Assembly: GCA_964622835.1 (NCBI GenBank)
Contig: CAZUSA010000001.1
Span: 223,468 to 287,467 of the forward strand
Direction of reading: 5' to 3'
Length of the DNA: 64,000 bases
Source of the DNA: Candidatus Woesearchaeota archaeon
GTDB lineage: Archaea; Nanobdellota; Nanobdellia; SCGC-AAA011-G17; UBA489
The notes under the pieces were generated by a model, which made no database searches, was not told where the DNA came from, and was given only the letters and a program-made list of their open reading frames with translations. Both the position numbers and the translations under genes were made by a program. Positions 1 through 64,000 of this stretch are shown here, in pieces. How positions within the stretch are numbered: position 1 is the first letter of the stretch; each line of letters starts with the position of its first letter.

Positions 1-2
1 CA

Positions 3-341
3 GGTCCAACAAATCCCGTATTAGCTGATTTAATCACTGCATTAAAGACGGTAAGTATTGAAAAGAAAGTACCCTTATGGAAGCGTGTAGCGACAGAGTT
101 AGAAAAGCCTTCAAGAAAACGTCGTAAAGTGAATACATATCATATTCAAGAGTGTGCTAAAGATGGTGAGATTATTTTAGTTCCTGGAAAGGTCTTAGCA
201 ACAGGTGACATCACAAAGAAAGTAACCGTTGCAGCATGGGATTTTTCAGAAGAAGCATCAAAGAAAATTAAAGAAACGATGTCTATTGAAACCTTATTAA
301 AAGAAAATCCACAAGGAAAGAATGTGAGGATTATAGGATGA
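3..341 (+). CDS. rpl18e: 50S ribosomal protein L18e (eL18), 5'-truncated by window edge
   Basis: Translation from window start ...PVLADLITALKTVSIEKKVPLWKRVATELEKPSRKRRKVN...ILVPGKVLATGDITKKVTVAAWDFSEEASKKI matches the archaeal L18e family pattern; first gene of the canonical L18e-L13-S9-RpoN operon. Confidence 0.8.
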   Translation, partial: GPTNPVLADLITALKTVSIEKKVPLWKRVATELEKPSRKRRKVNTYHIQECAKDGEIILVPGKVLATGDITKKVTVAAWDFSEEASKKIKETMSIETLLKENPQGKNVRIIG

Positions 342-757
342 TTATTAACGGTAAACATTTAATTGCAGGTCGTTTAGCAAGTTTCGCAGCGAAGCAAGCG
401 TTGCTTGGTGAAGAAGTTATTATTTACAATAGTGAACACGTGATGATGACAGGTGGCAAAGCAAATGTTACGAAGCATCAGGAAGAACGTCAAGCACGTG
501 GTCATCCATACAAAGGTCCGTTTGTTCCAAAGACAGAGGATCGTTTACTTAAGCGTATGATTCGTGGTATGGTTCCTCATAAACAAGAAAGGGGAAGAAC
601 TGCATTAGCAAAAGTTAGATGTTACCGTGGTGTTCCTGATACGATTACTGAAGATAAAACAACGGAAGTTAAGGGTGCACACATTACAAAGACCCAAACG
701 CTTAAATATATTACACTAGGAGAGCTGTGCAGACGTACAGGGAGAAAAGGACAATGA
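338..757 (+). CDS. rpl13: 50S ribosomal protein L13 (uL13)
   Basis: 139 aa; N-terminus MIINGKHLIAGRLASFAAKQALLGEEVIIYNSEHVMMTG is typical of archaeal L13; 4-nt overlap with upstream L18e. Confidence 0.85.
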   Translation: MIINGKHLIAGRLASFAAKQALLGEEVIIYNSEHVMMTGGKANVTKHQEERQARGHPYKGPFVPKTEDRLLKRMIRGMVPHKQERGRTALAKVRCYRGVPDTITEDKTTEVKGAHITKTQTLKYITLGELCRRTGRKGQ

Positions 758-1161
758 GCGCTAAGATTATTACTGTTTCTGGAACGAGAAAACGTGCTGT
801 TGCACGAGCTACTGTTCGTGAAGGTAAAGGTAATGTTAGAGTAAATAAATGTCCGTTAGCTGTTATTGAACCTGAATTATTTCGTTTACGATTACAAGAG
901 CCGTTAGAGATTGCTGGTGAAGTTGCTGCAAAGGTTGATGTAGATATCAAAGTGCATGGTGGCGGTTCCCAAGGACAAATTGAGGCTGTTCGTTTAGTGT
1001 TAGCAAAGGCATTATATCAATTTGCTAATAAGAATCTTCAAGTACGTAAGGACTTGTTAGAGTATGATCGTCATTTATTGATTGCAGATGTTCGTCGTAA
1101 CGAGCCGCATAAACCAAATGATTCGAAACCAAGAGCAAAGAGGCAAAAGTCCTATCGTTAG
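754..1161 (+). CDS. rps9: 30S ribosomal protein S9 (uS9)
   Basis: Start at internal MSAKIITVSGTRKRAVARA overlapping the L13 stop (ATGA); C-terminal RRNEPHKPNDSKPRAKRQKSYR is an S9 signature; the ORF-track N-terminal extension is rejected. Confidence 0.85.
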   Translation: MSAKIITVSGTRKRAVARATVREGKGNVRVNKCPLAVIEPELFRLRLQEPLEIAGEVAAKVDVDIKVHGGGSQGQIEAVRLVLAKALYQFANKNLQVRKDLLEYDRHLLIADVRRNEPHKPNDSKPRAKRQKSYR

Positions 1162-1173
1162 GATTATTATACA

Positions 1174-1371
1174 ATGATTATTCCAGTAAGATGTTTTTCG
1201 TGCGGAAAACCCGTGAGTGCTGTATGGGAAGAGTACAAGCAACGTGTTGAGAAGGGCGAAGAAAAAACAAAAGTTATGAAAGAGTTGGGTATTGAGCGGT
1301 ACTGTTGTAAGGCTTTATTCTTAGGTCATGCTGAACTTATTGATACGGTTGCGACATTTAAGAAGTCGTAA
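1174..1371 (+). CDS. rpoN: DNA-directed RNA polymerase subunit N (Rpo10)
   Basis: 65 aa MIIPVRCFSCGKPVSAVWEEY with a zinc-binding CxxC...CC motif; conserved position after rps9. Confidence 0.85.
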   Translation: MIIPVRCFSCGKPVSAVWEEYKQRVEKGEEKTKVMKELGIERYCCKALFLGHAELIDTVATFKKS

Positions 1372-1418
1372 GTGTGTTATACAAATCTTTTTAAGAGTTT
1401 TAGTCTATAGTCAGTTCT

Positions 1419-1889
1419 ATGAGAGATGATGTATGGTTAACAGAACGGTTCGATCAGATGTGGTCATTGTTTTTTCCTGATGTTGAGAAGAAGGATATTC
1501 ATATTCGGTGGAAGGGCCGTTGGAAAAACAAGTTTGGTCATATTACGAGAAGAAATAATCAAACGGAAATTGCTATTAATACATTGTTTCAAGATTTACG
1601 CGTTCCCGAAGATGTGATTAAAGTAACCATCGCTCATGAGATTGCCCATTATGCTCATGGCTTCCATTCTCATTTACCACAATTACACAAGCATCCACAT
1701 AAAGGCGGTGTCGTTGAAAATGAGTTGAAGAAGCGTGGTTTTTCATATATGTTAAAGAAAGAAAAGGCATGGCAGAAAGAAAATTGGTTCCCATTGTTCA
1801 AGGAGTTAATGCCACATAAATCTCAACCACCTATACGAACACAGATTATTCATCAACCGAAGAAGAAAGGGTTGTTACGTTTTTTTTAA
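1419..1889 (+). CDS. DUF45/YgjP-family zinc metallohydrolase
   Basis: RWKNKFGHI...VTIAHEIAHYAHGFHSH reproduces the DUF45 spacing (WGSC-like block followed by HExxHxxHxxH). Confidence 0.5.
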   Translation: MRDDVWLTERFDQMWSLFFPDVEKKDIHIRWKGRWKNKFGHITRRNNQTEIAINTLFQDLRVPEDVIKVTIAHEIAHYAHGFHSHLPQLHKHPHKGGVVENELKKRGFSYMLKKEKAWQKENWFPLFKELMPHKSQPPIRTQIIHQPKKKGLLRFF

Positions 1890-2191
1890 CGTGGTTGTAA
1901 CACTAATCGCCGATGATGTCCACAGTTAAAACAAGAGACAATAAGTTTTCCTTGCCGTGTGCGTATGGTTGCATTGTTTCCAGACCGTAAGTAGTGTTTA
2001 CAGGTTCTACAATAGCTTCTCCTATATTCCTGTGGGAAGCGTATGCCTGCTTTTGCGGCGAGACGAAGAGCCATTTGCACGTATCGGTGACTGCGTTCTG
2101 GTGTTCTCGTAAACGCTGTAGATGCTTGTTCAAACAACGTTACAATACGTTCTCGAGCTACCTGTTGTATATCGGTCTTCGATCGGGCCAT
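1886..2191 (-). CDS. rnp4: RNase P protein component 4 (Rpp21/Rnp4)
   Basis: 101 aa; IAKERI-like N-terminal helix, RYVQMALRLAAKAGIRFP, zinc ribbon CRTCKHYL...CFNCGH. Confidence 0.7.
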   Translation of the reverse strand: MARSKTDIQQVARERIVTLFEQASTAFTRTPERSHRYVQMALRLAAKAGIRFPQEYRRSYCRTCKHYLRSGNNATIRTRQGKLIVSCFNCGHHRRLVLQPR

Positions 2192-2224
2192 AAATTACCA
2201 TGAATCTAGGGTTATTTATAACCT

Positions 2225-3037
2225 TTGGACGAAAAGATTATAAACCACTTTTTGGAGCATCTTTCTATGAAAAAAAAGAATCAAGTGACAATATCTATTA
2301 TTGTATTATTGGCCTTAATCCTTGGTGTGGTCTCCTATCAATATCGTGATTATACGTTTGAACGAGGGTTTTTTGAGATTACAGAATTAGATAAAGTGCA
2401 TGGAGGTGATCTGAAGAAGGAAAGAGTTCCTGGCCAGATGGTTCCTTTAGAAAATATTGATGCTTACACTACAGCATTGACAAAACTACGCGATGATGTT
2501 GTGAAAGACAAAGATGAATCTTTATTATCAGAGGAAGAAAAAGCGTTACTCTTATTTATTGATGGAAGAACATTAATGTTATTATCTGAAAAGAATTATT
2601 TGTTAGGAAGTGCAAGTGGTCCAAAGGGTGTTGCTGCTGATGCAGATGGGTTTGCTTGTTCTGAAACGGGATATTTAATTAATACGGGATATTATTATAA
2701 TGCAAGTTGGAGTTCTGGTTTAGAAGCAATTGAACGTTTAGAAACCGTGCTTGATAAACATCGTAACATACCTCACGTTTGGGATTTATTAGGTGTTGAT
2801 GATAATAAAATGGCATTCTTTAGGTCATTTTTGGGTGAATTAACAACTATCAGAGAGCAAAATTTATTAGCATTGACTGAGTTTTGCTTTGTTGATATGT
2901 CTGGTGGTTTCAAGGGTGTTGTTAACCCTCAAGAGTATACCACAATTACGTCTGATCCTGCAGAGATTATAGCTAATCTACAAGATAAAGGCTTAAATGT
3001 CTCGTATGGTGCTGAAGAGGGTTTGGAGGTTTGGTGA
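2225..3037 (+). CDS. hypothetical membrane-anchored protein (single N-terminal TM)
   Basis: 270-aa ORF with hydrophobic segment VTISIIVLLALILGVVSY; no recognisable domain; the start may instead be the internal MKKKNQ. Confidence 0.45.
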   Translation: MDEKIINHFLEHLSMKKKNQVTISIIVLLALILGVVSYQYRDYTFERGFFEITELDKVHGGDLKKERVPGQMVPLENIDAYTTALTKLRDDVVKDKDESLLSEEEKALLLFIDGRTLMLLSEKNYLLGSASGPKGVAADADGFACSETGYLINTGYYYNASWSSGLEAIERLETVLDKHRNIPHVWDLLGVDDNKMAFFRSFLGELTTIREQNLLALTEFCFVDMSGGFKGVVNPQEYTTITSDPAEIIANLQDKGLNVSYGAEEGLEVW

Positions 3038-3038
3038 T

Positions 3039-3242
3039 ATGAATATGAAATACAAAGATGAAAAAGGGAATACGTTATATGGGTTCTCACAGGAGAATTT
3101 AGAGAAGACAAATCGAGAAATTCGTAAGACAAATACATTGATGTTGATTTTGATCATCTTCCTCGCTGTAACCCTTGGATTAATGGTGTCCTTTGGTATC
3201 TGGCTTGATGCTCATGACATCTTTACGCGGCTTATTGGCTAA
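3039..3242 (+). CDS. small hypothetical TM protein
   Basis: ATG immediately after the upstream stop; C-terminal TM LMLILIIFLAVTLGLMVSFGIWL. Confidence 0.35.
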   Translation: MNMKYKDEKGNTLYGFSQENLEKTNREIRKTNTLMLILIIFLAVTLGLMVSFGIWLDAHDIFTRLIG

Positions 3243-3276
3243 ACAGAAGTTTTTTAAAGCCATATAATGCCGATCT

Positions 3277-3395
3277 TGTCGGACGACCATAGCGACTTGG
3301 TTCCACCTGTTCCCATTCCGAACACAGCAGTTAAGCAAGTCCGCGTTCCAGACGGTACTGTACTTTGTTACGGGAACTCTGGTTCGTTGTCCTCT
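3277..3395 (+). rRNA. rrf: 5S ribosomal RNA
   Basis: Contains CCATAGCG, then CCACCTGTTCCCATTCCGAACACAGCAGTTAAGC (loop B/C consensus), CGCG..GACGGTACTG and GGGAACTCTGG. The ends GGACGACC and GGTTCGTTGTCC can form helix I. Manual alignment to the 5S consensus is good. The ORF-track protein 3267..3716 overlaps this RNA and is largely spurious at its 5' end. Confidence 0.8.
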
Positions 3396-3408
3396 TTTTC
3401 ACTAATTA

Positions 3409-3716
3409 CTATGCTAGGAACGACCATTGAACAATATGTTGAATACAAGAGTAATACTAGTTTTACTTCTGTTACATGGAATAGAGGTAGTGTTACTATG
3501 AAGGGTTACGAATGCGGTTTAACAGCCTATGTAACAAAAAAATATGATAAAGAGCATGGTCTTTTTGTTTTTGATGTTGGTGACACACGATATTTAAAAG
3601 AAGGAAGAAGAAGAAAAACTATGAAAGGAATATTACATGAGATGTTAGGAATGCCTGAAGAAGATCTCAAAGCGATGACATTATGTTCATTACGTGCAAG
3701 ACCTTCAATTGTTTAA
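3409..3716 (+). CDS. possible small hypothetical protein downstream of 5S rRNA
   Basis: Internal Met (MLGTTIEQYVEY...) of ORF 3267..3716 after the 5S gene; no homology recognised. Confidence 0.2.
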
Positions 3717-3721
3717 CTCTC

Positions 3722-4060
3722 TTAAATCATCTTTAGTTCGCCAGTAACAACGTCTATTTTTCCTTCATCTGCTGGCCCTATAGCACAGCATGTTGTTGTT
3801 TGGGTATCAAAGAATGTTTTTCCTGCATCGGTAATAAGACCGGTAATAAGTTTGTGTGATCGTGCTTTCTTAAGATAATACATGAGGTCTTCTTTGTCAA
3901 TAACTTTTAAGACGACTTTTTTCATGCCTGTTCTACGCCACGCGTTAACATTGGGTGTAGAAGATTTCAACACAGCTTCTACACTTGCATGGGCTACTTG
4001 AACAGCTAGTTTTCCTTTAGACATCTTAAGGTCTGATCGTACGAGGATAACTTGTTTCAT
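3722..4060 (-). CDS. pth2: peptidyl-tRNA hydrolase, archaeal type (Pth2)
   Basis: 112 aa MKQVILVRSDLKMSKGKLAVQVAHASVEAV... is the characteristic PTH2 family N-terminus. Confidence 0.85.
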   Translation of the reverse strand: MKQVILVRSDLKMSKGKLAVQVAHASVEAVLKSSTPNVNAWRRTGMKKVVLKVIDKEDLMYYLKKARSHKLITGLITDAGKTFFDTQTTTCCAIGPADEGKIDVVTGELKMI

Positions 4061-4446
4061 GGGAATCTCACTAAACGTTTTAATTTAAGAGCAATGTGTT
4101 TTCCGAAGCCTCGTTTTGCTTTTTTTGGATGGAATTTTTGTTGTGGTTGTCCTTCTTGATGTAATGCATGTTCTACTGCTGTGGTAAGTTTTTTCATGAC
4201 TTTATGAACTGTCCGTTGTAAGTCCCAATCTTCTGCTTCAACACGCAATGATGTTTTTCCATGACGTAAATGAACCGTAAAGGTATTACGTGAACGCCCA
4301 CCAACGTCAGATAATTTACCGTGAAACCGCAAGGTTGCTCCAGGTACTGAACGATCTAATTTTTTCATGTACCGAAGAACTAATGCTTTAACAATAGTTG
4401 TTTCTTGTTTAGTGAGTTGTTTTAATCCAGAATAGGTTACTTTCAT
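4057..4446 (-). CDS. ribosome hibernation factor-like protein (RaiA/HPF, S30AE-like fold)
   Basis: By manual comparison to E. coli HPF: TFTVHLRHGKTSLRVEAEDWDLQRTVHKVMKKLTTAVEHAL parallels SDATLHVNGGEIHASAEGQDMYAAIDGLIDKLARQLTKH; 4-nt overlap with pth2. Confidence 0.4.
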   Translation of the reverse strand: MKVTYSGLKQLTKQETTIVKALVLRYMKKLDRSVPGATLRFHGKLSDVGGRSRNTFTVHLRHGKTSLRVEAEDWDLQRTVHKVMKKLTTAVEHALHQEGQPQQKFHPKKAKRGFGKHIALKLKRLVRFP

Positions 4447-4490
4447 AGTATCACCGAAAGAACAAAAAGCAAAGAAGTTTTTATAGGTAT

Positions 4491-5006
4491 CTATTGTGTT
4501 GTAAAGTATTCTTCAATTATTTTTCTGTGTTCAAAACCTATTTTAAGATCGGTCAATTCTGGTAGGGAATACCATTGGATATCTAGAATTTCTTCTACAT
4601 CTACTTTTTTGAGTGTTGGTTCACCGGTAAAGGGACCATGAAAGATGGAGACATGAGCATAGTAGTCTAAGTGTTCAAAGGATTCTTCGTAACTACCAAA
4701 ATAGGTTGGCGTAAAGGTAATACCTGTTTCTTCTGTGACTTCTCGTATGATCGCTGCAGTATCTTGTTCACCTTCGTTAATATGTCCACCTGGAAGGGTC
4801 CATGTTTCTCTGAAGGGCTGATGACCTCGTTTAACAAGAAGAATTTTATTATCTTTAAGCAGTAAGGCACCCACGGTTCGTTGCCAGTTTTTTTCATCTG
4901 CAGGTTCTTTTTCGGCATATTGTTTGCGAAGGTTTTGAAGAGCGTCAGTAAATTCTGATTCTTTTTCGTCGATGTGGCTTGTGTCAATCATTTGAAGTAC
5001 CATCAA
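4491..5006 (-). CDS. NUDIX hydrolase
   Basis: Nudix box GGHINEGEQDTAAIIREVTEETGI (Gx5Ex7REUxEExGU). Confidence 0.8.
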   Translation of the reverse strand: MMVLQMIDTSHIDEKESEFTDALQNLRKQYAEKEPADEKNWQRTVGALLLKDNKILLVKRGHQPFRETWTLPGGHINEGEQDTAAIIREVTEETGITFTPTYFGSYEESFEHLDYYAHVSIFHGPFTGEPTLKKVDVEEILDIQWYSLPELTDLKIGFEHRKIIEEYFTTQ

Positions 5007-5029
5007 ATTCTCCTATTAAAAGGTATTGT

Positions 5030-5869
5030 CTAGTGTAAATGGAGCTCAACAACGTCATCGTCTGCTAATGTGTGGTCTAACCCAACGGTTTGCCATAAAA
5101 ATTTTGCACTGGTTCCTTTGATACGTGCGTATTTGAAGCTTTTTAAGAAGTCTTTATGTACTTTTTTTGCAACGTCACGAACAGTTGTTCCTTTAGGAAA
5201 TGAAATGGGTGGTAAGTCACGTTCTCTTCCGGGTTGTTTTGTACATACTTTAATTAATGGTAATCGTTTCCAGACTTTTTTTGCAAAAACTTTTTTTGTT
5301 TCATTATTGTAAATGATACGTTTTGTTGTTATATCTGTTAGTTCTTTGTCAAGTAATGTTTTTTCTTTAGGTGTGTTAAAAAGTAAGATGAGTAAATCTG
5401 CATGTTCCATAATACTCAGGTATGTTGGCCCCATAGCACTATCTTCGAATTGTTCAACGATGGCGGGTATTTCGACGAGTTGAAGTTTAACACCTTCATG
5501 GTCAAGCGTACCAATTTCTGGATGTTTTGTTGTAAACTCATAGGCTGCAATGGCAACATTGGCACCGGTAAGTGCGTGAAGTAACGTGCTTTTCCCTGTG
5601 TTTGTTGTTCCAACGATGCAAATTTGTGCGGCACCTTCTCGTTTAATGGTTGGAGAATATCCACTGCCTTTGGGTCTTTTTTGTTTGTCAATGGATTTCT
5701 TTAATTTTGCAATGCGTTCTTTAATGGATGCAAGTAAATTACCACTAGATTTATGTTTTGGTGCTGTTCGCAGCATGCGTTGGAGTTTCTTAAGTTTGTC
5801 TTCAGGAGTATCTGCAGCTCTATATTCTTCTTCTGCTCGTTGAAATTCAAATCCAGGATTAGTAGCCAT
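5030..5869 (-). CDS. DRG/Obg-family GTPase-like protein with C-terminal TGS domain (short G domain)
   Basis: Walker A GTTNTGKSTLLHALTG and a DRG-like N-terminal coiled segment; C-terminal TGS-like TVRDVAKKVHKDFLKSFKYARIKG; only 279 aa against roughly 365 for canonical DRG. Confidence 0.5.
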   Translation of the reverse strand: MATNPGFEFQRAEEEYRAADTPEDKLKKLQRMLRTAPKHKSSGNLLASIKERIAKLKKSIDKQKRPKGSGYSPTIKREGAAQICIVGTTNTGKSTLLHALTGANVAIAAYEFTTKHPEIGTLDHEGVKLQLVEIPAIVEQFEDSAMGPTYLSIMEHADLLILLFNTPKEKTLLDKELTDITTKRIIYNNETKKVFAKKVWKRLPLIKVCTKQPGRERDLPPISFPKGTTVRDVAKKVHKDFLKSFKYARIKGTSAKFLWQTVGLDHTLADDDVVELHLH

Positions 5870-5902
5870 AGATAATAAAAAAAGAAAAGGGGTTTAAAAA
5901 GT

Positions 5903-7291
5903 TTAGTAGAAGGGACCTTTTTCTTTCTTTTGCATGCCCCATGCTGCGTCATTTTCTTTATTGCTACCAAGATCACGTGGTGTAAACCGAACAGATCCGG
6001 GTCCTTCTTCATCTTTGTGTGAGAATTTGTGAAGGATAAACATGAGGATAACTGCTATGACAACGAGTATTAAGAGCGTCCACAACCAAGTCATACTCCC
6101 TGTTTTTTCTTCTGGTGGTGCAACCACAGGTGTATCATCAACGGGTGCAATAATATCTTCTACAACCACAGCGGAGGGTGTTGCTATTGCTTTGATAAGT
6201 AAGTCTGCTGCTTTCGTATGAATCTTATGGAGATAAATTTCTAGGTCATCTATACCATCCGCATCAACATCAACGTTAACAGTTTCATTAACACCTACAG
6301 CAAGAGTAAATGGTTCACTTGCTATCTCTAGTGTAATACCTTCATCGTCAAGTTCAATTACTTTGATGGTGTGTGATTCACCATTAACCATGAGAGAAAC
6401 TGCACCAAGTTTTTTGATGAGTCGTGCAATACCTTGATCAGGTAATTCACCGTATTTACCACCATAGTCTTCTATTGTCCCTTTACCAATAACTTTGTTT
6501 GCTATAGGTGCTTCAAAGGTAGGATCTGCAAAAGGTGATAGAGATTTAATAACAACACTAGTGAGTGTAAGATTAAAGAATGAAGTATTCAGTTGTTGCG
6601 CAAAGTCAAAGACAGTACATCGAATTTCTAGGATACCAATTTTTTCAAGGCCGTTGCCATCAATAGTTGCTTTAAGTTCTGTAGCTGAATTATCTGTAAG
6701 ACTAAGGTTTTCAAAGCTTGAAAGACCAGGATATCGAACAGCAATACTATTTCTTGTTGTGTTAAGTCCAGATGTGTCATCATTAGGATTACAGTTGATG
6801 AAAAGATCATTTCCATAGCCTAATTCTGCATCATCAGTGATATCTTGTTCAGCAATATCTTCTAACGTAACAGTTGAGTTAGGAACAGTGTTATCTAATT
6901 TAGGGTTATTTGCTTCATTAACACCCAGTGTTGTTGAATTTGTCGTACCATCAAAACCAACAACAGTAATATTAATATCAAAGTTTTTAGCATCCGTAAG
7001 AGCAGTACTATCAAAGGTAATATTCAAAGCTGTAACATTATCATCTTCTGAAACATTATGCGAAAAGAAAAATGTCCAAGACACACCATTATCTATACTA
7101 TAGTACCATGTTGTATTTGTTACATTTTCATTACCTGTACTAATATCTGACGCAGTTATATTAAGAAACTGCGCTCCACCAGTAAAAACAGTTGTATTAG
7201 TTGTAGGAGCTACAAATGTAAGTGAAACTTGTGCATGAACTACACTAGCGGTAAATAAAATAAACAATAGTACTAATAACGAACGCTGCAT
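5903..7291 (-). CDS. surface glycoprotein paralog A (signal peptide, N-sequon-rich ectodomain, C-terminal TM anchor)
   Basis: Signal MQRSLLVLLFILFTASVVHA|QVS (start chosen at the internal Met with GAGAGGTG upstream; the ORF track extends to 7324); more than 20 N-x-S/T sequons; C-terminal TM WLWTLLILVVIAVILMFIL plus a charged tail; N-terminal ~100 aa near-identical to the gene at 56310. Confidence 0.7.
   Translation of the reverse strand: MQRSLLVLLFILFTASVVHAQVSLTFVAPTTNTTVFTGGAQFLNITASDISTGNENVTNTTWYYSIDNGVSWTFFFSHNVSEDDNVTALNITFDSTALTDAKNFDINITVVGFDGTTNSTTLGVNEANNPKLDNTVPNSTVTLEDIAEQDITDDAELGYGNDLFINCNPNDDTSGLNTTRNSIAVRYPGLSSFENLSLTDNSATELKATIDGNGLEKIGILEIRCTVFDFAQQLNTSFFNLTLTSVVIKSLSPFADPTFEAPIANKVIGKGTIEDYGGKYGELPDQGIARLIKKLGAVSLMVNGESHTIKVIELDDEGITLEIASEPFTLAVGVNETVNVDVDADGIDDLEIYLHKIHTKAADLLIKAIATPSAVVVEDIIAPVDDTPVVAPPEEKTGSMTWLWTLLILVVIAVILMFILHKFSHKDEEGPGSVRFTPRDLGSNKENDAAWGMQKKEKGPFY
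6923..7171. repeat. about 250-bp segment, arm 1 of a long-range inverted repeat (inside surface glycoprotein paralog A)
   Basis: The reverse complement of 6923..7171 matches 56448..56696 at roughly 90-95% over manually checked stretches (for example cagtttcttaatataactgcgtcagatattagtacaggtaatgaaaa). Confidence 0.65.
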
Positions 7292-7428
7292 TATGCGCGG
7301 TACACACCTCTCTCGTATAACCATAACTGTACAATTACCAAAATTATTTATAAACCTTTTGGCTTATAAAAGAAGGATAAATTAAAGGCATAACCTTTAA
7401 GAATTGACGGAATGACTGAATCGTTAGC

Positions 7429-7512
7429 GTGGGAATGCCGGAGCGGTCAAACGGGGTAGCCTCAAAAGCTACTGGCTTAGTGCCTACCTAGGTTCGAGTC
7501 CTAGTTCCCACA
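7429..7512 (+). tRNA. tRNA-Leu (anticodon CAA)
   Basis: Manual fold: acceptor GTGGGAA/TTCCCAC, anticodon stem GTAGC/GCTAC with loop CTCAAAA, long variable arm, T-arm CTAGG-TTCGAGT-CCTAG, discriminator A. Confidence 0.8.
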
Positions 7513-7521
7513 TATTTCAAA

Positions 7522-8049
7522 ATGGATATCGGTTGGATTATTACATTAGTCATTGTAGGTATTTTTGTAGGGTATGCTATTGTTATTTTTGTTTTACCTC
7601 GTTTGTTTATTCCGTTTATGGGTTTTCGTAAGGAAAAAATTCCAAGAAAACTTCCAAGAAGAATACAACGTCGTATTCATTTATTGCGAAAGAGATCAAA
7701 AAACAAACAAGATTATTTGAAGAAGACATATAATTATTTGACACGCAGGTATCATGGTAAAAGAAATACAGTGTTAAAACGTCCAGGATTATGGTGGGAG
7801 AAAAACTTACAAACAATTTGGAGCCGTAAGGGGTTTTTACCATGTCATACATTTACTCATATGATGCGTATTTTTTTGGTGAAGAGTCGTATGTTTAAAG
7901 AAAAGGATGTTCGTGTGAATCACACATTTTATTGGTTTAATATTCATCAATATTTAGAGGTGCGTGTGAAAAAGAAGTGGCATAAAGTCGATGCGTGGGC
8001 GAAGGGTATTGGTATTAAGTTTGGAGATTATGGACGGTTGTTTAAGTGA
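7522..8049 (+). CDS. hypothetical basic protein with N-terminal TM
   Basis: TM IITLVIVGIFVGYAIVIFVL followed by a K/R-rich region; no domain recognised. Confidence 0.4.
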   Translation: MDIGWIITLVIVGIFVGYAIVIFVLPRLFIPFMGFRKEKIPRKLPRRIQRRIHLLRKRSKNKQDYLKKTYNYLTRRYHGKRNTVLKRPGLWWEKNLQTIWSRKGFLPCHTFTHMMRIFLVKSRMFKEKDVRVNHTFYWFNIHQYLEVRVKKKWHKVDAWAKGIGIKFGDYGRLFK

Positions 8050-8894
8050 TTACGTATGTTTTAGCTATTCTTGCTGGACTAGCAATTTATCAGGAATTTA
8101 ATTTATTTCTTATTCGAAAAAAGGTTCGTGGTCCTGTGAAGATGATGAAGGGGGCTAATTCGTTTTTTAAGAAAAGAGGAAAGAAAGCAGTATTACTCAT
8201 TCATGGTTTTACGAGCACGCCCCATGAGTTCAAAGAATTGGCAGCATATTTAGCGCGTAAGAATATTACGGTCTACGCACCACTCCTACCAGGCCACGGT
8301 ACGACTCCTGAACGATTAGCGGTGACGAAGTATTATCAGTGGATTGAGGCTGTTGATGAGGCATTAGCGATGTTAACGCAGGATTATAATGAGATTTATG
8401 TTATAGGTAATTCTTTTGGTGGTAATTTAGCGTTGCTTGCTGCAAATAAGTCTAAAAAAATTAAAGGTATTATAACATTAGGTGCTCCAATATTTTTCCG
8501 TAATGATAGAATAAATCGCTTTTTTGTAATACCCCTGTTAAAGCGCATTAAGATCTTCCAAAAGAAAAAGTATAGTAAGGATGCAGAACGTATTAATAGA
8601 ACAAGAAAAAGAATTCATTATTCTGCTATTCCGTTACGGTCGTTGACACATTTATTTAAAATTGTTTCATTGACAAAGAAGTATTTACCAAAGATTAAGA
8701 CACCTTTATTAATTATGGAAACTGATGATGATGAGATTATTAGTAATGAGAGTGGTTTATTTATCTTAGATCATGTCCGATCAAAGGATAAGCGTCTTGT
8801 TCGCATACCAAAGTCGTATCATGTGTTTATTCTTGATGTGTATGCAAAGCAAGCATTTAAGGAGATTGTGCACTTTATGGAGAAGAAACGATGA
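8046..8894 (+). CDS. alpha/beta-fold hydrolase (esterase/lipase family)
   Basis: AVLLIHGFTSTPHEF and the nucleophile elbow GNSFGG; 4-nt overlaps with both neighbours. Confidence 0.7.
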   Translation: MITYVLAILAGLAIYQEFNLFLIRKKVRGPVKMMKGANSFFKKRGKKAVLLIHGFTSTPHEFKELAAYLARKNITVYAPLLPGHGTTPERLAVTKYYQWIEAVDEALAMLTQDYNEIYVIGNSFGGNLALLAANKSKKIKGIITLGAPIFFRNDRINRFFVIPLLKRIKIFQKKKYSKDAERINRTRKRIHYSAIPLRSLTHLFKIVSLTKKYLPKIKTPLLIMETDDDEIISNESGLFILDHVRSKDKRLVRIPKSYHVFILDVYAKQAFKEIVHFMEKKR

Positions 8895-9595
8895 AAGTTG
8901 TAACAAATAGAAAAGGGAAGAAGATATTGTGGCGTACGGGTGATTTACCTACAGAGGATGGGTTAATTACTGAAGCTGATGTAAAGAAGGGTGTAATAAC
9001 AACGAAGAAAAAGACTACGTGGTTTGCATTTGATGCGTCATTTGTTGATGCTGTTGAACAATGTAAAACAGGTCCTGCGACGATTAGTGCAAAAGATGTT
9101 GGTACCATTCTTGCACGAACAGGGTTAAATAAAAAAAGTAGGGTTGTTGATGCGGGCACGGGTTCGGGTATTTTGGCTGCGTATTTAGGTAATATTACTG
9201 ATGATGTTACAACGTATGAAAAAAGAAAGGAACATTATACCCTTGCAAAAAGTAATTTGAAAAAACTGAGGAGTCCTGTTATTGCAAAATGTGCTGATAT
9301 TACAAAGGGTATTGCAGAAAAAAAGGTGGATGTTATTATCTTAGATTTACCTGCACCGTGGGATGTGTTTTCCCATGTTGAAACATCCTTGAAGTCTGGT
9401 GGGTATTGTGTGTGTTATGTGCCTAATATGACCCAAGTACAAGAGATTGTACTCCAAGCAAAGAATCATCCTTTTTTAGTCCAAGATATCATTGAAACGA
9501 TGGAACGGCAGTGGACTATCAAGGGCAGAGTATGTCGTCCAGAGCATGATTCTTTAGGCCATACAGCCTTTCTTATCTTCATACGAAAATATTAA
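8891..9595 (+). CDS. trmI: tRNA (adenine-N1)-methyltransferase TrmI/Gcd14-like
   Basis: SAM motif VVDAGTGSGILAAYL...DVIILDLPAPWDVF and the C-terminal arrangement typical of the TrmI family. Confidence 0.6.
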   Translation: MKVVTNRKGKKILWRTGDLPTEDGLITEADVKKGVITTKKKTTWFAFDASFVDAVEQCKTGPATISAKDVGTILARTGLNKKSRVVDAGTGSGILAAYLGNITDDVTTYEKRKEHYTLAKSNLKKLRSPVIAKCADITKGIAEKKVDVIILDLPAPWDVFSHVETSLKSGGYCVCYVPNMTQVQEIVLQAKNHPFLVQDIIETMERQWTIKGRVCRPEHDSLGHTAFLIFIRKY

Positions 9596-9659
9596 TTACT
9601 AAAAAGTAATAACAAAGAGAATATTTATAAAGAGAAAGATCCTTCTAAAAATACTAAAA

Positions 9660-10055
9660 ATGACATTAGGAACCCACCCACACGATGACACTATCTACTT
9701 ATTAACCGAAGGTAGTTGGGGCACACTCATCCAACAAGGCCTCCCAACAATAAGTGGAAAGGTTTTGAAATCCGTTAGGGGAATGGCACAATTTTTACCA
9801 TATGTTGATGAAATATACACAGGCAACGATACACCTGGACTTAAACGAATGAAAACAGTTGGAACCCCTTTAACTGCCGAATTAAATGGTCATGGAGCTA
9901 TGTTCCATCCAAGATCAAAAGAAACACTACAAGGAATAATTAGAATGAGTAATATTGATACAAGAAGAGCACTTGCATTTAAACAAACACAACTAGATGA
10001 ACTTGAAAAAACGACACCAACAAGAGATAATACTGCATTATATCACACAGAATAA
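9660..10055 (+). CDS. hypothetical protein
   Basis: ORF preceded by a TTTATAAA box; atypical amino-acid composition; no homology recognised. Confidence 0.3.
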   Translation: MTLGTHPHDDTIYLLTEGSWGTLIQQGLPTISGKVLKSVRGMAQFLPYVDEIYTGNDTPGLKRMKTVGTPLTAELNGHGAMFHPRSKETLQGIIRMSNIDTRRALAFKQTQLDELEKTTPTRDNTALYHTE

Positions 10056-10149
10056 ACAAATAACAACCTTTAAAAATAATCAAATTGGTGATACATAATA
10101 ATAAACGTCTTACTTCTTACTATTATGTAACACTAAAAACTATAAGAAA

Positions 10150-10175
10150 ACCCTATTTAAAAGGGTTTCGGAGTA
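10150..10175 (+). promoter_or_regulatory. candidate promoter/RBS of the PIN-ATPase-KH gene
   Basis: CCCTATTTAAAAGGG (a TATA element embedded in a palindrome) followed by a GGAG RBS. Confidence 0.3.
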
Positions 10176-10181
10176 AAAAAT

Positions 10182-11984
10182 ATGAAAAATAAAAAAACAT
10201 TTGTTATAGATACATCTGCAATTATTGAAAAAATTCCAACGAATAAAATTCATAATAAATCAATCAAAGAAGGAATGATTATCATTCCACACGCCGTAGT
10301 AGCCGAACTAGAAAATCAGGCAAACCGCGGTAAAGAGATTGGTCTTATTGGATTGGAAGAATTACAAGAGTTGCAGACAATTACCAAGAAATCAAAAACG
10401 TTATCGTTAGATTTTGTTGGTGATAGACCATCAGAACATCAGATTCGTCATGCGAAATCTGGTGAAATTGATGCATATATACGCAGTTTAGCAGAACAAC
10501 ATGATGCAGTATTAATTACTGCTGACCGTGTGCAAGCTGAATCTGCAAAAGCATTAGACATTGAAGTCGACTTTGTTTCTATTGTTAAGTATGAAAAGGA
10601 GTTAACACTCCAAGAATATATTGATGATGAAACGATGTCATTGCATATTAAAGAAAATATGCCTATCATGGCAAAGAAAGGTCACCCAGGTGACTGGAAG
10701 TTAGTTGCTGTGTCTAAAAAAACATTTTCTGGTGAACAAATTCAAGAATTCGCTAAGGAAATCATTGAAAAGACACGCTTAGATCGTAATGCGTATACAG
10801 AAATTTCAAGAAAGTGCACGACAGTTGTACAATACAAAAAATTACGTATTGTTATTGTTCGTCCACCGGTCGCTGATGGTTGGGAAATTACTATTGTCCA
10901 TCCGTTAACGAAATTAGACTTAGACGCATATAATCTTCCTGAAAAGTTAGCTGATCGTGTTGAACATAAAGCTCGCGGTATTATTATCGCAGGTGAAACA
11001 GGTTCAGGTAAAACAACATTAGCACAAGCTATTGCTGAATGGTACGTAAAAGATAACCGCATTGTAAAAACAATTGAATCACCACGTGACTTACAATTGC
11101 CCGATGCGGTAACACAATACTCAAAGAATTTTACTGAACACGGTGAAATTCATGATATCTTGTTCTTATCACGTCCAGACAATATTTTGTTTGATGAAAT
11201 GCGTGCAACGCCTGACTTTGAATTATACACAGACTTACGTCTTGCTGGTTCAAATATGATTGGTGTCTTACACGCAGCTCAAGCTATTGACGCTGTACAG
11301 CGGTTCCTTGCACGATTAGATATTGGTGTCATTCCTAATGTGGTTGATACAATTATCTTTATGGCAGCAGGTGAAATCAAGAAAGTATTAACGTTACAGA
11401 TGTTGGTTAAAGTACCAAGTGGTATGACTGAAAGCGACCTTGCACGCCCTATTATTGAAGTGCGTGATCACGACACAAATACACTGGAGTATGAAATTTA
11501 CAGTTATGGTGAGCAAACAGTTGTTATCCCTGTACAATCAAATACGAAAAGTGTTGGCATGGCACAACTAGCAGCTAAAGAAATTGAGTCATATTTTCGT
11601 AAGAAAGTATCTCATGTAAAAGTAGACGTTGTGAGCCAAAATCGTGCAACCGTCTACATACCTGAAGAATCCATTTCTAAGGTTATTGGAAGTGCTGGTA
11701 AAAACATACAACAAAGTGAAGAAGATCTTGGTATTAGTCTTGACATTCAAGAGTTAAAAGAAGCAAAGAAAAATATTCCTTTTTCTCTTAAAGAAGATAA
11801 GAAGAATATTATTATCTATACTGATCCTGGACAAATGCTTGAAGTGTGGGCAAATGGTCAGTTTGTTGCTTCTGCTATTTCAAGTAAGAAAGGCGAAGTA
11901 AAACTGAGTAAGAAAAGTACGCAAGGACGTGATGTCTTACGTGCTATTAATAAACGAAAGAGTAAACTTGAAGTAAAAGCTTAA
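10182..11984 (+). CDS. PIN-domain / PilT-like ATPase / KH-domain protein (archaeal COG1855-type)
   Basis: N-terminal PIN (FVIDTSAII), Walker A GETGSGKTTLAQAIAEWY, C-terminal KH-like VYIPEESISKVIGSAGKNIQ; TATA and GGAG RBS upstream. Confidence 0.7.
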   Translation: MKNKKTFVIDTSAIIEKIPTNKIHNKSIKEGMIIIPHAVVAELENQANRGKEIGLIGLEELQELQTITKKSKTLSLDFVGDRPSEHQIRHAKSGEIDAYIRSLAEQHDAVLITADRVQAESAKALDIEVDFVSIVKYEKELTLQEYIDDETMSLHIKENMPIMAKKGHPGDWKLVAVSKKTFSGEQIQEFAKEIIEKTRLDRNAYTEISRKCTTVVQYKKLRIVIVRPPVADGWEITIVHPLTKLDLDAYNLPEKLADRVEHKARGIIIAGETGSGKTTLAQAIAEWYVKDNRIVKTIESPRDLQLPDAVTQYSKNFTEHGEIHDILFLSRPDNILFDEMRATPDFELYTDLRLAGSNMIGVLHAAQAIDAVQRFLARLDIGVIPNVVDTIIFMAAGEIKKVLTLQMLVKVPSGMTESDLARPIIEVRDHDTNTLEYEIYSYGEQTVVIPVQSNTKSVGMAQLAAKEIESYFRKKVSHVKVDVVSQNRATVYIPEESISKVIGSAGKNIQQSEEDLGISLDIQELKEAKKNIPFSLKEDKKNIIIYTDPGQMLEVWANGQFVASAISSKKGEVKLSKKSTQGRDVLRAINKRKSKLEVKA

Positions 11985-12010
11985 AAGTTTACGACCATGG
12001 ACATCATGGT

Positions 12011-12085
12011 GAGCCCGTAGCTCAGCTTGGATAGAGCGATACCCTCCTAAGGTATAGGTCCCAGGTTCAAATCCTGGCGGGCTCG
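12011..12085 (+). tRNA. tRNA-Arg (anticodon CCT)
   Basis: Acceptor GAGCCCG/CGGGCTC, D-arm GCTC..GAGC, anticodon stem ATACC/GGTAT with loop CTCCTAA, T-arm CCAGG-TTCAAAT-CCTGG. Confidence 0.85.
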
Positions 12086-12086
12086 T

Positions 12087-12488
12087 TTATGTTTCTGTAG
12101 GTGGTTCATCCTTTGGTAGATATGCAACAATATCAGGATCGTATTGTTTAACAAGATCAATAAGTTCGGGACTTGGCGGAGGGTCGGTGAATTCCCCCAA
12201 CAAACGACCAAGATGACTTAAGGAAATACTTGTATCAGCAGGGACAATTAGTGAATCACGCTTTGCATAAGGACCCCAAGAAGTAAGATTCTGAAGATAA
12301 CTAGCAAGAGCAATAGCAGATTTCCTTCCTAGCTTTTCATAAAGACTCTCTGCACAAGTAGTTAGATTTCTAAAACGGGTTTCGATAAGTTGTACTACAA
12401 GCCCACCTATTTCTGGCCCTATTCTAATTTGTTCGGCTGTAAGAAGATTATGGGATCGATGCGTAGGATAGTTTCTTCCTGGAACCAT
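12087..12488 (-). CDS. hypothetical protein (orphan ORF between two tRNA genes)
   Basis: 133-aa ORF filling the tRNA-Arg/tRNA-Gly gap; proline-rich C-terminus; no homology recognised; could be spurious. Confidence 0.3.
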   Translation of the reverse strand: MVPGRNYPTHRSHNLLTAEQIRIGPEIGGLVVQLIETRFRNLTTCAESLYEKLGRKSAIALASYLQNLTSWGPYAKRDSLIVPADTSISLSHLGRLLGEFTDPPPSPELIDLVKQYDPDIVAYLPKDEPPTET

Positions 12489-12571
12489 AATAGACCTATA
12501 AAAAAACTCATTAATAACAGTTACCTTTACAGAATAAGGCTTAAAAAGGATATAATTGATGGGTTTGTATT

Positions 12572-12646
12572 CGCGTCAGTCGTCTAATCTGGTTTAGGAT
12601 AAAAGCCTTCCAAGCTTTTGATGAGGGTTCAAATCCCTCCTGGCGC
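12572..12646 (+). tRNA. tRNA-Gly (anticodon TCC)
   Basis: Acceptor GCGTCAG/CTGGCGC (one G-U pair), anticodon stem AAAGC/GCTTT with loop CTTCCAA, T-arm GAGGG-TTCAAAT-CCCTC, discriminator A; the D-arm is slightly atypical. Confidence 0.65.
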
Positions 12647-12650
12647 ATAC

Positions 12651-13853
12651 TTATTTTTTCTTAATACGGTTAACACTTTCACGTAATTTGCGTTCTGCTG
12701 TTGTTTCATACGGCTTCTTTCTCGTACGGGTTGTTGGACGTTGTTTTCCTGTAACAGGTCGTTGTTGTGATTGTGGTTTACGTGCATCGGGTAGTCCTTG
12801 CCATCCTATACTGCCAACTGTTTTTGCGGATGATTTGTAGTGGTAGTAAAAGAATAATCCAATACCAACAAGAACAATAACAAGTGTGCCCATAACATAG
12901 AGTATGTTTTGCCCATTTTCTTCTTTGCAGTCTTCAGGACAACTGTTTTCTGTTTCTCCACGTGTTATATCACAAAAGTTGTTTGGACATAACGGTAAAG
13001 AATCAGATCCATCAGAAATACCATCATAATCTGTATCAAATGAGTTAGGGTCTGTTCCTTGTGCAAGTTCTTGTGTTAATGTTAAACCATCACCATCAAT
13101 ATCTGGATCATCATTGACCGGTCCTAAACATGCAACGGCACAGGGTCCACCACAATCAACACCATTTTCTTGTTGGTTTTGTATGTTGTCATGACATGTC
13201 GGACATGTCGGACAGTTAAATCCACCACAGTCACTTGTTATTCCATTACCTAAATCAATGGTTGTTTTTTCCTCATCTAGTTCTAAAATACCGTTAGTAC
13301 AAATATTACATGCATCACAAGACCCACCACAGTCAATACCTGTTTCGTTACCATCTTGTTTTCTATTGCTACAATGTATTGGCGTAACAACATCAGCTAT
13401 TGCACAACCATCATCAACGACACCATTACAATCATCATCGAAGCCATTACCAAACCCTTGCGATCCACATTTTTCTGTTGCTGCTGCTAATGTTGCGTTT
13501 AAACAAATACCAGACCATGTCCCATAGGTTGTACAATGTTCTGTACCAAAGACACAAATACCCTCTTCTATATCAGGTCCACATTCCTGTGTTTCTCCAA
13601 GATCACATTCACAACCGTTGTCTTTGACACCATCACAGTCATTGTCTAATTGGTCATCACAGACTTCTTCAATAGGGAGTATTTGACCAATACAAAAGCC
13701 CCATTGCCCATTGGTACAGTATTGTGTGCCTTTTTGACAGGTTCCTTGGGTGAATTCTCCACAGGGCCGTTTATCATTTTCCGTGCATGGTGCGGCTATG
13801 ACACTACCTGCTGTAAGAAGAAGTACAATAAATAATATAAGAGAAAATTTCAT
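12651..13853 (-). CDS. Cys-rich secreted/type-I membrane surface protein with DxDxDG-type calcium-binding-like repeats
   Basis: Signal MKFSLILFIVLLLTAGSVIA (start set at this Met directly abutting the upstream stop; ORF-track N-terminal extension rejected); about 40 Cys; repeats DDQLDNDCDGVKDNGC and FDDDCNGVVDDGC; C-terminal TM ILYVMGTLVIVLVGIGLFFYY plus a basic tail. Confidence 0.65.
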   Translation of the reverse strand: MKFSLILFIVLLLTAGSVIAAPCTENDKRPCGEFTQGTCQKGTQYCTNGQWGFCIGQILPIEEVCDDQLDNDCDGVKDNGCECDLGETQECGPDIEEGICVFGTEHCTTYGTWSGICLNATLAAATEKCGSQGFGNGFDDDCNGVVDDGCAIADVVTPIHCSNRKQDGNETGIDCGGSCDACNICTNGILELDEEKTTIDLGNGITSDCGGFNCPTCPTCHDNIQNQQENGVDCGGPCAVACLGPVNDDPDIDGDGLTLTQELAQGTDPNSFDTDYDGISDGSDSLPLCPNNFCDITRGETENSCPEDCKEENGQNILYVMGTLVIVLVGIGLFFYYHYKSSAKTVGSIGWQGLPDARKPQSQQRPVTGKQRPTTRTRKKPYETTAERKLRESVNRIKKK

Positions 13854-16489
13854 GGTGTTTTTTTTGCAGGTATTTTTTTTACGGGTTTTTTTGGTGTGAA
13901 GACTGCATTTATTTGCAGTTGTGTCCATCCTTGTTTCAAAAGAATATCTTTAACTTTTTGTGCTTGTGTGCCTGTGGCTAATGCTTTAGTAACGTAATCG
14001 CGAAGTGCTTTTTCATCTTTGGGTGTTGCAAACAAGGGTTTTTTCTCTGTCGTTCCTTTTGTTACTGGTTTTGTCCCATTACGTTTTTTCATAAATTTAA
14101 AGTATAATCCAATACCCACAATAAGTAGTACACCGATCAAGAAGACAATACCTATGCTTGTCCAATCAACTTTCTTTGCACAATCTTCTGGACACGTATT
14201 TTCATCTTCTAAGTAAAACTTGACACCATCTACTTCAAGGACTGCACATTTATTATCACCGCAAACAGGAACGGTTTCATAGTTAGATGTAACAACACCA
14301 CTCTTTGGTATGAGTATTGTTTTTAATTCGTTGAGTGCGGGAGCAACATTATCTTGGACAAAGTAGGTGAATGTTGTTCCACCAACACTTGTTACGTCTG
14401 TTCTAAAGAGGGCAACATTTGTTACTGGTGTTAATAAGGTAAAGCCTGTTTCGAAGGAAGCTTCGGTTGTAGGATTGGCAACAACAGCTTTTGGAACAAT
14501 TTCATAGACGTAATAGTTACTTCCTTGTCCTGCTATTGTCTTTTCAATAAGTGTTCCTTTAATGATTGTTCCATCAAACAATGTTATGATAATATAGCGT
14601 GCACGCCCAGTTACTTTGAATGATGCTTGATGATGATACGCAGCAGTTTGGGCTTCAGCACCACCAGCAACAATACCATCATGAATATCGCTAACGGTAG
14701 GTATAATGTGGTCGGTAAGGTCTCCTTGGACAACAATACTACTAGGAACGGTTTGCATGACAGCATCAAGGTCACTTGAAAGCGTATTTGTAAAGGCAGA
14801 CATTGCTGTAGCGTTTGTTGCTGCAAGACTATTTGCCGTGGCAGCATAGGAATTAAGACTTGCTAATGCTGAGGAAACAGGACTGGCAAAGTTGAAGTGT
14901 TGTAAGATATCACCATAGTTTTGTTGTTGGTTTTGTAAAAATAATTTATATTCTGTTATGAGTGCTTGCGCACTAGTAATATTAAGTGTTTGATTTCCTC
15001 CAAGCGCTAAATTAGGAACAATAATAACTTCTGTCGAATCACTTGATCCTGTTGATAAACTAAGAGTAAGGTTATATTCTGTTGTTGCTGTTTCTAATGG
15101 TGCGTAAAAAGAAAATCCTTCTGTTGTTAAAGGTAAAACAACATTATCTGATAAACCTGTTAAAGAAATATCATCAATGGTGTGTATTATTCCTTCACTT
15201 CCGGTTAAGGCCATGTAAAAATCATTTTTTGTTTTAGTAACACCGCTTGTTGTGTATTCGAGAGCCATATTTTGTAGAGAAACAACACCACCAGTATCAC
15301 TGCTTAAACGAACGGGAACAATACATCCTCCTTGAGCTACAGGAAGACAATTTTTTATCTCTGTATTAACATTGTCAATAAATGCTTGATAGGTGTTAAC
15401 CAGGCCTGACATAAAGTTTGCATTGGTATTTTCTAATGTTTCTGTGTAGGTGCCGCCTTTTACTTTAATAAAAAAGTCATCATTAGTGTAGGCTGTACAA
15501 TCATATTTGTCACCAGCCTCTGAACAAATAAATGCAGATGTTGGCCCTCCTTCTTCTACTTGGAGTTCTGCTTGTGTTGTTGTACCATCTCCATCAGCAA
15601 CATTTGAAAGACATGCAAGGAAGTTGCCTTCAAGAGCATAGCCTAGTTGCATAGGACAGGAAACTTCTACAAATGCATCAGTAGTGGAAGACGTAAGGGA
15701 ACAACTATACTGACCACCAACAGCTTTACAAGAAGTTGCACTGGTAAGACAACTAAAGGTTTCAAGTTGCAAGATTGTTGCTTCCATATCCGCACCAACG
15801 CCACTATCATTGAACTGTGCAGTAAGTTCAACATCCCGTGTATAGGGGAAGGCCATGTCCATGCAATAGTATGTTCGACTTGCAGCTGGTTCATCAAGGA
15901 TGGCAATGCTACTGTCTGCTTGTTCTGTTAATGTTGCTGGTAGAGTATAGGCACTTTCAAATCCAAGGAAGTTTCCAAAGTATTGCCATTCAATAATACC
16001 ATCATCCCCAATATCTAAGGATGGTAATGTGGGTGAGGGTGTTCCAAATCCTGCAATGGTAAAGTCTAAACTGGAAAGGGTATCTGTTGCTGTATCGACA
16101 CGTAAGTAAAAGAGTTGACTTCCTGAATCATTGAAAGGAAAATTTCCTGTTGTTGTAGGAAGTGATGGTGTTACTGTACCTCCGCTTGTATCATATGTAA
16201 TATTTTGTATCATCAGTAAGTGTGTAAGTAAGACTGATGTAGTGATACCGTCAAGATCAAAGGTAAGGGAAAGATCTGTTGATAATGTGTCAGAAATTTC
16301 AAGTTCAATATCAAAAAGAAAGGGCGAACCAGAGATAAACGTGGGCATTACTGTGCCATTAGTAGTATTATCATAGGGCAAATCAAAGGAAATATCTGTT
16401 ATTGGTATCACAGGACTTTCTGCTGCTACAAACACCAGACCAATAAGTAATCCAATGAGGAGAACGAATGTAAAACGTCTATGAATCAT
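13850..16489 (-). CDS. large Thr/Ser-rich secreted surface protein with C-terminal TM anchor
   Basis: Signal MIHRRFTFVLLIGLLIGLVFVAA; 879 aa rich in T/S/N with many sequons; C-terminal TM IGIVFLIGVLLIVGIGLYF followed by a lysine-rich tail; co-operonic with 12651..13853. Confidence 0.65.
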   Translation of the reverse strand: MIHRRFTFVLLIGLLIGLVFVAAESPVIPITDISFDLPYDNTTNGTVMPTFISGSPFLFDIELEISDTLSTDLSLTFDLDGITTSVLLTHLLMIQNITYDTSGGTVTPSLPTTTGNFPFNDSGSQLFYLRVDTATDTLSSLDFTIAGFGTPSPTLPSLDIGDDGIIEWQYFGNFLGFESAYTLPATLTEQADSSIAILDEPAASRTYYCMDMAFPYTRDVELTAQFNDSGVGADMEATILQLETFSCLTSATSCKAVGGQYSCSLTSSTTDAFVEVSCPMQLGYALEGNFLACLSNVADGDGTTTQAELQVEEGGPTSAFICSEAGDKYDCTAYTNDDFFIKVKGGTYTETLENTNANFMSGLVNTYQAFIDNVNTEIKNCLPVAQGGCIVPVRLSSDTGGVVSLQNMALEYTTSGVTKTKNDFYMALTGSEGIIHTIDDISLTGLSDNVVLPLTTEGFSFYAPLETATTEYNLTLSLSTGSSDSTEVIIVPNLALGGNQTLNITSAQALITEYKLFLQNQQQNYGDILQHFNFASPVSSALASLNSYAATANSLAATNATAMSAFTNTLSSDLDAVMQTVPSSIVVQGDLTDHIIPTVSDIHDGIVAGGAEAQTAAYHHQASFKVTGRARYIIITLFDGTIIKGTLIEKTIAGQGSNYYVYEIVPKAVVANPTTEASFETGFTLLTPVTNVALFRTDVTSVGGTTFTYFVQDNVAPALNELKTILIPKSGVVTSNYETVPVCGDNKCAVLEVDGVKFYLEDENTCPEDCAKKVDWTSIGIVFLIGVLLIVGIGLYFKFMKKRNGTKPVTKGTTEKKPLFATPKDEKALRDYVTKALATGTQAQKVKDILLKQGWTQLQINAVFTPKKPVKKIPAKKTP

Positions 16490-16614
16490 GAATCCCTCTT
16501 TTTATAGCACACTGTACCAACACCAATCCAAAAGCCCTTTTTAAACTATTTAAAAGTATTGTCCAAAAGAAGCGAACACAAAGGTTTTTAATGCGTTAAA
16601 CAGGGTGTGCAGTC

Positions 16615-17502
16615 ATGCAAGAAACGATAAAACGTCTGTTAGAAGATCGTCCAAAACAGATGATGATTATACCTATTGTACTCATGCTTCTTGCTCTTGG
16701 CTTTCTTTTAAGCGTTCAAAGTTCAACGGGTGAGTTAATACAGAAAGATGTTTCATTAAGTGGTGGTATGACGTTAACCGTGTACACTGATAATACAATT
16801 AATCTTGAAACATTACAAAGTAGTTTACAAGAGCATTTTGAGGAAGTTGTTATTCGAGCGTTATCCGAATTTGGTACTGATCGTACGATTGGGTTTGTTA
16901 TTGAAACAAGTGCAATGGATGAAGAGACCATGCGTTCAACAGTTCAAGAAAGTACAGGTATTATTTTAACGGAAGAGAACATGTCTATTGAAGTTGTCGG
17001 TTCTTCTTTGGGTGAATCCTTTTATGACCAGATGGTTCGTGCATTAGTGTTTGCTTTTATTTTTATGTCAGCAGCTATTTTTATTACATTTAGAAAGTGG
17101 GCACCTTCATTGGCTGTTGTTATTGTTGCTTTAGGTGATTTAGCAATTACTGTTGCTATTTTAAACATCATGGATGTTCGTATTTCTTCTGCTGGTATTG
17201 CTGCATTATTATTACTTATGGGATATTCTATTGATACAGATGTATTATTAACAACGCGTATACTGAAACGTCGTCAAGGAACTATTTTTGATGGTGTGTG
17301 GAGTTCTATGAAAACGGGATTAACCATGACTGCTACAACGATTGCTGCATTATTTGTTGCATATCTTGTTTCTTCTTCATTAGTATTAAAACAAATGTTT
17401 ATGATTATTATGATTGGACTGTTAGTTGATATTATCTTAACGTATTTGTTCAATGCACCGTTTTTGGCATTGTATGCGAAGAAGCAGGAGAGTGGCAAGT
17501 AA
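16615..17502 (+). CDS. secF: protein-export membrane protein SecF
   Basis: 295 aa with the SecF topology: N-terminal TM, periplasmic loop, then an LLLLMGYSIDTDVLLTTRIL-type TM bundle. Confidence 0.7.
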   Translation: MQETIKRLLEDRPKQMMIIPIVLMLLALGFLLSVQSSTGELIQKDVSLSGGMTLTVYTDNTINLETLQSSLQEHFEEVVIRALSEFGTDRTIGFVIETSAMDEETMRSTVQESTGIILTEENMSIEVVGSSLGESFYDQMVRALVFAFIFMSAAIFITFRKWAPSLAVVIVALGDLAITVAILNIMDVRISSAGIAALLLLMGYSIDTDVLLTTRILKRRQGTIFDGVWSSMKTGLTMTATTIAALFVAYLVSSSLVLKQMFMIIMIGLLVDIILTYLFNAPFLALYAKKQESGK

Positions 17503-17503
17503 C

Positions 17504-19237
17504 ATGGCTAAACTATTCAGTGCACGTGTATGGATTTTGATTGCTTTCTTATTTTTATCATTATTAGCTATTGATCCCTCACCGTTAGCTGCTGGTGTAG
17601 ATGTAAAAAGCGTTGAATCTGGAAAGGATGCTGCTATTCAAGGTATTGGTGTTGGGGAGAAAATTGAAAAGATTAATGGCGTTACTATAGGTGATTTGAC
17701 GGATTTTAAAGAGGCCATAGATAAGTTAATACCCAAATCACAAGAGATTACTGTTGGCACATCAGCAGGAACAATATCATATGAAATTACCACAGCAGTA
17801 GGGTTTAGTATTGGAACAAATAAAACAATCATTGCAGTAGAGGACTTTGCTAATGTTGAACAGGGTGCTATTCTTGAACATATTAATAATGAACCTATTG
17901 ATGGTATTGAATCATTAACCAAAGTTGAAAAAACATTAATTGAACGAACGAAAGTAACGATTATAACGGATGAAGCAGAATATATTTTCTTATCAACAGG
18001 AGATTTAGGTATCATAGCTGAGACTGCACAAACAAGTAATATTGAAAAAGGATTAGAATTACAAGGTGGAACACGTGTATTACTCAAACCAATTTCTGAA
18101 AACGAAGTAACCTTAGAAGATATTACAAATATTATTGATGTTATGAATAAGCGTATGAATGTGTATGGTCTTGCAGATATTAAAATTCGTTCAGCAAAAG
18201 ATTTAGATGGTGAATGGTTTATTCTTGTTGAAGTTGCTGGTGCAACACGTGAAGAAGTGCGTGAACTTATTTCAAAACAAGGTGTCTTCGAAGCAAAGAT
18301 TGGTGAAGATATTGTTTTCGAAGGTGGAAAACGTGACGTCCCCTATGTGTGTCGTGACGATGGTTCATGTGCAGTTATTGAATCATGTAATGAACAGTCT
18401 GGAAGTGCACAATGTCAATTCCGTTTTGCTATTACATTATCACCTGAAGCAGCAAAAAAACATGCAGTTATTACGGGTGCTCTTGAAGTAAATTATTCAG
18501 GAACAAATAGTTATTTATCAAAACCTCTTGATTTGTATCTTGATGGCACATTAGTTGATAGTTTATTCATTTCTGCTGATCTGCAAGGGAAGGAAGCAAC
18601 GCAGATTTCTATTTCAGGACCTGGATATGGTATTACTGAACAAGATGCGTATACAGATGCTATTGCAAGTATGAATAATCTCCAGACGATTTTAATTACT
18701 GGTTCATTACCCTTACAGTTAGAAATCGTAAAGATTGATACGATCAGTCCCGCTATGGGTAAAGAGTTCATTAATAATGCTATAACGGCTGGTTTACTGT
18801 CTATTCTTGTTGTCGCCTTAGTTATTTTTATTCGGTATAGACAATGGAAAATTGTTTTACCAGTTATTATTACAAGTATTTCTGAAGTAGTTATTATTTT
18901 AGGGTTTGCTGCTTTCGCACGATGGAATTTAGATCTTGCTGCCATTGCAGGAATTATTGCTGCTGTAGGAACCGGTGTTGATGATCAAATTGTTATTACA
19001 GATGAAGTATTGCAATCTCGCGAACACCAAATGAATTGGAAAGAAAAGATTAAACGTGCATTCTTTATTATTTTTAGTGCATATGCAACAACAGTTGTTG
19101 CTATGTTCCCCTTAATGTTTGCAGGTGCAGGATTAATCAAAGGTTTTGCATTAACAACAATCACCGGTATTACTATTGGCGTCTTCATTACACGTCCTGC
19201 GTTTGCTGCAATGATTGAAAAACTATTAAAAAAATGA
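17504..19237 (+). CDS. secD: protein-export membrane protein SecD
   Basis: Start at MAKLFSARVW just after the secF stop; large periplasmic domain followed by C-terminal TMs (GIIAAVGTGVDDQIVITDE is the SecD/F signature). Confidence 0.7.
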   Translation: MAKLFSARVWILIAFLFLSLLAIDPSPLAAGVDVKSVESGKDAAIQGIGVGEKIEKINGVTIGDLTDFKEAIDKLIPKSQEITVGTSAGTISYEITTAVGFSIGTNKTIIAVEDFANVEQGAILEHINNEPIDGIESLTKVEKTLIERTKVTIITDEAEYIFLSTGDLGIIAETAQTSNIEKGLELQGGTRVLLKPISENEVTLEDITNIIDVMNKRMNVYGLADIKIRSAKDLDGEWFILVEVAGATREEVRELISKQGVFEAKIGEDIVFEGGKRDVPYVCRDDGSCAVIESCNEQSGSAQCQFRFAITLSPEAAKKHAVITGALEVNYSGTNSYLSKPLDLYLDGTLVDSLFISADLQGKEATQISISGPGYGITEQDAYTDAIASMNNLQTILITGSLPLQLEIVKIDTISPAMGKEFINNAITAGLLSILVVALVIFIRYRQWKIVLPVIITSISEVVIILGFAAFARWNLDLAAIAGIIAAVGTGVDDQIVITDEVLQSREHQMNWKEKIKRAFFIIFSAYATTVVAMFPLMFAGAGLIKGFALTTITGITIGVFITRPAFAAMIEKLLKK

Positions 19238-19677
19238 ATATTTCCATACATTTCATAACATCAATAATGATTACTATTGGCCTTTTTCCTTGGATTGGTT
19301 GGCATAGTTTGTGGGCGATAGTTGGCGGATATCTTATTGATGCAGATCATGTATTGTGGACTGGTTACAAAAAAGGTATTTATTCTATAAAAAAATCATA
19401 TTACCATCATCTTGATAGAAAAAAGAAGAAAGGGTATGAAAAAGGTGTCTTACATATTTTCCATACCGTTGAATTTGTTCTTTGGATGGTTGCTATGAGT
19501 TACTTGATGTATGTTTTTCAAGAACGTTGGATGTTCTACATGTTTGCTATAACACTGTTAGGCATGATTGTTCATTTAACGTTGGATTTCACACAACTCA
19601 TCCATGATAAAACACTGGATGCCCGTGCAATATCGTGGTATTGTTGGTCTCAAAAAAAGGCAAGAAAAGGTTTATAA
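19234..19677 (+). CDS. hypothetical polytopic membrane protein
   Basis: Three to four TM segments; possible DxDH motif (LIDADHVLW). Confidence 0.4.
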   Translation: MNISIHFITSIMITIGLFPWIGWHSLWAIVGGYLIDADHVLWTGYKKGIYSIKKSYYHHLDRKKKKGYEKGVLHIFHTVEFVLWMVAMSYLMYVFQERWMFYMFAITLLGMIVHLTLDFTQLIHDKTLDARAISWYCWSQKKARKGL

Positions 19678-19699
19678 GCCACCTACACGGGCTAAGACG

Positions 19700-20635
19700 A
19701 TGAAAAAGATTAGTATCGGAAGTCCAAAGAAAGAACCTGTTGCTTCGGTTGTTCTTTGTGTGTATAATGAAGAAAATTATCTTGATGATAGTTTATTGAG
19801 TCTTAAAGAACAATCATTTACTGATTTTGAAGTTGTTGTTGTTGACGACGGAAGTACGGATAAAACGCTTGATGTTGCAAATAAATACGATGTACGTATT
19901 GTTCAACAAAAGCATGACGGTCTTGGTGCTGCACGAAATAATGGTGTAAAAAATGCCAAAGGTAAAATTGTATTGTTCCTTGATGCAGATATGACCTTTG
20001 ATAAAAACTATATTAAACAATTAATAAAACCTATTCAAGAAAATAAAACAAGTGGTACAACACATGGAAAAGAACATGCTAATAATTTACAAAACCCTTG
20101 GGCAAGATGTTGGGGAAGAGTAAGGATTGATCCGTCTATATCTACACGAACGCCAAAAAATTATCGTGCAATAAAACGTTCTGCATTTTTAAAATCTAAA
20201 GGGTTTGATTCATCATGGGGGTATGCTGATGATCAAAGTTTAACAGCACAGGTTGGTCCTGCATTAATTGTTAATGATGCACAGTGCTATCATCAAAATC
20301 CTTCATCATTACAAGAAACATATTTGCAAGCACGGTGGATTGGTGGTTCTACAAATAAAAAATATGTAAAACTTCTTCTAACATTGTTTAGCATAGGCAT
20401 TATTTTTGGGATAACAAGTTGGATAATGGGTCTTGCTGCAACAGCAGTACGATATGGTTTGATACTAAGTGGAATTATGTTCATTGTCTTTGTTATATTT
20501 ATGACGCAAAAAACAATACGTCGTGAAAAGGATTGGGGTCTTTTATTTATTTACCCTGGATTTCTTTGTGTTCGCGTAATTGCAACATTGCATGGTATTT
20601 TACGTCAATTAGGCAAAAAGAGCCATTTACAGTAA
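19700..20635 (+). CDS. glycosyltransferase family 2
   Basis: VVLCVYNEENYLDDSLLSL...VVVVDDGSTD...FLDADM (GT-A DxD); C-terminal TM segments; start at MKKISIG. Confidence 0.7.
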   Translation: MKKISIGSPKKEPVASVVLCVYNEENYLDDSLLSLKEQSFTDFEVVVVDDGSTDKTLDVANKYDVRIVQQKHDGLGAARNNGVKNAKGKIVLFLDADMTFDKNYIKQLIKPIQENKTSGTTHGKEHANNLQNPWARCWGRVRIDPSISTRTPKNYRAIKRSAFLKSKGFDSSWGYADDQSLTAQVGPALIVNDAQCYHQNPSSLQETYLQARWIGGSTNKKYVKLLLTLFSIGIIFGITSWIMGLAATAVRYGLILSGIMFIVFVIFMTQKTIRREKDWGLLFIYPGFLCVRVIATLHGILRQLGKKSHLQ

Positions 20636-20678
20636 ATATGAAGGGAATCCTTATAAATCTCAAAACATAGGTGCAACC

Positions 20679-22223
20679 ATGGCAAAACCAAGAGTATTAT
20701 TGATTAATCCACCTAAAATACGGCGTAGTGGGTCGGGGTACATCTCCGAAATAGTAGATATCGGTGTACCTATTGGTTTGTTAGGAATTGCTTCGTTTGT
20801 AGAAAAGAGTGATATACATGTAAAAGTTGTTGATTGTGTTGGTGATCCAAAAGCCGAAGCACTGAATGTAACTGAGAAAGATGGTTCTGAAGTATTAATG
20901 TATAGTATTACTGAAAAAGATTTTAATGAGCGCGTTAAAGACTTTAATCCTGATGTTGTAGGTATTTCTGGTCAATTTGTGAGCCAGTATAATGAGGTTA
21001 TTTGGACGACTGAAAAAATAAAAAAATTATTGCCTAATGTTAAAATTGTTGTTGGTGGTTCTTTTTTACATCGCGATTTGCTTACTAAACTTGAAAAGAT
21101 CCCTTCTATTGATATTTGTGCATTCGGTGAAGGCGAACATACAATGGTTGATATTACCAAAGCAATTACCAATAAAACACCTTTAAGTGGAGTACGTGGT
21201 ATTGCTTGGAAGGATGAAAAGGGTAAAGCACATTCGACAGAAAAGAGACCCTTCATTTATGATTTGGATACGTTACCATTACCTGCTTATCATTTAGTTG
21301 ATATGGATTTTTATTTAGATTTACCGAAGAAAGGATTTTATAATCGTGTTAAAGATACGAAACGAACCATTACGTTTATTACTTCAAGAGGATGTCCTGA
21401 ACAGTGTTGTTTTTGTTCTGTTCCACGCGTGAGTGGAAGTGTATGGAGAAGAAATTCTGTGAATTATGTGCTTAAACATATGAAAGTTCTTGTTGATACC
21501 TATGGTGTTGAGCGACTACATATTGAAGATGATAATTTCACATTAGATATGAAGCGAGCAAGAGAGATCTTTGAAGGTATGATTAAACAGGGTATTAAGG
21601 TTGAATGGGACACATTAAATGGTGTTCGTGCTGATCGTTTAGATGAGGATATGCTTACCAAGATGAAAAAATCTGGTTGTGTTAAAGTGTGTATTTCTCC
21701 TGAAGTTGGTAATCAAAAGATTCTTGACGAGGTTATTAATAAACGTCTTGACCTTAAAGATGTTGAAAAGACTGCACGGTTGTGTAAAAAGATTGGATTG
21801 CCATTACAAGCATATTTTATTATTGGTTTTCCTGGTGAAACAAAAGAAACTATTAAGGAGACAGTGTTATTTGCTAAGAAGTTAAGTAAAAAATATGATG
21901 TTATCGTAAGCGGTGCATTACGTGCCACACCATTTTATGGCACTCCATTGTATAAGACTGCAAAAGAAAAAGGATTTTTGAAAGAACCAGATCCAACAGA
22001 ATTTGATAAGAGTCTTGCTGGAAGTGCTGGCCTTATTGAAACGGATGAATTTGATGAAGCATATTTGGATAAAGTAAACAAACATTTGATTCGTGCAAGT
22101 TATTATTACTCTGCAAAGAGATATCTTAAGAATCCTAAAAAATTAGTAAGACGATTTAGAAATCCATATCTTATTGCTTCAACAATAAAACGATTTATTA
22201 AAGGTAATAGAGAGCTAATTTAA
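20679..22223 (+). CDS. B12-binding radical SAM enzyme (class B rSAM), paralog 1
   Basis: N-terminal cobalamin-binding-like Rossmann region followed by the radical SAM motif RGCPEQCCFCS (CxxxCxxC). Confidence 0.75.
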   Translation: MAKPRVLLINPPKIRRSGSGYISEIVDIGVPIGLLGIASFVEKSDIHVKVVDCVGDPKAEALNVTEKDGSEVLMYSITEKDFNERVKDFNPDVVGISGQFVSQYNEVIWTTEKIKKLLPNVKIVVGGSFLHRDLLTKLEKIPSIDICAFGEGEHTMVDITKAITNKTPLSGVRGIAWKDEKGKAHSTEKRPFIYDLDTLPLPAYHLVDMDFYLDLPKKGFYNRVKDTKRTITFITSRGCPEQCCFCSVPRVSGSVWRRNSVNYVLKHMKVLVDTYGVERLHIEDDNFTLDMKRAREIFEGMIKQGIKVEWDTLNGVRADRLDEDMLTKMKKSGCVKVCISPEVGNQKILDEVINKRLDLKDVEKTARLCKKIGLPLQAYFIIGFPGETKETIKETVLFAKKLSKKYDVIVSGALRATPFYGTPLYKTAKEKGFLKEPDPTEFDKSLAGSAGLIETDEFDEAYLDKVNKHLIRASYYYSAKRYLKNPKKLVRRFRNPYLIASTIKRFIKGNRELI

Positions 22224-24859
22224 ACATCTGCGACACGCGGATCAGGAAGTTCGTTACCATAATACCATTCACTTGGTTCAAGGTTATCTGGATAGTGTAA
22301 TTCCCATATTTTTAACGGACCAATGAGTCGCCCATTGTATACCATGAGAGGATGGTTTTGAAGGTTTGAATTAACAGTGTATATGGGTTCAAAGGCTTCA
22401 CTGTGTGTATCAAAGAGGAAGAGTTGCGTAAAGAGTGTTTTTCTAATTTTTGGACTAATGTATAGTGCTGAACCAAGTGATTCCTGTTGATCTCCATTAA
22501 TACGTGGAATAATCATGAGGCACGCATCGAATCCATCGTCACTAAACTGGTATTCTTTACCTTCAACAAATGCACAATTAAGAGGCACTTCATATTGTTG
22601 ACCGTTATACACCATGATAGCTGTGGGTTGTCCTATGACTGCCTGCCCATCCTCCTGAAGTACAACAGGCACAAAGAATCCTCCAATGGCTGCTTGTTGT
22701 TTGGGTAATAAAACACCATTGAAGACAATATCTTCATCAAGTGCTGTACCACCAGTGTAAACAAAGAGTATATCATCTCGCCGTTCTTGTGTTCGTGATA
22801 AGTCTAATTGGTATGTTGGAATCCATCCATAACGATCATAATCAACGTCACTACCAATACTACTAAATGCAGGATACTTTCCTATTTCATCTGATATCAT
22901 AAGCAAGTGTGTTGCATTTCTCGCATAGAGATATTCTAGTGCTTCTTCTTCACTTTGCCCGGTTATAACATGACGTCCCATGAAATAGTTAAGTGCATAG
23001 CCCCCTGCATTACCACCATCAGTAAGTGTTGCACGTTGTCCACCTGTTTGTACCCAGTATCCATAGTCCCACCAGTGTGCAAAGACCGCATCTTCATCAG
23101 TATTTTCTCGCACCCACTGCATAGCATATTGCCATTGAGGTCCATAACTTGGCCCTGTTGCTGCTGCTTGGTTGTTAACACGAGCATGAAGATTAGTTAA
23201 ACTTCCTTGTATAGTTGGCATAAATAAACAGAAAATAAGAAGAAAGTACCCAATAATACGAAGATGTTTCTTTTCAATTTTCCGTATAAGATCAAAGATG
23301 CAAACAATTGCGTAGGCAACAAGAATAGTTGTAACAGGCGAATAAACATGAAGTAACCGAATAGCACCACGTGCTGCGACGGTTAATACTACAAACCAGA
23401 GGAGTAAGAAGATAAGGTTATGATTAAAATATTTTACAGATTGGTAGAGTTCTTTGTCTTTTCTATAAGAGCGCCAATATAATATGCTACCACAAAGAAT
23501 GAAGAGTACAAGTGATCCCAAGTATAATGTTTTTGAAAAAGTATTTACACCGTCAAGGATAGTGCCTGCACGAAATCTACTAAAAATAAATGCAAGAATA
23601 AATAATGCATAGCCAATGGTTCCTTTGAGTTGTATCTTTGTTTTTTTAAGAAGATGATAAACAACAAAGACAGAACCAAGTAATAATAAGAACATATACA
23701 TCCAGCCCCATTGCCCAATCCAATCAGCTATGTAAGGTTGGTGACTTTCTGCGACAGTAAGATTCCAGCGAGTAAATCCAAAGGGTTCAAGAAGGTTAAG
23801 TATAACAGAAGATATTTTTCCAAAGACGGATTGAAAGCCTTCAATAACCGTTACAAGGAATATGCCTAAAACACCTGAGACAAGTGCACTAAAAATACCA
23901 AGAGGTATTTTATTGTGTATTTTCTGTTTAACCTTCCATGGATCTTTTTTTTGTATAATATGTCTAACAACACCAACAAGGAATGCAAAAAACATGAGCC
24001 CACTTGTTACACTAAGAAGGAGTATGGCTAGTGTGTATCGTTCACCAAAAAATGTTTTTAGTATAAGCATTGTTGTAACAAGCCAAACAGAATATACTGC
24101 AAAATCTTTGTCACTAAAGATGTTTAAAACAAGACCAACGAGTGCAAAACCACCGAAGATGAGGAATAATGAACTTACACCACCCCATGTTAATCCCATG
24201 AGGCCCGAAAGAACTCCTGAAATAAAGGCAAAGACGAGTGCGCGTTTCATTGTTTTTTCTTGCCATGCGCGAACGTAGAAGTACATCACTGCAAACATTA
24301 AGAACATTGCTAAACTTTCTTTGTCTGAGAATCCCGCGAGTGTCCTGTATAAATAGCTTGGTAAAACTACGAGAAATGCCGTTGCTAATAATCCTACTCT
24401 AAAGTCAAAGAGTCGTCGTACAAGCAAGTAAAAGAAAATGAGTGATAAACAAAAGAAGATGGGTGGATAAAGAACATGTGCAAGGTCTAATGTCATGGAT
24501 GAATTGAAGAAGTGAAGGAATTTATACAGGCCCGCAATAACGTGAGTGAGTACACCAAATTCTCCAATTTGTGTGTAACCAAAAGGAACATATCGTAAGG
24601 CATCTACTGCTGAGAGCGATCCTGTAGTTACTATTTCCTGTGCATATCGTAAAAAAATAAATGGGTCTAAGGCTAATGGAATGAATTTTCCAGTAGTAAT
24701 ATCCTTAAGGTGTGCTAATGGTTTTATACGAATGAGATATCCAAGAACAATAAAGAATGCAAGAGCAATCCACTGATAGGCGTTCTTCGTAAAGAGGAGG
24801 GATCTAAGTTTCTCTTTTCGTTTCGCGAGGATTTCGTCACCTTTCACGCTGGTGTGCAC
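22220..24859 (-). CDS. aglB: oligosaccharyltransferase AglB/STT3
   Basis: 879 aa with about 13 N-terminal TMs and the catalytic WWDYGYW motif. Confidence 0.85.
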   Translation of the reverse strand: MHTSVKGDEILAKRKEKLRSLLFTKNAYQWIALAFFIVLGYLIRIKPLAHLKDITTGKFIPLALDPFIFLRYAQEIVTTGSLSAVDALRYVPFGYTQIGEFGVLTHVIAGLYKFLHFFNSSMTLDLAHVLYPPIFFCLSLIFFYLLVRRLFDFRVGLLATAFLVVLPSYLYRTLAGFSDKESLAMFLMFAVMYFYVRAWQEKTMKRALVFAFISGVLSGLMGLTWGGVSSLFLIFGGFALVGLVLNIFSDKDFAVYSVWLVTTMLILKTFFGERYTLAILLLSVTSGLMFFAFLVGVVRHIIQKKDPWKVKQKIHNKIPLGIFSALVSGVLGIFLVTVIEGFQSVFGKISSVILNLLEPFGFTRWNLTVAESHQPYIADWIGQWGWMYMFLLLLGSVFVVYHLLKKTKIQLKGTIGYALFILAFIFSRFRAGTILDGVNTFSKTLYLGSLVLFILCGSILYWRSYRKDKELYQSVKYFNHNLIFLLLWFVVLTVAARGAIRLLHVYSPVTTILVAYAIVCIFDLIRKIEKKHLRIIGYFLLIFCLFMPTIQGSLTNLHARVNNQAAATGPSYGPQWQYAMQWVRENTDEDAVFAHWWDYGYWVQTGGQRATLTDGGNAGGYALNYFMGRHVITGQSEEEALEYLYARNATHLLMISDEIGKYPAFSSIGSDVDYDRYGWIPTYQLDLSRTQERRDDILFVYTGGTALDEDIVFNGVLLPKQQAAIGGFFVPVVLQEDGQAVIGQPTAIMVYNGQQYEVPLNCAFVEGKEYQFSDDGFDACLMIIPRINGDQQESLGSALYISPKIRKTLFTQLFLFDTHSEAFEPIYTVNSNLQNHPLMVYNGRLIGPLKIWELHYPDNLEPSEWYYGNELPDPRVADV

Positions 24860-24908
24860 AAAAGCCTGTTTAAATACGTTGCCCCTATGATTCCTTTAAA
24901 AAGAAATA

Positions 24909-26273
24909 TTATGTTTTTCTAAAAACACTTTTGATCACATCTACAATGATAATAATATCTTTTTTCTGCAAGAGTCCTACATGTAAGAGGAAGAAAATAA
25001 GTGGAAGAATAACAAAGATTCCGAAGATGTGCAAGTAGAAAGCACCAATAATAAAGAATGAAACAAAGAAAAGAGGCACTAAATAGTGTGTGAGTTTTAC
25101 TTTACGAAGGAACATGCAGAGTGCTGAAAAGTGTGCAATGGTTGTGGCTATGGTTATACCGTACAACCCGTATGCTGGAATGAGTAAAAAATCTAAAAGG
25201 ACATTAAAGAGTGCAGCGAACATTACAGGGAAGAGTATAATTTCTGGTTCAAGTCTCCCACTAAAGTACATGGCAATAACATGATTTACAGCAGCAAACA
25301 TAAGTCCAAAGAGTAAGATAGCTATGTAATGTTCAATGCCGACATATTGTGAAAATAAAATACGAAGAAAGGGTGATATAAATGAAACAATGAGTATGGC
25401 AAAGGATACAGAAAGAAAGACGGTTATACGTATGGAGCGTTTCAATAATGATTCTGCTGTTTTGTTATTTTTTAGTTCGGCTGATCGGGTGAGTAAGAAC
25501 ATGGAAATAGCTACAGGGACAACAAGTGCAACAGCTGCTATAGACCCCGAAACATTGTATCGTGCAACATTTTCAAAGGTTGATAAAAAACCAAGTATAG
25601 ATGCATCTATCCATGTTAAGAAAGCAAAGGATACAGAAACAATAGCAGTCACAATACCTTTTTTAAAATATAATCGGACAGGAGCTACACGTAAACGAAA
25701 TGTTTGAAAGAGTTTTTTGAATTTTCCAAAGAGCATACAAAACATAACGAGTGCAACGGTAAAGTATGCAAGTGAATAAGAAAGGAGGATTCCAAACTCT
25801 TGAAGGTTTCTAAAGAGTAATAAGAAGAGTAAGTATAAGATCATGGTAACAATGCCGAAACCTTGGACGAGATGATATTTGTGTTCGATACGGAAGAAGG
25901 ATTCAGAAAATCCTTTCATAAGGAAGAAAGGTAATGAAAGTATTAATGGCAATAACCATATGTGATGCCAAAAGATTGCAAGAGCAACAGCAACAAAGAA
26001 CAGTGCAAGAAATGTAAGGAAGTATGCTACTGATGATGCATCTCGTTTTTTAACACACCATGAGACGAATGTTTCGGGTATGCCAACTAATAACAAAAGC
26101 AATACGATATTAAATAAGGAAATTGCATGTGCTGCTTTCCCATAGTATTGTAATGTAAAAAGATTTGCAAGAAGTAATAAGACAACATACGTTACTGATT
26201 TGGATACAAAGTTAAGAAGAAAGAAGTAGAGTGTTTCTTTTCTTCCTTTTCCATCGTATTGTTTAGGTTTCAT
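24909..26273 (-). CDS. polysaccharide/oligosaccharide flippase (MOP/Wzx-like)
   Basis: 454 aa with about 12-14 TM helices; Wzx-like organisation. Confidence 0.6.
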   Translation of the reverse strand: MKPKQYDGKGRKETLYFFLLNFVSKSVTYVVLLLLANLFTLQYYGKAAHAISLFNIVLLLLLVGIPETFVSWCVKKRDASSVAYFLTFLALFFVAVALAIFWHHIWLLPLILSLPFFLMKGFSESFFRIEHKYHLVQGFGIVTMILYLLFLLLFRNLQEFGILLSYSLAYFTVALVMFCMLFGKFKKLFQTFRLRVAPVRLYFKKGIVTAIVSVSFAFLTWIDASILGFLSTFENVARYNVSGSIAAVALVVPVAISMFLLTRSAELKNNKTAESLLKRSIRITVFLSVSFAILIVSFISPFLRILFSQYVGIEHYIAILLFGLMFAAVNHVIAMYFSGRLEPEIILFPVMFAALFNVLLDFLLIPAYGLYGITIATTIAHFSALCMFLRKVKLTHYLVPLFFVSFFIIGAFYLHIFGIFVILPLIFFLLHVGLLQKKDIIIIVDVIKSVFRKT

Positions 26274-26325
26274 GATAAAAAGGTGTTACTAAAAATTATC
26301 GTAAAGAGCATATAAACGTATTGGG

Positions 26326-26820
26326 TTACATTATTGTTGCTTTTTCTATGACAATGTAACCTATAAAACTAACACGTCCGGCATAGTCGGTACCAACGTC
26401 ACGTAGTCCTTCAATAACTTCTTCACCTGAAGTTATGTGACCAAACACGACATTTTTCCCATCAAGTGCTGGTAGTGGTGCTGATGTAATAATAAATCGA
26501 CTTCCTGCTATTTTTTCACCATCAACTGCCATAGAAAGTAATCCTGATTTGTCATGGGTAAGTTCTGCACATTCTTCACGGTCAAGGGTATAGCCAGGAC
26601 CACCAGTTCCCCATTTTAATTTAAGAAGAATGTCTTTGCTTAAAGGATCTCCTGTTTCAAGTGTTCTTCCTCTAGAAATTTTATTGAATCGAACACCATC
26701 ATAGAAGCCTTCGCTAATAAGTTTTTTAAAATTTTCAACGGTTTTTGGAACCAACTCATCATAGAGTTCAAAGTCCATAGGACCTTGGTTTGTTTGTAAT
26801 CGTATGATTGTGCGTGTCAT
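26326..26820 (-). CDS. peptidyl-prolyl cis-trans isomerase, cyclophilin type
   Basis: Cyclophilin hallmarks VPKTVENFKKL, GVRFNKISRG, LSMAVDG...GSRFIIT, VVFGHITSGEEVI; start set at MTRTIIRLQ. Confidence 0.8.
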   Translation of the reverse strand: MTRTIIRLQTNQGPMDFELYDELVPKTVENFKKLISEGFYDGVRFNKISRGRTLETGDPLSKDILLKLKWGTGGPGYTLDREECAELTHDKSGLLSMAVDGEKIAGSRFIITSAPLPALDGKNVVFGHITSGEEVIEGLRDVGTDYAGRVSFIGYIVIEKATIM

Positions 26821-26884
26821 TGTATGTATCTTACGGGGAGAAAACGGCCACATAAAGCTTTTTAAAGATTTCTAAGATGTAAGA

Positions 26885-27214
26885 GTGATGGCTATTAAAT
26901 ATAGGAATATTCTTGGTATGTACATTCTTTGGACAATTACCTTTGGTTTGTACGGTTTATACTGGTTTGTGAAGACAAAAAATAATATGAATCAAAAAGG
27001 TGCTAAAATTCCTACGGCATGGCTGATGGTCATCCCATTGGTAAATGTGTATTGGTTGTATAAATACGCAGAAGGTTTTGCAGTAAAATTACAAAAAGAT
27101 AAGCATTCTTTTGTATGGTTTTTAGTCTTCTTCTTTATACCAATACTAACACCATTACTCGTTCAGTTAAAATTGAACAAAATAGCTAAAAAGACTGCTT
27201 CTTCACGGTGTTAA
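26885..27214 (+). CDS. small membrane protein (DUF4234-like)
   Basis: YILWTITFGLYGLYWF motif plus a second TM; 109 aa. Confidence 0.4.
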   Translation: MMAIKYRNILGMYILWTITFGLYGLYWFVKTKNNMNQKGAKIPTAWLMVIPLVNVYWLYKYAEGFAVKLQKDKHSFVWFLVFFFIPILTPLLVQLKLNKIAKKTASSRC

Positions 27215-27263
27215 ACACTGAAGAACATAAACATTTAAATACTAAAATAGGAAATAAAAAATT

Positions 27264-28661
27264 ATGACAAAAAAACCAACGGCGTTTCTTTTAGCACCAA
27301 ATTCTGCTGATGACATGGACGGTTCGCTTATTTCATATTCTATGGCTATGGGATATTTGGGTCCGTATGCAGAACGCGCAGGATGGAATGTTATTGTAAA
27401 GGATACCTATTGTTTAGATTGGGATGCAACAGAAAAATCTATTCGTGAAGTTATTGCAAAACACGATCCTGAAGTTATTGGTATTAATTGTATTACAATG
27501 AATCGCATGGCTGTGTATGATGCTATTAATTTAGCACGAGAATTATCTCCTAATATTAAGATCGTTATTGGTGGTGTACATCCAACAATGTTCCCTCAAC
27601 ACTTTTTACTAAGTCATCCTGGTGATGTTGTTGTGCGTTTTGAAGGTGAAGAAACCTTTGAAGATTTATTAAACACCTTCACAAGTGGTGGCGACCTTAA
27701 AGATGTCAAAGGTATTGCCTATAAAGAAAATGGCAAAGTAGCCTTAACAGCGTTACGTCCTCAAATTCAAGATTTAGATAATATGCCTTTTTTGAAGCAT
27801 GATTATTATTTAGATGATAAGAGTACACATGCATATTTCCTTTCTTCACGTGGTTGTCCTAATAGTTGTAATTTTTGTTCTACAGTATTACATTGGGGCC
27901 ACCAATATCGTATGAGAACACCAAAGAGTATGGTTGATGAAATTGAGTATGTTGTAAAAAAGTATCCAAGTATTGAAGAGATTCGGTTTATGGATGATAT
28001 TTTCACCTTAGATAATAAGAGAGTTATTGATATTTGTAAGGAAATTGTTCGTCGTAAAATTAAGGTAAAATGGCGTGCTGAAGGCCGTGTATATCCTACA
28101 TCACCAGAGATGGTACAGTGGATGGATAAGGCTGGTTGTATTATGTTGAGTTTTGGTGTTGAAACTGGTTCTCCACAGTTATTGGAAGAAGTTGGTAAGA
28201 ATCAAACAGTTGACCAAATTCTTAATGCGTTCAAAACAGTGTACCAATATTCTGATAATATTGAACCTGAAATGTTTTTCATTTTAGGATTGCCTAATGA
28301 GTCAGAAAAAACTGTTGATGAGAGTATTGATTTGGTAAAGAAGATTATTGATTTTTCAGGTAAGCCGTTAGCGTTAACGACAGCAAGATATCTTGAGATT
28401 TATCCTGGAACTGATATTTATGAAATTGCTCAAGCAAAGAACATGATTGATGACGATTACTGGTTAACAAATCCTGAAACACCAGTTTATTTTGAACATA
28501 CGAAAGACTGGTTAGCAAAGCAACGGTTTAAGATTCTTTTTGCAAATTGGACGTACCCTGGTGTGCGTGCAGTTACAAAGTTCTTAGTGAGAAAACAAAT
28601 GTGGCGTCCACGTAAAATTTACAATGTGGTCAGGCCATACATGAAAGGGTTGAATCAGTAA
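27264..28661 (+). CDS. B12-binding radical SAM enzyme, paralog 2
   Basis: SSRGCPNSCNFCS radical SAM motif after an N-terminal B12-binding-like domain; paralogous to 20679 and 41855. Confidence 0.75.
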   Translation: MTKKPTAFLLAPNSADDMDGSLISYSMAMGYLGPYAERAGWNVIVKDTYCLDWDATEKSIREVIAKHDPEVIGINCITMNRMAVYDAINLARELSPNIKIVIGGVHPTMFPQHFLLSHPGDVVVRFEGEETFEDLLNTFTSGGDLKDVKGIAYKENGKVALTALRPQIQDLDNMPFLKHDYYLDDKSTHAYFLSSRGCPNSCNFCSTVLHWGHQYRMRTPKSMVDEIEYVVKKYPSIEEIRFMDDIFTLDNKRVIDICKEIVRRKIKVKWRAEGRVYPTSPEMVQWMDKAGCIMLSFGVETGSPQLLEEVGKNQTVDQILNAFKTVYQYSDNIEPEMFFILGLPNESEKTVDESIDLVKKIIDFSGKPLALTTARYLEIYPGTDIYEIAQAKNMIDDDYWLTNPETPVYFEHTKDWLAKQRFKILFANWTYPGVRAVTKFLVRKQMWRPRKIYNVVRPYMKGLNQ

Positions 28662-28672
28662 TACGATGAACC

Positions 28673-29083
28673 ATGGAAAAAATTTATTCAACGCGAGAGC
28701 CAGAACGATTATTATTTGTTATTCAACGAAGTAATACGTTTACTGGTCGCGAGGATTTAACGTCTGCTCAAGAACCCTTGCAAGTAATGAGTATTTCTCC
28801 AGAGAAAGATACAGTTATTCCTGCACATAAGCATAATCCCCAAGATCGTGTGACAAAGACAACACAAGAAGCTATTGTGGTCGTTAAAGGAAAGATTGAG
28901 TCTACGTTGTATGATATTGATGATACGACAATTCTAAAGACGACTATTTTAGAGTCAGGCGATTGTTGTATAACCCTTGGAGGTGGCCATAGCCATCGTA
29001 TTCTTGAGGAAGGAACCCAATTGTATGAATGTAAAAATGGCCCATATAATGGTCCTGAAAAGGATAAAACAAATTTAAAATGA
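28673..29083 (+). CDS. cupin-fold protein (possible sugar ketoisomerase/epimerase-like)
   Basis: PAHKHNPQ...VVVKGK...GGGHSH arrangement resembles an FdtA/WxcM-type cupin; translationally coupled to fcl. Confidence 0.35.
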   Translation: MEKIYSTREPERLLFVIQRSNTFTGREDLTSAQEPLQVMSISPEKDTVIPAHKHNPQDRVTKTTQEAIVVVKGKIESTLYDIDDTTILKTTILESGDCCITLGGGHSHRILEEGTQLYECKNGPYNGPEKDKTNLK

Positions 29084-30024
29084 ATCTTTCAAATAAAAAA
29101 ATTCTTGTAACGGGAGGCCACGGTTTCTTAGGTAAGCATCTTGTACAATTATTGAAAGAACGTGGTATTTCTGAAGAACAGTTGTGTGTTCCTACAAGTA
29201 AAGACTGTGATTTACGTGATCGAAAACAAATAGAAACGTTATTTGCATCATTTGCTCCTGATGTTGTGTTTCATTTGGCTGCAAAAAAGGGTGGTATGGG
29301 TTATTACAAAGAACATCCAGGAACATTATTTTACGATAACGCAATGATGGGTATTCTGTTGATGGATGTTGCACAAAAAAATAATGTTGAAAAAATGATT
29401 ATTACTGGCACGGGTATTGCATATCCACAAGAAGCATCTATTCCTCAAAAGGAAGAAGATTTTTGGAAGGGATCTCCCCATCCTGTTGGCGCACCATTTG
29501 CTATTGCAAGTAAATTATTGTTAACACAAGCACAAGCGTATAGAAAAGAATATGATTTCAATGCAGTGTATGTTATTCTTTCAAGTATTTATGGTCCTGA
29601 AGATAATTTTGATCCTGAAGTCGCTCAAGTATTACCTGCGTTAATTAAACGGTTTGATACAACGATAAAAGAAAAGAAGAAAAGTATTTCAATTTGGGGG
29701 AGTGGTAAAGCATCAAGAGAATTCTTATTTGTTAACGATGCATGTGAAGCATTGATTGCTGTTGCCGAACGATATGATCAACCTGAACCGTTAAACATTG
29801 GAACAGGTGAAGGCACACCTATCAAGGTGCTTGCTGAAACGATTGCTAAAGAGTTTGATTTTACGGGTGAAATTGTATGGGATACTTCTAAGCCAGAAGG
29901 CCAGTTAAAACGGTGTTTTGATGTGTCTCGATGCAAAAAAGAGTTGGAATTTACGCCTAAAACATCGATAGAAGAAGGCTTAAAAGAGACCATTCAATGG
30001 TATCGCCAGCATGAAGCCTCTTAA
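29080..30024 (+). CDS. fcl: GDP-L-fucose synthase (GDP-4-keto-6-deoxymannose 3,5-epimerase/4-reductase, Fcl/WcaG-like SDR)
   Basis: KILVTGGHGFLGKHL Rossmann motif; SSIYGPEDNFDPEVAQVLPALIKRF matches the Fcl signature [24 protein letters not shown]. Confidence 0.7.
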   Translation: MNLSNKKILVTGGHGFLGKHLVQLLKERGISEEQLCVPTSKDCDLRDRKQIETLFASFAPDVVFHLAAKKGGMGYYKEHPGTLFYDNAMMGILLMDVAQKNNVEKMIITGTGIAYPQEASIPQKEEDFWKGSPHPVGAPFAIASKLLLTQAQAYRKEYDFNAVYVILSSIYGPEDNFDPEVAQVLPALIKRFDTTIKEKKKSISIWGSGKASREFLFVNDACEALIAVAERYDQPEPLNIGTGEGTPIKVLAETIAKEFDFTGEIVWDTSKPEGQLKRCFDVSRCKKELEFTPKTSIEEGLKETIQWYRQHEAS

Positions 30025-31174
30025 GAAAGTTTATTTTTCGAGTATTAGTATTCATACATATATGAAGAGTTTGTTGAAGAATCCTCCTGAAGGGTATGAG
30101 TTTGTTGTTAATGAACAAGAAAAAACAAAGAAAGTAATGGATAGTGTAAGAAAAAGTAAGATATTAACCTCGTTGTATACTCATGTTGTTAAAAAGTTTT
30201 GTAACGGATTAACATTAACAAATAAAATTTCTCATAAGAAAGCACCTGATGATGTTGATTTAATTTTTTCTACAGGTCAATTGATTGATGAAAAGAAACC
30301 ATGGGTTATCAAGTTATTAGATTCTCCTTTTGCATTGGGTGGTAATGATTATAAGATTTTTTTAAAAAATAAAGATACGATTGAAGAAAAGTTATTGTCA
30401 CCATATTGTAAAAAAATTATTGTGCATACTAATATTGCTAAGGCAAAGATGGCTCACTTTTTTTCAGAAAAAGTTATTGATAAGATTGAGGTTATGACGC
30501 CTGCTATTCCATTAACGATTACTAAAAAAGAACGTCATGGAACTGATTTTAATATGTTATTTATTGGTTCTATTAATAATCCTGATGATTTTATTATGAA
30601 AGGTGGTATTGATGCAATTAAAGCATATCGTGCATTAAAGAAGAAGTATGATAATGTTCATTTAACGATTAAGTGTAAGATTCCTGACACTATAAAGAAA
30701 GAGTATGATTTATCGGGTATTACTGTTATTGAGGATATTATTTCTTTAGAAGCAGTGCAAGCATTGTACAAGAATGCTGATATTATGTTGATGCAGGGGT
30801 ATGGTGGATATATGATCATGGCATATATGGAAGCGTTTTCATATGGCACTCCTATTATTGCCTTAGATACCTTTGGTGTAAGTGACTTTATTGAAAATGA
30901 AAAAACAGGATTCCGTATAAAACCGGAACCTAATGAAGAAATGGAGAGTCCTGCATATCCTTCTAATTCACGTTCTGTAAAGTTTCTTAAGAGTTTAGAA
31001 GAAAGTGGTGATCGGGTTACAAATGAAAGTGTTAAAAAAATTGAGTTATTGATTAATAATCCTGAGCTTTTAAAGCGTATGAGTGAAGAGTGCCAAAAAC
31101 GTGCAGCACGTGAGTTTTCATTTGATAAGAAAAGAAAAACTTTAAAACGTATTTTTGATGAGGCTACAGCATGA
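30011..31174 (+). CDS. glycosyltransferase (GT-B fold, GT1/GT4-like)
   Basis: C-terminal EAFSYGTPIIALDTFGVSDFIENEKTGFRI resembles the GT4 donor-binding EX7E region. Confidence 0.5.
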   Translation: MKPLKKVYFSSISIHTYMKSLLKNPPEGYEFVVNEQEKTKKVMDSVRKSKILTSLYTHVVKKFCNGLTLTNKISHKKAPDDVDLIFSTGQLIDEKKPWVIKLLDSPFALGGNDYKIFLKNKDTIEEKLLSPYCKKIIVHTNIAKAKMAHFFSEKVIDKIEVMTPAIPLTITKKERHGTDFNMLFIGSINNPDDFIMKGGIDAIKAYRALKKKYDNVHLTIKCKIPDTIKKEYDLSGITVIEDIISLEAVQALYKNADIMLMQGYGGYMIMAYMEAFSYGTPIIALDTFGVSDFIENEKTGFRIKPEPNEEMESPAYPSNSRSVKFLKSLEESGDRVTNESVKKIELLINNPELLKRMSEECQKRAAREFSFDKKRKTLKRIFDEATA

Positions 31175-32388
31175 GTTTCAGAACAACATGTTTAATATGT
31201 GAAAGTACTGATCTTAAAGAGATTGTTCATTTAGGTCAACAGCCTTTTGCTGATACGTTTGTATCAAAAAAGCGAGAAAGCGATCCTGATCGAATGTATC
31301 CTTTAGTATGTGATTTATGTAGGTCCTGCGGCAATGTACAATTACGATGTGTTACAGAACCAGAACGACGTTATAGCGAACATGAATATTCGTATACATC
31401 TTCTAATTCCAAGTTTTCTCGTGATCATTGGGATGCGTATGCTGATGAAGTTATTGCTTCCACAAAGGCAAAGGAAGGTGGATTGATTGTGGAGATTGGT
31501 TCGAATGATGGCTACTTGAGTGCAAATTTCGTAAAGAAAGGATACAACGTTATTGGTGTTGATCCTTCTGAACATATGGCTAAACTAGCAAAGGAACGTG
31601 ACGTTGAGACGTGTGTTGGTTTGTTTAATGAAGCTATTGCAAAAGAGATCATTGAAAAATATGGTAAGGCTGATCTTATTATTGCAAATAATGTATATAA
31701 TCATTCTGATAATCCCGTTGCATTTACAAAAGCTGTTGCATTATTACTTGCTGATGATGGATGTTTTGTTTCTGAACAACCCTATTGGCAGATTGGTTTG
31801 GAAGAAGGAAAGTTTGATCAAATTTATCATGAACATATTAGTTATTTTACGGTTAAGTCAATAACAAAATTATTGGAACGTGCACAATTACATGTTAGTA
31901 ATGCATGCGTTGTTGATTATCATGGTGGTTCATTACGAACGTTTGCAAAGAAGCAAGAAGGGACTACTGAAAATAATGATATTGCAACGTTGCTTGAACG
32001 TGAAGAATCCTATGGCACATTTACTGAAGAGGTATACAAAACGTTAATGAAAAAGGTGTTAGAACATAGAAATGCTTTTTTACAAAAATTATACAAGATG
32101 AAAAGTGAAGGGGCTACCATTATTGGTGTTGGTGCTGCTGCAAAGGCTAATACGTTTCTCAATTATTACAACATTGATGCTACGCTTTTAGATTATGTTA
32201 CTGATGCGTCACCCCACAAGCAAGGTAAGTTTACTCCTGGAACAAGAATTCCCATTACGGGTGATGAGGTCTTTGCAAAGTATGATAAACCCTATGCGTT
32301 AATTTTATCATGGAATATTTCAGGGATGCTGAAAGAGATTTTATTGAAGATTAATCCCAATATTCAATTCCTATCATTAGCAGACTAG
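31171..32388 (+). CDS. NDP-hexose C-methyltransferase (TylC3/NovU-like: Zn-ribbon + SAM MTase + C-methyltransferase C-terminal domain)
   Basis: N-terminal CLICES...CDLCRSCGN zinc ribbon, SAM motif VEIGSNDGYL, and a C-terminal domain typical of the sugar 3-C-methyltransferase family. Confidence 0.65.
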   Translation: MSFRTTCLICESTDLKEIVHLGQQPFADTFVSKKRESDPDRMYPLVCDLCRSCGNVQLRCVTEPERRYSEHEYSYTSSNSKFSRDHWDAYADEVIASTKAKEGGLIVEIGSNDGYLSANFVKKGYNVIGVDPSEHMAKLAKERDVETCVGLFNEAIAKEIIEKYGKADLIIANNVYNHSDNPVAFTKAVALLLADDGCFVSEQPYWQIGLEEGKFDQIYHEHISYFTVKSITKLLERAQLHVSNACVVDYHGGSLRTFAKKQEGTTENNDIATLLEREESYGTFTEEVYKTLMKKVLEHRNAFLQKLYKMKSEGATIIGVGAAAKANTFLNYYNIDATLLDYVTDASPHKQGKFTPGTRIPITGDEVFAKYDKPYALILSWNISGMLKEILLKINPNIQFLSLAD

Positions 32389-32402
32389 AAAACCTTATAT
32401 AA

Positions 32403-32852
32403 TTGCAAGAAAAAATAAACAAAATGGAAATGAGAAATACCTGGAAAGATGTTAAAGAGCCGTTAGAGCTCCATGAAGATGAAAGAGGAAGGATCGCAGA
32501 TATTTTTTACAAGGAAGAGATTAATCACGTTGCTGTTATCGAAACAAAAATTGGGAATAATCAAGAGATTATTCGTGGGAATCATTATCACAAAGATGCA
32601 ACACAACATATGTTGATGACAGAAGGGTCGATGGAATATTGGTATAAACCCGTTGATTCTGATGAGCCTGCAAAAGTTGTTGTTCAACGAAAAGGTGATG
32701 TTATTTCAACACCTCCAAATGAAATTCATGCATTGCGATTTACTGAAGATGCTGCATTTGTAGTCTTTAGCCAAGGTGTTAGAGGCGGTAAGGATTATGA
32801 GTCTGATACGTTTAGAGTAGGTAATATTGTTGGCGATTCGCCTCAAGAGTAG
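32403..32852 (+). CDS. FdtA/WxcM-like cupin (NDP-4-keto-6-deoxyhexose 3,4-ketoisomerase-like)
   Basis: ERGRIADIF...RGNHYHKDATQHML parallels the FdtA motif RGFHAHK. Confidence 0.5.
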   Translation: MQEKINKMEMRNTWKDVKEPLELHEDERGRIADIFYKEEINHVAVIETKIGNNQEIIRGNHYHKDATQHMLMTEGSMEYWYKPVDSDEPAKVVVQRKGDVISTPPNEIHALRFTEDAAFVVFSQGVRGGKDYESDTFRVGNIVGDSPQE

Positions 32853-32856
32853 TACA

Positions 32857-33990
32857 CTAAGCGGTAATTAAAGGAACATCTGTTGCGTTACGTTTCAAAA
32901 ATTCTGGAAAACTAATACCTTGTGCATCTGCAACACGTGTCATGGCAACTGCAATATCAAGAGTATGTTGTAAGAGTGGGATGAATTCAGATCGTAGAGT
33001 AGGATATTCATCCGGTTTAACAATACGCATGCCATCATGACGGCCATCATGTTGAATATCTCCATGACCTGTTGCTACAAATTTATAACCGAAAGTATCT
33101 GTTCCCTTACCATGCCCAAAAGGATCTGTCCCATATAATTCTCTACTAACATGAAGAAGTTTTAGGTCTGAAATTTCTAATCTACATTCGCCTTTAACAC
33201 GTTCTCCTATTGAATCTAAAAGAGGAACACCACGAGCAACACGACCACCAGTGAAGAGCCATTCCTTATCAATCGGGACACCATCTCTTCGTAAAAGAAC
33301 AAATCCTTGTGAGGGTTCATGATATACAAGAGCATCAGATGTAAAGAGACATGAATGTTTATGAATTGAACTATACGTATCGTCATCTACAAACCCTGAT
33401 GTTAAACGAGCGAGGTCAACTAGTTCTCCACGTTCAACAGCATATTCAGATATGCCTCCCGGACGTCGTAAACCTTCAGCGACATCAATAATATCACGAA
33501 CAAAAGGATGGAGATCATTACGCACAGATGAAGTAGTATATGACTTGCAAGGGATAGTATGCACAGTCTTGTGGTTAGTATCTACTGAAACGTCTCCAGT
33601 AGCTTCAGCTAAAAAAACAGGAGATATAGTATCAGTTCCCTTGCCATTACCAAAATGATCTTGAGCTAAAAAGGCACGATTGTGTTGTAATAAAGTCAAA
33701 TCGTCAATAGTGAGCCCTGTTTCACTTCTTGCTTTTGTTCGTACAGCCTCTAAAAGAGGTATGCCTTTTGGCACACTGCCACCAGCAAGCCAAAATTCAC
33801 CTTGGAGAGGTTCTTCATTTCGTTCAAATAGAAGATAATTGCCATCCTGACGAATGAGTACATCAGCAGTAACCATAGCAGAATGATTATACATTGCTTC
33901 AAAAGGTCCATCAGGGACACGTCCACAGAGAAGCAGTTCACGGTCTATATGACCACCATTCTCAACAGTAAATTCTGTATACTCTGTCAT
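32857..33990 (-). CDS. tandem-duplicated Nudix-like protein (possible GDP-sugar hydrolase, Gmm-like)
   Basis: Two internal repeats (EFWLAGGSVPKGIPLLEAVRTKARSETGL...HFGNGKGTDT and EWLFTGGRVARGVPLLDSIGERVKGECRL...PFGHGKGTDT), each with a degenerate Nudix box; lies next to gmd. Confidence 0.5.
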   Translation of the reverse strand: MTEYTEFTVENGGHIDRELLLCGRVPDGPFEAMYNHSAMVTADVLIRQDGNYLLFERNEEPLQGEFWLAGGSVPKGIPLLEAVRTKARSETGLTIDDLTLLQHNRAFLAQDHFGNGKGTDTISPVFLAEATGDVSVDTNHKTVHTIPCKSYTTSSVRNDLHPFVRDIIDVAEGLRRPGGISEYAVERGELVDLARLTSGFVDDDTYSSIHKHSCLFTSDALVYHEPSQGFVLLRRDGVPIDKEWLFTGGRVARGVPLLDSIGERVKGECRLEISDLKLLHVSRELYGTDPFGHGKGTDTFGYKFVATGHGDIQHDGRHDGMRIVKPDEYPTLRSEFIPLLQHTLDIAVAMTRVADAQGISFPEFLKRNATDVPLITA

Positions 33991-33992
33991 TA

Positions 33993-35093
33993 TTATTGTC
34001 GTCGAGAAGTAAGTTCTTTTGCTTTCTCGATGTAGTATCCTTCTTCACGTTCTACACCATTTTCCACAGGGAGTATTCCTTTTGCTTCAAATTTTTCTTT
34101 TAATTCTGCGTCAAGCATCATGGTTACTAATTCTTTGAATTTTACTTTTGGTTCCCATTGAAGAACATTTTTTGCTTTTGTTGCATCACCAAGTAATGCT
34201 GGTACTTCTGCTGGTCGTTTGTATCGATCACTAATAACTAAATGGTCTTCGTAGTTTAAACCAACTAAAGAAAATGATTCTTTAAGGAAGTCTCGCACAG
34301 TGTGTGTTTCTTCTGTTGCAATAACAAAGTCATCTGGCGTATCATGTTGTAAGATTTTCCACATAGCTTCGACGTAGTCTCCTGAAAAGCCCCAGTCACG
34401 TTTAGCGTCAAGATTACCAAGAGTAATTTTGTCTTTTTCGCCTGCTACAATACTTGCGAGTTCTTGCATGATTTTTTTTGTAACAAAGTTGTATCCACGT
34501 CGTGGAGATTCATGATTGAATAATATGCCATTAGCTGTAAATAATCCATATGCATTTCTGTATAATCGTGTAAGGTGGTATGCAGCAAGTTTTGCAACAC
34601 CATAAGGACTTTGTGGCAACATAGCTGTTGTTTCACTTTGTGGGGGGGGTGAGATGCCAAACATTTCTGAAGAGGATGCTTGGTAGAATCGTGCATTTGA
34701 TTTCATATCTTTTAATGCTTCAAGAATACGCAGTGTACCAAGAGTGTTAATATTAATGGTTGATTGTGCATTGCCAAAGCTAATACCTACGTGACTTTGT
34801 GCTGCAAGATTATAAATTTCGTCCGGTTGGAATTTTTCAAGGATAGAACGAATGCTTGAAGCGTCAGTAATATCTGCGTAGACTACTAAAAATTGTGAAT
34901 TAACATCGTCTTCAGAACCATATTTTTGTACGAGGTGTTCAATACGTTTTGTGTTTAATGTACTTGAACGGCGTACTATTCCTCGAACGCGATAGCCTTT
35001 ACTAATAAGAAGTTCTGAAAGGTACGAACCATCTTGTCCAGATATCCCTGTAATTAATGCTACTTTTCCCGAAGGCATAACCACGATCCGCAA
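33993..35093 (-). CDS. gmd: GDP-mannose 4,6-dehydratase
   Basis: VALITGISGQDGSYLSELLISKGYRVRGIVRRSS and a strong full-length resemblance to Gmd. Confidence 0.85.
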   Translation of the reverse strand: MRIVVMPSGKVALITGISGQDGSYLSELLISKGYRVRGIVRRSSTLNTKRIEHLVQKYGSEDDVNSQFLVVYADITDASSIRSILEKFQPDEIYNLAAQSHVGISFGNAQSTININTLGTLRILEALKDMKSNARFYQASSSEMFGISPPPQSETTAMLPQSPYGVAKLAAYHLTRLYRNAYGLFTANGILFNHESPRRGYNFVTKKIMQELASIVAGEKDKITLGNLDAKRDWGFSGDYVEAMWKILQHDTPDDFVIATEETHTVRDFLKESFSLVGLNYEDHLVISDRYKRPAEVPALLGDATKAKNVLQWEPKVKFKELVTMMLDAELKEKFEAKGILPVENGVEREEGYYIEKAKELTSRRQ

Positions 35094-35179
35094 ATCTTGC
35101 TATTTAAAGTTTCTTGTTTCTGCTTTATAAACAAAAAAATGAAGAAGGTTTTTAAAGAAAACAGCTTTGTAGAGAGCCT

Positions 35180-36976
35180 ATGGGGTCAAAGAAAGACATT
35201 GATTATCTTGACAAGATATTGAATGTTGTGTTAACAAAGAATGCTGCAAAGTACTTATTGTACATCATTCTTCTAGGGAGTATTCTTCGATATTTCATTG
35301 CAAGAAATGTTTCTTTTTTAGGTGATGAGATGATTCATGGAAGCCAGTCATTAAACATTGTTGGTTCTAAAATGATTGGAACAGCTTTGGAATCCCCTTT
35401 GTGGTATTATGTGACAGATATTTTTCATAACATCTTTGGTGTAACAATTGTTAGTAGTCGGTTTACTTCGCTTCTTTTCGGTGTTGCTTCTCTTGCGTTA
35501 TTATATTTACTTGTTTCATATTTGTGGAATAAAAAAACGGGATTACTTGCTGCAGGTATTTTAGCTGTTTCAACATTCCATATTCGTTACACACTTATTG
35601 AAATGGATATTATGTTTACTTTTTTTGTTATCGCAAGCACGTACATGCTTATACGTGGTGTTCGTGAAAAGAAAGATCTTCTCACATATATTTCTTCAGT
35701 ATTGTTAGGTATTGCTGTTTTAACTAAGACTATTGCATTATTTTTTGCATTGCCATTATTTGTTTATTTGTTTTATACAGAAAGAAAAGATTGGAAAAAA
35801 GCAATAAAAAAAGCACTCATATATGGCATAATCTTATTTGTTCTCATTAGCCCTATTCTTTTCCATAACATCCTCTTATATCAAGAAAAAGGATATACTG
35901 ATTTGTATGTTGGACAATATTTTGATATTAACAAGGAAGCACAACAACAAATTGTTGAAGAAAAGTATCTTAACCCATTTAGTGTGAGTGAAATGGGCAA
36001 AACTACGTGGGCACGTATAAAAGATCCTTTCCTCACACAAGATCCTATCATCTTTTTATTGGGTGTTATTGGCCTAGTAACAGCTTTCTGGTTGTGGCGT
36101 ACAAAAGAACATTACTTACTAGCGGGCATGATTATTTTAGGATGGTTTTTAGAAACAGGAACAAATAGTTTACCAACACATTACATCCCATATATTGTTT
36201 TATTCAGCATTTATGCAGCATATATTCTCAATAAAGTTCTTGAGCTTCCTTCACTAAAGAAAGTACCAAAACAAATACCTGCAATTCTGATTGGAATTAT
36301 TTTGTTAGCAAATATTTTCATTGTTTCAGCACCTTTACAAGACCATCTAACAAGTACAACGGGAAATAAAGATATGCGTGATTTTGTAAGAGAGGAAATA
36401 CCTGAAAATGCTTTGCTTATTGTTGATTCCCGTATTTATCGTGGAAGAGTTGCATGGTTATTTCATGATAGGAGACATGTTGAATCCATGACATTCGCAG
36501 GTATTATTAATCAAGTGAATCAAGAAAATTTTACAGTAGAAGCTAAGGATGTGTATTTTATTGAATGCGGTATTGATGATTGTGGTTGGGGAACGATTGG
36601 TAACAGCAAGCTTAATACTACAACGGAGGAATTAGTACAAATTTTTAGTCAAGGTGCAACATTGCTCAAAGAAATACCAAGTGGCGGAGGGTATAATGAG
36701 GATACTGGTACAACACATTTTAAAGTATACAAAGCAACTATTGAATTACCACAGGGCATAGAACAAGCATTTGTTGAGTATGCCTGGTTATTCCACCCTA
36801 TTCAAAGCAAGGGTAGTGATTGGGATGCATACACACCACATCCAAAGACATTCATAGGAAAAACAATGTGGTTGTTCAGTTATCTAATATTATGGATAAC
36901 AATCATATTAGCCCTTTTAGCCCCTTTCGCACTCATATATGAGCTGGGTAAACAAAAGATTTTTAACACCAAATAA
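35180..36976 (+). CDS. GT-C fold glycosyltransferase (ArnT/PMT-like, GT39/GT83-type)
   Basis: 598 aa polytopic; first extracytoplasmic loop carries the DE motif (FLGDEMIHG). Confidence 0.6.
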   Translation: MGSKKDIDYLDKILNVVLTKNAAKYLLYIILLGSILRYFIARNVSFLGDEMIHGSQSLNIVGSKMIGTALESPLWYYVTDIFHNIFGVTIVSSRFTSLLFGVASLALLYLLVSYLWNKKTGLLAAGILAVSTFHIRYTLIEMDIMFTFFVIASTYMLIRGVREKKDLLTYISSVLLGIAVLTKTIALFFALPLFVYLFYTERKDWKKAIKKALIYGIILFVLISPILFHNILLYQEKGYTDLYVGQYFDINKEAQQQIVEEKYLNPFSVSEMGKTTWARIKDPFLTQDPIIFLLGVIGLVTAFWLWRTKEHYLLAGMIILGWFLETGTNSLPTHYIPYIVLFSIYAAYILNKVLELPSLKKVPKQIPAILIGIILLANIFIVSAPLQDHLTSTTGNKDMRDFVREEIPENALLIVDSRIYRGRVAWLFHDRRHVESMTFAGIINQVNQENFTVEAKDVYFIECGIDDCGWGTIGNSKLNTTTEELVQIFSQGATLLKEIPSGGGYNEDTGTTHFKVYKATIELPQGIEQAFVEYAWLFHPIQSKGSDWDAYTPHPKTFIGKTMWLFSYLILWITIILALLAPFALIYELGKQKIFNTK

Positions 36977-36989
36977 AGAGATCACCACA

Positions 36990-37676
36990 ATGAAACTATC
37001 AGTAATTATTCCCGCATATAATGAAAGTGCAACTATTAAGGAGTTGATGGAACAAATTTTTGCTGTTCCTTTGAATATGGAGATTATTATTGTTGATGAT
37101 GGTAGTACTGATGGTACGAGAGAGTTATTGGTGAAAGAGTATGGCGATAATAACAAAGTAAAGATTTTTTTCCATAAAAAGAACATGGGTAAAGGTAGCG
37201 GCATACGCACGGGAATAAAACATGCTACAGGAGATATTGTTATCATCCAAGATGCTGATTTAGAATATGATCCTAAAGATTATGTTAAGCTTGTACAACC
37301 TATTATTGACGGTGAAACAGAAGTTGTGTATGGTTCTCGTTTTTTGAGTAAAACAAATAAGTATTTTTTTAGTATGAATCTTGTTGCAACAAAATTATTA
37401 ACGTTGATGGCTAACGTATTATACAACGCTCAAATAACTGACGAGCCTACCTGTTACAAAGTCTTTTCAAAGAAGGCTATTGATAGTGTTGATTTAAAAT
37501 GTAAACGATTTGAATTTTGCCCTGAGGTTACTGCAAAGATAAAAAAGAATGGATATAACATTAAGGAATTACCTATTGCGTATAGACCAAGAACGAAAGA
37601 TGAGGGGAAACATATTCGATGGTATGATGGTGGGGAAGCCATTTGGACGCTCATAAAGTATAGAATAATAAAATGA
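36990..37676 (+). CDS. polyprenyl-phosphate sugar synthase, GT2 (DPM1/ArnC-like)
   Basis: MKLSVIIPAYNE...IIIVDDGSTDGT...GKGSGIRTG...IIQDADLEYDP is the classic DPM1-like pattern; start at internal Met 36990. Confidence 0.75.
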   Translation: MKLSVIIPAYNESATIKELMEQIFAVPLNMEIIIVDDGSTDGTRELLVKEYGDNNKVKIFFHKKNMGKGSGIRTGIKHATGDIVIIQDADLEYDPKDYVKLVQPIIDGETEVVYGSRFLSKTNKYFFSMNLVATKLLTLMANVLYNAQITDEPTCYKVFSKKAIDSVDLKCKRFEFCPEVTAKIKKNGYNIKELPIAYRPRTKDEGKHIRWYDGGEAIWTLIKYRIIK

Positions 37677-38638
37677 AACATAGATTAAGAAACACCCTTG
37701 CTACGCTCTTAGGCATTGTTCTTATAGGTGGTATCTTGTATTATATGGATGTTGGTGAGTTTCTTAAGAAAATAAAAGATATTTCTCCTTTGTGGGTTAT
37801 TATTTCTTCTGTTATTGTTTTAGTATCCTATATTTTCCGTGCATTGCGACTTAAGGTGTATACACCATTATCAACAAAGATATTATTTGGTGTGGTTATT
37901 GGTGGGTATTCACTCAACGCATTACTACCTTTGAAGATTGGTGATATTGCTATGATTGCCATGTTGAAAAAGTATGGTATGGAATTAAAAAGAAGTATTA
38001 ATGTTATTGTTCATTGTAGAATTCTTGATTTACTTGCGTTAGCATTAATTACCGCTCCATTAAGTTTTTTGTATGTGAATGAAGAATTAAGTGTCTTACC
38101 CCAAACAACAGGTATTTTTTTAGTAGTCTTTGGTTTCCTTGCTATTGTTTATTTATTCAAGAAAGGATTATTTACAAAAATTATTCAAATTGTTGAGGGC
38201 AAATTACAAGTTGGTTTATTTAAGAAAGTCATTAAGAAAGGTGTTGAACAAGCTGAAGATTATGGCAAACTTATCACAAATGGTAATATGCTTGCATTAT
38301 TCTATTCTATTATGAGTTGGGTTATGGATGGATTAGTTGCGTATACTATTGCTGTTGGTTTGAATGAAGAAATATCTTTTGGGTTGATTCTTATTGCAGT
38401 AACAATTGCTAATATTTCTAAAGTTATTCCTGCGACACCTGGGGGTATTGGACTCTACGAAGGAACAATGATTCTTTTCCTTGGATATTTTGGAGTAAGC
38501 GCATTAACGGCAGGGACGATTGCTATTGTTGAGCATTTATTAAAAAACATAATTACTATCGCTGTGGGAGGTTCGATACTGTTAAAAAGAGGCCTCGGTA
38601 AAACAAAAATTGGGGAGCTCATAGAAAATGAAAATTAG
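37673..38638 (+). CDS. UPF0104/LPG-synthase-TM-like membrane protein (flippase-like)
   Basis: 8-TM protein with a PATPGGIGLYEGTM segment; the family commonly follows DPM1-like GT2 genes. Confidence 0.5.
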   Translation: MKHRLRNTLATLLGIVLIGGILYYMDVGEFLKKIKDISPLWVIISSVIVLVSYIFRALRLKVYTPLSTKILFGVVIGGYSLNALLPLKIGDIAMIAMLKKYGMELKRSINVIVHCRILDLLALALITAPLSFLYVNEELSVLPQTTGIFLVVFGFLAIVYLFKKGLFTKIIQIVEGKLQVGLFKKVIKKGVEQAEDYGKLITNGNMLALFYSIMSWVMDGLVAYTIAVGLNEEISFGLILIAVTIANISKVIPATPGGIGLYEGTMILFLGYFGVSALTAGTIAIVEHLLKNIITIAVGGSILLKRGLGKTKIGELIENEN

Positions 38639-39992
38639 TATACTCGGCGCAGGACCCTCTGGATTGGGCATTGGAAGAATTCTTTCTAAAAATAATAGTG
38701 TTACTGTATATGAAAAAACAGGAAAGATTGGTGGTATGGCTGCCAGCTTTAAACACGGTCCTTTCATGTTAGATTATGGTCCTCATAAATTATATTCACA
38801 GATTCCTGGCATTATTGATGAGATTAAGAAGATTGTTCCCACTAATTTATTGAAGGTGCCAAAGAAGAATAGTATTGTGTTAAAGGGTAAGTATCTTTCT
38901 TTTCCACCAAAGTTATCACAAATTCTTACACGTTTAAATCCTATCATAGGTATAAAGTCTGGTATTTCTATAATTCTTTCTAAGTTTAAGAAGTATGAAG
39001 GAACATCATATGAAACACGGTTAAGAAAGAGTTTTGGTGATACATTATATAATCTTATTTTTAGGGATATTGCCTATAAGGTGTGGGGTGATCCAAAAAC
39101 ATTAACAGAAGAATTGGCTATTAAGCGTGTTCCCTTAAAGAGTTTTGGTGAGTTAATTAGAAGTGTTTTATTTGGTGTTAAAGAGAAAGAAAGTGCTGAG
39201 CATTTTTATTATCCAAAAGATGGGTTGTGGGTGGTTAGTGATAATTTAAAGAATGAAATTGAAAAGAATAATGGTTCTATTGTGTTGAATGAAGAAATTA
39301 AACATATTAATCTTAAGAATGGTCTTGTTGAAAATCTTGAGTTACATAATGGTACAAAGGTAAAAACAGATTATTTAGTTTCAACGATTCATTTACATAC
39401 ATTTTTACCGTTAATCAATCCAAAACCACCTGAAGAAGTATTCAATGCAGTAAATCAATTAAAGTATCGTGATCTCAAGGTGTTATTTTTGGTTATTAAC
39501 AAAGAGCGTGCATTGAATGATAGTTGGATTTTCTTTCCAGAGAAAAAGTATATGTTTAGTAGAATTTCTGAACAAAAAGCATTTAGTGAGTATACCTCAC
39601 CAAAGGATAAGACGGTCATAATGGTTGAAATCCCCACAGATGACAGTATTCAGATCACTGAAGAAGAGATCATGAAAGAGATTGTACCCCAGTTAGAAGA
39701 GCTAAATATCGCTAAAAAGGAAGAGATTGAAGAACATTTCATTCGAAAAGCACGTCGTGTCTATCCTATTTATCACATTGATTACAAGAAACATTTACGT
39801 GTTATTTTTGATTATTTAGCTACGATAAAGAATGTGAAGAGTTTTGGAAGACAAGGTCTTTTCAATTACAATAATATTGATCATTGTTTGGATATGGCTA
39901 TGCGTGTTGGTAAGCATATTGATGAAAAGAAAAGTGATAAAGAGTGGGAAGAGTTACTTGAGTATTTTGATAGTTATATGATTGTTGATTAA
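38628..39992 (+). CDS. FAD/NAD(P)-binding oxidoreductase (amine-oxidase/UDP-galactopyranose-mutase-like fold)
   Basis: N-terminal dinucleotide-binding ISILGAGPSGLGIGRIL...VYEKTGKIGGMAAS. Confidence 0.5.
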   Translation: MKISILGAGPSGLGIGRILSKNNSVTVYEKTGKIGGMAASFKHGPFMLDYGPHKLYSQIPGIIDEIKKIVPTNLLKVPKKNSIVLKGKYLSFPPKLSQILTRLNPIIGIKSGISIILSKFKKYEGTSYETRLRKSFGDTLYNLIFRDIAYKVWGDPKTLTEELAIKRVPLKSFGELIRSVLFGVKEKESAEHFYYPKDGLWVVSDNLKNEIEKNNGSIVLNEEIKHINLKNGLVENLELHNGTKVKTDYLVSTIHLHTFLPLINPKPPEEVFNAVNQLKYRDLKVLFLVINKERALNDSWIFFPEKKYMFSRISEQKAFSEYTSPKDKTVIMVEIPTDDSIQITEEEIMKEIVPQLEELNIAKKEEIEEHFIRKARRVYPIYHIDYKKHLRVIFDYLATIKNVKSFGRQGLFNYNNIDHCLDMAMRVGKHIDEKKSDKEWEELLEYFDSYMIVD

Positions 39993-40733
39993 CTATTTCT
40001 TTTGAAAGATTGCTATAAGTGAGAGGCCTATTGTTTTTCTAAGAATATATTTTTCAAAGAGTTTAAAGAGCGGGATGCATGTATCTAATAATCCCATTGC
40101 TCCTGTACTTACTGTTCCTTTTTTTAGAACAGTTCCATTAAGAAACCATCCAAAGATAGAGAAGAAATTAAAATGAAACATCTTTACAACAGACATACCA
40201 ACTCTTTTTTCTAAGTGTTTAATATCTTTTTTGTGATATCGTTTAAAGTGCAATACTGCTTTGTCAAGTTCATTATACAATACAGAATATGCTGGAACAA
40301 GAATAATTATTTTTCCATTTTTTCTGAGTAACTCTTTCATGTTCTCCATTGCAAAGACCTCATCTTTTACATGTTCTAATACATTCAAACATACAATGGT
40401 ATCAAAAGAGTTTTTCTTGAATTTCTTAAAGTCTGCTGCCCTTCCAAGGTCAAGAGATGTTACTTTCACATTTTTTTGCGTAAATTTCTTCTTTAAACGT
40501 GAAACATAATTCTTAGAAATATCTGTTAAGACAACCTTTTTTGTTTTTTTATGGTGCAATATTCGTTGTGAAATGGTTCCAAGTCCACTACCAACTTCAA
40601 GAACGTCACCTTGTACGTCATCAGCGATTTCTTCAAACATCCAGTCATTGAAGCGATCATATTGGCCTACAATTTCTAGGTTTTCTTCTCCATCTTGCAT
40701 AAATGAAAAAAGATCAAAGCAGTTTAAAAGCAT
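39993..40733 (-). CDS. class I SAM-dependent methyltransferase
   Basis: Motif I VLEVGSGLGTIS; motif post-I VVLTDIS. Confidence 0.65.
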   Translation of the reverse strand: MLLNCFDLFSFMQDGEENLEIVGQYDRFNDWMFEEIADDVQGDVLEVGSGLGTISQRILHHKKTKKVVLTDISKNYVSRLKKKFTQKNVKVTSLDLGRAADFKKFKKNSFDTIVCLNVLEHVKDEVFAMENMKELLRKNGKIIILVPAYSVLYNELDKAVLHFKRYHKKDIKHLEKRVGMSVVKMFHFNFFSIFGWFLNGTVLKKGTVSTGAMGLLDTCIPLFKLFEKYILRKTIGLSLIAIFQKK

Positions 40734-40773
40734 ATCTAGAAGCCTTTAAAAGGAGTCTTGATAAAATTCTGGT

Positions 40774-41871
40774 ATGAAAATTGCCTTTACAACAGATTAT
40801 AGTTTTCCATCGAAATGTGGCGTGTGGAACGTTGTGTATCAGACAGCAAAGCAATTAATTAAAAGAGGACATGAAGTCCATATATTTTCGAGTAATACTA
40901 TTAAAGGAACAAATCAAAAGTCTTCATTATTTGAAGTCCATGAAAAAATAACATATCATCGATTCCCTGTTTTAGGTAAGATTGGTGAAAATGGACAAAT
41001 ATGGAATTTTAAGAAAGCATTAATCAATGTGCAACCAGATATTATTCATGCTCATGCGTATAGACATTTTCATGCTAATCTTGTTCCTAAGATTGCTAAG
41101 AACTTAAATATTCCTTGTTATTTAACAACACATGCACCATTCCCTGGTAAGAATATTAGAACATCTAAAACACAAAAGCTTGTGGATCTTTTTGATAAAT
41201 ATATTGGGAAAAAATTACTTAATAGTTATTCCAAGGTGTTTGCAATATCCCAATGGGAAATTCCTCTCCTAAAAAGTATTGGTTGTGAAGAAAGTAATAT
41301 TGTTTTTTTACCGAATGGTTATCCACAGGAATTATTTGATCTTAAAACGTCGTTTAAAAAAAAGGCAGTGTATCTTGGAAGAATTTCTGCGGTAAAGAGT
41401 TTAGAAACATTTCTTGCTGCTGCAAAGGAATTACCTGATTGGTCATTTACTATTCATGGTTCAAAAGAAGGTTCATATGAATTAACAGAGTGCCCAAAAA
41501 ATGTTACAATTACAGTAAAACCTTTTGATTTGAAGGAAGAAAAGAAAATTTTAGAAAAAAATGCAGTGTTTATTCTTCCGAGCGTAACAGAAGCTGTTCC
41601 TTTAGCGCTACTTGAGGCTATGGCAGCAGGATTAGTGTGTATTAGCTCTAAAACACGCGGTGGTATGGAATTACTAACTGAAGGAAAGACAGGATTATTA
41701 TTCCCTATTGGTAACAGTGATGCATTAGTTCGAGCTATAGACAAAGTAAATGCTACAAAATGGAAAAGCATTACAAGTGCTGCAAAAAAATCCGTAAAGG
41801 ATCGTTCATGGGAAGATCTTGTTGAAAAGGTTGAAAGAAATTACATAAAAGATCTTATTTTAATACGTTAA
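40774..41871 (+). CDS. glycosyltransferase family 4 (GT-B)
   Basis: EAVPLALLEAMAAGLVCISSKTRGGMELLTEGKTGLLF is the GT4 signature. Confidence 0.75.
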   Translation: MKIAFTTDYSFPSKCGVWNVVYQTAKQLIKRGHEVHIFSSNTIKGTNQKSSLFEVHEKITYHRFPVLGKIGENGQIWNFKKALINVQPDIIHAHAYRHFHANLVPKIAKNLNIPCYLTTHAPFPGKNIRTSKTQKLVDLFDKYIGKKLLNSYSKVFAISQWEIPLLKSIGCEESNIVFLPNGYPQELFDLKTSFKKKAVYLGRISAVKSLETFLAAAKELPDWSFTIHGSKEGSYELTECPKNVTITVKPFDLKEEKKILEKNAVFILPSVTEAVPLALLEAMAAGLVCISSKTRGGMELLTEGKTGLLFPIGNSDALVRAIDKVNATKWKSITSAAKKSVKDRSWEDLVEKVERNYIKDLILIR

Positions 41872-43498
41872 GTGATATTTTTTCTTCTGAATTGTTCTTT
41901 TCTTTAGCTGGTTGTATAACAGTTAATTCTTCTTGCTCTGGCTGTTCTTTATCAGGCATATCATAAGCATATTCTTCAATGTGTGATTTGTTAAAGAAAC
42001 TAATGTGTTTAAAGGAGAGAAAGTTTTTTGCCATTTTTGTTATGAAGTGGAGATTATTAGTATCGCGTAAATGATAAAATAACCAAGGAAGGGAATAGAA
42101 TGGATTGGTCATGGAGCGTATTTTTCTTCGAATAAAATTTTTTTGTGCTTTTACTTGCATTTTTTGGAGTTCTTCTCCGGTAAAATGGTGTGTATCATAC
42201 GTTGGATTGATAAGATTACTTTGCTGGTTGCCTCTGAGGAGTCCTTCTTTCTTAAATTTATCATACAGTGGTGTGCCAGCATACGGTTGGGCTACGTAGA
42301 AGAGGGAAAAATCCAATCCAGAATCATTTGCAAAATCTATGGTTTCTTGTATGTCTTCTTTTGTTTCATCCGGGAACCCAATGAGAAACGTAGAGACGGT
42401 AAAAATACCAAGTTTTTTACATGCAGTAATAATTTTTTTACAGTGATCATAGTCTATGGGTTTGTGGATGTATTGGTCCATTGTTTTTTTACATCCTGTT
42501 TCTATACCAAATGATGCACGATGATAGCCTGATTTAGCCATTTTTTTGAGTAAGGGTTCATCAAGAGTCCATATAGCAATGCCGTTGGGTGTGTCCCATT
42601 TAAAGTCAAGACCACGTGCTACAATGTCATCACAGATATCTGCAACACGTTTTGTATCTAAAGAAAAATTGTCATCTTGAATGCGTATGTGTTTAACACC
42701 GTATTCTTTAACAAGGTGTTCCATTTCGTCAACAACAAGTTTTGCTGATCGTGTTCGCCAAACACGTTTCCATACAGTAAATATTGAACAAAAAGAACAT
42801 TTTTGGGGACATCCCCGACTTGTGATCATATCTGTTGCAGGCCCTTTACCAATACCCACATCATTCAAAGGATGTTTAAGATATTTTTCCATGGGTAACA
42901 AATGTCGAGCAGGCATAGGTAATTCATCAAGTGACCAAATAAATGGTCGTTCTTCATTCTTTTTCACTTTTCCTTTTGCGTCAAGTAGTATAGTTCCTTC
43001 AATCTTGTTAAGTGCAGATTTCTTTTTGTTTTTTGCAAATGTTTGTACAATTTCTCTGAAAGTATATTCTGCTTCTCCATGAACAATAACATCAACGTCT
43101 TTGTTAGCAAGAACGCTTTCAGGTGATGCTGAAGAATGGGCCCCACCAAAAACAACAAGTGTTTCAGGAAATATTTTTTTAACAATACGTGCTACGTCAA
43201 AACTGTCTTGTTCATACATTGAATATGAACAGTTAATACCTACAACATCTGGTCGAAATACTTTGAGTTCTTGTTCAATACCAATTGCAGAAGTTCCAAC
43301 ACGATAGGTGTCATCACTAACACGTTGAACGATATGATAATCTGCTAAACAATCAAGAATTCTAACAGAAAAGTCTGCTTCTTCAAGGACAGCTCCAAGA
43401 TAGGCTAATCCTAACGGGACTTTGGTATTTGTGATACCAGCCTTGAGGCTACCAGTAAGGGGACTGCCTATGAGCATAACTCTTGTTTGTGCGGCCAT
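41855..43498 (-). CDS. B12-binding radical SAM enzyme, paralog 3
   Basis: MITSRGCPQKCSFCS radical SAM motif; full-length paralog of 20679..22223. Confidence 0.75.
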   Translation of the reverse strand: MAAQTRVMLIGSPLTGSLKAGITNTKVPLGLAYLGAVLEEADFSVRILDCLADYHIVQRVSDDTYRVGTSAIGIEQELKVFRPDVVGINCSYSMYEQDSFDVARIVKKIFPETLVVFGGAHSSASPESVLANKDVDVIVHGEAEYTFREIVQTFAKNKKKSALNKIEGTILLDAKGKVKKNEERPFIWSLDELPMPARHLLPMEKYLKHPLNDVGIGKGPATDMITSRGCPQKCSFCSIFTVWKRVWRTRSAKLVVDEMEHLVKEYGVKHIRIQDDNFSLDTKRVADICDDIVARGLDFKWDTPNGIAIWTLDEPLLKKMAKSGYHRASFGIETGCKKTMDQYIHKPIDYDHCKKIITACKKLGIFTVSTFLIGFPDETKEDIQETIDFANDSGLDFSLFYVAQPYAGTPLYDKFKKEGLLRGNQQSNLINPTYDTHHFTGEELQKMQVKAQKNFIRRKIRSMTNPFYSLPWLFYHLRDTNNLHFITKMAKNFLSFKHISFFNKSHIEEYAYDMPDKEQPEQEELTVIQPAKEKNNSEEKISLNVLK

Positions 43499-43556
43499 CA
43501 GAGGACACTAAAAAGATAGATTATAAACCTTTCCCGAGCACAATCCTTTTAAGACG

Positions 43557-45197
43557 ATGGAAGAGGGGTTCTCCGTGAAAAAAAACGAACAAAAAATATT
43601 TGAGCAAAAAAAGGCAAAGATTCGAAAGAAGATAGAAGAGATATACCAACAACGAGAACGATATCTTCTTTGGATATTATTTATAGGTGTTGTATTGTTT
43701 AAGGGATATTATTTTTTCAAAACATTAGATCAAGCAGTATGGTGGGATGAAGGAGATTATCTTGCTGTTGGCAAAGAATTGTTCCAGGGTGGTGCACGTC
43801 CAGAGTGGTGGTCACATTTCACAGTTATTCGGCCATTATTAATGCCGGTAACATGGGGATTTTTGTTTTTCTTACATTCTCCTGAGTGGTTAGTGAAAAT
43901 GATTACATTACTCATTCCAAGTATTTTGAGTGTTTTTTTATTATATAAAATCGGCAAGGATATGTACAATAGTCAAGTTGGTTTTATTGCTGCCATTATG
44001 TTGGCTGTACAATGGGTGCATAATTTTTACACACAAAGATTGTTAACGGACATTCCTGCAATGTTTTTAGGTTTACTTGCTGTATATTTCTTTTGGTCAA
44101 AATACATTAAAGAAAAAGAAGCAAAAGGATTATATCTTGCTGTTATTTTTGGCGTATTGGCGTTTACTGCAAGATTCCCTTTGGCATTGGTGCTAATCAC
44201 AATCTTCTTATTTTTATTACTAACAAAACAAAAAGAATTCTTTAAAGATAAAGTAGTAGGAAAGAGTATGTTGTGGGGAGCTGCTGTTCTTTCACCGTAT
44301 ATCATTTATTTTATTGTTACAAAGTTCCAATTGTTTAACTTTTATTTTGGCGATGAAGCCGTGTCCATGAAGACCCCCATAAGTAGTGCTTTTAATACCA
44401 TTATGCCAATTATCCCTCAGTTATTAGAGAGTATATGGTTTTGGGGATTTATTCTGGGCATACTCACATTATACAAATTAGTTATCGGATTGGATGTTGT
44501 TCTCAAGCAAAAAACAAAGAAATTAAATGCTGATTTATTTATTGTATTATTTACGTCCATACATCTTTTATTTTATGTGGTTATTTTACGAGCTGCCAAT
44601 GATCGATGGTTGTTAATGTTGCTTCCACCACTCTTTTTGTTAAGTGCGCGTGGTATAACTTCCATATCTGATTTTGTTAAAGAAAAGAGTAAACTGTTAG
44701 CGTTAGGCATTATTGTTGTATTCCTTATTATGGGAGCTTCTCAACAGATTGAACATACAAATACTTTGACACTTTCAAAAATTAATTCATATCAAGAAGA
44801 AAAGCTTGCAGGATTATGGTTGAAAGAAAACACACCAGAAGATGCAGCAGTTATTGTGGCATCAATTGTACAGAACCAATATTATTCAGAAAGACAGAGT
44901 TATGATTTTTATAGCAAAGTTACTCCTCATTCTGATTGTTATGACATTTATGGTAAATTGATAGAAACGGATGAATGTTTTGCAAAGACAGAGGAATCAT
45001 TTAGAAAGAAAATAAAGGATATTGATGCGGATTACATGATCATCCATGTATTTGAACCGGTCTTTACACCCCCATGGATTTATAGTTACCCAGATAGACA
45101 CCCTGGTGAAGTAGAATTAGTAAAATATTATAATCAAGGTAATAATCTTGTTTTAGCTATTTACAAGTTCAATAAAGATTCAGCGGTTTTTAGCTAG
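43557..45197 (+). CDS. GT-C fold glycosyltransferase (ArnT/PMT-like)
   Basis: Polytopic, with WWDEGDY in the first loop (GT-C DE/DD motif). Confidence 0.6.
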   Translation: MEEGFSVKKNEQKIFEQKKAKIRKKIEEIYQQRERYLLWILFIGVVLFKGYYFFKTLDQAVWWDEGDYLAVGKELFQGGARPEWWSHFTVIRPLLMPVTWGFLFFLHSPEWLVKMITLLIPSILSVFLLYKIGKDMYNSQVGFIAAIMLAVQWVHNFYTQRLLTDIPAMFLGLLAVYFFWSKYIKEKEAKGLYLAVIFGVLAFTARFPLALVLITIFLFLLLTKQKEFFKDKVVGKSMLWGAAVLSPYIIYFIVTKFQLFNFYFGDEAVSMKTPISSAFNTIMPIIPQLLESIWFWGFILGILTLYKLVIGLDVVLKQKTKKLNADLFIVLFTSIHLLFYVVILRAANDRWLLMLLPPLFLLSARGITSISDFVKEKSKLLALGIIVVFLIMGASQQIEHTNTLTLSKINSYQEEKLAGLWLKENTPEDAAVIVASIVQNQYYSERQSYDFYSKVTPHSDCYDIYGKLIETDECFAKTEESFRKKIKDIDADYMIIHVFEPVFTPPWIYSYPDRHPGEVELVKYYNQGNNLVLAIYKFNKDSAVFS

Positions 45198-45914
45198 CAC
45201 TTCTATATTGTAGAATCCAACCATAGGTAGTTTAAACAGGTTACGTAGGAAAAAGAGGAAGGGGTGTCGTTCATAGATTTGTCCTGCTTTTTTTGGTGAA
45301 AGCAGGTGTAACTTAATAAGTAATCGTAAGAAAAGATCTATGACGGGATGTTTAAAGAGTGTACAACGAACATCAACAATAGAAAATCCTTTACGTGCAA
45401 TAATATTTTGAAATACTTGTGAAGAAGCGTATTCACGGTAGTGTGTAGGATCACTAACAAAGACACCATCTTTGCGATAGATCCAAATGCCCCATGGTTT
45501 TTTTACAACAGAAGAGACATAAAATAATCCATCTTTTTTGAGGACACGTTGTACTTCTGTAAGGAAAGGTTGTTCATCAGGAATATGTTCAATAACTTGG
45601 TTTGAAAGAAGCACGTCAAAAGTGTTATCTTTTGCAGGAATTTTTTCTGCATGTCCCTTTATGATGGGCACTTTCTGCGATGCACGATCATGCCGTATAA
45701 GAGACGGTTCAATACCAAGTATTTCTTTCTTTGTAAGAAGATCTAAAAAAAGTATTTGATGAAGAATATTTGCATCGCCACAACCCACATCTGCAAGCAA
45801 GATTGATTGTTTTTTTTCTTTGGCTAATGCTATTGCTTTTTTTATAAGAGAAGGTACAAGTCCTGGTTCATAAAAATTTACATGTTCCTGGGAGTAGTCA
45901 TCGAACGATTTCAT
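45180..45914 (-). CDS. class I SAM-dependent methyltransferase
   Basis: LLADVGCGDANIL motif I; start set at the internal Met (MKSFDDY) to avoid overlap with divergent rfbF; the ORF-track N-terminal extension is rejected. Confidence 0.6.
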   Translation of the reverse strand: MKSFDDYSQEHVNFYEPGLVPSLIKKAIALAKEKKQSILLADVGCGDANILHQILFLDLLTKKEILGIEPSLIRHDRASQKVPIIKGHAEKIPAKDNTFDVLLSNQVIEHIPDEQPFLTEVQRVLKKDGLFYVSSVVKKPWGIWIYRKDGVFVSDPTHYREYASSQVFQNIIARKGFSIVDVRCTLFKHPVIDLFLRLLIKLHLLSPKKAGQIYERHPFLFFLRNLFKLPMVGFYNIEVLAKNR

Positions 45915-46017
45915 CAAAAAATCTAAGAAAAAGTGCCATTTAAATACTTTTTCAGAAAAGAAAGAAAAACAACCGAAATGATTATAAAACTCAAAAAAAT
46001 CGGAAAAAAAGGTAAAA

Positions 46018-46722
46018 ATGAAAGTTGTTATTTTTTGCGGTGGAGCGGGAACGCGTTTAAAAGAGATGACAGAAGACCTTCCAAAGCCGTTAATACAAGT
46101 CGGTGGAAAGCCTGTGCTATGGCACATTATGAAAGTTTACCAAGCAAGAGGGTTTAATGAGTTTGTTCTTTGCTTAGGATATAAAGGTGATAAAATCAAG
46201 GAATATTTTGAGAAAAATCCTGAAAATGAGTTTAAGATTGATTTTGTTAATACAGGTGATGCAACAACACCAAAGTCAGAACGATTACAAAAAATTAAAG
46301 AATATATTACTGAAGAAAACTTTTTGTTAGCATATGGTGATGATCTCAGTGATGTAGACATTAATGAAGTTATAAAAAATCATACTGAATCAAAAAATAC
46401 AGTAACCATTACAGTGATAAATCCGCGGTCAGATTTTGGTGTCGTAAAAATTGATGATGCAAACAAAGTAACTGGTTTCGAAGAAAAACCAAGATTAAAA
46501 AATGCATGGATCAGTGGTGGATATGCTGTAGTGAACAAAGATATTTTTAATTATTTAAGTTTGGGCGAGTTAGAAAACGAAGTGTATAAAAAATTAGTTG
46601 AAGAAAATAAGTTGGGTGTGTTTAAGCATGAAGGATTTTGGAAAACAATGAATACATTTAAAGACCATTGTGAACTTGAAGAAATGTGGAAGAACAATGA
46701 TGTTCCCTGGAGAATTAAATGA
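46018..46722 (+). CDS. rfbF: glucose-1-phosphate cytidylyltransferase
   Basis: MKVVIFCGGAGTRLKEMTEDLPKPLIQVGGKPVLWHIMKVY is near-identical in pattern to the RfbF N-terminus. Confidence 0.8.
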   Translation: MKVVIFCGGAGTRLKEMTEDLPKPLIQVGGKPVLWHIMKVYQARGFNEFVLCLGYKGDKIKEYFEKNPENEFKIDFVNTGDATTPKSERLQKIKEYITEENFLLAYGDDLSDVDINEVIKNHTESKNTVTITVINPRSDFGVVKIDDANKVTGFEEKPRLKNAWISGGYAVVNKDIFNYLSLGELENEVYKKLVEENKLGVFKHEGFWKTMNTFKDHCELEEMWKNNDVPWRIK

Positions 46723-47690
46723 GTAACTTTTGGGAAGGAAAAAACGTTTTTGTAACAGGCTGTACAGGACTTATGGGTAGTTGGATTACTAAAGAACTTG
46801 TAGAACAAAACGCAAAAGTTACTGGTTTAGTAAGGGATCAAATTCCCGAAACAAATTTTAAAACATTTCAATTAGATAAAAAAATTAACATTGTTTCTGG
46901 TGACATTGAAGATTATAATACTCTTAGAAGAGCGCTTGCAGAGTATGAAATTGACACAGTATTCCATTTAGCTGCACAGCCTATTGTAGGCATTGCTTTC
47001 AAGGACCCTATGGGGACATTCAAAGCAAATATCATGGGAACAGCCAATGTTTTAGAAGCTTGTCGCCAATCTAATGTAGAACGTGTGGCTATTGCATCAA
47101 GTGATAAAGCATATGGTGAACACAGTGAATTACCCTATACAGAAGAGTTTAGTTTAAATGGGAGGTACCCTTATGATGCTTCTAAGTCTTGTGCTGATAT
47201 TCTTAGTCAAACCTATTACAAAACATATGGATTACCAGTTGCAATTACACGGTGTGGTAATACGTATGGTGGTGGAGACTTAAACTTTAATAGAATTATT
47301 CCTGAAACGATAAAGAGTATTTTACATGAAAAAAATCCTATTATCCGTAGTGACGGAAAGTTTGTTCGTGAATACTTTTACATTAAAGATGTGGTAACAG
47401 CATACTTACAGCTTGCAGAAAATTTACACAGACCTGAGGTAAAAGGTGAAGCATTTAATTTTGGCTCAGAGGAACCAGTAACAGTTGTAGAATTAGTAAA
47501 AAAAATATTAGAAATTTCAGGAAAACAACATTTAAACATGGAAATTTTAAACAGTGCAAAAGCTGAAATTACAAAACAGTATTTGAGTGCCGAAAAAGCA
47601 AAGAGTATTTTGGGATGGAAGCCTGAATTTACATTGGATGTTGGATTAAAAGAGACGTATGATTGGTATAAGAATTACTTTAATAAGTGA
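46719..47690 (+). CDS. rfbG: CDP-glucose 4,6-dehydratase
   Basis: MSNFWEGKNVFVTGCTGLMGSW matches the RfbG N-terminus (FWQGKRVFVTGHTGFKGSW); SDR extended family. Confidence 0.75.
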   Translation: MSNFWEGKNVFVTGCTGLMGSWITKELVEQNAKVTGLVRDQIPETNFKTFQLDKKINIVSGDIEDYNTLRRALAEYEIDTVFHLAAQPIVGIAFKDPMGTFKANIMGTANVLEACRQSNVERVAIASSDKAYGEHSELPYTEEFSLNGRYPYDASKSCADILSQTYYKTYGLPVAITRCGNTYGGGDLNFNRIIPETIKSILHEKNPIIRSDGKFVREYFYIKDVVTAYLQLAENLHRPEVKGEAFNFGSEEPVTVVELVKKILEISGKQHLNMEILNSAKAEITKQYLSAEKAKSILGWKPEFTLDVGLKETYDWYKNYFNK

Positions 47691-48640
47691 AGTATTGTTT
47701 TATAGGAATAGACACTAAAAACGCCAAAGCAAGCAAAGGGATGAAAGATCCATGCTGATGAAGGTTTTCTAATAAATCCACGTATTGCTTCAAGACAGGG
47801 CACAATAAAGGTAAGGAAAAGAAGTGAAATTACAAAGAGTCGAAGAGGAGAAGCATTGTAGGGGTATTCTAGGGTTATTTCTTTGTTAAGTCTTCTATCC
47901 ACCCGACGTATCTTTTTTATAAAAAAATCTGAAACATTTTTAAGATCGTGTTTTAAACCTACAGGGACTTTACCAAAGGTGTCAAAACCTCCAACAACGA
48001 GTCTATTAACAATATCTGTGTGTATAAATGGCGTGTATGTTATTTTTTTAAGTCTGTCTTTTCTTACAAAAAAACCATTTGATCCCATTGCAGGAACGTT
48101 ACCTGGCATGAGTGTTATTTTTCTGTGTGTTTTATATATTTTTTCTATGTGCGGTAGTCCTGTCCATTTTCCTGTAATATAACACATCCTATCATAAATG
48201 CCTAAGTGAATTGCATAAGGATCATCGCCACTGAGAAGTGCACAGTAGCGTGTTATGAGATTGTCTTTTTTTGTTGCAGTAAAGAAGAGTGTGTCTGTTG
48301 CAGTGATTGTTGTATCTTTGAAAGGAACAACAATTTTTTTAAGAAATTGTTTATCAGAAATAATATTATCTGCGTCAATAAATCCAATGATGGTTCCTTT
48401 TGCTTTGTTGATACCTACAACGCGTCCATATTCTTCAACTTTCTTTTTATTTTTACAGAGAATAACGGGATATTTTTTTACTATTGAAAGAGTGTTATCT
48501 GTACTGCCACCGTCAACAATGAGTACTTCAAGTTTTTTTCGTGGATAGTCTTGTGAAAAGATACCCTCTAAACATTGTTGAATGGTTCGTTCATTGTTAT
48601 ATGTCGGCAAGACAATACTAACAGTGGGTTGTTGAGCCAT
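47675..48640 (-). CDS. glycosyltransferase family 2
   Basis: VSIVLPTYNNERTIQQCL...VLIVDGGSTDNT...FIDADN. Confidence 0.7.
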   Translation of the reverse strand: MAQQPTVSIVLPTYNNERTIQQCLEGIFSQDYPRKKLEVLIVDGGSTDNTLSIVKKYPVILCKNKKKVEEYGRVVGINKAKGTIIGFIDADNIISDKQFLKKIVVPFKDTTITATDTLFFTATKKDNLITRYCALLSGDDPYAIHLGIYDRMCYITGKWTGLPHIEKIYKTHRKITLMPGNVPAMGSNGFFVRKDRLKKITYTPFIHTDIVNRLVVGGFDTFGKVPVGLKHDLKNVSDFFIKKIRRVDRRLNKEITLEYPYNASPLRLFVISLLFLTFIVPCLEAIRGFIRKPSSAWIFHPFACFGVFSVYSYKTILHLLK

Positions 48641-48641
48641 T

Positions 48642-49658
48642 TTATTCTATCTCCAAGGCTTCTGCTGGGTTAAATGTCTTGTCCAGACTTTTATTACGTA
48701 GGATACCTGCAAACACACCATACGCATAGGTCATATGTGTTGCAATTAAGAGGAATAATACAGGGATAAAGTAAGCAAATGATTTTGTTTTTGCAGCCGT
48801 AAAAATAGAATAAAGAGCATAAAGTGCAAGGACTACAAAATAAAACGTTTTGAAAGAGTTATGAAGCATAAACGTTAAAGGCCCAAGAAGGACACCAACG
48901 TAAAATATAAGAGGTAAAAAGTAAACAAGCTTGCGAGATGTTTCTGGAAATTTTCTTGAAAAATACCCTCTGTATAAGGACCACATGTAGGTTTGTCGTA
49001 GGTGATCTTGGTATGTTTTTCTTCGATGGTGATAAACAATAACGTTAGGATCATAGACCATTTTTTTCTTGAGTTTTTGTGTAAGATCATAACAAAGTTT
49101 GGTATCTTCTCCACCCCAATAATAAGTGTTAAATCCTTTGATACTTTCAAAGTCTTTTTTTCGAACAAGAAGATTACATGTAGGATAATCTACGATATAT
49201 TGGAATTTATCTTTTGTATACACATATTTTTGCGAGCCTGCTCCAAGTGCATAAACAAATCCTGAAACCATTTGTTTAAACGTACTTTCTTTTGGTGCTA
49301 ATTGTGGCCCAGCAACTGCACAAATATCTGGATTTTCGAAGTAGGGTATTGCATGATCCAACCAGTCTGCAACAGGATAAGCATCATCATCAATAAATGC
49401 TACAATATCACCGCGTGCTGCTTGTGCACCAACGTTTCTTTTTGTTGCAGGGTTAACACGGTCAACTTTGAGAATGGTAGTATTAGGAAAAGTATATGTT
49501 TCTTTTGCTTCTGATACAATAATAATTTCAAAGTTTTTATAGGACAAATCAAGAAGTTTTGGAATGTGATCTAAGACGTATTGTCCTATTTTTCGTACGG
49601 GAATAACAATTGAAAAAAAAGGTTCATTCGATGTTTTAGTTTGTGTGTTTTTTGTCAT
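48642..49658 (-). CDS. glycosyltransferase family 2 (with C-terminal TMs)
   Basis: FSIVIPVRK...EIIIVSE...IVAFIDDDAYP. Confidence 0.7.
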   Translation of the reverse strand: MTKNTQTKTSNEPFFSIVIPVRKIGQYVLDHIPKLLDLSYKNFEIIIVSEAKETYTFPNTTILKVDRVNPATKRNVGAQAARGDIVAFIDDDAYPVADWLDHAIPYFENPDICAVAGPQLAPKESTFKQMVSGFVYALGAGSQKYVYTKDKFQYIVDYPTCNLLVRKKDFESIKGFNTYYWGGEDTKLCYDLTQKLKKKMVYDPNVIVYHHRRKTYQDHLRQTYMWSLYRGYFSRKFPETSRKLVYFLPLIFYVGVLLGPLTFMLHNSFKTFYFVVLALYALYSIFTAAKTKSFAYFIPVLFLLIATHMTYAYGVFAGILRNKSLDKTFNPAEALEIE

Positions 49659-50358
49659 AATATCGAAGGATATGGAGCCTGTAGGCTATAGCCAGGGTAT
49701 CAACGAACATATAGTAGATCTCTTTTAAGTTTATCCCTGTGCCACTGAATTTATAGGTAAGAGATATTGGTGCTTCATATATCTTGTATCCTTGTTTATG
49801 CGCATTAAGTAAAAGCTCTAAATCAAAGGCATATTTTTTGATGGCAACGCGTGGTAGTACATTATCTAATACTTCTTTCTTAAAGAGTTTTAATCCTGAT
49901 TGTGTATCTTGTAATCGTAAGCCGAGTAAAAAAAAGACGAGAATGTGGTATCCAAAGCTAAAGAATTTACGAAACCACGGGTAATGCACATTTGATTGAT
50001 GATGACGTTTGTTACCAATAACAACATCTGCATTGGTTAGATGTTTTGCAAAGTGTTTTATTTGGTCTGGATGAAGGTCTAAATCTGCATCAATAAAGGT
50101 TACTGCATCTCCTGTAACAAAAGTGTATCCATATTTTAGTGCATGTCCTTTTCCTTTGTTTTTTTTATATCCTACGACGCGTAAATATTTTGAGCGTATT
50201 TTTTTTGCTTCTGCAAGACAGTTGTTTGTTGATCCATCATCAACGAGTATAATTTCGTAGTGCTTAAAATTACTACTTATACTTTTTATCATTTCTTGCA
50301 TGTTTGCATAAATATTTGTTTCGTTGTACATGGGTACAACAACAGAAAGTTTATTCAT
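49636..50358 (-). CDS. glycosyltransferase family 2 (DPM1-like polyprenyl-phosphate sugar synthase)
   Basis: LSVVVPMYNET...ILVDDGSTNN...GKGHAL...FIDADLDLHPDQI. Confidence 0.7.
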   Translation of the reverse strand: MNKLSVVVPMYNETNIYANMQEMIKSISSNFKHYEIILVDDGSTNNCLAEAKKIRSKYLRVVGYKKNKGKGHALKYGYTFVTGDAVTFIDADLDLHPDQIKHFAKHLTNADVVIGNKRHHQSNVHYPWFRKFFSFGYHILVFFLLGLRLQDTQSGLKLFKKEVLDNVLPRVAIKKYAFDLELLLNAHKQGYKIYEAPISLTYKFSGTGINLKEIYYMFVDTLAIAYRLHILRYYDKKHTN

Positions 50359-51589
50359 TTTTTACCCTCCAAACAATGAAGAATAATGCAATAAAGAGTA
50401 TTGCACCGACACCTTGCAAGAGGGTTACAACTTGTGCAAGAGTATCATGGTAGAGATAGATGAGGATAAGTTCAAGTGCTAAAAAGAAAGCAAATAAGTA
50501 AAGGAAGGTATATTTTTTAAGTGAAAGTAAGTAGAGAGAAAATAATTTTGAAAATGAAATGGTTGCCATGAATATACCGTAGGGAACGATAAGTGGTGTA
50601 ACAGAAAGATATGCAGAACCAAAGAGTAATTGTACAACAAAGGTACCAAAGAAGTGATATCCTAAGATAATAGGCACGGTAATGATTCCAATGATGCCAG
50701 CTGATTTCCACATCAATGATTTATGTGCTCCTCCTTGTTCGGAGAGTTCAACAACTTTAGGGAACATTACTTGGACGATGGAAAATGATGCAAAGAATAC
50801 TATTTTTCCTATGAGACTTATGACTGCATAATGTCCTGCATCTATTGCGGGAAAAAAGTGTTTAATCAAGAAAAGATCTAGGGAATAAAATGCTGTAAAG
50901 AAAAGAACGGTCACAAACATGGGTAATGTATATTTGTATATTTCTCGAAGAGGGAATGATTCTTTTGTTCCTTGAATGTATGTTTTTATTTTTCGAATGC
51001 CGTATATTGTTGCTAAGGCATAAGAAAGGATGATTGCAACAAGTGCTCCCCCAACACTGTATCCTAATATCACAAGCAATATTCCTGCAATGAGTTTTGT
51101 TGTTCCTTCTACGGCAAGGTTCATACCGTATGTGCGAAAGTGTTGTAGTCCTTGAAGAAAGCCACGAACAATAGAGAGTTCAGGAACGACGAGTATGGCC
51201 AGTATTGAAATAAACAAGAGATAGTAGGGTATGCGCAAATAGGATGAAAGAAAGATATTGACAATTAATAAAAGAACAAATGCTATGATTGTCCCATATA
51301 TCATTTTTTTGGTGTAGTCTGAATAAAGATAACGAAGGCGTTCAGTTTGTTTTTTCAGATGTAATAATGTTACAAATTTGGATATACTAAATTGGAATGT
51401 TGTTGCAAGTATACCCATTAACGCCGTAAGGGCTATGAGTGTTGCTAAGACACCATAACTTTCCGGTCCAAGTGTCCTTCCCATGTAAAAGTGAAAGAGA
51501 AATCCTGTAAGATTAATGACACCTGTTCCAATAAGTAAATATAAATTGTCTTTAAAAAAATGTTTGTTATCTGCCATTATATCACCCAT
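50351..51589 (-). CDS. oligosaccharide flippase (MOP/Wzx-like)
   Basis: 412 aa with about 12 TMs and a Wzx-like architecture. Confidence 0.6.
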   Translation of the reverse strand: MGDIMADNKHFFKDNLYLLIGTGVINLTGFLFHFYMGRTLGPESYGVLATLIALTALMGILATTFQFSISKFVTLLHLKKQTERLRYLYSDYTKKMIYGTIIAFVLLLIVNIFLSSYLRIPYYLLFISILAILVVPELSIVRGFLQGLQHFRTYGMNLAVEGTTKLIAGILLVILGYSVGGALVAIILSYALATIYGIRKIKTYIQGTKESFPLREIYKYTLPMFVTVLFFTAFYSLDLFLIKHFFPAIDAGHYAVISLIGKIVFFASFSIVQVMFPKVVELSEQGGAHKSLMWKSAGIIGIITVPIILGYHFFGTFVVQLLFGSAYLSVTPLIVPYGIFMATISFSKLFSLYLLSLKKYTFLYLFAFFLALELILIYLYHDTLAQVVTLLQGVGAILFIALFFIVWRVKNE

Positions 51590-52581
51590 ATAAGTGCAGC
51601 AAAGAAAGCTTGTATGACAAAGATGAAGTAGGTAATTTGTTTTTCAGTGTAGTTTCCGTTTTTCATAAACAAGTGTGTTACTGAATAGGGCGTGTCATAT
51701 TTTGATTGTATATTTCCATGCACCCATATGCCATAACTTGCTGCAGTAAAACGACTACGGAGTTTCAAAAAGAATTCTACAAAGAAAGGTATTGAAATAA
51801 TAAGTGCTGCTTTTTCAAGGTTACCGAGGATAGCTACGCTTGCAAGTGTCCCACCTAAGAAGTATGTTAATGAATCGCCTGGAAGAATTTTTGCTGGTGT
51901 TTTGTTGTAAAACCAAAAGGCACAGAGTGATGTAAAGGCAAGGAGTGCTAAGAGTGCTGCTATGTATTGGTTATGAACAAAGGCGTAGAAACCTAATGAT
52001 CCTAAATAAATAATTCCCATGCCCACTTCCAAACCATTTAATCCTGCAAGCATATTAACCATGTTTGCTGCACCGACAAATCCTATGGGTACAAAGAGTA
52101 ATGGATAAATAACACCTAAGGCTACATCACCAAAGAAGGGCAAATAAATTGTTGATGTTCCTGCGTGGGTGACCATTAGGGGTATTGCTGCAATAAGTGT
52201 GAGAAAGGGTTTTTGCCATTGGCGTAAACCTCCTGATGCTTCTTTGGATTTGGTAATGAGCACATCATCAAGGAATCCGATGATTGTTACTAAGAAAATA
52301 GATATAAACCCTGCAAAGAGAACGAGAAATTGTCCGCTTTCAAGAGTAAGTTCTGCTGCACCTATATCAAAGAATGTGCGAAAAAAGATGAAGAGCATGA
52401 ATCCTACGAAGAATCCTGCAAAGACGGCAAGACCTCCAGATATAGGAACGAGTGGCCGGTGTTCTTTGTTTTGGTCTTTGACAACAAGGTCTATGCGACG
52501 AAGGTATCTGATTAACCAAGGCGTCGTGAGATAGGTAATAAATGCACCGATAGCTGCCACGACAAATGCGAGGATGTTCAT
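51577..52581 (-). CDS. UDP-GlcNAc:polyprenyl-phosphate GlcNAc-1-P transferase (MraY/WecA/AglH family)
   Basis: 334 aa, 10-11 TMs, matches the MraY/WecA/AglH family. Confidence 0.65.
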   Translation of the reverse strand: MNILAFVVAAIGAFITYLTTPWLIRYLRRIDLVVKDQNKEHRPLVPISGGLAVFAGFFVGFMLFIFFRTFFDIGAAELTLESGQFLVLFAGFISIFLVTIIGFLDDVLITKSKEASGGLRQWQKPFLTLIAAIPLMVTHAGTSTIYLPFFGDVALGVIYPLLFVPIGFVGAANMVNMLAGLNGLEVGMGIIYLGSLGFYAFVHNQYIAALLALLAFTSLCAFWFYNKTPAKILPGDSLTYFLGGTLASVAILGNLEKAALIISIPFFVEFFLKLRSRFTAASYGIWVHGNIQSKYDTPYSVTHLFMKNGNYTEKQITYFIFVIQAFFAALIWVI

Positions 52582-52624
52582 ACTGCTTGTGGTTCTATGG
52601 GCTTTTAAAAATCTATGTCTTAGC

Positions 52625-53515
52625 CTATAATGGACTTATTACAGGTGTAACGTAGACTTCAAGGACCCCCGCAATAACAAGAACGATAACAGCGAGAATA
52701 ATGAGGTGCAATGCATCTTTCATGACGCGTCCAAAGACTGATGTGGAAAAGTCGTGTCGTACCACGGCAACACTGATGAGTCCGCCGGCAAGACCGCCAA
52801 TAAAATATGCGAGTATTTCTGGTAGTCCATGGATGAAATAGCGTAATAATCCTAAGGCATAGACTTGAAAATAACTGCCTATACTTGTTAATCCCACCGT
52901 GGCTGCATAACTGCTAATGTGTGTTCGAAAGAAATTTCCAAGTGCTGCGCTGATGACGGTTGCATTCCATGTTAAAATAAAGATGGCTCCCGCCCCATAG
53001 AAGAAACTAAAGAAGACACAGAAGAGCATGACTTTAAGATTGTTTCCAAAGATGCGAAGGAATAAACCATTAGCATAGGTCTTTCCTGAAACTTCGTTGA
53101 AACCAATGGCTCGCGTGTTTATTTCGTTGATGGTTTGTTCTTGTGAGGAAAAGAGTCCTGGTGTTTCATCTGTTCCTTCGACGATGTCTACAGGTAGGAA
53201 GATGTATGCTAAGGAAAATGTTGCTACGAATCCTAAGAACAGAAACATCAATGCAAGCAAAAGTTTGGAGTGTTCTTTGAGAAGATTTTTTTCACTAGAA
53301 ATGGTTAAGTCTTTTTTTTCTTCTGCTTTGAGTAAGGTGTACATTAACGGAACGGCTGCCATGACGGTTAGCAAAACCATAACAATGGTTGCTTGTTCTT
53401 TGAAGACCCAAAGAGAAAGAAAGATACCAAGAAGTGCGTAGACAGCACCAAGAAAAAAGAGATCCCATGGTTTTTTTTCTAAACGTTCTGGGGAGGTTAA
53501 TGATTCAAGCACCAA
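52625..53515 (-). CDS. SpoIIM/DUF95-like membrane protein
   Basis: FIHGLPEILAYFIGGLAGGLIS motif of the stage II sporulation M-like family. Confidence 0.5.
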   Translation of the reverse strand: MVLESLTSPERLEKKPWDLFFLGAVYALLGIFLSLWVFKEQATIVMVLLTVMAAVPLMYTLLKAEEKKDLTISSEKNLLKEHSKLLLALMFLFLGFVATFSLAYIFLPVDIVEGTDETPGLFSSQEQTINEINTRAIGFNEVSGKTYANGLFLRIFGNNLKVMLFCVFFSFFYGAGAIFILTWNATVISAALGNFFRTHISSYAATVGLTSIGSYFQVYALGLLRYFIHGLPEILAYFIGGLAGGLISVAVVRHDFSTSVFGRVMKDALHLIILAVIVLVIAGVLEVYVTPVISPL

Positions 53516-53573
53516 TATCTATCACCTTTTAGTGAAAGGTGGTATGTGCATTTATATATGTTTAGGATATCTA

Positions 53574-54656
53574 TTAATCGTCTTCTCGTCGTATGTTGTG
53601 TTTTGTTACACGAAGTTCTCCGTCTTTGAGTCGAATGATAAGATCGTCTCCATTACTAAATGAACTTCCTTTTGTGACAAATCGTGGTAGTGTGAGCAAT
53701 CCTTTGTCGATGTGTGCTTCTATGTAGTGTTCATCAAATCCGTTTTTTTCTTTTTTTGGCGTAGGAAGTTTTTTGTCTTGTTTGAAGGCAACAGTACCAT
53801 CGTATAATGCTTTTGCGACGGATTTTGCAACGTTTTTGTTTGTGTATTTCATGAGTCCTTTGAGGCCGGGACTGAGGTTTATTTCAATAACTGAAGGTTT
53901 ACGCCCTACTAAAATATCCACAGCGGCTATATCTGCTCCAAGGGCACGTGCTGCTTTAACGGACATTTTTTCAATGTCTGGTGTTAACGTTACAGGTACT
54001 CCTTTTCCACTTAAGTGAATGTTTGCTCGAACGTCTGTTGATGATGATACTCGTTTCATTGCACCGACAACTTTTCCTCCTGCAACAATAACACGAAGGT
54101 CTTCACTTTTTATGTCTCCTGTCTCTATGTAGTCTTGTATAATATAGGGTTGGTGAAAAACATCGAGTGCATCGATCATGGATCGTGCGGAACTTTCTGA
54201 GTCTGCAAATAAGACACCTTTACCATGGGTTCCTTCGGGAATTTTAATGATAATGGGATAGTGTACTTTGCCAAGAAGATTTTTTGCTTGTTGTGCGTCT
54301 GATATAAAATAACTTGTGGGTATGTTAATACCTTTTTGTTGAAGTTCTAATGTTCCTAAAAGTTTGTTATGTCCTAACGTAAATGCGTTGGGTTTTAGTG
54401 GCATGTATACTTTTTTGTATAGTGCACGCGTAAGTGCTCGTTGTAATAAAATATATTTGTGACTGCCGCGTATATAGACACAGTCAAAGTCGTCAAGTTC
54501 TCCAACACTGTCTTTAACACTAAAGCCTTGTTTGTCATCTAGTGCTATTTCAATATTTTTAAGATGTAGTTCAGTAACAATATCAAAGAATGCCCGTGCT
54601 TCTTTAGCGATATTTTTGCTGGTTTCTCCTTGTAAACTGATGACACAAAGTTTCAT
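53574..54656 (-). CDS. RimK-like ATP-grasp ligase (alpha-L-glutamate ligase family) with about 85-aa C-terminal extension
   Basis: ATP-grasp core (HYPIIIKIPEGTHGKGV; DIAAVDIL...VIEINLSPG); start set at MKLCVISLQ. Confidence 0.65.
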   Translation of the reverse strand: MKLCVISLQGETSKNIAKEARAFFDIVTELHLKNIEIALDDKQGFSVKDSVGELDDFDCVYIRGSHKYILLQRALTRALYKKVYMPLKPNAFTLGHNKLLGTLELQQKGINIPTSYFISDAQQAKNLLGKVHYPIIIKIPEGTHGKGVLFADSESSARSMIDALDVFHQPYIIQDYIETGDIKSEDLRVIVAGGKVVGAMKRVSSSTDVRANIHLSGKGVPVTLTPDIEKMSVKAARALGADIAAVDILVGRKPSVIEINLSPGLKGLMKYTNKNVAKSVAKALYDGTVAFKQDKKLPTPKKEKNGFDEHYIEAHIDKGLLTLPRFVTKGSSFSNGDDLIIRLKDGELRVTKHNIRREDD

Positions 54657-54660
54657 TGAT

Positions 54661-55059
54661 TTACTCCTTGGGAAGGTTATCAAGGTCTTTTGTGTTTTTA
54701 ATAAGGTGTTGGTTTGATTGTTGCAGTTTCTTCGTAGGGTCTATAATAAAGCCTTCACGGAGGATATTTTTGCCTATGAGGAGGGGGTAGCGGAGGTTTT
54801 CTCGTGATGCAATGGTAAATGATGCGGTGAGGGTTTTTCCACCGATAGTGATAGTTGCATCAACAACAGGTCGTATGCTTTCACCGTGGCTGCTTGAAAC
54901 CTTTGTTGTAGTATGTGCTGGACCTAACTTGAGAATCTCTGCAAGGCGTTGATCAATACTGCTTGTACTTGCTCCACTGTCTACTTTTGCACGAATATGC
55001 TTTGTATTAATGATAACATCTTCATAAAATCCAAGGGTTTGTGGATTGTCTGTCATCAC
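54661..55059 (-). CDS. retropepsin-like aspartic protease (Zn_protease/DUF785-type RimK partner)
   Basis: AKVDSGASTSSI (D-S/T-G-A catalytic motif); immediately upstream of the RimK-like gene, the usual two-gene module. Confidence 0.55.
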   Translation of the reverse strand: MMTDNPQTLGFYEDVIINTKHIRAKVDSGASTSSIDQRLAEILKLGPAHTTTKVSSSHGESIRPVVDATITIGGKTLTASFTIASRENLRYPLLIGKNILREGFIIDPTKKLQQSNQHLIKNTKDLDNLPKE

Positions 55060-55148
55060 TCAAAAAGATGGAAGAGCCTATAAAAAGGTAACGAAGAGCT
55101 CACAAAAGAGCGCAAAAGGCTTAAAAATAAAGGGGTGTTTATAAATGC

Positions 55149-56162
55149 ATGGCGCGAGAAGTAATAGAAAATTATTCAAAGTTCTTCTTCTTAGCTAGTT
55201 TTATAGGGGTTATTCTGTTATCTATTTATTTGGTTAAATCGTATATTATTTCGTTGGTTGGTGCGACACTTCTTGCGTATATTTTTTATCCGGTGTATGT
55301 AGCCATACAAAAAAAAGTACGTGGTAAAAAAACAAGTTCTCTTCTTACAACGTTGTTAGTTGTTATTATTATTTTTATTCCGTTAATTTTTGCAGCTAAT
55401 GCATTGATTGGTGAGTCTGTAGAATTTTTTCATATGACCAAAGATTTGGATTTGGTAAGTTTAGGAAATGGTTTAGGATTTGATTTGGGTGGTGCCGAAA
55501 ATCTTAATGAACAGATTGGTGAAAATTTAAATAAAATTTCTTTAGAGATTGCGCGTGCAACATCTGAGTTTGTGGTCTCATTGCCGAAGAAGATTTTGAA
55601 TATTTTTGTGATGTTGTTTTTGATGTATTTCTTGTTCATGGAAGGAAACAAATGTATTGAAAAGATTAAGAATCATATTCCCTTAAAAGCAAAACAAAAG
55701 CATGAGTTATCGAAGAAATTTAATAATGTTATTTATGCGTCATTGTATGGGATGGTGGTTACGGCATTTGTTCAAGGAGCTGTAGGTGCATTAGGATTTT
55801 GGGTCTTTGGCGTTAGTTCTCCAATATTATGGGGGTTAGTAACTATCATAGTAGCTATTTTACCGTTTGTAGGTGCTGCTCTTGTATGGTTGCCTGCGGC
55901 AATATACAAGTTAGCTGTAGGTGAAATGTTTAATGGAATTGGCCTCTTATTATATGGTGTCTTAATCATTAGTACGATTGATAATTTTATTCGTCCAAGT
56001 ATTGTTGGTAGTCGTGGTAATGTCCATCCTGCTCTCGTCCTGTTAGGTGTCTTAGGTGGGTTAGAGCTCTTTGGATTTTTGGGTATTATACTTGGTCCGT
56101 TAATCCTTTCTATTGGGTCTATGTTCTTAGATATGTATCTTCTTGAGAAGAAACCACAATAA
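55149..56162 (+). CDS. AI-2E family transporter (UPF0118/PerM-like)
   Basis: 8-TM topology with the C-terminal GLELFGFLGIILGPLIL segment typical of the family. Confidence 0.6.
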   Translation: MAREVIENYSKFFFLASFIGVILLSIYLVKSYIISLVGATLLAYIFYPVYVAIQKKVRGKKTSSLLTTLLVVIIIFIPLIFAANALIGESVEFFHMTKDLDLVSLGNGLGFDLGGAENLNEQIGENLNKISLEIARATSEFVVSLPKKILNIFVMLFLMYFLFMEGNKCIEKIKNHIPLKAKQKHELSKKFNNVIYASLYGMVVTAFVQGAVGALGFWVFGVSSPILWGLVTIIVAILPFVGAALVWLPAAIYKLAVGEMFNGIGLLLYGVLIISTIDNFIRPSIVGSRGNVHPALVLLGVLGGLELFGFLGIILGPLILSIGSMFLDMYLLEKKPQ

Positions 56163-56179
56163 AAAGTTCCTTTAAAAAA

Positions 56180-56236
56180 TTTATATACTCCTTAAGAAGA
56201 GTAAAACATTGTGTGATAAGGAGAAAGCTTTATATA
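56180..56236 (+). promoter_or_regulatory. two perfect TTTATATA boxes upstream of surface glycoprotein B
   Basis: TTTATATA at 56180..56187 and 56229..56236; a GAGGTGG RBS follows at 56296. Confidence 0.4.
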
Positions 56237-56309
56237 CAGCTCAGCGCTTCGCTTTCTCAGTGACAATTATATCACAAAATATCAATATAACACGTGAGGT
56301 GGAAAGATA

Positions 56310-57584
56310 ATGATAGATAAGAGGATGACCTACAGCACACTTGTTGTTGGTTTATTCATTCTGTTGGTTGCAGGTATTGCTAGCGCTCAAGTCTCGCTTA
56401 CCTTCGTTGCTCCAACAAACACAAACATAAATCTTACCGGTGCAACACAGTTTCTTAATATAACTGCGTCAGATATTAGTACAGGTAATGAAAACGTAAC
56501 AAATACAACATGGTATTACAGTACAGATGATAGTTTAACGTGGACATTTTTCTTCTCGCATAATGTTTCAGAAGATGATAATGTTTCAGCTTTAAATATT
56601 ACCTTTGACACTACTGGTCTTGCCATTGCTGACAGTTCAAACATTGATATTAATATTACTGTTGTAGGATTTGATGGTACAACCAACTCAACAACGATTG
56701 AGGGTCTACAACTTGATAATACAGTGCCGAATTCAACAGTAGCTGCTACTGATAATAATGATGATAGTCTAACTAGTAAGTTTGACTATGGTACTGATGT
56801 AAATATCGATTGTGATGCTGGTGATTTAACAACGGGTGTTCTAACAAGTGGAAGTTATGTTTCGGTAAAATTCCCTGGTATAAATTCATACGAAAACTTA
56901 AGCTTAACCAAAAATACGGCAACAAGTCTAAAAGCTGTATTGAAGGGTGTAAAAACTGAAAAACTTGGAACGTATAGCATTCGATGTCATACTCAAGATG
57001 TTCTTGGTTTTAGTAACACTTCTGAATTAAACCTAACAGCTCAAGAAGTTGTATTAAAGGGTACGAGTGCTGCTGCAATTCCAGGCTTCGAACCTCCAGT
57101 CGCTAAGACGTCTATTGGTTCAGGTACTGTTGCTGATGGTGGTCGTTTAACTACTGATGGTATAAGTCGATTAATGAAGGTAAATGCTGGTCTAAGAATG
57201 GACATTAACGGTGAAAAACACACTGTTGAAGTTGATACATTATCCGATGATAGTGTGACCTTAACAGTATCTTCAGAACCGTTTGATGTAACCATTAATG
57301 CTGGTGAATCTGAAGTTGTTGATGTGAATGGCGATGGTGTTGGTGACGTAAAAGTAACCTACCACAAGCTCTTTGCAAAAACATATGCTGACTTAACCTT
57401 TGAATTGGTAAGTGAACCCGTAACTGACACAGGATCTGATGATTCGTCTGATGATGCTGCAGTCTTTGATGATAGTGAACCTGAAGTGGTGCCACAATCT
57501 CAAGGCGGACTCACAGTAACGCTTGCCGTTATAGTGATCATTTTGATCATTGGGTATGCGTTAATTAAAGGAAAGAAGAAGTAA
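56310..57584 (+). CDS. surface glycoprotein paralog B (signal peptide, sequon-rich ectodomain, C-terminal TM)
   Basis: Signal LVVGLFILLVAGIASA|QVS; residues about 26-130 near-identical to paralog A; many N-x-S/T sequons; C-terminal D/S-rich stalk plus TM LTVTLAVIVIILIIGYALI KGKKK; GAGGTGG RBS 7 nt upstream. Confidence 0.75.
   Translation: MIDKRMTYSTLVVGLFILLVAGIASAQVSLTFVAPTNTNINLTGATQFLNITASDISTGNENVTNTTWYYSTDDSLTWTFFFSHNVSEDDNVSALNITFDTTGLAIADSSNIDINITVVGFDGTTNSTTIEGLQLDNTVPNSTVAATDNNDDSLTSKFDYGTDVNIDCDAGDLTTGVLTSGSYVSVKFPGINSYENLSLTKNTATSLKAVLKGVKTEKLGTYSIRCHTQDVLGFSNTSELNLTAQEVVLKGTSAAAIPGFEPPVAKTSIGSGTVADGGRLTTDGISRLMKVNAGLRMDINGEKHTVEVDTLSDDSVTLTVSSEPFDVTINAGESEVVDVNGDGVGDVKVTYHKLFAKTYADLTFELVSEPVTDTGSDDSSDDAAVFDDSEPEVVPQSQGGLTVTLAVIVIILIIGYALIKGKKK
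56448..56696. repeat. arm 2 of the inverted repeat (inside surface glycoprotein paralog B)
   Basis: See arm 1; the arms are about 49 kb apart and bracket the glycosylation super-cluster. Confidence 0.65.
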
Positions 57585-57638
57585 TTCTTCTTTTCCACCT
57601 CTCTTTTTTTTATTATACAGTGACAGTGTGCTAAGAAA

Positions 57639-58358
57639 TTATTTTTGTATGTCTTTCCAGTCAGTTCCACCAGTAAGTAGATGCATACATTTCAAAGAGG
57701 TATCTAAGAAAATTGTGTGGCCTTTTTCACGGACATCAACGCAGAAGTGTGTATCATCAAAAACTTCTGGCCGTTTAGGATCAATCCTAAATTGTGTGCC
57801 TTCTTCAAAGATACTGCGATGGATAAGCATACATCCAAGTCCAACAATTGCAACGGGCAATACTGCATCTTTCCGTACATGTTCATAGGTCAAACGATGA
57901 ACAAAGGTGCTTTTTTCTGAGTGTTTTTTATAGGCAACTGGTAGCACTTCTCGTTTGATAACTTTACCAGATTCAGTAACATGGCTAAACGGTTTAAAAT
58001 ACACTCCAGAAATGACTTTTTTATCATGGGCTAATAATCGTTCAATAATATCTTTGGGTGGTATAATATCACATTCCAGGCTTAAGAAATAGTCATAACC
58101 ACCATCAAGAACAGTTTGACGGAGGATGTTTCGTGATTGGATAAGGCGTTCTCGAGCAGATTCAAGATAGGGTATGTGTTGAACGGGTATTTTTGATGCT
58201 TGAATAGTCTTGAAGAAGGTATCATCTTTAGAGTTATCGACGAGGAGAACGTCCTTGTGAGCGTATGTAAGTGCGTGTAAACCGTTAACATAGCGGTCAA
58301 AGCAGTAAGCCTTATGATCAGATATAGGACATCCAACGAGTACTTTTGGTGGTGACAT
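57639..58358 (-). CDS. putative GT-A fold glycosyltransferase
   Basis: 239 aa; LLVDNSKDDT and SLECDIIP (DxD-like) suggest a nucleotide-sugar transferase fold; weak evidence. Confidence 0.35.
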   Translation of the reverse strand: MSPPKVLVGCPISDHKAYCFDRYVNGLHALTYAHKDVLLVDNSKDDTFFKTIQASKIPVQHIPYLESARERLIQSRNILRQTVLDGGYDYFLSLECDIIPPKDIIERLLAHDKKVISGVYFKPFSHVTESGKVIKREVLPVAYKKHSEKSTFVHRLTYEHVRKDAVLPVAIVGLGCMLIHRSIFEEGTQFRIDPKRPEVFDDTHFCVDVREKGHTIFLDTSLKCMHLLTGGTDWKDIQK

Positions 58359-58366
58359 AGTATGAA

Positions 58367-58449
58367 CGCCGCGGGCAGGATTTGAACCTACATATCCAAA
58401 GGAAACAGGCTTTCAAGGCCTGCGCAATACCAGATTATGCGACCGCGGC
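58367..58449 (-). tRNA. tRNA-Ser (anticodon TGA)
   Basis: Reverse complement folds: acceptor GCCGCGG/CCGCGGC, anticodon stem CAGGC/GCCTG with loop CTTGAAA, long variable arm (class II), T-arm GTAGG-TTCAAAT-CCTGC, discriminator G. Confidence 0.75.
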
Positions 58450-58481
58450 ATGGCAGAATCAGGGATGAATGTTTTTTAAAC

Positions 58482-59144
58482 CTACCTCATGATACCTAAT
58501 AACGTTAAAACGAGTCTATCTGCTGCTCGAATGATTTCCATTTCGTTAGGTGATGCTCCTTGAACAACAAGGCATCCTTCTTCTTCAAAGACAGCTGTTT
58601 CTTCACCAAGACGTAACCATATTACGAGTGTTCCATCGTGTGAGTCTTCACATGTTTTGATGGTTTGTTCTTCAAGTGATAATTGTGATTCTTCTGTTGG
58701 ACTCATGAAGGAGCTATTAACAGGTATGTTATACAAATGATTGTTGTCAATAAAGTAGTCTATTTCTTTTGCTGCAACAGTTGTTGCTCCGCGCAATTCA
58801 TCTGATGGTTCAATAGTTACATAGACATTCGTTGCATCAAGGATTATTTCTTTAACATAGGATGGATCAATAGGTATGTCTTCGAGTGTTCGCGGGTCTT
58901 CACGGATGCTCATTAATGTAGGAAATTGTGCATCGTTGAGGTAGAATTCAAAGATAAAACCTACGCCTGAATCTGCTGGTGAAAAAGGAATGCTGTTATA
59001 TGTGAAGTATTCACGTTCGATGGCAGTATTACTTGCTTGATAAAACCACACACCCATAGCAAGAAGGAGAACAAATCCTACAATAGTTATGATACCAATG
59101 GTTCGTTCAGTGTTTTTTGTTGGTTTTGCAGGTTCGTCTGTCAT
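58482..59144 (-). CDS. hypothetical N-terminally anchored extracytoplasmic protein
   Basis: TM IGIITIVGFVLLLAMGVWFY followed by an acidic ectodomain; downstream of the S-layer gene on the same strand. Confidence 0.45.
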   Translation of the reverse strand: MTDEPAKPTKNTERTIGIITIVGFVLLLAMGVWFYQASNTAIEREYFTYNSIPFSPADSGVGFIFEFYLNDAQFPTLMSIREDPRTLEDIPIDPSYVKEIILDATNVYVTIEPSDELRGATTVAAKEIDYFIDNNHLYNIPVNSSFMSPTEESQLSLEEQTIKTCEDSHDGTLVIWLRLGEETAVFEEEGCLVVQGASPNEMEIIRAADRLVLTLLGIMR

Positions 59145-59722
59145 GAAAATATTCCCCCGTGGTACATGATGAGTGCATCAGTAACGCCAAGAAGATAAGA
59201 TTCTGTTCCTTCAAGTGCAAAACAATTATTTTCATAGGTTGTTGATCGTTCGCCTGCAAGGGCGTATGTAAAAAGAAGTGTATTTTCTGGAAGTGTGTCA
59301 CAAGAGTATAAGGGCAGTTCTAAGCAGTGTTCTTCGTCTGCTGCTGCTTCTGTGCAAGAAAAGTGAATGGTTCGTTCTCTGTTAAGATTGAAGGCAAGTT
59401 CTTGCATGTAAACGACGGTTGCTTGGTTGGATACGTCAAGGTAAAGTGTGGGTGTAGCTAGAAAGTCTTGAAGGAATGATGGTGAAAGATGATCAATAAA
59501 TCCTTCTACTGTTGTAGGGTCATAACGTGTCCTATAGGTAATATCGTTAATAGTAAAGAGATATGTGCCACTATCTTGTCGGAAGACAATGTCATTGTAT
59601 TTTATTGTTGTTGAATCGTCTGATAGTCCACCAATGACAACACCAAACATACTCAAGACCATAATACCTATGATAAAAAGGGGAAGAAAAAGTTTACTTT
59701 TTTGTTTTGTTGTACGTCGCAT
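59141..59722 (-). CDS. hypothetical N-terminally anchored extracytoplasmic protein
   Basis: TM LFLPLFIIGIMVLSMFGVVIGG; 4-nt overlap with the downstream gene; weak similarity to 58482..59144. Confidence 0.45.
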   Translation of the reverse strand: MRRTTKQKSKLFLPLFIIGIMVLSMFGVVIGGLSDDSTTIKYNDIVFRQDSGTYLFTINDITYRTRYDPTTVEGFIDHLSPSFLQDFLATPTLYLDVSNQATVVYMQELAFNLNRERTIHFSCTEAAADEEHCLELPLYSCDTLPENTLLFTYALAGERSTTYENNCFALEGTESYLLGVTDALIMYHGGIFS

Positions 59723-59731
59723 CGTCTCTGC

Positions 59732-60199
59732 TTATCCAATGTATTTTTCTGCTTCAGCTGTATCTTTTTTTGACGTGGTTGGTGTTGCAAGTGAGGGCAT
59801 TGGTATGTGTGATGGTAATGCCATGTCTTGTTCAAGTTCGAGTGCTTTGATATTACATCGGTCAAGAATGTTATTAATGACGGGTATAGAGACATCTTTT
59901 GGAAGTTTTTTTGTTGTTTTCCAGAGGTCAAGTACTTTTTTTGCTTCATCTTGTGGAAGCATGTAATTAACTGTTCCTAAGATTTTTAAGGAAACAATAT
60001 CAGGATTATAATCAACACTAAATTCAAAAGCAAATCCGAGAACGGTGCTTCCACCACTAGATAGACGTGAAGACTCTTCATAGACCTCTTTAAGGTCCAT
60101 ATCATAGCGCACTTTCATGCCTTTAATGAGTTTCTTTTTGCGTTCTACGGCTATTTTTTTGAAGTTAAATCCTACGATCATTGTACTGGCTGTGCGCAA
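59732..60199 (-). CDS. hypothetical protein
   Basis: 155-aa ORF with no recognisable motif; lies between the S-layer gene and the membrane-anchored pair. Confidence 0.4.
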   Translation of the reverse strand: MRTASTMIVGFNFKKIAVERKKKLIKGMKVRYDMDLKEVYEESSRLSSGGSTVLGFAFEFSVDYNPDIVSLKILGTVNYMLPQDEAKKVLDLWKTTKKLPKDVSIPVINNILDRCNIKALELEQDMALPSHIPMPSLATPTTSKKDTAEAEKYIG

Positions 60200-60294
60200 A
60201 TGACGGTTTATATATGTTACGTTAATTGAATAGATAGTTTTGAGAAAAAAAAGAAGAAAAGAAGTGTAGCGTTTTACCGCTACACAACTTAGCT

Positions 60295-62931
60295 TTAAAC
60301 CATAGCCATATTACTGGATAGGTCGTTATTTGCATAATCCTCTAGGATCTTAGCAGCTCTTCTCGTATCTTCACCATCGGTTCCAGCTACGAGTAATGCA
60401 ACATTGTCGCCGTTGTCAACCATTTCTAGAACAGCTTCACCAGGTCCGTAAGACCAAGCACTACATGCTCCGAAAAGTTCCGCTGCGACGGTATTTGCAC
60501 ATGGACCACCAACAACAATTGCGTTCCAGTCTGAGATGTCATCAACATCAGAGTCTAGTAGGTTAGCAAGTGTTAGATCTGCTATTTCACAGTTAACGCT
60601 TGTTGCCGTTTTAGTTGTTGTCGTATCACCGAAGGTCACGAACACACGAGCGCCTCTCTGCGTGAGTGGGTACTCAATGGTTAGTGTTTCCGGGTTGTCC
60701 GTTGACGACGGGTCATACAGGGTGTATAAAGCACCGTAGTCTGACATACCATAGTAGTAATCGTCGTTATCTGCGTCTTCCAAAAGTGCTTGGATACCAC
60801 CAGAACTGTGTGCTAGACTTTCATTAATGAGAATTCCAATCTCATTATTTGATCGGTCATCAATTACAACAGTTACATTTTCGTGTGTAGCTGCTGTACC
60901 AGCACTAGTTGGTCCAACTTCATCGAAATCCTCTGATAGAGTGATTAAGGTAAAGTTAACATTGGCAGTAGAGATAGTCTCTCCTGTATTTGTCCAAGTT
61001 CCATTGTCACCAATAGCACTACCAACATCAGCAGTCCAAACTCCACCTGTGGAATTTGAGTGGTCACCTAAATCAAGGATTCCACCGCCGTTAATGGTAA
61101 CTCTGACTTCTTCCAGAGAAGCACTACCATCACCATCAAGATCAATGATTAATGGAGGGTTTGTACTACCTGTAGTGTTGGTTACATAAACTTTGTATGT
61201 TGTTCCACCAATAACAAGATCAGCATCACCGATTGTACCGTTACCATTACCATTAAGTGTTGTCCAAAGAGAGAATGTTACTTCTTTGGTATCACCAGTT
61301 GCCATATCCTTGAATTTTAATGTTCTATCGCTTGCATCGTAGTTATCGTAACGAAGTACATGCGAAATAGCATCATTGTCCAAACCATCAGCAGTATCTA
61401 TATCACTTAATAAAAAGTAATCTAAATGTCCAACGGTTGGTAAGTTATGTGTGGAGTTACCTAATGAAGAATAGTTTCCTTCTTCAAAGACAAAGTCTCT
61501 ATCATCGTTACCATACTTGAAGGTTCCGCCTTCGTTTGTAATGAATGGTACGTTGTACACTAAACCTTGTTTGTTTTCAAAGATAAGACTGTATTCATCG
61601 TCACCTTTTGGATCCAACTTTACAATACTTGTTTGTACATCATCAAGACCTTCGTATCGAATGTCCCATGCTGTTCCAAGCATTCCTTGTGGTTCTTCTA
61701 GGTATTCACGAACACCGTGTTCAGGTTCTACCCAGATGTCTACACCATTAAGTGAGTCTGCTGAGAGTCTGTACTTAATCGATGAAAGTTCAAGTTTACT
61801 TCCGCTTGAGGATGTCGATGCAGATATTGAAGCAAGAGCGTTTGTAATCTCTTCGTTGTCAATTTCTACTCGTTGTTCAAAGACGGTATCAGTGTAGGTT
61901 AGATCTTCAAGAACAAGTTTGCTTGCACCTAAGTACAATTCAACAATATCTCCTGATCCTGCTTCACCAGCTTCGTTAAGAACAATATCGCTAACACCAA
62001 CGAGCGTATCGTCGTTTAATGTTGTTGTTTGACTGTCCTTAAGTTGTTTAGTGATTTCACCGTTAATCTCAAAGGTTACTGTTGCAGGTGTAACATCTTC
62101 AATAATCATTACGGTTACTTCGAAGTCTTTTCCATCAATGTTGTAGGTTTTTGTTTCACCTTCACCAAGAATGTCGAAAACTGCGCCACCGAGCATAGTT
62201 AATTTGATGTCTGCTGCTGCAGTATCCACACTTGTTTCAACAATTGAATATGTTGTTCCAAGAATGAGGATTTCTTCATCTTCTAAGTCTGGTAATTCTC
62301 CAGATGTTACTTCACTTTCAAGTCCTGATTCGAATTCTAATTCGTATTCGAAGAAAGCAAGATTTACATTTGTAGGATCTGTGCTATCAGGGATGTATAA
62401 GTAATCTCCAACGTATCCGTCAAAGATTCCTTCACTTTCAGTAAAGTTTACTACGGGTGCATTTGTAATTGCATTAGAATTATCTAAAAACCGTAGGTAT
62501 TGATTGAAATTTGTTGAACCTTCGTCAGTAGTTATTTTTCCACCAGCAAGACCGCCACCAAGTACTTCAACATCTGTTAAAGTTTCTCGTACGTCTCCGA
62601 TGCTTTCACGTAGTTCTAGTAAGTCACTAGCGTGTGAAATTTCTACTGCGTCGCCAGATACACTAGTAAGACTAGCGCCTGCTGCTCCACAAACTTTGCT
62701 ATCAAATTGTAGTTGCTCTACAATGTCAAGAGCACCAATTGTATCTATAGATCTTGCATCAGCACCAACCACAATTGCGAGGTTAGATACACCTTTACCA
62801 TTCACGATAAAGGGCGCTGGAAAATCCGCGAGGTCTGGTTGTGCGATTGCGCCGGTTAATGATGCACCGAGCATTGCCATTCCAGTTCCGATTGCTGTAA
62901 TTCTTTTAACAGCTCTTTTTAGTCTTTGCAT
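60295..62931 (-). CDS. S-layer protein (Methanococcus-type S_layer_N/S_layer_C family)
   Basis: Signal ITAIGTGMAMLGASLTGAIA|QPD; N-terminal FPAPFIVNGKGVSNLAIVVGADARSIDTIGALDIV and C-terminal AIVVGGPCANTVAAELFG...ALLVAGTDGEDTRRAAKILEDYA match the conserved termini of Methanococcales/Thermococcales S-layer proteins; GGAGGTG RBS. Confidence 0.75.
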   Translation of the reverse strand: MQRLKRAVKRITAIGTGMAMLGASLTGAIAQPDLADFPAPFIVNGKGVSNLAIVVGADARSIDTIGALDIVEQLQFDSKVCGAAGASLTSVSGDAVEISHASDLLELRESIGDVRETLTDVEVLGGGLAGGKITTDEGSTNFNQYLRFLDNSNAITNAPVVNFTESEGIFDGYVGDYLYIPDSTDPTNVNLAFFEYELEFESGLESEVTSGELPDLEDEEILILGTTYSIVETSVDTAAADIKLTMLGGAVFDILGEGETKTYNIDGKDFEVTVMIIEDVTPATVTFEINGEITKQLKDSQTTTLNDDTLVGVSDIVLNEAGEAGSGDIVELYLGASKLVLEDLTYTDTVFEQRVEIDNEEITNALASISASTSSSGSKLELSSIKYRLSADSLNGVDIWVEPEHGVREYLEEPQGMLGTAWDIRYEGLDDVQTSIVKLDPKGDDEYSLIFENKQGLVYNVPFITNEGGTFKYGNDDRDFVFEEGNYSSLGNSTHNLPTVGHLDYFLLSDIDTADGLDNDAISHVLRYDNYDASDRTLKFKDMATGDTKEVTFSLWTTLNGNGNGTIGDADLVIGGTTYKVYVTNTTGSTNPPLIIDLDGDGSASLEEVRVTINGGGILDLGDHSNSTGGVWTADVGSAIGDNGTWTNTGETISTANVNFTLITLSEDFDEVGPTSAGTAATHENVTVVIDDRSNNEIGILINESLAHSSGGIQALLEDADNDDYYYGMSDYGALYTLYDPSSTDNPETLTIEYPLTQRGARVFVTFGDTTTTKTATSVNCEIADLTLANLLDSDVDDISDWNAIVVGGPCANTVAAELFGACSAWSYGPGEAVLEMVDNGDNVALLVAGTDGEDTRRAAKILEDYANNDLSSNMAMV

Positions 62932-62949
62932 TTGTTAAACACCTCCGTA

Positions 62950-62998
62950 ATGTTTAACGCTAAACATGTTTTAGTTTCTCTCACAAATTCTTGTGAGA
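62950..62998 (-). promoter_or_regulatory. two adjacent perfect hairpins in the S-layer 5' UTR
   Basis: ATGTTTA-acgc-TAAACAT (62950..62967) and TCTCACAA-attc-TTGTGAGA (62979..62998), just upstream of the GGAGGTG RBS at 62940..62946. Confidence 0.45.
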
Positions 62999-63070
62999 TT
63001 CTATCTGCGTCCACACGGACAGTTTTGTCTATGTTATGTTATTACTATAGGCTGTTGTATCGCTGATCGA

Positions 63071-63078
63071 TTTATAAA
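63071..63078 (-). promoter_or_regulatory. candidate TATA box (TTTATAAA) of the S-layer gene, about 140 nt upstream of the ATG
   Basis: Archaeal TATA consensus; implies a 5' UTR of about 110 nt, as is common for S-layer mRNAs. Confidence 0.35.
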
Positions 63079-63204
63079 GATGTAGCTGGTAGCGTATACA
63101 TATTAGTGCTGCATTGCCCGTTCATAAAGGATACAGCTGTTTTTGAGAAATTGAGGCCTTTCTGAGAAAAGCGCTTGTTAAAAGCTATCACTGAAGAGTG
63201 CGCA

Positions 63205-63642
63205 TTATTGTGTGCAGAGTTGAAGTTGAGTTTCATAGGCAAGTCCGTCCGTAACGAAAACATAATGTGATACTAATCCTAATGAGCAGAGTCCTGTGGA
63301 ATAAAAGGCTTCCTCTTGATAGGTTGCCGTAAAGGAATAGAGCGTTCCAGGGCGTAAAATGACTAAATATGCCTCTTGGAGGGCTTCTTCCAGCAGTATA
63401 CAGTCCTTAGGGTCTTTGTGGCAGGCAACAATGAGTTCTTCAAATGTTTGGTCACCATATGCAGGGAAAGAGACTTTCATGAGGGTTTGAAGGGCTCGTT
63501 CGGCTTCAAGGCTGGTTCGTTGGTTGGTTAATGAGCTCCCTTGGGCTAAATTAACAAATCCAAGGTAAATAACACCTAAAACAAGGAGAATAACGACTAT
63601 GACAAGTAATCCTAGGACTTCTGATTGGGCTTTTCGTGTCAT
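63205..63642 (-). CDS. archaeal type IV pilin-like protein (class III signal peptide)
   Basis: MTRKA|QSEVLGLLVIVVILLVLGVIYLGF has a prepilin-peptidase-type (FlaK/PibD) K/R-A|Q site followed by a hydrophobic helix. Confidence 0.45.
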   Translation of the reverse strand: MTRKAQSEVLGLLVIVVILLVLGVIYLGFVNLAQGSSLTNQRTSLEAERALQTLMKVSFPAYGDQTFEELIVACHKDPKDCILLEEALQEAYLVILRPGTLYSFTATYQEEAFYSTGLCSLGLVSHYVFVTDGLAYETQLQLCTQ

Positions 63643-63947
63643 ATGGCTATACTCCCGTAATGTGCTATTGAGAGTCGTCCTACACGATAGATGTCTATTT
63701 CTGGGAAATATAACGCAACAATCGTTGAAACGACTGCTCCGGGCTTATTTTCTGGATTATAGTCATAAACTGTCCATGTATCACAGTTATTGGGGTAGTC
63801 TACTTGAATATAATGGGCTATATCACATTCGACGCCAACACTTGTTGTAGGCGGCGGCGGATAGAGTTGTGTAAACGTGACTGATTTTGCTCCGAAGACT
63901 TGTTTGTAATGCACGTTGTGTTCGCCGAGTATCTGTTGGAAGGGCAA
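63639..63947 (-). CDS. hypothetical protein (possibly pilin-associated; the ORF may extend beyond the listed start)
   Basis: 102-aa ORF with a 4-nt overlap to the pilin-like gene; no homology recognised. Confidence 0.3.
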   Translation of the reverse strand: MPFQQILGEHNVHYKQVFGAKSVTFTQLYPPPPTTSVGVECDIAHYIQVDYPNNCDTWTVYDYNPENKPGAVVSTIVALYFPEIDIYRVGRLSIAHYGSIAI

Positions 63948-64000
63948 AAACTTTGCTGTGTCTATACAATCGTCTGTTGCACAGGCAAATTCTGGTAATG

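What the first reader, a model, noticed from the sequence alone, without database searches (positions are those of the whole stretch)
6923..56696. Inverted near-identical about 250-bp segments in two surface-glycoprotein paralogs bracketing the glycan locus
Genes 5903..7291 (-) and 56310..57584 (+) encode sequon-rich surface proteins whose N-terminal about 100 aa, and the underlying DNA, are roughly 90-95% identical, while the rest has diverged. As inverted repeats about 49 kb apart they could mediate inversion of the whole envelope/glycosylation segment or gene conversion between paralogs (surface-antigen variation). Either outcome would alter expression context or antigenicity
Basis: seen in the sequence. 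Interest (0 to 1): 0.7.

Follow-up and report, generated by a model that had tools for sequence, protein, structure and literature searches.

The report
Recombining surface-glycoprotein paralogues bracketing glycan locus
Two old duplicate genes for a sugar-coated surface protein of a tiny symbiotic-type archaeon (Woesearchaeota) sit head-to-head at the ends of its 49-kb cell-envelope gene cluster; they have swapped their outermost domain by gene conversion, and assemblies of a sister species suggest the same gene pair can recombine to rearrange the cluster.

Summary
Genes A (5903-7324, -) and B (56310-57584, +) share one inverted tract, 6929-7171 / 56448-56696. It is 86% identical and is the only repeat of 40 nt or more in the window.

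The tract is a gene-conversion patch, not protein-level conservation. dS is 0.42 inside the tract and about 1.7 (saturated) outside. Conserved peptide motifs on both sides carry saturated synonymous differences. The shared domain is the most variable part of the family (18-31% between orthologues, 74-79% between A and B). The C-terminal domains place A and B in two ancient clades.

The head-to-head arrangement around the N-glycosylation/envelope locus recurs in another species, about 41 kb apart on one contig.

No inversion is seen in the window species; all assemblies recovered share one orientation. In a sister species, contigs that are 99.98-100% identical over 11 kb differ exactly inside this gene. 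One is a crossover within a 39-nt identity. It joins the B-side flank to the A gene body and the A downstream flank, which is the predicted inversion junction.

No invertase or retroelement is present, so general homologous recombination is inferred. Read-level proof is missing.

The parts
5903..7324 (-). Gene A: A-type surface glycoprotein (473 aa). Layout: signal peptide, hypervariable N-terminal domain, two beta-sandwich domains, TM helix, conserved cytoplasmic tail (..FTPRDLG..GPFY).
   Evidence: ORF. It is the syntenic orthologue in 6 related loci, with alpha/beta-hydrolase, methyltransferase and PIN-ATPase upstream and DRG GTPase, NUDIX and PTH2 downstream. AF2 model and Ig-like adhesin fold matches. 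15 sequons. No Pfam family.
56310..57584 (+). Gene B: B-type paralogue (424 aa). Same ectodomain plan, different C-domain clade, TM helix ..IIGYALIKGKKK, no cytoplasmic tail.
   Evidence: ORF. The C-domain clusters with the B-type clade (46-64% identity) and is 31-50% identical to A-types. The upstream region is orthologous to the 'leader-2/X' genes of L014 and L021. The same AI-2E neighbour lies upstream and the same Anp1-like GT downstream.
6929..7171 (-). Left arm of the shared tract (codons 52-132 of A). It encodes most of the N-terminal variable domain.
   Evidence: 86% identity to the right arm, dS 0.42, dN 0.077.
56448..56696 (+). Right arm of the shared tract (codons 47-129 of B).
7125..7171 (-). 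Longest perfectly identical stretch (47 nt; partner 56448-56494). It is a candidate crossover site.
   Evidence: It is longer than the 39-nt identity at the sister-species crossover.
7345..7354 (-). TATA-like box TTTATAAATA, 26 nt upstream of the A start codon. It lies inside the segment that would invert.
   Evidence: Read from the sequence. The same box precedes the L004 orthologue.
56180..56236 (+). Two TATA-like boxes (56180-56187 and 56229-56236) upstream of B, followed by a GGTGG ribosome-binding-like site at 56298-56302. They lie inside the segment that would invert.
   Evidence: They are conserved in L014 and L021.
7325..56309 (.). Intervening 49-kb envelope/N-glycosylation locus: tRNA-Leu, hydrolase, PIN-ATPase, unknown 879-aa and 425-aa proteins, SecDF, AglB/STT3 (22220-24859), glycosyltransferases, PMT_2 proteins, flippases, GDP-mannose dehydratase and epimerases, three B12-radical-SAM enzymes, RimK/RimB-like, AI-2E transporter.
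   Evidence: Pfam; tRNAs. No recombinase, integrase or reverse transcriptase was found among the ORFs scanned.

Best explanation
A and B are two ancient paralogues of a Woesearchaeota type-I membrane protein. The protein is heavily N-glycosylated and its ectodomain is built of Ig-like beta-sandwich domains. The two genes are kept in a conserved, divergent (5' ends facing inwards) inverted arrangement at the two ends of the 41-49 kb envelope/N-glycosylation locus.

The roughly 245-bp near-identical segment is a gene-conversion patch. Non-reciprocal homologous recombination copied the membrane-distal N-terminal domain from one paralogue to the other. That domain is hypervariable between species, whereas the membrane-proximal domain, TM helix and tail stayed specific to each paralogue. 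This is shown by sequence statistics and phylogenetic incongruence.

Such exchange of distal modules recurs in other lineages (shown). The same short identities can also resolve as crossovers. Because the genes are inverted, a crossover would flip the whole locus and swap promoter, leader and distal domain between the two membrane anchors. This is inferred for the window. It is supported by recombinant contigs in a sister species.

The enzyme is inferred to be the general recombination machinery (RadA-type), because no dedicated recombinase is nearby.
For: 1. The tract is unique in the window and bounded on both sides.

2. Nei-Gojobori dS is 0.42 and dN 0.077 over the tract's 81 codons. Elsewhere dS is 1.67 or saturated and dN is 0.67. 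At identical amino acids, codons are the same or different 53/14 times inside the tract and 63/71 outside (Fisher p = 2e-5). The max-chi-square interval is aa 49-121, and 0 of 500 permutations reach the observed value.

3. The flanking identical peptides AQVSLTFVAPT and LDNTVPNSTV have many synonymous differences. This is an internal control against a selection-only explanation.

4. Incongruence between domains. In the N-terminal block A and B are 74-79% identical, while A is only 18-31% identical to its orthologues. In the C-domain A and B are 39-40% identical, while A is 58-67% identical to its orthologues. The C-domain splits the family into clean A and B clades.

5. Recurrence. In MAG SI054_bin47, A-type P0004 (-, 64341-65720) and B-type P0021 (+, 106647-107930) lie on one contig in the same head-to-head arrangement. 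They share the middle domain at 71% aa identity, against the usual 30-42%, over 343 nt at 72.6%. In the sister species, A-type P0007 and B-type P0013 share the middle domain at 63%.

6. Crossover products in the sister species. L012 is identical to L014 (B-side flank) over nt 1-10765 with no mismatches, and identical to L004 (A body plus GTPase flank) over 11,011 nt. The three-way overlap is 39 nt, GACAACACAAATCCGCAAGCAAACATTACGATTGCGGAT. Its flanks are collinear with window 48642-56162 and with 5869 down to 1419. L018 joins the end of the B gene, a third paralogue's leader, the A body and the GTPase.

7. Cassette replacement. L005 and L013 are 100% identical except for a block of about 330 nt covering the N-terminal domain, which is 43-63% identical.

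8. No recombinase or reverse transcriptase is present, and the mismatch spectrum is not adenine-specific.
Against: The tract is not young (dS 0.42; 28 substitutions plus an indel), so conversion in this genome is not demonstrably ongoing.

All assemblies of the window species have one orientation, and no SNP falls inside the tract.

Every contig recovered for the SI054_bin47 species shows the standard context, including the 8 that carry its B-type gene.

The sister-species recombinants are single contigs from short-read metagenome assemblies. L018 passes through an A/X identity of unknown length (at least 100 nt), so it could be an assembler path switch. L012 could arise by deletion from an L018-type arrangement rather than directly by inversion. 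The relative orientation of the paralogues in the sister species is inferred from two other species, not seen. No reciprocal junction was found.
Confidence: 0.8

Rival explanations
1. A programmed, frequent and reversible inversion switch operates in this very genome. The 49-kb locus flips between two orientations within the population, and the shared tract is maintained as the recombination site.
For: The inverted bookend architecture is conserved across species. Both promoters lie inside the segment. Exact identities of up to 47 nt are present. The sister-species junction variants sit among otherwise 99.98-100% identical DNA. JGI contig L014 ends exactly 100 nt into a shared tract, as expected at an assembly-graph branch.
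Against: Only one orientation is seen for the window species. The arms are 14% diverged, which argues against frequent exchange. No invertase gene is present. All contigs recovered for the SI054_bin47 species show the standard context.
Confidence: 0.12
2. Both paralogues obtained the same N-terminal domain independently from outside the genome, by strain-to-strain replacement of a variable cassette, rather than from each other.
For: L005 and L013 show that the N-terminal domain can be replaced as a cassette in an otherwise identical gene. No donor paralogue for that cassette was found.
Against: It needs two independent imports of the same module with matching boundaries. The simplest donor for either copy is the other copy, 49 kb away. 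A comparable A/X sharing occurs in the sister species.
Confidence: 0.06
3. There was no recombination. The segment is simply the best-conserved part of two paralogues, held by purifying selection or codon bias.
For: dN/dS in the tract is low, about 0.18.
Against: The segment is the least conserved part of the family between species, at 18-31% identity. Identical flanking peptides show saturated synonymous change. Synonymous identity is significantly clustered.
Confidence: 0.02
4. The tract is an assembly artefact or a diversity-generating retroelement target pair.
For: Retroelement-driven hypervariation of surface proteins is reported for DPANN archaea in the literature found.
Against: The arms differ at 14% of positions and are reproduced in independent assemblies. 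No reverse transcriptase was found. Mismatches are 16 transitions and 12 transversions with no adenine bias.
Confidence: 0.01

Closest known systems
Campylobacter fetus sap locus: RecA-dependent inversion among S-layer protein paralogues with conserved 5' regions (recalled from my own knowledge; the primary papers are only listed as references in PMC4232325)
   Same: Surface-protein paralogues lie in opposite orientation and share a conserved 5' coding region while the remainder is divergent. General homologous recombination, not a dedicated invertase, is used. The products are chimeric or alternative surface proteins.
   Different: In C. fetus a small promoter-bearing segment flips, and one promoter serves many silent cassettes. 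Here each gene has its own promoter. The segment is a 41-49 kb locus of dozens of envelope genes. The shared region is an internal patch rather than the whole 5' end. The organism is a DPANN archaeon. Switching has not been observed directly.
Ureaplasma parvum MBA/UU172 elements: inversions at inverted repeats inside N-terminal paralogues that generate chimeric genes (PMC3047005)
   Same: Inverted repeats lie within the N-terminal coding parts of membrane-protein paralogues. Chimeric genes arise by exchanging the parts downstream of the repeat.
   Different: That paper attributes the Ureaplasma events to site-specific recombination at short repeats. Here the repeats are ordinary homologous coding sequence, no recombinase gene is adjacent, and non-reciprocal conversion is the best-documented outcome.
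Gene-conversion-based surface variation and concerted evolution of paralogous surface antigens (for example Plasmodium falciparum MSP paralogues, PMC10919680)
   Same: Patchy transfer of sequence between paralogous surface-protein genes produces domain-wise phylogenetic incongruence.
   Different: There is no archive of silent cassettes here. Only two or three expressed-looking paralogues are present. The organism and envelope biology differ.
Replacement flexible genomic islands and cell-wall islands of aquatic prokaryotes, such as Haloquadratum walsbyi (PMC4033161, PMC4535781)
   Same: A cluster of surface-glycoprotein and glycosylation genes differs between close strains, with homologous recombination implicated. 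The L005/L013 cassette replacement fits this picture.
   Different: Those islands are swapped between strains through conserved flanks. Here the exchange is between paralogues within one genome, and the paralogues themselves form the inverted boundaries of the locus.

Membership tests
Inter-paralogue gene conversion | A tract of elevated nucleotide (synonymous) identity bounded on both sides by diverged homologous sequence | tested here: met
   dS is 0.42 inside and about 1.7 outside. 0 of 500 permutations reach the observed max chi-square. Flanking identical peptides have saturated synonymous sites.
Inter-paralogue gene conversion | Phylogenetic incongruence between the tract and the rest of the gene | tested here: met
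   In the N-terminal block A and B are 74-79% identical, against 18-31% for A versus its orthologues. In the C-domain A and B are 39-40% identical, against 58-67% for A versus its orthologues. A and B clades separate cleanly.
Inter-paralogue gene conversion | Donor and acceptor lie in the same genome | tested here: met
   Both are on the window. Both proteins are also recorded on a 293,497-nt contig.
Invertible segment (inverton or shufflon) driven by a site-specific recombinase | A dedicated invertase or tyrosine/serine recombinase gene is adjacent | tested here: not met
   Pfam scans of the ORFs flanking both repeats and through the locus found none.
Invertible segment (any mechanism) | Both orientations are present in a population of the same organism | tested here: inconclusive
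   For the window species only one orientation is seen in the available assemblies. For the sister species alternative junctions exist (L004, L018, L012) in 99.98-100% identical backgrounds, but no reads were available.
C. fetus sap-type recombinational switching of surface-protein paralogues | Oppositely oriented paralogues share a 5' coding region, and recombinants exchange the remainder | tested here: met
   The recombinant ORFs P0010 and P0018 are intact and in frame.
C. fetus sap-type recombinational switching of surface-protein paralogues | A single promoter on the invertible element gives mutually exclusive expression | tested here: not met
   Each gene has its own conserved TATA-like boxes and start context.
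Diversity-generating retroelement target | A reverse transcriptase plus a template/variable repeat pair with adenine-specific mismatches | tested here: not met
   No reverse transcriptase was found. The mismatch spectrum is mixed.
Archaeal S-layer protein (Pfam S_layer_C and related) | A match to an S-layer family model | tested here: not met
   A and B match no Pfam family. A separate S_layer_C protein lies at 60295-62931. The fold search gives only generic Ig-like adhesin and S-layer-like beta-sandwiches.

The most novel reading that the evidence does not exclude
The conserved head-to-head pair of paralogues is a recombinational switch built into the Woesearchaeota envelope locus. Crossovers in short shared tracts reversibly flip the entire 41-49 kb N-glycosylation/envelope gene cluster. 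Each flip re-pairs interchangeable promoter, leader and distal-domain modules with two different membrane anchors, one carrying a conserved cytoplasmic tail and one without. Conversion between the copies keeps the modules compatible. The result would be standing surface heterogeneity in an ultra-small, probably host-attached archaeon, with no dedicated recombinase.
Probability: 0.15. Interest if true: 0.85.

Novelty: new variant of a known kind. Interest (0 to 1): 0.66.

Why it matters
DPANN archaea are thought to live attached to other cells, and their surface proteins are presumed to mediate that contact, yet almost nothing is known about how those proteins vary. Reported mechanisms are point-mutation hot spots in Nanoarchaeota surface proteins (PMC6142677) and retroelement hypermutation (papers found). 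One survey notes that chromosomal inversions have been minimally investigated in Archaea (PMC10028968).

This locus points to a third route: modular exchange of the distal domain between two anciently duplicated, N-glycosylated surface proteins by ordinary homologous recombination. The gene architecture is conserved across species and brackets the whole glycosylation machinery.

The finding also defines a large protein family with no Pfam model. The exhaustive search returned 3,976 cluster representatives at E <= 1e-3 and 80 at E <= 1e-30.

Finally, it offers concrete junctions that can be tested with existing metagenome reads.

Tried and rejected
1. An exact look-up of B's contig failed twice. 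B's neighbourhood in another sample was recovered instead through a cluster member.

2. The genome contigs and metagenome-contig scans did not contain the window's own contig or close strains, only other species. Orientation polymorphism in the window species therefore could not be tested beyond L001 and L019.

3. A search for a donor of the swapped N-terminal cassettes of P0003 and P0006 returned nothing, not even the two proteins themselves.

4. No reciprocal recombinant (A-type N-terminus on a B-type body) was found in the sister species.

5. A site-specific invertase was rejected, since no such gene is in the window. A retroelement target was rejected, since there is no reverse transcriptase and no adenine bias. 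Selection-only conservation was rejected. Assembly collapse was rejected, since the arms differ by 14% and are reproduced in other assemblies.

6. GC skew in 4-kb bins shows no informative discontinuity at the repeats.

7. The AF2 model is confident only for the two membrane-proximal beta-sandwich domains. The N-terminal domain has pLDDT below 50, so nothing can be said about its fold. Foldseek hits are generic Ig-like adhesin domains.

8. The word-indexed homologue search suggested a family of about 12 proteins. The exhaustive search showed this was a sensitivity artefact.
Full report
**1. The observation**

The window is AT-rich (36% G+C). It carries archaeal markers: AglB/STT3, an S_layer_C protein and a PIN-ATPase.

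Gene A is an ORF at 5903..7324 on the minus strand. Gene B is at 56310..57584 on the plus strand.

Their 5' coding parts align as an inverted repeat. The repeat finder returns only two inverted pairs in the 64 kb, and they are adjoining pieces of one repeat: 224 nt at 84% and 57 nt at 89%, with 49,248 nt between the arms. It finds no direct repeat of 40 nt or more.

The core tract is 6929-7171 / 56448-56696. It has 215 identical columns of 249, with exact runs of 47, 30, 22 and 20 nt.

Otherwise the description is correct.

Both proteins carry about 3.1 N-x-S/T sequons per 100 aa, against 0.64 for the window's other long ORFs.

The DNA between the genes encodes AglB/STT3, GT1, GT2 and GT4 glycosyltransferases, PMT_2 proteins, flippases, GDP-mannose dehydratase and epimerases, three B12-radical-SAM enzymes and SecDF.

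**2. The tract is a recombination patch, not conserved protein sequence**

Three independent arguments support this.

(a) Synonymous sites.
- In the 81 tract codons, dS is 0.42 and dN is 0.077.
- In the other 336 aligned codons, dS is 1.67 (saturated upstream of the tract) and dN is 0.67.
- Among identical, degenerate amino acids the codon is the same 53 times and different 14 times inside the tract. Outside it the counts are 63 and 71 (p = 2e-5).
- An unsupervised max-chi-square scan picks aa 49-121, and none of 500 permutations reaches its score.

(b) An internal control. The peptides AQVSLTFVAPT, just upstream of the tract, and LDNTVPNSTV, just downstream, are identical in A and B. Yet they are encoded with many synonymous differences. 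Where only selection on the protein acts, the DNA has diverged.

(c) Family context.
- The shared domain is the most variable part of the family. A is 18-31% identical to its orthologues there, while A and B are 74-79% identical.
- In the membrane-proximal C-domain, A is 58-67% identical to its orthologues but only 39-40% identical to B.
- With B-type proteins from an exhaustive profile search added, the C-domain splits the family into an A clade (58-100% identity within it) and a B clade (46-64%). Identity between the clades is 31-50%.
- A and B are therefore old paralogues, and the N-terminal identity must be a later transfer.

Both edges of the tract lie inside the gene. The event was therefore non-reciprocal (conversion or a double crossover), not a single crossover.

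The tract is not very young: it has 28 substitutions and a 6-nt indel. The differences cluster in two patches, so the tract may be a mosaic of events or may have diversified afterwards.

**3. What the proteins are**

Neither protein matches any Pfam family.

An AlphaFold model of A (mean pLDDT 61) shows, in order:
- a signal peptide;
- a low-confidence N-terminal domain (residues 24-142);
- two confident beta-sandwich domains (about 145-255 and 280-385);
- a TM helix (412-435);
- a tail.

Foldseek matches Ig-like extender domains of bacterial adhesins and the Deinococcus HPI S-layer protein. This is generic surface-protein architecture.

A-type proteins end in a conserved cytoplasmic motif (..FTPRDLG..PFY). 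B-type proteins end right after the TM helix (..IIGYALIKGKKK).

The named relatives are all 'Candidatus Woesearchaeota' MAGs.

**4. The architecture is conserved**

A is the syntenic orthologue in six related loci. Hydrolase, methyltransferase and PIN-ATPase lie upstream. DRG-type GTPase, NUDIX and PTH2 lie downstream.

B sits between an AI-2E-family transporter and an Anp1-like glycosyltransferase. Its upstream region has two TATA-like boxes and a GGTGG site before the ATG. That region aligns with the upstream regions of B-type genes in L014 and L021.

In MAG SI054_bin47 both paralogues lie on one contig, JABIKK010000013.1. The A-type gene is at 64341-65720 (-) and the B-type gene at 106647-107930 (+). 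Their 5' ends face each other across 40.9 kb of glycan and envelope genes. This is the same layout as in the window.

In that genome the two copies share the middle domain instead. It is 71% identical in protein, against the usual 30-42%, over 343 nt at 72.6%. This looks like an older exchange of a different module.

**5. Recombinants in a sister species**

JGI sample 3300027835 gives two contigs.
- L004 has the A context: tRNA-Leu and hydrolase, then P0007, then GTPase.
- L014 has the B context: glycan genes, RimK, RimB-like and AI-2E, then P0013.
- After P0013 comes the start of a third paralogue, X. It has a leader beginning MNNKR.., and the last 100 nt before the contig end are identical to the 5' part of P0007.

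ENA contig L012 (name k141_1903575) is identical to L014 from nt 1 to 10765 with no mismatches. It is identical to L004 over 11,011 nt. The three sequences overlap in a 39-nt identity that encodes DNTNPQANITIAD.

L012's gene P0010 is an intact chimera of the B' N-terminus and the A body. Its flanks are collinear with window 48642-56162 on one side and with 5869 down to 1419 on the other. This is exactly the junction that a crossover between inverted paralogues would create.

A fourth contig, L018 from NCBI, joins the end of P0013, the X leader, the A-type N-terminus, the A body and the GTPase. It matches L014 at 100% and L004 at 99.98%.

L012 could come from the standard arrangement by inversion at the 39-nt tract. 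It could also come from an L018-type arrangement by deletion between direct copies. In either case at least one inversion with end points in these paralogues is needed, provided the contigs are correct.

Caveats:
- These are single short-read contigs.
- L018 passes through an identity of unknown length and could be an assembler path switch.
- L012's 39-nt repeat is far shorter than the k of 141 implied by its contig name, which makes collapse unlikely but not impossible.
- The orientation of the paralogues in this species is inferred from the window and from SI054_bin47.
- No reciprocal junction was found.

**6. Cassette replacement in another species**

L005 and L013 are 100% identical over about 2.3 kb except for a block of about 330 nt. 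The block covers residues of roughly 29-138, the N-terminal domain, and is only 43-63% identical.

The same domain boundaries therefore behave as a replaceable module.

**7. The window species itself**

JGI contigs L001 (window 3124-17291, 99.96%) and L019 (window 49146-60001, 99.87%) have the window's orientation. No SNP falls inside either arm.

There is thus no evidence of inversion or of ongoing conversion in this population. The depth of evidence is only two or three assemblies.

**8. Mechanism**

No invertase, integrase or reverse transcriptase was found in the window. The mismatch spectrum is 16 transitions and 12 transversions with no adenine bias. A site-specific inverton and a diversity-generating retroelement are therefore rejected.

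The inferred agent is general homologous recombination acting on short identities. A tract of 39 nt sufficed in the sister species, and the window offers 47 nt.

Both promoters lie inside the segment. A crossover in the window would exchange a near-leaderless A-type 5' end (TATA box 26 nt before the ATG) with a B-type 5' end carrying a 5' UTR and a ribosome-binding-like site. The protein sequences would barely change.

In the sister species, where the N-terminal domains differ, the same event changes which distal domain sits on which anchor.

**9. Comparison with known systems**

The logic resembles several bacterial cases:
- RecA-dependent sap inversion in Campylobacter fetus (my own knowledge; cited only in the reference list of PMC4232325);
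- the Ureaplasma MBA/UU172 inversions that generate chimeric genes (PMC3047005);
- gene conversion between paralogous surface antigens (PMC10919680).

Strain-level replacement of cell-wall islands by homologous recombination is known in Haloquadratum and other aquatic prokaryotes (PMC4535781, PMC4033161).

My literature searches found no such system described for DPANN archaea. One survey notes that archaeal chromosomal inversions have been minimally investigated (PMC10028968).

I therefore class the finding as a new variant of a known kind. Conversion in the window is well supported. The inversion reading is plausible and partly supported by related genomes. Read-level data would settle it.

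Noticed in passing
L005:10040-10370 versus L013 (species of FLOH01000717.1): Two contigs are 100% identical over about 2.3 kb except for a block of about 330 nt that encodes the N-terminal variable domain, which is 43-63% identical. This is a clean cassette replacement whose donor was not found.
   Followed up: partly
L014:11655-11907 and L018:756-2270 (sister species): A third paralogue start (leader MNNKRLVNGLLIG.., with its own TATA box) lies directly downstream of the B-type gene. Its first 100 nt after the leader are identical to the A-type gene. The window species has only one gene between the AI-2E transporter and the Anp1-like GT.
   Followed up: partly
family-wide; proteins P0082 (2,560 aa) and P0088 (2,339 aa): The word-indexed search found 12 relatives, but the exhaustive profile search found 3,976 representatives (80 at E <= 1e-30). 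The family has no Pfam model. Two giant proteins match the N-terminal-domain part of the profile in 14-16 separate stretches, so the variable domain also occurs as tandem arrays.
   Followed up: no
window 20679-22223, 27264-28661, 41855-43498: Three paralogous B12-binding radical-SAM enzymes are embedded in the glycosylation locus, next to AglB and glycosyltransferases. This suggests unusual methylated or otherwise modified glycans or lipids.
   Followed up: no
window 12651-13928 and 13850-16489 (both -): A 425-aa protein (weak TSP3 and MopE-like motif hits) and an 879-aa protein with no Pfam match form a pair. The pair is conserved in synteny in L003, L005 and L007 and may be a further envelope component.
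   Followed up: no
window 7522-8049 (+): A 175-aa basic, membrane-anchored ORF lies between tRNA-Leu and the hydrolase, immediately upstream of gene A's promoter. It has no counterpart in loci L002-L007.
   Followed up: no
window 3279-3395 (+): A stand-alone 5S rRNA gene (76 bits) is overlapped by a probably spurious ORF at 3267-3716. JGI contig Ga0114932_10000591 ends about 150 nt from it, at window position 3124.
   Followed up: no
L012:12613-13254 and 14542-15384 (same in L018): Relative to the window, the sister species has an Ogg-HhH glycosylase gene inserted between the GTPase and NUDIX genes. It also has a LAGLIDADG_3 homing-endonuclease-like ORF after PTH2.
   Followed up: no
window 60295-62931 (-); L022-L024:14147-16768 and 5433-8054: A protein of about 875 aa matching S_layer_C lies a few kb beyond gene B in both the window and the SI054_bin47 species. 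The B-type gene therefore sits between the glycan locus and the likely true S-layer gene.
   Followed up: no
window 10182-11984 (+): A conserved 600-aa PIN-domain protein with a T2SSE-like ATPase and a KH domain is present. It is 68-73% identical across species, far above its neighbours.
   Followed up: no

What the first reader, a model, noticed from the sequence alone, without database searches (positions are those of the whole stretch)
19700..52581. About 33-kb glycosylation super-cluster with dual NDP-deoxyhexose pathways and C-methylation machinery
Around AglB (WWDYG) and the AglH-like initiating transferase lie about 10 glycosyltransferases, two flippases, a GDP-fucose pathway (Gmd, Fcl), a CDP-6-deoxyhexose pathway (RfbF, RfbG), a TylC3-like sugar C-methyltransferase, two FdtA-like ketoisomerase cupins, two SAM methyltransferases and three class-B radical SAM enzymes. 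The CDP-glucose pathway plus C-methyltransferase/ketoisomerase enzymes are hallmarks of bacterial antibiotic and O-antigen branched or dideoxy sugars, not of described archaeal N-glycans. This predicts a previously undescribed, heavily tailored (C-methylated, deoxy) glycan on this archaeon's S-layer or surface glycoproteins
Basis: partly seen in the sequence, partly recalled or inferred. Interest (0 to 1): 0.8.

Follow-up and report, generated by a model that had tools for sequence, protein, structure and literature searches.

The report
DPANN archaeal N-glycosylation gene island
This 33-kb stretch is the protein-glycosylation gene island of an uncultured, small-genome (Woesearchaeota-like, DPANN) archaeon. 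It probably makes a methyl-branched deoxy sugar from GDP-mannose, a sugar type not yet reported on archaeal proteins, but every gene belongs to a known family and the same sugar cassette is common in related genomes.

Summary
Window 19604-52581 carries 30 tightly packed genes, 28 of them glycan-related. They include AglB (WWDYG), an AglH-like initiator, 5 GT2, 2 GT4, 2 PMT_2 GT-C enzymes, two MOP-type flippases (one weak) and Gmd. They also include RfbF/RfbG-like genes, a full-length TylC3/TcaB9-type C-methyltransferase, two cupins, two SAM methyltransferases and three B12-binding radical SAM proteins.

The interpretation needs correcting in five places.
- The host is a Woesearchaeota-like DPANN archaeon. 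Composition and nearest homologues are native, so this is not a bacterial insertion.
- The C-methyltransferase belongs with Gmd, not with the CDP-glucose genes 14 kb away. In 30 of 33 related metagenomic loci it sits in a cassette of WbuC-type cupin, C-methyltransferase, CapF-like cupin and Gmd.
- "Fcl" is not a GDP-fucose synthase. It scores 235 bits against a cut-off of 500 and lacks Cys109, His179 and the YxxxK pair.
- The cupins are WbuC-type and CapF-like, not clearly FdtA ketoisomerases.
- The island is a mosaic inserted between AglB and AglH, which are adjacent in many relatives.

The best reading is a modular N-glycan pathway that includes a GDP-6-deoxy-C-methylhexose, analogous to the virenose model for Coxiella. 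The radical SAM functions remain unknown. Interest is moderate.

The parts
19604..20635 (+). GT2 glycosyltransferase (GT2_a); left edge of the island
   Evidence: PF00535 120.9 bits. A 37% identical homologue lies in the closest relative, L003.
20679..22223 (+). Class-B (B12-binding) radical SAM protein 1, 514 aa
   Evidence: PF02310 54.5 and PF04055 74.2 bits. CPEQCCFC at residue 239. No NCBIfam equivalog is reached; the best is the Sden_1168 P-methyltransferase family at 182 against 575.
22220..24859 (-). AglB oligosaccharyltransferase (STT3 family), 879 aa
   Evidence: PF02516 71.6 bits, WWDYG at 596, about 13 TM segments. 62-63% identical to Woesearchaeota/Nanoarchaeota MAG proteins.
24909..26273 (-). 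Probable MOP-type flippase (MOP1), 454 aa, about 13 TM segments
   Evidence: Polysacc_synt 21.3 and MatE 21.5 bits, both below cut-off. A 58% identical orthologue lies next to AglB in L003.
27264..28661 (+). Class-B radical SAM protein 2, 465 aa; first gene of the C-methyl-sugar operon
   Evidence: PF02310 71.2 and PF04055 74.1 bits. CPNSCNFC at residue 198. It ends 11 nt before the next gene. 59-60% identical orthologues lie 1.6-4.8 kb from the C-methyltransferase in L084 and L103.
28673..29083 (+). WbuC-family metallo-cupin, 136 aa
29080..30024 (+). Fcl-like atypical extended SDR, 314 aa (not a true GDP-fucose synthase)
   Evidence: NF047922 234.6 against cut-off 500. Against E. coli GMER 1e6u: S107->T, C109->I, Y136->F, K140->S, H179->Q. 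The loss of Cys and of YxxxK is shared by the cassette-linked subfamily.
30011..31174 (+). GT4 glycosyltransferase embedded in the cassette (GT4_a)
   Evidence: PF00534 49.3 bits. 41-49% identical homologues lie directly upstream of the C-methyltransferase in L100, L102, L104 and L106-L108, and within about 0.5 kb in L084, L097 and L103. L027 has a 26% identical GT4 in the same position.
31171..32388 (+). TylC3/TcaB9/MtmC-type NDP-4-keto-sugar C-methyltransferase, 405 aa
   Evidence: PF08421, PF13489 and PF08484. Full-length PDB matches to MtmC 4rv9 at 5e-62, KijD1 5t64 and TcaB9 3ndi. The CxxC...CxxC motif and Y-x-E-H are conserved.
32403..32852 (+). CapF-C-terminal-like cupin, 149 aa
   Evidence: PF14667 32.8>28.7; FdtA 22.5<23. 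A profile search of PDB gives Cap5F at 4e-5 and FdtA/QdtA at 1e-3 to 1e-1. It is fused to the C-methyltransferase in P0108. It lies within 3 kb downstream in 26/33 loci.
32857..33990 (-). Divergent NUDIX-fold protein with an uncharacterised C-terminal half, 377 aa
   Evidence: PF00293 42 bits. Weak similarity to GDP-mannose mannosyl hydrolase. No domain is found in residues 150-377. A NUDIX gene sits beside Gmd in L084 too.
33993..35093 (-). GDP-mannose 4,6-dehydratase (Gmd)
   Evidence: TIGR01472 433.1>415. Within 3 kb of the C-methyltransferase in 30/33 metagenomic loci. Among 80 AglB loci, true Gmd occurs only in the two that also have the C-methyltransferase.
35180..36976 (+). GT-C glycosyltransferase, PMT_2/ArnT-like (PMT2_a)
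   Evidence: PF13231 73.1 bits. Weak Agl23 and ArnT hits.
36939..37676 (+). GT2, AglJ/Dol-P-hexose-synthase-like (GT2_b)
   Evidence: PF00535 127.7. TIGR04182 AglJ 120 bits, below cut-off. PpgS, ArnC and Dol-P-hexose transferase hits. Homologues in 46/80 AglB loci.
37673..38638 (+). Flippase-like domain membrane protein (MprF TM-region family)
   Evidence: PF03706 144.5. TIGR00374 94>43.2.
38628..39992 (+). FAD/NAD(P)-binding amine-oxidase/GLF-like flavoprotein, 454 aa
   Evidence: PF01593 58.3 and PF03275 32>26.3. PRK07208-type 252 bits, below cut-off. True UDP-Galp mutase only 44.5 against 304.
39993..40733 (-). Class I SAM methyltransferase (MT_a)
   Evidence: Methyltransf_12, _31 and _11. 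No equivalog.
40774..41871 (+). GT4 glycosyltransferase (GT4_b)
   Evidence: PF00534 82.8 and PF13439 75.1. Weak Agl16 similarity.
41855..43498 (-). Class-B radical SAM protein 3, 547 aa
   Evidence: PF02310 64.6 and PF04055 77.6. CPQKCSFC at residue 230. A 52% identical orthologue lies beside PMT2_b in L007.
43557..45197 (+). GT-C glycosyltransferase, PMT_2 (PMT2_b)
   Evidence: PF13231 50 bits. 51% identical orthologue in L007.
45180..46127 (-). Class I SAM methyltransferase (MT_b)
   Evidence: Methyltransf_11 59.7.
46018..46722 (+). Glucose-1-phosphate cytidylyltransferase-like (RfbF-like)
   Evidence: TIGR02623 is the best hit by far at 231.8 bits, but below the cut-off of 300.25. 51% identical orthologue in L007.
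46719..47690 (+). CDP-glucose 4,6-dehydratase-like (RfbG-like)
   Evidence: TIGR02622 243.5 against 278.45. PDB 1wvg at 4e-48, with the S-D-K and YxxxK motifs conserved.
47675..50358 (-). Three consecutive GT2 glycosyltransferases (GT2_c 47675-48640, GT2_d 48642-49658, GT2_e 49636-50358)
   Evidence: PF00535 80.2, 50.4 and 101.5 bits. 48-52% identical orthologues in L007.
50351..51589 (-). MOP/Wzx-type flippase (MOP2)
   Evidence: PF01943 58.2>28.2 and PF13440 56.8.
51577..52581 (-). AglH-like polyprenyl-phosphate HexNAc-1-P transferase; right edge of the island
   Evidence: PF00953 112 bits. 52-58% identical orthologues lie directly beside AglB in many relatives.

Best explanation
The region is the native N-glycosylation (agl) island of a Woesearchaeota-like DPANN archaeon. 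It is assembled from separable modules that have accumulated between AglB and AglH, two genes that are adjacent in many relatives.

Inferred workflow:
1. AglH-like enzyme primes dolichyl phosphate with a HexNAc-1-phosphate.
2. Cytoplasmic GT2 and GT4 enzymes extend the lipid-linked glycan from nucleotide sugars made in situ.
3. SAM methyltransferases, and possibly the three cobalamin-type radical SAM enzymes, tailor the glycan.
4. MOP flippases move it outward.
5. A Dol-P-sugar branch adds sugars outside the membrane. This branch consists of an AglJ-like GT2, a flippase-like membrane protein and PMT_2 GT-C enzymes, and resembles the Haloferax AglD/AglR/AglS logic.
6. AglB transfers the glycan to Asn of surface proteins. 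Candidate targets encoded nearby are an S-layer-family protein and two sequon-rich secreted paralogues.

The distinctive part is the block 27264-35093. Gmd makes GDP-4-keto-6-deoxy-mannose. The TylC3/TcaB9-type enzyme C-methylates it next to the keto group, most likely at C3. The two small cupins probably epimerise or isomerise it. The atypical Fcl-like SDR probably disposes of the 4-keto group. The embedded GT4 transfers the resulting GDP-6-deoxy-C-methylhexose.

A second, independent module (41855-52581) carries a CDP-glucose 4,6-dehydratase route.

What is shown: gene families, catalytic motifs, synteny and co-occurrence. What is inferred: substrates, the order of steps, the sugar's stereochemistry, the radical SAM roles, and N-linkage of the product.
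For: Taxonomy and native origin:
- The AglB, SecD and SecF best matches are Woesearchaeota/Nanoarchaeota MAGs at 62-69% identity.
- Cluster GC3 is 0.250 against 0.255 in the flanks.
- Plasmid blastn finds only short gmd stretches.
- Of the nine named C-methyltransferase homologues at 51-57% identity, eight are DPANN archaea and one is a Planctomycetes.
- An identical locus occurs in two independent metagenome assemblies.

Mosaic structure:
- AglB and AglH are less than 100 bp apart in 18 of 36 relatives that have both, but 26.7 kb apart here.
- The right module is syntenic with L007 at about 50% identity.

The GDP route for the C-methyltransferase:
- The genes from 27264 to 32852 are separated by at most 14 nt or overlap by 4-14 nt, and Gmd lies adjacent and divergent.
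- Of 33 metagenomic C-methyltransferase loci with at least 3 kb of flank on each side, 30 have Gmd, 30 the WbuC cupin, 26 the CapF-like cupin and 10 the Fcl-like gene. None has RfbF/G.
- Among 80 AglB loci, the C-methyltransferase and true Gmd occur in exactly the same two.
- C-methyltransferase::cupin fusion proteins exist.
- In other cassettes a DegT aminotransferase (L055, L083, L086) or an RmlD-like reductase (L027) takes the place of the Fcl-like gene. This points to a step at C4.
- The Coxiella virenose model proposes the same gmd, fcl and TylCIII-like logic (PMC3539893).
Against: - No biochemistry exists for any TylC3-type enzyme on a GDP-sugar. PMC3539893 notes that activity has been shown only on TDP-sugars.
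- The Fcl-like protein lacks the canonical SDR Tyr/Lys as well as the epimerase Cys/His, so its proposed reductase role is chemically unexplained.
- No ManB/ManC gene is in the window to supply GDP-mannose.
- One related locus (L121) has RfbF/RfbG-like genes, not Gmd, beside the cassette.
- The CDP route has no downstream reductase in the island.
- Nothing shows expression, or that all modules feed one N-glycan rather than several glycoconjugates.
- The radical SAM proteins reach no characterised family and have no constant gene neighbour.
Confidence: 0.6

Rival explanations
1. The CDP-glucose route (RfbF/RfbG) supplies the 4-keto-6-deoxy intermediate that the C-methyltransferase and ketoisomerase-type cupins convert into a branched or dideoxy sugar of the bacterial antibiotic/O-antigen type. 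Gmd and Fcl separately make GDP-fucose.
For: - RfbG-like keeps the S-D-K/YxxxK signature of CDP-glucose 4,6-dehydratase. Its product would otherwise have no downstream enzyme in the island.
- One related locus (L121) has RfbF/RfbG-like genes beside the C-methyltransferase cassette.
- The second cupin scores just under the FdtA cut-off (22.5 against 23).
Against: - RfbF/G lie 14 kb from the C-methyltransferase, in a module that is syntenic with L007, which has no C-methyltransferase.
- None of 33 well-flanked C-methyltransferase loci has RfbF/G within 3 kb, against 30 of 33 with Gmd.
- 'Fcl' fails the family cut-off and lacks C109, H179, Y136 and K140, so a GDP-fucose branch is unlikely.
- There is no RfbH/E1-type 3-dehydrase for a dideoxy sugar.
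Confidence: 0.12
2. The island does not make one elaborate N-glycan. It encodes several independent glycoconjugate pathways, such as an N-glycan plus a second N-glycan, O-mannosylation, glycolipid or surface polysaccharide, that are merely co-located in a variable region.
For: - The island has two flippases, two PMT_2 GT-C enzymes, two nucleotide-sugar routes and frequent strand switches.
- Its modules occur separately in relatives (L007, L027, L055, L083, L084).
- The C-methyltransferase cassette also occurs at 44-51% identity in many marine contigs where no AglB is detected within the stretch held, often only a few kb.
Against: - All modules lie between AglB and AglH, which are adjacent anchors in relatives.
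- No polymerase or chain-length (Wzy/Wzz) genes were detected.
- This reading is compatible with, rather than exclusive of, the best explanation.
Confidence: 0.2
3. The block is a recent horizontal acquisition from bacteria and may not function in this archaeon.
For: - The enzyme families (TylC3-type C-methyltransferase, WbuC, RfbF/G) were first described in bacteria.
- One close C-methyltransferase homologue is labelled Planctomycetes.
- Cluster GC is slightly lower than the flanks (0.350 against 0.375).
Against: - GC3 is the same inside and outside the island.
- No integrase, transposase or tRNA lies at the borders.
- Eight of the nine named close homologues are DPANN archaea.
- Modules are syntenic with other Woesearchaeota at about 50-60% amino-acid identity.
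- There are no plasmid matches beyond short gmd stretches.
- All ORFs are intact.
Confidence: 0.04
4. The C-methyltransferase methylates C5 (NovU-like, giving a 5,5-gem-dimethyl, noviose-type sugar) or another position rather than C3. The three class-B radical SAM enzymes are not sugar methylases at all, and instead carry out lipid-carrier modification or non-methylating rearrangements such as those of HpnJ, BchE or AprD4.
For: - A 4-keto group acidifies both C3-H and C5-H. To my knowledge NovU is a C5-methylating relative in the same enzyme family (from memory, not tested here).
- The best NCBIfam hits for the radical SAM proteins include non-methylases such as HpnJ, BchE and AprD4. All score below 40% of their cut-offs.
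Against: - The best solved relatives (MtmC, KijD1, TcaB9) are all C3-methyltransferases, and their Y-x-E-H motif is conserved.
- There is no direct evidence either way for the radical SAM proteins.
Confidence: 0.15

Closest known systems
Archaeal agl N-glycosylation clusters around aglB (e.g. Haloferax volcanii aglB-aglJ/G/I/E/D/R/S; established knowledge)
   Same: An AglB (STT3, WWDYG) is clustered with glycosyltransferases, a flippase, methyltransferase(s) and sugar-nucleotide enzymes. The island also has a Dol-P-hexose synthase-like GT2 (weak AglJ hit) plus GT-C/flippase-like proteins, which suggests a final sugar added outside the membrane, as in the AglD/AglR/AglS scheme.
   Different: - The host is a DPANN archaeon.
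- The initiator is AglH-like (PF00953).
- The island carries a C-methyltransferase cassette, a CDP-glucose route and three B12-radical SAM genes, none of which is part of any characterised agl pathway I know of. None appears in the papers found.
- No equivalog-level match to any Agl protein was obtained.
Coxiella burnetii virenose (6-deoxy-3-C-methyl-gulose) locus: gmd (CBU0689), fcl (CBU0688), TylCIII-like CBU0691; an in silico model (PMC3539893)
   Same: A Gmd, an Fcl-type SDR and a TylC3-type C-methyltransferase are clustered. The proposed route runs from GDP-mannose to GDP-4-keto-6-deoxymannose, then C3 methylation, then 4-keto processing.
   Different: - The Coxiella Fcl is described as keeping the S107/Y136/K140 and C109/H179 residues, while the window protein lacks four of these five.
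- The window cassette adds two dedicated cupins, a NUDIX protein, a GT4 and a radical SAM gene.
- The Coxiella glycan is an LPS O-antigen, not an N-glycan.
- Neither pathway has been proven biochemically.
dTDP-sugar C3-methyltransferases TylC3, EryBIII, MtmC (4rv9), KijD1 (5t64) and TcaB9 (3ndi), and the late mycarose steps (C-methyltransferase, then 5-epimerase, then 4-ketoreductase)
   Same: The window protein aligns over its full length at E = 5e-62 to 7e-52. It has the same three-domain architecture, four Zn-site cysteines and the Y-x-E-H motif. The logic of a C-methyltransferase followed by a cupin epimerase and an SDR is the same.
   Different: - Identity is about 35-40%.
- The genomic partner is Gmd (a GDP-sugar with 2-OH retained), not RmlA/RmlB plus 2,3-dehydratase.
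- The cupins are WbuC/CapF-like, not RmlC/TylK-like.
- The setting is surface glycan rather than antibiotic biosynthesis.
S. aureus CapF/Cap5F C-terminal cupin (2zkl, 3st7) and FdtA/QdtA 3,4-ketoisomerases (2pa7, 4zu7, 7n67)
   Same: A profile of the downstream cupin hits the Cap5F cupin domain (4e-5) and then FdtA/QdtA-type proteins (1e-3 to 0.1). All are small cupins that act on NDP-4-keto-6-deoxy sugars, and the R-G-x-H-x-H motif is shared.
   Different: - The similarity is remote.
- The protein stands alone, or is fused to the C-methyltransferase, instead of being fused to an SDR.
- The activity (C3-epimerase, ketoisomerase or 5-epimerase) cannot be told from sequence.
Campylobacter jejuni GDP-heptose tailoring: separate cupin C3/C5 epimerases plus Fcl-like C4 reductases (PDB 8dcl, 7m13, 7cxt, 7anc)
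   Same: This is a precedent for splitting GMER chemistry into a cupin epimerase plus an Fcl-homologous enzyme on GDP-4-keto sugars. These chains appear among the hits of the window's Fcl-like protein and cupin model.
   Different: - The window SDR lacks YxxxK.
- No C-methylation occurs in the Campylobacter pathways.
Cobalamin-dependent (class B) radical SAM methylases acting on sugars, e.g. GenK and GenD1 in gentamicin biosynthesis (PMC4340712; review PMC9204698; both listed but not read)
   Same: A B12-binding domain plus a radical SAM core with CxxxCxxC, encoded among glycosyltransferases and sugar-tailoring genes.
   Different: - No family-level match was found. The best NCBIfam scores are 180-211 bits against cut-offs of 481-578.
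- The substrate and even the reaction type are unknown.
- The host is a DPANN archaeon that presumably has to import cobalamin (an inference).

Membership tests
AglB / STT3 oligosaccharyltransferase | STT3 N-terminal multi-TM domain above the Pfam cut-off | tested here: met
   PF02516 71.6 bits against 24.5; about 13 hydrophobic segments.
AglB / STT3 oligosaccharyltransferase | WWDYG catalytic motif in the C-terminal soluble domain | tested here: met
   WWDYG at residues 596-600. PF21436 core domain 21.8 bits, just under the cut-off of 23.
AglH / GPT-type polyprenyl-phosphate HexNAc-1-P transferase (PF00953) | Glycos_transf_4 domain above the cut-off, polytopic membrane protein | tested here: met
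   PF00953 112 bits against 27; at least 7 TM segments. Substrate specificity was not tested.
TylC3/TcaB9-type NDP-hexose C-methyltransferase | Three-domain architecture: N-terminal Zn domain (Methyltransf_13), class I SAM domain, C-terminal Methyltransf_14 domain | tested here: met
   PF08421 54.6, PF13489 67.8 and PF08484 130.6 bits, all above their cut-offs.
TylC3/TcaB9-type NDP-hexose C-methyltransferase | Four Zn-binding cysteines and the Y-x-E-H active-site motif (the catalytic His of TcaB9; residue role recalled from memory) | tested here: met
   The alignment to 4rv9 and 5t64 shows C-x2-C...C-x2-C, and 'YHEH' opposite 'YHEH' in 4rv9 and 'YDEH' in 5t64.
TylC3/TcaB9-type NDP-hexose C-methyltransferase | Acts on an NDP-4-keto-6-deoxyhexose, methylating C3 | not testable with these tools
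   There is only context evidence: Gmd lies within 3 kb in 30/33 loci. The nucleotide (GDP or dTDP) and the regiochemistry need an assay.
GDP-mannose 4,6-dehydratase (Gmd) | Equivalog HMM TIGR01472 above the trusted cut-off | tested here: met
   433.1 bits against 415.
GDP-L-fucose synthase (GMER/Fcl) | Equivalog HMM NF047922 above the cut-off | tested here: not met
   234.6 bits against 500.
GDP-L-fucose synthase (GMER/Fcl) | Catalytic S107/Y136/K140 and epimerisation residues C109/H179 (residue list from PMC3539893) | tested here: not met
   The alignment to 1e6u gives T, F, S, I and Q at these five positions. The cassette-linked subfamily likewise lacks the Cys and YxxxK.
Glucose-1-phosphate cytidylyltransferase (RfbF) | Equivalog HMM TIGR02623 above the cut-off | tested here: not met
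   231.8 bits against 300.25. This is the best hit by more than 120 bits over any other nucleotidyltransferase model, so the protein is RfbF-like but not certified.
CDP-glucose 4,6-dehydratase (RfbG) | Equivalog HMM TIGR02622 above the cut-off | tested here: not met
   243.5 bits against 278.45.
CDP-glucose 4,6-dehydratase (RfbG) | Active-site S-D-K (Asp-Lys instead of the Asp-Glu of dTDP-glucose dehydratases; recalled from memory) and YxxxK | tested here: met
   'SSDKAYG' lies opposite 'TSDKCYD', and 'PYDASK' opposite 'PYSNSK', of 1wvg.
FdtA/QdtA 3,4-ketoisomerase cupins | PF05523 (FdtA) above the cut-off | tested here: not met
   The downstream cupin scores 22.5 against 23, and PF14667 scores higher at 32.8. 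In PDB its profile prefers Cap5F (4e-5) over FdtA-type proteins (1e-3 or weaker). The upstream cupin has no FdtA hit at all.
WbuC family cupin metalloprotein (TIGR04366) | Subfamily HMM above the cut-off; cupin fold with His/His/Glu/His metal site | tested here: met
   50 bits against 42. H52, E66 and H106 are invariant and H54 nearly so. The AlphaFold model has pLDDT 93.2 and a beta-barrel. Its function is unknown even for the family.
Class B (cobalamin-dependent) radical SAM enzymes | N-terminal B12-binding domain plus a radical SAM domain with CxxxCxxC | tested here: met
   All three proteins have PF02310 at 54-71 bits and PF04055 at 74-78 bits. The motif is at residues 239, 198 and 230.
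Class B (cobalamin-dependent) radical SAM enzymes | Methyltransferase activity on a defined substrate | not testable with these tools
   No NCBIfam equivalog is reached. The best hits mix P-methylases with the non-methylases HpnJ and BchE.
MOP/Wzx flippases | Polysacc_synt/MatE domain above the cut-off, 12-14 TM segments | tested here: inconclusive
   MOP2 passes (58.2 against 28.2). MOP1 scores only 21.3 and 21.5 bits, below the cut-offs, but has about 13 TM segments and a conserved position next to AglB in L003.

The most novel reading that the evidence does not exclude
DPANN archaea, and some other uncultured microbes, share an uncharacterised cassette. It consists of a WbuC-type cupin, a TylC3-type C-methyltransferase, a CapF-like cupin and Gmd, with either an atypical Tyr/Lys-less Fcl-like SDR or a DegT aminotransferase. 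The cassette would make a GDP-linked C-methyl-branched 6-deoxy (or 4-amino) hexose. That would be the first C-branched sugar in an archaeal N-glycan and the first TylC3-type enzyme working on a GDP-sugar. In Woesearchaeota this cassette is embedded in AglB islands where cobalamin-dependent radical SAM enzymes are recurrent accessory genes, with 52 ORFs in 31 of 80 loci. This implies B12-dependent glycan tailoring in genome-reduced symbionts that must scavenge the cofactor.
Probability: 0.35. Interest if true: 0.6.

Novelty: new variant of a known kind. Interest (0 to 1): 0.42.

Why it matters
Nothing is known experimentally about surface glycans of Woesearchaeota or most other DPANN archaea. 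Their cell surface is the interface with their hosts. A genome of roughly 1 Mb that devotes 33 kb to glycan tailoring suggests the surface glycan is under strong selection, for example from host recognition or virus evasion.

The analysis yields three things.
- A concrete, testable biochemical prediction: GDP-mannose converted to a GDP-6-deoxy-C-methylhexose by four or five small soluble enzymes that could be expressed in E. coli.
- A set of uncharacterised enzyme subfamilies: the WbuC cupin, the CapF-like stand-alone cupin, and an Fcl-like SDR without YxxxK.
- A recurrent but unexplained link between class-B radical SAM enzymes and archaeal N-glycosylation islands.

The finding does not overturn any concept. 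Archaeal N-glycans are already known to be extremely diverse, and agl clusters are known to be mosaic.

Tried and rejected
- PDB searches with the WbuC-type cupin, by sequence and by profile, gave only spurious hits to designed beta-propeller repeat proteins.
- The C-terminal 228 residues of the NUDIX protein have no Pfam hit even at E = 0.01. Full-length PDB hits are weak generic NUDIX proteins.
- An exact-sequence cluster look-up returned no organism or protein names. Taxonomy therefore rests on the best AglB and SecDF relatives.
- The neighbour analysis of 52 radical SAM ORFs found no constant partner gene. I dropped the idea that they pair specifically with PMT_2 or Dol-P-sugar GT2 genes.
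- I considered that the GLF-like flavoprotein is a UDP-galactopyranose mutase. It scores only 44.5 bits against a cut-off of 304.
- I considered phosphonate decoration, because the top radical SAM hits are P-methyltransferase families. No PEP-mutase-type gene is present.
- A plasmid search for a mobile origin was negative.
- Literature searches on DPANN or Woesearchaeota glycosylation, on archaeal C-methyl sugars and on 'NDP-hexose 3-C-methyltransferase' with archaea found nothing relevant.
- The sigma-70 promoter scan was not used, because archaeal promoters are not covered by it.

Full report
OBSERVATION

ORF calling and Pfam/NCBIfam scans show 30 contiguous genes between 19604 and 52581. 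Only two have no obvious link to glycans: a cyclophilin at 26326-26853 and a small DUF4234 protein at 26885-27214.

The inventory is as follows.
- AglB, 22220-24859 (-): STT3 71.6 bits, WWDYG at residue 596, about 13 TM segments.
- An AglH-like PF00953 enzyme at 51577-52581 (-).
- Five GT2, two GT4 and two PMT_2 GT-C glycosyltransferases.
- One clear MOP flippase at 50351-51589, and one sub-threshold but polytopic MOP-like protein at 24909-26273.
- Gmd at 33993-35093, with TIGR01472 at 433>415.
- An Fcl-like SDR at 29080-30024.
- RfbF-like and RfbG-like genes at 46018-47690.
- A three-domain sugar C-methyltransferase at 31171-32388.
- Two small cupins at 28673-29083 and 32403-32852.
- Two class I SAM methyltransferases.
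- Three B12-binding radical SAM proteins at 20679, 27264 and 41855, each with CxxxCxxC.

WHOSE GENOME, AND IS THE BLOCK NATIVE?

A scan of species-representative genomes with AglB returned 578 relatives. The best 80 are almost all labelled Woesearchaeota, Nanoarchaeota or Nanoarchaeia, and the top identities are 62-63%. The left-flank SecD and SecF are 63-69% identical to the same MAGs. NCBI taxonomy places Woesearchaeota in Nanobdellati, that is DPANN. The identical locus occurs in two independent assemblies, and the protein is recorded on a 293-kb contig.

Several lines argue against foreign origin.
- GC3 is the same inside the island (0.250 +/- 0.033) and in the flanking genes (0.255 +/- 0.047).
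- No integrase, transposase or tRNA marks the borders.
- blastn of the C-methyl cassette against 72,556 plasmids finds only short conserved gmd stretches.
- The closest C-methyltransferase homologues are 53-63% identical. Nine carry an organism name (51-57% identity): Pacearchaeota (five), Nanoarchaeota (two), Diapherotrites (one) and Planctomycetes (one).

ARCHITECTURE: A MOSAIC BETWEEN TWO ANCHORS

I called ORFs in the 80 AglB loci and compared them with the window's proteins. In 36 loci both AglB and AglH are present. In 18 of these they are less than 100 bp apart, typically in the order SpoIIM-AglB-AglH. In the window AglH still sits next to SpoIIM, RimK, the Zn-protease and AI-2E. AglB, however, lies 26.7 kb away beside SecDF, as in the two closest relatives (L003, L004).

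The right-hand module, 41855-52581, comprises AglH, MOP2, three GT2, RfbF/RfbG, a methyltransferase, PMT_2 and a radical SAM gene. It is syntenic with L007 at about 50% amino-acid identity. Other modules occur separately elsewhere. Strand switches are frequent. The island is thus a variable region assembled from cassettes.

THE C-METHYL SUGAR CASSETTE

The genes from 27264 to 32852 are separated by at most 14 nt or overlap by 4-14 nt. Their order is radical SAM 2, WbuC-type cupin, Fcl-like SDR, GT4, C-methyltransferase, CapF-like cupin. A NUDIX protein and Gmd are encoded divergently right after them.

The C-methyltransferase aligns over its full length with three solved C3-methyltransferases: MtmC (4rv9, 5e-62), KijD1 (5t64) and TcaB9 (3ndi). 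The four Zn-site cysteines and the Y-x-E-H motif are conserved. It is a genuine member of the TylC3 type.

Its partner, however, is Gmd and not the CDP-glucose genes 14 kb away.
- Among the 80 AglB loci, the C-methyltransferase occurs in exactly two (L027, L055). These are the only two with a true Gmd, at 49-50% identity.
- A metagenome scan gave 80 more C-methyltransferase loci. Of the 33 with at least 3 kb on both sides, Gmd is within 3 kb in 30, the WbuC-type cupin in 30, the CapF-like cupin in 26 and the Fcl-like SDR in 10. RfbF/G-like genes at 35% identity or more are within 3 kb in none.
- Four further contexts, all holding C-methyltransferase homologues at 55-60% identity and two of them named Pacearchaeota and Diapherotrites, show the same arrangement.
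- P0108 is a natural fusion of the C-methyltransferase with the PF14667 cupin.
- One short locus, L121, is an exception, with RfbF/RfbG-like neighbours.

In some cassettes the Fcl-like gene is replaced by a DegT aminotransferase (L055, L083, L086) or by an RmlD-like reductase (L027). This pattern fits a step acting on the C4 keto group.

'FCL' IS NOT A GDP-FUCOSE SYNTHASE

The Fcl-like protein scores 234.6 bits against the NF047922 cut-off of 500. PMC3539893 lists the GMER catalytic residues as S107, Y136, K140, C109 and H179. Aligned to E. coli GMER (1e6u), the window protein has T, F, S, I and Q at these positions.

An alignment of 15 homologues shows the following.
- The whole cassette-linked subfamily (44-49% identity) lacks the Cys.
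- It has Y, F, I or L at the Tyr column.
- It has S, T or N followed by K or R instead of the Lys.
- More distant hits (32-37% identity) keep S-x-C, YxxxK and His.

The glycine-rich NAD(P) motif is intact. I therefore treat it as an atypical SDR that probably handles the 4-keto group. The chemistry is unexplained, and this is the weakest link of the model.

THE CUPINS

The downstream cupin passes PF14667, and FdtA falls just below its cut-off. A profile of 17 homologues hits the Cap5F cupin domain (4e-5) ahead of FdtA/QdtA proteins.

Both are plausibly epimerases or isomerases of NDP-4-keto sugars. 'FdtA-like ketoisomerase' is not established.

THE CDP ROUTE

RfbF-like and RfbG-like are the best matches by a wide margin to glucose-1-phosphate cytidylyltransferase and CDP-glucose 4,6-dehydratase. 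Both fall below the equivalog cut-offs. RfbG-like keeps the S-D-K and YxxxK motifs of 1wvg.

No 3-dehydrase (RfbH/E1) or dedicated 4-reductase accompanies them, either here or in L007. The final CDP-sugar is therefore unknown. 'Dideoxy' is unsupported.

THE DOL-P-SUGAR BRANCH

The block 35180-39992 encodes four proteins.
- A PMT_2 GT-C enzyme.
- A GT2 whose best hits are AglJ, Dol-P-hexose transferase, PpgS and ArnC-type polyprenyl-phosphate glycosyltransferases.
- A flippase-like domain protein (TIGR00374, 94>43).
- An amine-oxidase/GLF-like flavoprotein, which is not a canonical UDP-Galp mutase.

By analogy with ArnC/ArnT and with the haloarchaeal AglD/AglR/AglS steps (established knowledge), this suggests that a sugar is added from a lipid-phosphate donor on the outer face. 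This is an inference.

THE RADICAL SAM PROTEINS

The three proteins are 29-34% identical to each other. None approaches any characterised NCBIfam family. Their best hits are the Sden_1168 P-methylase family, HpnJ, BchE and ApyD, at 180-211 bits against cut-offs of 481-750.

Homologues are strikingly common in Woesearchaeota AglB islands, with 52 ORFs in 31 of 80 loci. They have no constant neighbour. 59-60% identical orthologues of radical SAM 2 lie within 5 kb of the cassette in L084 and L103, and less similar class-B radical SAM genes lie within about 7 kb of it in L083, L085, L097, L098 and L112. In the broader metagenomic set a radical SAM gene lies within 10 kb of the C-methyltransferase in only 2 of 33 loci.

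Cobalamin-dependent C-methylation of glycan sugars, as with GenK and GenD1, is the obvious guess. It is only a guess.

LIKELY TARGETS

Three candidates lie outside the island.
- 60295-62931 encodes an 878-aa protein with a signal-peptide-like start. It passes both S-layer models (PF05124 55.9>23.9; TIGR01564 37.8>25).
- Two secreted paralogues at 5903-7324 and 56310-57584 share an N-terminal motif. They carry 15 and 13 N-X-S/T sequons, against about 6 expected.

COMPARISON AND NOVELTY

The island is a member of the known class of archaeal agl clusters. The closest analogue of its distinctive cassette is the proposed, unproven GDP route to virenose in Coxiella, with gmd, fcl and a TylCIII-like gene (PMC3539893). 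The enzymology parallels the late mycarose steps.

These features appear not to have been described.
- The cassette with two dedicated cupins and a YxxxK-less Fcl-like SDR.
- Its wide occurrence in DPANN archaea.
- Its placement inside AglB islands rich in class-B radical SAM genes.

The paper library yielded nothing on these points. That library is incomplete, so this is absence of evidence only. All components belong to known families, and the extreme diversity of archaeal N-glycans is well established.

Noticed in passing
window 60295-62931 (-): An 878-aa protein with a signal-peptide-like N-terminus passes both S-layer models (PF05124 55.9>23.9; TIGR01564 37.8>25). It has 10 N-X-S/T sequons and is a likely substrate of the neighbouring AglB pathway.
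   Followed up: partly
window 5903-7324 (-) and 56310-57584 (+): Two paralogous secreted proteins (473 and 424 aa) have no Pfam hit. Both have a signal peptide followed by the same 'AQVSLTFVAPT' motif. They carry 15 and 13 sequons against about 6 expected, and they bracket the island.
   Followed up: partly
window 29080-30024 (+) and homologues in L084, L096, L098, L101, L102, L104, L106-L108, L112: A whole subfamily of Fcl/GMER-like SDRs, linked to the C-methyltransferase cassette, lacks the catalytic Cys and the canonical YxxxK. The Tyr column holds Y, F, I or L, and the Lys is shifted by one. Its chemistry is unexplained.
   Followed up: partly
L086 8662-10326 (protein P0108); probably also P0036 (534 aa) and P0061 (553 aa): Natural fusion of the C-methyltransferase with the PF14667 (CapF-like) cupin. 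This is a Rosetta-stone link between the two activities.
   Followed up: partly
L055 15915-18644; L083 9001-12380; L086 8662-11428: Variants of the cassette carry a DegT/DnrJ/EryC1 aminotransferase instead of the Fcl-like SDR. This predicts a 4-amino-4,6-dideoxy-C-methylhexose in other DPANN genomes.
   Followed up: no
L003-L082 (80 Woesearchaeota AglB loci): There are 52 B12-binding radical SAM-like ORFs within 10 kb of AglB, spread over 31 of the 80 loci, with no constant neighbouring gene. This is a recurrent, unexplained association of class-B radical SAM genes with DPANN N-glycosylation islands.
   Followed up: partly
L084 11435-13888 and 5752-6168: A Pacearchaeota-type island with the same cassette has an 817-aa double-SDR 'Gmd' fusion and a Y1 (IS200-like) transposase inside the island.
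   Followed up: no
window 57639-58358 (-): An Anp1-like (PF03452, 37.8>28.8) glycosyltransferase-like gene lies outside the island, next to tRNA-Ser.
   Followed up: no
window 3279-3395 (+); tRNAs at 7429-7512, 12010-12086, 12573-12647, 58366-58450: A stand-alone 5S rRNA gene (76 bits) has no 16S or 23S rRNA nearby. There are four tRNA genes, none at the island borders.
   Followed up: no
window 13850-16489 (-) and 12651-13928 (-): Large secreted proteins (879 and 425 aa) have no confident Pfam domain. The smaller has sub-threshold TSP3-repeat and MopE-motif hits. They are possibly further surface proteins.
   Followed up: no
window 10182-11984 (+): A PIN domain, a T2SSE-type ATPase and a (sub-threshold) KH domain are fused in one 600-aa protein.
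   Followed up: no
window 32857-33990 (-): The NUDIX protein beside Gmd appears on inspection to have a degenerate Nudix box. Its 228-residue C-terminal half has no detectable domain. The L084 counterpart is only 187 aa.
   Followed up: partly

What the first reader, a model, noticed from the sequence alone, without database searches (positions are those of the whole stretch)
60295..63078. Methanococcus-type S-layer gene with long structured leader next to the glycosylation locus
The 878-aa protein has the conserved S_layer_N and S_layer_C termini. Upstream are a GGAGGTG RBS, two consecutive perfect hairpins (7- and 8-bp stems) and a TATA box about 140 nt upstream, suggesting a stable, possibly regulated 5' UTR. 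This protein is the likely major acceptor for the predicted unusual glycan
Basis: partly seen in the sequence, partly recalled or inferred. Interest (0 to 1): 0.55.

Follow-up and report, generated by a model that had tools for sequence, protein, structure and literature searches.

The report
Woesearchaeal S-layer gene, structured leader
This is the cell-surface (S-layer) protein gene of an uncultured DPANN archaeon (Woesearchaeota); unlike its mostly leaderless neighbours it carries a long folded leader whose conserved feature is a small hairpin that displays the ribosome-binding site in its loop, a modest refinement of something already known for S-layer genes.

Summary
Window 60295..62931 (minus strand) encodes an 878-aa secreted protein. 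It passes PF05124 and TIGR01564. Its N- and C-terminal segments together match the crystallised cell-wall-anchoring domain of the Methanococcus voltae S-layer protein (9FSA). PF05123 is not matched, and the roughly 700-aa beta-rich middle has no solved relative.

About 95 homologues were found. Those that carry a source name are labelled Woesearchaeota or Nanoarchaeia, apart from evident mislabels.

TTTATAAA lies 147 nt upstream, GGAGGTG lies 8 nt before the ATG, and both perfect hairpins exist.

Comparison of about 80 homologous loci changes the picture:
- The 8-bp hairpin is structurally conserved.
- The 7-bp hairpin is not. One of its arms belongs to a conserved hairpin that holds GGAG of the ribosome-binding site in its loop (consensus AAACAC-GGAG-GUGUUU). 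This hairpin has 42 distinct stems and was found only at S-layer starts in 843 kb.

Leaders across the family are unusually structured (mean z -3.0, against -0.8 for controls). Most neighbouring genes look leaderless.

The most likely role is mRNA stabilisation plus strong SD-dependent translation of a very abundant protein. A riboswitch-like switch is not supported.

The glycosylation island and AglB are present. Sequons are not enriched overall but cluster in the hypervariable region. A SecB-fold gene lies immediately downstream and is syntenic.

The parts
63071..63078 (-). TATA box TTTATAAA, the predicted promoter of the S-layer gene
   Evidence: Read directly in the sequence. A TATA-like element is found at a median of 114 nt upstream in 69 homologues. 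It is invariant in the close-clade alignment A3.
63026..63050 (-). Predicted transcription start region and conserved 5'-end block (CTATAGTAATAACATAACATAGACA). The start is inferred at about 63040-63049.
   Evidence: Leaderless-looking genes in this window have the 5' T of their TATA box 29-38 nt before the ATG. The block ATAGTAATGACAT..ATAGAGA is conserved in A3 exactly 30 columns after the TATA. The start site has not been mapped experimentally.
62932..63048 (-). Predicted 5' leader, about 110-117 nt
   Evidence: MFE -27.6 kcal/mol with z -2.86. z is -3.25 in the family-wide set.
63008..63021 (-). Hairpin A (UGUCC-GUGU-GGACG)
   Evidence: dG -5.3 kcal/mol in isolation. Relatives have GTCC/GGAC, GTCT/AGAC, AGTCT/AGACT or CAGTTT/AGACTG at the same place. 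Its probability in the single-sequence ensemble is low.
62979..62998 (-).
   Evidence: dG -8.6 kcal/mol and pair probabilities of about 1.0. It is present in the independent MFE folds of 10 of 11 close relatives, with different stem sequences: CTCAAT/ATTGAG, CTCGGCA/TGCTGAG, ATCTTGA/TCAAGAT, CTCAGTA/TACTGAG and ATCTTGGT/ACTGAGAT.
62950..62967 (-). It is real in the sequence but probably not functional.
   Evidence: dG -2.9 kcal/mol and pair probability of about 0.001. Its 3' arm is the 5' arm of hairpin C. Analogues exist only in L015, L086 and L089.
62934..62958 (-). Hairpin C, the SD-enclosing hairpin GUUAAACAUU-ACGGA-GGUGUUUAAC
   Evidence: It is in the MFE and the centroid structure, with dG -7.2 kcal/mol. 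The family consensus is AAACAC-GGAG-GUGUUU. In 76 of 83 homologues GGAG lies in a hairpin loop, and there are 42 distinct stems. In the swap test, own arms give -6.03 against -4.92 +/- 0.16 for swapped arms, with 0 of 300 permutations reaching the observed value. The covariance model hits only S-layer starts.
62940..62946 (-). Shine-Dalgarno sequence GGAGGUG, 8 nt before the ATG
   Evidence: Only 3 ORFs in the 64-kb window have a GGAGG Shine-Dalgarno sequence.
60295..62931 (-). S-layer protein coding sequence, 878 aa (coordinates include the stop codon)
62842..62931 (-). Signal peptide, residues 1-30 (MQRLKRAVKRITAIGTGMAMLGASLTGAIA|QPD)
   Evidence: Read from the sequence: a basic N-terminus, a hydrophobic core and A-x-A. 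The N-terminus is conserved in all homologues. pLDDT is below 50 for residues 1-30. Cleavage is inferred.
62677..62835 (-). N-terminal half of the split anchoring domain, about residues 33-85
   Evidence: The PF05124 alignment starts at residue 33. Profile positions 41-73 match 9FSA residues 14-44.
60772..61491 (-). Hypervariable, sequon-rich region, residues 481-720 (probably the exposed, glycosylated face)
   Evidence: This region has the lowest column conservation, 0.34-0.50. It holds 9 of the 10 sequons, against 4.1 +/- 1.8 expected (P 0.008). In homologues, 335 of 432 sequons fall in the 28% of the length that aligns here.
60337..60579 (-). C-terminal half of the split anchoring domain, about residues 785-865, with the conserved GGPCAN motif
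   Evidence: TIGR01564 matches residues 792-863. The 9FSA alignment covers residues 790-863. Cys811 is present in 40 of 41 homologues.
60242..60285 (-). Terminator: hairpin GUGUAGCG-GUAAAA-CGCUACAC followed by UUCUUUUCUUCUUUUUUUUCUC
   Evidence: Nearly all of 73 homologues have an oligo-T tract shortly after the stop codon. The hairpin (GTGTGGCT..AGCCACAC) is conserved in the close clade.

Best explanation
The region is a self-contained, probably monocistronic expression unit for the S-layer protein of a Woesearchaeota (DPANN) archaeon.

The protein is secreted through Sec. Its N-terminal ~50 and C-terminal ~90 residues fold together into the same anchoring and dimerisation domain as in Methanococcus S-layer proteins. 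A lineage-specific ~700-residue beta-rich middle forms the lattice. A hypervariable, N-glycosylated stretch (residues 481-720) probably faces outward.

Transcription starts about 30 nt after a consensus TATA box, giving a leader of about 115 nt. This contrasts with the neighbouring genes, most of which look leaderless. The leader holds stable 5'-proximal hairpins (A and B), an A-rich spacer, and a hairpin (C) whose loop presents GGAG of a 7-nt Shine-Dalgarno sequence while the stem pairs its last three bases.

I infer that hairpins A and B protect the abundant mRNA from decay. I infer that hairpin C keeps the ribosome-binding site in a defined, accessible conformation, insulated from misfolding with the rest of the leader. 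Together these would give strong and steady SD-dependent initiation. An oligo-T terminator with a hairpin ends the transcript.

Shown here: the protein family, the sequence anatomy, the conservation and specificity of the hairpins, and the unusually strong folding of the leaders. Inferred: the transcription start site, the stability and translation roles, glycosylation, and lattice formation.
For: Protein:
- PF05124 at E 5.5e-15 and TIGR01564 at 37.8 bits.
- 95 homologues besides the query itself; the named ones are labelled Woesearchaeota or Nanoarchaeia apart from one Peregrinibacteria label, and several are annotated 'S-layer protein'.
- 9FSA is the M. voltae anchoring domain, built from residues 24-75 fused to 484-576. 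It is matched by a family profile at E 5e-8 and by Foldseek with probability 1.00.
- The AF2 model has pLDDT 85.8.

Leader:
- TATA 147 nt upstream in the window, and a median of 114 nt upstream in 69 homologues.
- In the window, 7 other genes have a TATA 29-38 nt before the ATG, and only 3 ORFs have a GGAGG SD.
- Leader folding z averages -3.0 with 72% below -2 (n=75), against -0.81 with 23% below -2 for 70 control upstream regions.
- Hairpin B is kept with different sequences in 10 of 11 close relatives.

Hairpin C:
- GGAG lies in a hairpin loop in 76 of 83 homologues, and there are 42 distinct stems.
- 48 of 534 pairs are G.U or U.G. U.G pairs occur at the two stem positions whose 3' G is fixed by the SD. 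This is what a sense-strand RNA helix predicts and a DNA palindrome does not.
- Each 5' arm folds better with its own 3' arm than with a swapped one (0 of 300 permutations).
- 49 of 61 S-layer SD sites form such a hairpin, against 11 of 72 other GGAGG sites.
- The covariance model found no off-target hit at E<=0.05 in 843 kb, and nothing else in the window.
- 33 of 120 sampled metagenome occurrences of the 16-mer directly precede S-layer homologues.

Terminator.

Literature:
- Woesearchaeal S-layer genes are among the top-expressed genes (PMC11606122).
- Methanosarcina slmA1 has a mapped, conserved 154-159-nt UTR with predicted structures (PMC3361143).
- slaA/slaB and M. maripaludis slp 5' UTRs raise protein yield (PMC11627041).
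Against: - No transcript data exist, so the start site is inferred only from the TATA spacing.
- The fixed-register pair count on the MAFFT alignment barely beats shuffles (69.0% against 67.4% paired; 27 of 500 shuffles reach it).
- RNAalifold returns no consensus structure on either MAFFT alignment.
- Support for covariation therefore rests on my own swap test and on per-sequence folds. Sequence relatedness can inflate both.
- In the window's own ensemble, hairpin C has only about 0.25 probability once 6 more coding nucleotides are included. It competes with a long-range pairing.
- The loop's conservation is explained by the SD itself, so only the stem is informative.
- A stem that pairs GUG of the SD could reduce initiation rather than help it.
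- Nothing here measures stability or translation.
Confidence: 0.62

Rival explanations
1. The leader is a translational switch. The reader's 7-bp hairpin and the SD hairpin are mutually exclusive alternatives, and a signal (temperature, a ligand or a factor) chooses between them to regulate S-layer synthesis.
For: The two hairpins share the segment UAAACAU, so they cannot coexist. A similar upstream copy, TGTTTA(A), exists in L015, L086 and L089.
Against: The alternative is weak (-2.9 against -7.2 kcal/mol) and has a probability of about 0.001. It is absent from L002, L081, L083, L085, L087 and L088, and from the wider family. In L015, L086 and L089 the folds pair that segment so as to extend hairpin B instead. 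There is no Rfam match, even at E<=10.
Confidence: 0.06
2. Hairpin C is an operator for a trans-acting RNA-binding factor that recognises a GGAG loop on a short A/U-rich stem. This factor would tie S-layer translation to export or assembly capacity, by autoregulation or through a dedicated regulator.
For: The motif is strictly specific for S-layer genes in 843 kb and in the window. The hairpin is conserved across very divergent homologues (31-76% protein identity) with changing stems. Other clades carry a second leader-specific motif, GATAGCC, in 1-3 copies just upstream. A conserved SecB-fold gene lies directly downstream.
Against: No candidate binding protein has been identified. SD function alone explains the loop sequence, and a structural insulator explains the stem. 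The specificity may only reflect that few other genes in these genomes use a strong SD at all.
Confidence: 0.2
3. The inverted repeats act at the DNA level (as an operator for a dimeric transcription factor), or they belong to the terminator of the upstream pilin-like operon rather than to an S-layer leader.
For: Hairpin B scores as terminator-like on the plus strand in the pattern scan. Palindromes read the same on both strands.
Against: The hairpins lie downstream of the consensus TATA box and more than 200 nt after the upstream stop codon. No oligo-T follows them on the coding strand. The stems change sequence while keeping their pairing, and they use U.G pairs that would be mismatches in DNA or in the antisense RNA. 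No plus-strand gene converges on this site.
Confidence: 0.05
4. The hairpins are chance features of an AT-rich intergenic region.
For: A perfect hairpin of 7 bp or more occurs in 9% of shuffles of the region. The window holds 0.64 such hairpins per kb.
Against: Position and structure are conserved in relatives despite sequence change. The leaders fold far better than shuffles and than control regions.
Confidence: 0.03

Closest known systems
Methanococcales S-layer proteins (M. voltae Q50833, M. jannaschii; Pfam PF05124/PF05123, NCBIfam TIGR01564; crystal structure 9FSA of the anchoring domain)
   Same: A signal peptide. A split anchoring and dimerisation domain built from the N-terminal ~50 and C-terminal ~90 residues. 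No C-terminal transmembrane anchor. Acidic composition.
   Different: 878 aa against about 570 aa. PF05123 is not matched. The central ~700 residues have no sequence or structural relative in the PDB. The protein belongs to a DPANN-specific clade. Two co-occurring cysteine pairs are present.
Methanosarcina slmA1 (MA0829 / Mbar_A1758) S-layer gene leader
   Same: A very highly expressed, monocistronic S-layer gene with a TATA box. It has an experimentally mapped, conserved 154-159-nt 5' UTR with predicted structures, and a hairpin after the gene (PMC3361143).
   Different: The protein family is unrelated (DUF1608). No SD-loop hairpin is described there. Here the start site is only predicted.
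5' UTRs of archaeal S-layer genes used as expression enhancers (S. acidocaldarius slaA/slaB; M. maripaludis slp)
   Same: In organisms that are largely leaderless, SD-containing leaders of abundant proteins raise protein yield 2-4 fold (PMC11627041). This is the same logic as proposed here.
   Different: Those tests were of expression level only, without a role assigned to RNA structure. Nothing has been tested for Woesearchaeota.
Bacterial stabilising 5' stem-loops (E. coli ompA leader; Lactobacillus slpA leader). This comparison rests on my own knowledge and was not checked here.
   Same: 5'-proximal hairpins in the long leaders of mRNAs for very abundant envelope proteins. They are thought to prolong mRNA half-life.
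   Different: The decay machinery is bacterial (RNase E and RppH) rather than archaeal (aCPSF and RNase J-like). There is no homology.
SD-sequestering RNA thermometers and riboswitch expression platforms (ROSE, fourU)
   Same: A hairpin that overlaps the Shine-Dalgarno sequence just upstream of the start codon.
   Different: In those elements the SD core is buried in the stem. Here GGAG is unpaired in the loop and only the trailing GUG is paired. There is no Rfam match.

Membership tests
Methanococcales-type S-layer protein (PF05124 / PF05123 / TIGR01564) | Match to PF05124 (S_layer_C) above the gathering score | tested here: met
   55.9 bits against 23.9, E 5.5e-15. It is one alignment spanning residues 33-865 and model positions 1-175 of 177.
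Methanococcales-type S-layer protein (PF05124 / PF05123 / TIGR01564) | Match to PF05123 (S_layer_N) | tested here: not met
   No hit in the hmmscan at E<=1. None of the 96 listed proteins carries it in the precomputed domains.
Methanococcales-type S-layer protein (PF05124 / PF05123 / TIGR01564) | Match to NCBIfam TIGR01564 S_layer_MJ above the curated cut-off | tested here: met
   37.8 bits against 25. Only two stretches match, the best being residues 792-863 against model positions 493-567 of 571. The central part of the model is not matched.
Methanococcales-type S-layer protein (PF05124 / PF05123 / TIGR01564) | Split N+C anchoring/dimerisation domain as in M. voltae (PDB 9FSA, residues 24-75 + 484-576) | tested here: met
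   The family profile against the PDB gives E 5.2e-8, with both halves aligned. Foldseek gives probability 1.00, 30% identity and TM 0.46 relative to the target. The construct is described in PMC11410804.
Methanococcales-type S-layer protein (PF05124 / PF05123 / TIGR01564) | Forms the two-dimensional surface lattice and is the major envelope protein | not testable with these tools
   The only support is indirect. Woesearchaeal S-layer genes are among the top-expressed genes in metatranscriptomes (PMC11606122).
Long structured 5' leader of an S-layer mRNA (as in Methanosarcina slmA1) | Transcript start more than 100 nt upstream of the start codon | not testable with these tools
   Inferred from the TATA box 147 nt upstream and from the 29-38-nt spacing between TATA and ATG in leaderless-looking genes. 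No transcript data are available.
Long structured 5' leader of an S-layer mRNA (as in Methanosarcina slmA1) | The leader is conserved among relatives and folds better than expected | tested here: met
   Mean z is -3.0 for 75 leaders, against -0.81 for 70 control regions. The conserved blocks and hairpins appear in A3 and in the independent folds.
Long structured 5' leader of an S-layer mRNA (as in Methanosarcina slmA1) | Base pairs supported by covariation | tested here: inconclusive
   The swap test is positive (0 of 300 permutations), and there are 42 distinct stems. However, the fixed-register count is weak (27 of 500), and RNAalifold finds nothing on the MAFFT alignments.
SD-sequestering riboregulator (RNA thermometer or riboswitch expression platform) | SD core paired in the stem in the off state, with an alternative conserved conformation | tested here: not met
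   GGAG is in the loop in 76 of 83 homologues. The alternative hairpin is not conserved and has a probability of about 0.001. There is no Rfam family match.
Archaeal intrinsic terminator | Oligo-T tract shortly after the stop codon | tested here: met
   An 8-bp hairpin followed by UUCUUUUCUUCUUUUUUUU. T-tracts are present in nearly all of 73 homologues.

The most novel reading that the evidence does not exclude
The SD-loop hairpin is a dedicated cis-regulatory RNA element of Woesearchaeal S-layer mRNAs. In other clades it may work together with the GATAGCC leader repeats. A trans-acting factor would read it to couple synthesis of the cell's most abundant secreted protein to export or assembly capacity. 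The SecB-fold protein encoded directly downstream might be part of this circuit, which would form an S-layer 'regulon of one' in organisms that otherwise translate leaderless mRNAs.
Probability: 0.1. Interest if true: 0.7.

Novelty: new variant of a known kind. Interest (0 to 1): 0.38.

Why it matters
S-layer genes, their strong promoters and their long leaders are well known, and homologues of this one are already annotated as 'S-layer protein' in public Woesearchaeota genomes. To that extent the finding is ordinary.

Three additions are modestly useful:
- A short, conserved, S-layer-specific RNA motif. It has no Rfam family. It could serve as a marker for the true start of S-layer genes in DPANN metagenomes, and as a candidate expression element for archaeal genetics.
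- A clear within-genome contrast between a leadered, strong-SD gene and leaderless neighbours. This bears on how archaea allocate the two initiation modes.
- A pointer to a conserved gene neighbourhood: pilin-like proteins, the S-layer gene, a SecB-fold protein and two membrane-anchored proteins. This could guide work on envelope biogenesis in uncultivated DPANN archaea.

Tried and rejected
- RNAalifold on the MAFFT alignments of the SD region (A2) and of the close-clade leaders (A3) gave no consensus structure. MAFFT places the variable loops inconsistently, so the column-based tests are weak. I fell back on per-sequence folds and a swap test.
- Two other ~879-aa ORFs in the window were checked as possible S-layer paralogues. 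Neither is one: 22220..24859 is AglB/STT3, and 13850..16489 is unrelated.
- A whole-chain Foldseek search of the S-layer model gave only noise (TM below 0.12), apart from the 9FSA anchor domain.
- An Rfam scan of the leader at a permissive threshold found nothing credible.
- A 10-codon uORF (ATGTTTAGCGTTAAACATTACGGAGGTGTTTAA) overlaps the SD in the window. It is not conserved, because relatives have only the 3-codon ATGGAGGTTTAA, so I rejected it (read).
- I considered extended SD/anti-SD complementarity as the reason for the conserved flanks. I rejected it because GGAGGUG is followed by UUU rather than the AUC expected from the canonical archaeal 16S 3' end (my own knowledge), and because the flanks covary with each other. 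The organism's own 16S rRNA is not in the window, so this was not tested directly.
- The first call to the repeat finder failed because it does not accept minus-strand regions. I replaced it with my own hairpin count.
- Sequence searches of the downstream 149-aa protein against Pfam, NCBIfam and PDB sequences found nothing. Only the fold comparison identified it.


Full report
**What is there**

The window (36% G+C) carries an 878-codon ORF at 60295..62931 on the minus strand. Its product passes Pfam PF05124 (55.9 bits, cut-off 23.9). That match is one alignment running from residue 33 to 865 over model positions 1-175 of 177, so the domain is interrupted by about 700 residues. It also passes NCBIfam TIGR01564 'S_layer_MJ' (37.8 bits, cut-off 25), through two terminal stretches only. 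PF05123 is not matched at E<=1.

The large protein database holds 95 homologues besides the query itself (31-76% identity for full-length matches, mostly 790-1050 aa). Those that carry a source name are labelled Woesearchaeota, Nanoarchaeota or Nanoarchaeia, apart from one Peregrinibacteria label. Several are named 'S-layer protein'. The 80 genomic loci fetched are from Woesearchaeota or Nanoarchaeia MAGs, plus some MAGs labelled Methanosarcinales, Methanobacteriota, Euryarchaeota or Aenigmatarchaeota, which are probably mislabelled. The organism is therefore a DPANN archaeon of the Woesearchaeota. No species representative is closer than 72% identity.

**The protein**

A profile of 41 homologues hits one PDB sequence, 9FSA, at E 5.2e-8. 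Profile positions 41-73 and 771-851 align to the two halves of that chain. 9FSA is an engineered fusion of residues 24-75 and 484-576 of the Methanococcus voltae S-layer protein. These residues form the cell-wall-anchoring domain at the two-fold axis (PMC11410804).

An AlphaFold2 model built from the alignment is confident (pLDDT 85.8, pTM 0.72). It shows an alpha/beta module formed by the two termini and an all-beta middle. Foldseek against the PDB recovers 9FSA with probability 1.00 and 30% identity. Everything else has TM below 0.12.

'Methanococcus-type' is therefore true of the split anchor domain and not of the rest.

- Cysteines: residues 1-30 look like a Sec signal peptide ending A-I-A. 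Cys81 and Cys781 are present in 28 of 41 homologues each, co-occurring in all but one or two sequences, which suggests a disulfide tying the two halves of the anchor. Cys811 is present in 40 of 41 and Cys823 in 32 of 41.
- Composition: the protein is very acidic, with 151 D+E against 43 K+R.
- Sequons, overall count: 10 N-x-S/T against 8.8 +/- 2.6 expected, so there is no overall enrichment.
- Sequons, distribution: nine lie in residues 481-720, the least conserved stretch. Local composition predicts 4.1 +/- 1.8 there (P 0.008). The rest of the protein has 1 against 5.0 expected.
- Sequons in homologues: 335 of 432 fall in the 28% of the length aligned to that stretch. This fits an exposed, glycosylated, fast-evolving face.

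**Upstream anatomy in the window (minus strand)**

- TTTATAAA at 63078..63071.
- A small hairpin A at 63021..63008.
- The perfect 8-bp hairpin B at 62998..62979.
- The perfect 7-bp hairpin at 62967..62950.
- GGAGGTG at 62946..62940.
- The ATG at 62931.

A perfect hairpin of 7 bp or more arises in 9% of dinucleotide shuffles of the intergenic region, and one of 8 bp in 2.5%.

Folding the predicted leader gives -27.6 kcal/mol (z -2.86). Both the MFE and the centroid structure contain hairpin B. They also contain a different 3' hairpin, GUUAAACAUU-ACGGA-GGUGUUUAAC (62958..62934).

| Element | dG in isolation (kcal/mol) | Pairing probability in the ensemble |
|---|---|---|
| 7-bp hairpin | -2.9 | about 0.001 |
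| Hairpin C | -7.2 | 0.25, when six more coding bases are included and a long-range pairing competes |
| Hairpin B | -8.6 | about 1.0 |

**Comparison with relatives**

I located the start codon in 78 loci (corrected). Almost all have GGAGGTG flanked by complementary bases, with the consensus AAACAC-GGAG-GTGTTT.

- Frequency: in 83 leaders, the MFE of positions -36 to +3 puts GGAG in a hairpin loop in 76.
- Stem and loop: the stem is 5 bp or longer in 72. There are 42 distinct stem sequences. The loop is the tetraloop GGAG in 36.
- Wobble pairs: 48 of 534 pairs are G.U or U.G. U.G pairs sit at the two stem positions whose G is fixed by the SD (13 and 7 of 72 sequences). This is what a sense-strand RNA helix predicts and a DNA palindrome does not.
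- Swap test: each 5' arm folds better with its own 3' arm than with another sequence's. The means are -6.03 against -4.92 +/- 0.16 kcal/mol (0 of 300 permutations). For the 28 sequences whose 3' arm departs from the consensus, they are -5.95 against -4.51 +/- 0.30 (0 of 300).

The column-based tests are weak. In a fixed register, 69.0% of cells pair against 67.4% in shuffles (27 of 500), and RNAalifold returns nothing. The reason is that loop length varies and MAFFT shifts the arms. I therefore rate the covariation as supported but not settled.

**Specificity**

- In the same loci, 49 of 61 S-layer SD sites form such a hairpin, against 11 of 72 other GGAGG-plus-start sites. Two of those 11 are further S-layer copies, and many of the rest are probably not gene starts.
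- A covariance model of the motif finds only the S-layer leader in the window (22.3 bits; the next hit scores 15.7).
- In 843 kb of loci it finds 47 hits at E<=0.05, all at S-layer starts. One of them, in L051, was not in the training set.
- Of 120 sampled metagenome occurrences of the exact 16-mer, 33 directly precede S-layer homologues. The rest are scattered and unrelated.

**The leader as a whole**

The nearest TATA-like element lies a median of 114 nt upstream of the S-layer ATG in 69 homologues (10th-90th percentile 85-199 nt). In the window, seven other genes have a TATA whose 5' T lies 29-38 nt before the ATG, which is the leaderless arrangement. Only three ORFs have a GGAGG SD. That spacing places the S-layer transcription start at about 63040-63049.

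Predicted leaders of 75 homologues fold with a mean z of -3.0, and 72% are below -2. For 70 control upstream regions from the same DNA, the mean z is -0.81 and 23% are below -2.

For the closest clade I fetched more loci and aligned them.

- The TATA box and a block ATAGTAATGACAT..ATAGAGA at the predicted start are conserved.
- Independent folds show hairpin B in 10 of 11 sequences with different stems (CTCAAT/ATTGAG, CTCGGCA/TGCTGAG, ATCTTGA/TCAAGAT, CTCAGTA/TACTGAG, ATCTTGGT/ACTGAGAT).
- The same folds show hairpin C in 11 of 11.
There the folds use that segment to extend hairpin B.

Rfam has no match in the leader.

**Downstream**

Nine nucleotides after the stop codon comes an 8-bp G+C-rich hairpin followed by a 22-nt T-rich run. 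Nearly all of 73 homologues have an oligo-T tract there, and the close clade keeps the hairpin. The next gene has its own TATA about 33 nt before a conserved ATG at 60181. The S-layer gene is therefore most likely monocistronic.

**Mechanism**

The anatomy matches what is known for other S-layer genes:

- Methanosarcina slmA1 has a mapped and conserved 154-159-nt UTR with predicted structures of unknown role, and a hairpin after the gene (PMC3361143).
- SD-containing leaders of slaA/slaB in the largely leaderless Sulfolobus acidocaldarius, and of slp in Methanococcus maripaludis, raise protein yield (PMC11627041).
- Woesearchaeal S-layer genes are among the most expressed genes in situ (PMC11606122).

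I therefore favour a constitutive 'high-output' leader. In this reading, the 5' hairpins slow decay and the SD-loop hairpin keeps the ribosome-binding site exposed and insulated. None of this has been measured.

A switch between the 7-bp hairpin and hairpin C is unlikely. A protein-binding operator cannot be excluded.

**Context**

The glycosylation island is real.

- Close to the S-layer gene: an Anp1-like glycosyltransferase at 57639..58358, a GT4 (PF00953) at 51577..52581, and a flippase-like gene at 50351..51589.
- Further along the island: three GT2 genes, sugar epimerases/dehydratases, a nucleotidyltransferase, methyltransferases, two B12-radical-SAM enzymes, two PMT_2 proteins and a GT1.
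- About 35 kb away: AglB/STT3 at 22220..24859.

Only the Anp1-like gene recurs near the S-layer gene in some relatives.

**Verdict**

This is a correctly spotted S-layer gene with a genuinely long, structured leader. The family assignment holds for the anchor domain only, and the second hairpin was mis-identified. The interesting residue is a conserved, S-layer-specific SD-loop hairpin, together with a conserved neighbourhood that includes a SecB-fold protein. I rate interest at 0.38 and novelty as a new variant of a known kind.

Noticed in passing
window 59732..60181 (-): The gene directly downstream of the S-layer gene encodes a 149-aa protein. Its true start is probably the ATG at 60181, with its own TATA about 33 nt upstream. 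It has no Pfam, NCBIfam or PDB-sequence match. Its AlphaFold2 model (pLDDT 80, pTM 0.73) matches SecB and SecB-like chaperones over its full length: 5mtw at E 1.9e-5, and 1qyn and 1fx3, with probability 1.0 and TM about 0.5. It sits directly after the S-layer gene in 21 loci of the closer clade. It may be a dedicated export chaperone. An archaeal SecB homologue, MJ0357, is already known (PMC4361572).
   Followed up: partly
window 63205..63642 (-), 63639..>64000 (-), and L083:257-2746: Upstream of the S-layer gene lies a conserved co-directional set of four small proteins (about 175, 330, 180 and 145 aa). Their N-termini look like class III (type IV pilin/archaellin-type) signal peptides, for example MTRKAQSEVLGLLVIVVILLV and MIRKKGQVHVSETILVLFVVVV. 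The 145-aa protein gets a sub-threshold TIGR02537 arch_flag_Nterm hit (15.5 bits against 20). The synteny is seen.
   Followed up: partly
window 59141..59722 (-) and 58482..59144 (-): Two proteins (193 and 220 aa) with a single N-terminal membrane anchor have no family match. They are syntenic with the S-layer and SecB-fold genes in the closer clade.
   Followed up: no
L023, L032, L063, L070, L074 and others, about 30-76 nt upstream of the S-layer ATG: The motif GATAGCC(AA) occurs in 1-3 copies in the S-layer leaders of 12 of 82 more distant homologues. It is about 58-fold enriched over the rest of the loci. One copy typically lies at about -33, just before the SD hairpin. It is absent from the window's leader, which has AGATAGAA at 63006..62999.
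   Followed up: partly
window 27264..28661 (+) and 41855..43498 (-): Two B12-binding radical-SAM enzymes lie inside the glycosylation island, alongside two SAM methyltransferases, a UDP-galactopyranose-mutase-like flavoprotein and two PMT_2 proteins. This hints at an unusually modified glycan.
   Followed up: no
window 13850..16489 (-): An 879-aa ORF with no Pfam match and no similarity to the S-layer protein. It is the same length as AglB and the S-layer protein by coincidence.
   Followed up: no
L106, L121, L144, L146 (metagenome contigs): The exact 16-mer AAACACGGAGGTGTTT also precedes, four times, a 101-aa secreted protein (MRGxLLL...AERIVVRNSPGAVVTSAQADAD) on contigs that do not look archaeal. 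This is probably convergent use of a strong SD with self-complementary flanks.
   Followed up: no
window 58366..58450 (-), 3279..3395 (+): A tRNA-Ser(TGA) gene lies between the S-layer cluster and the first glycosyltransferase. A stand-alone 5S rRNA gene and three more tRNA genes lie elsewhere in the window.
   Followed up: no
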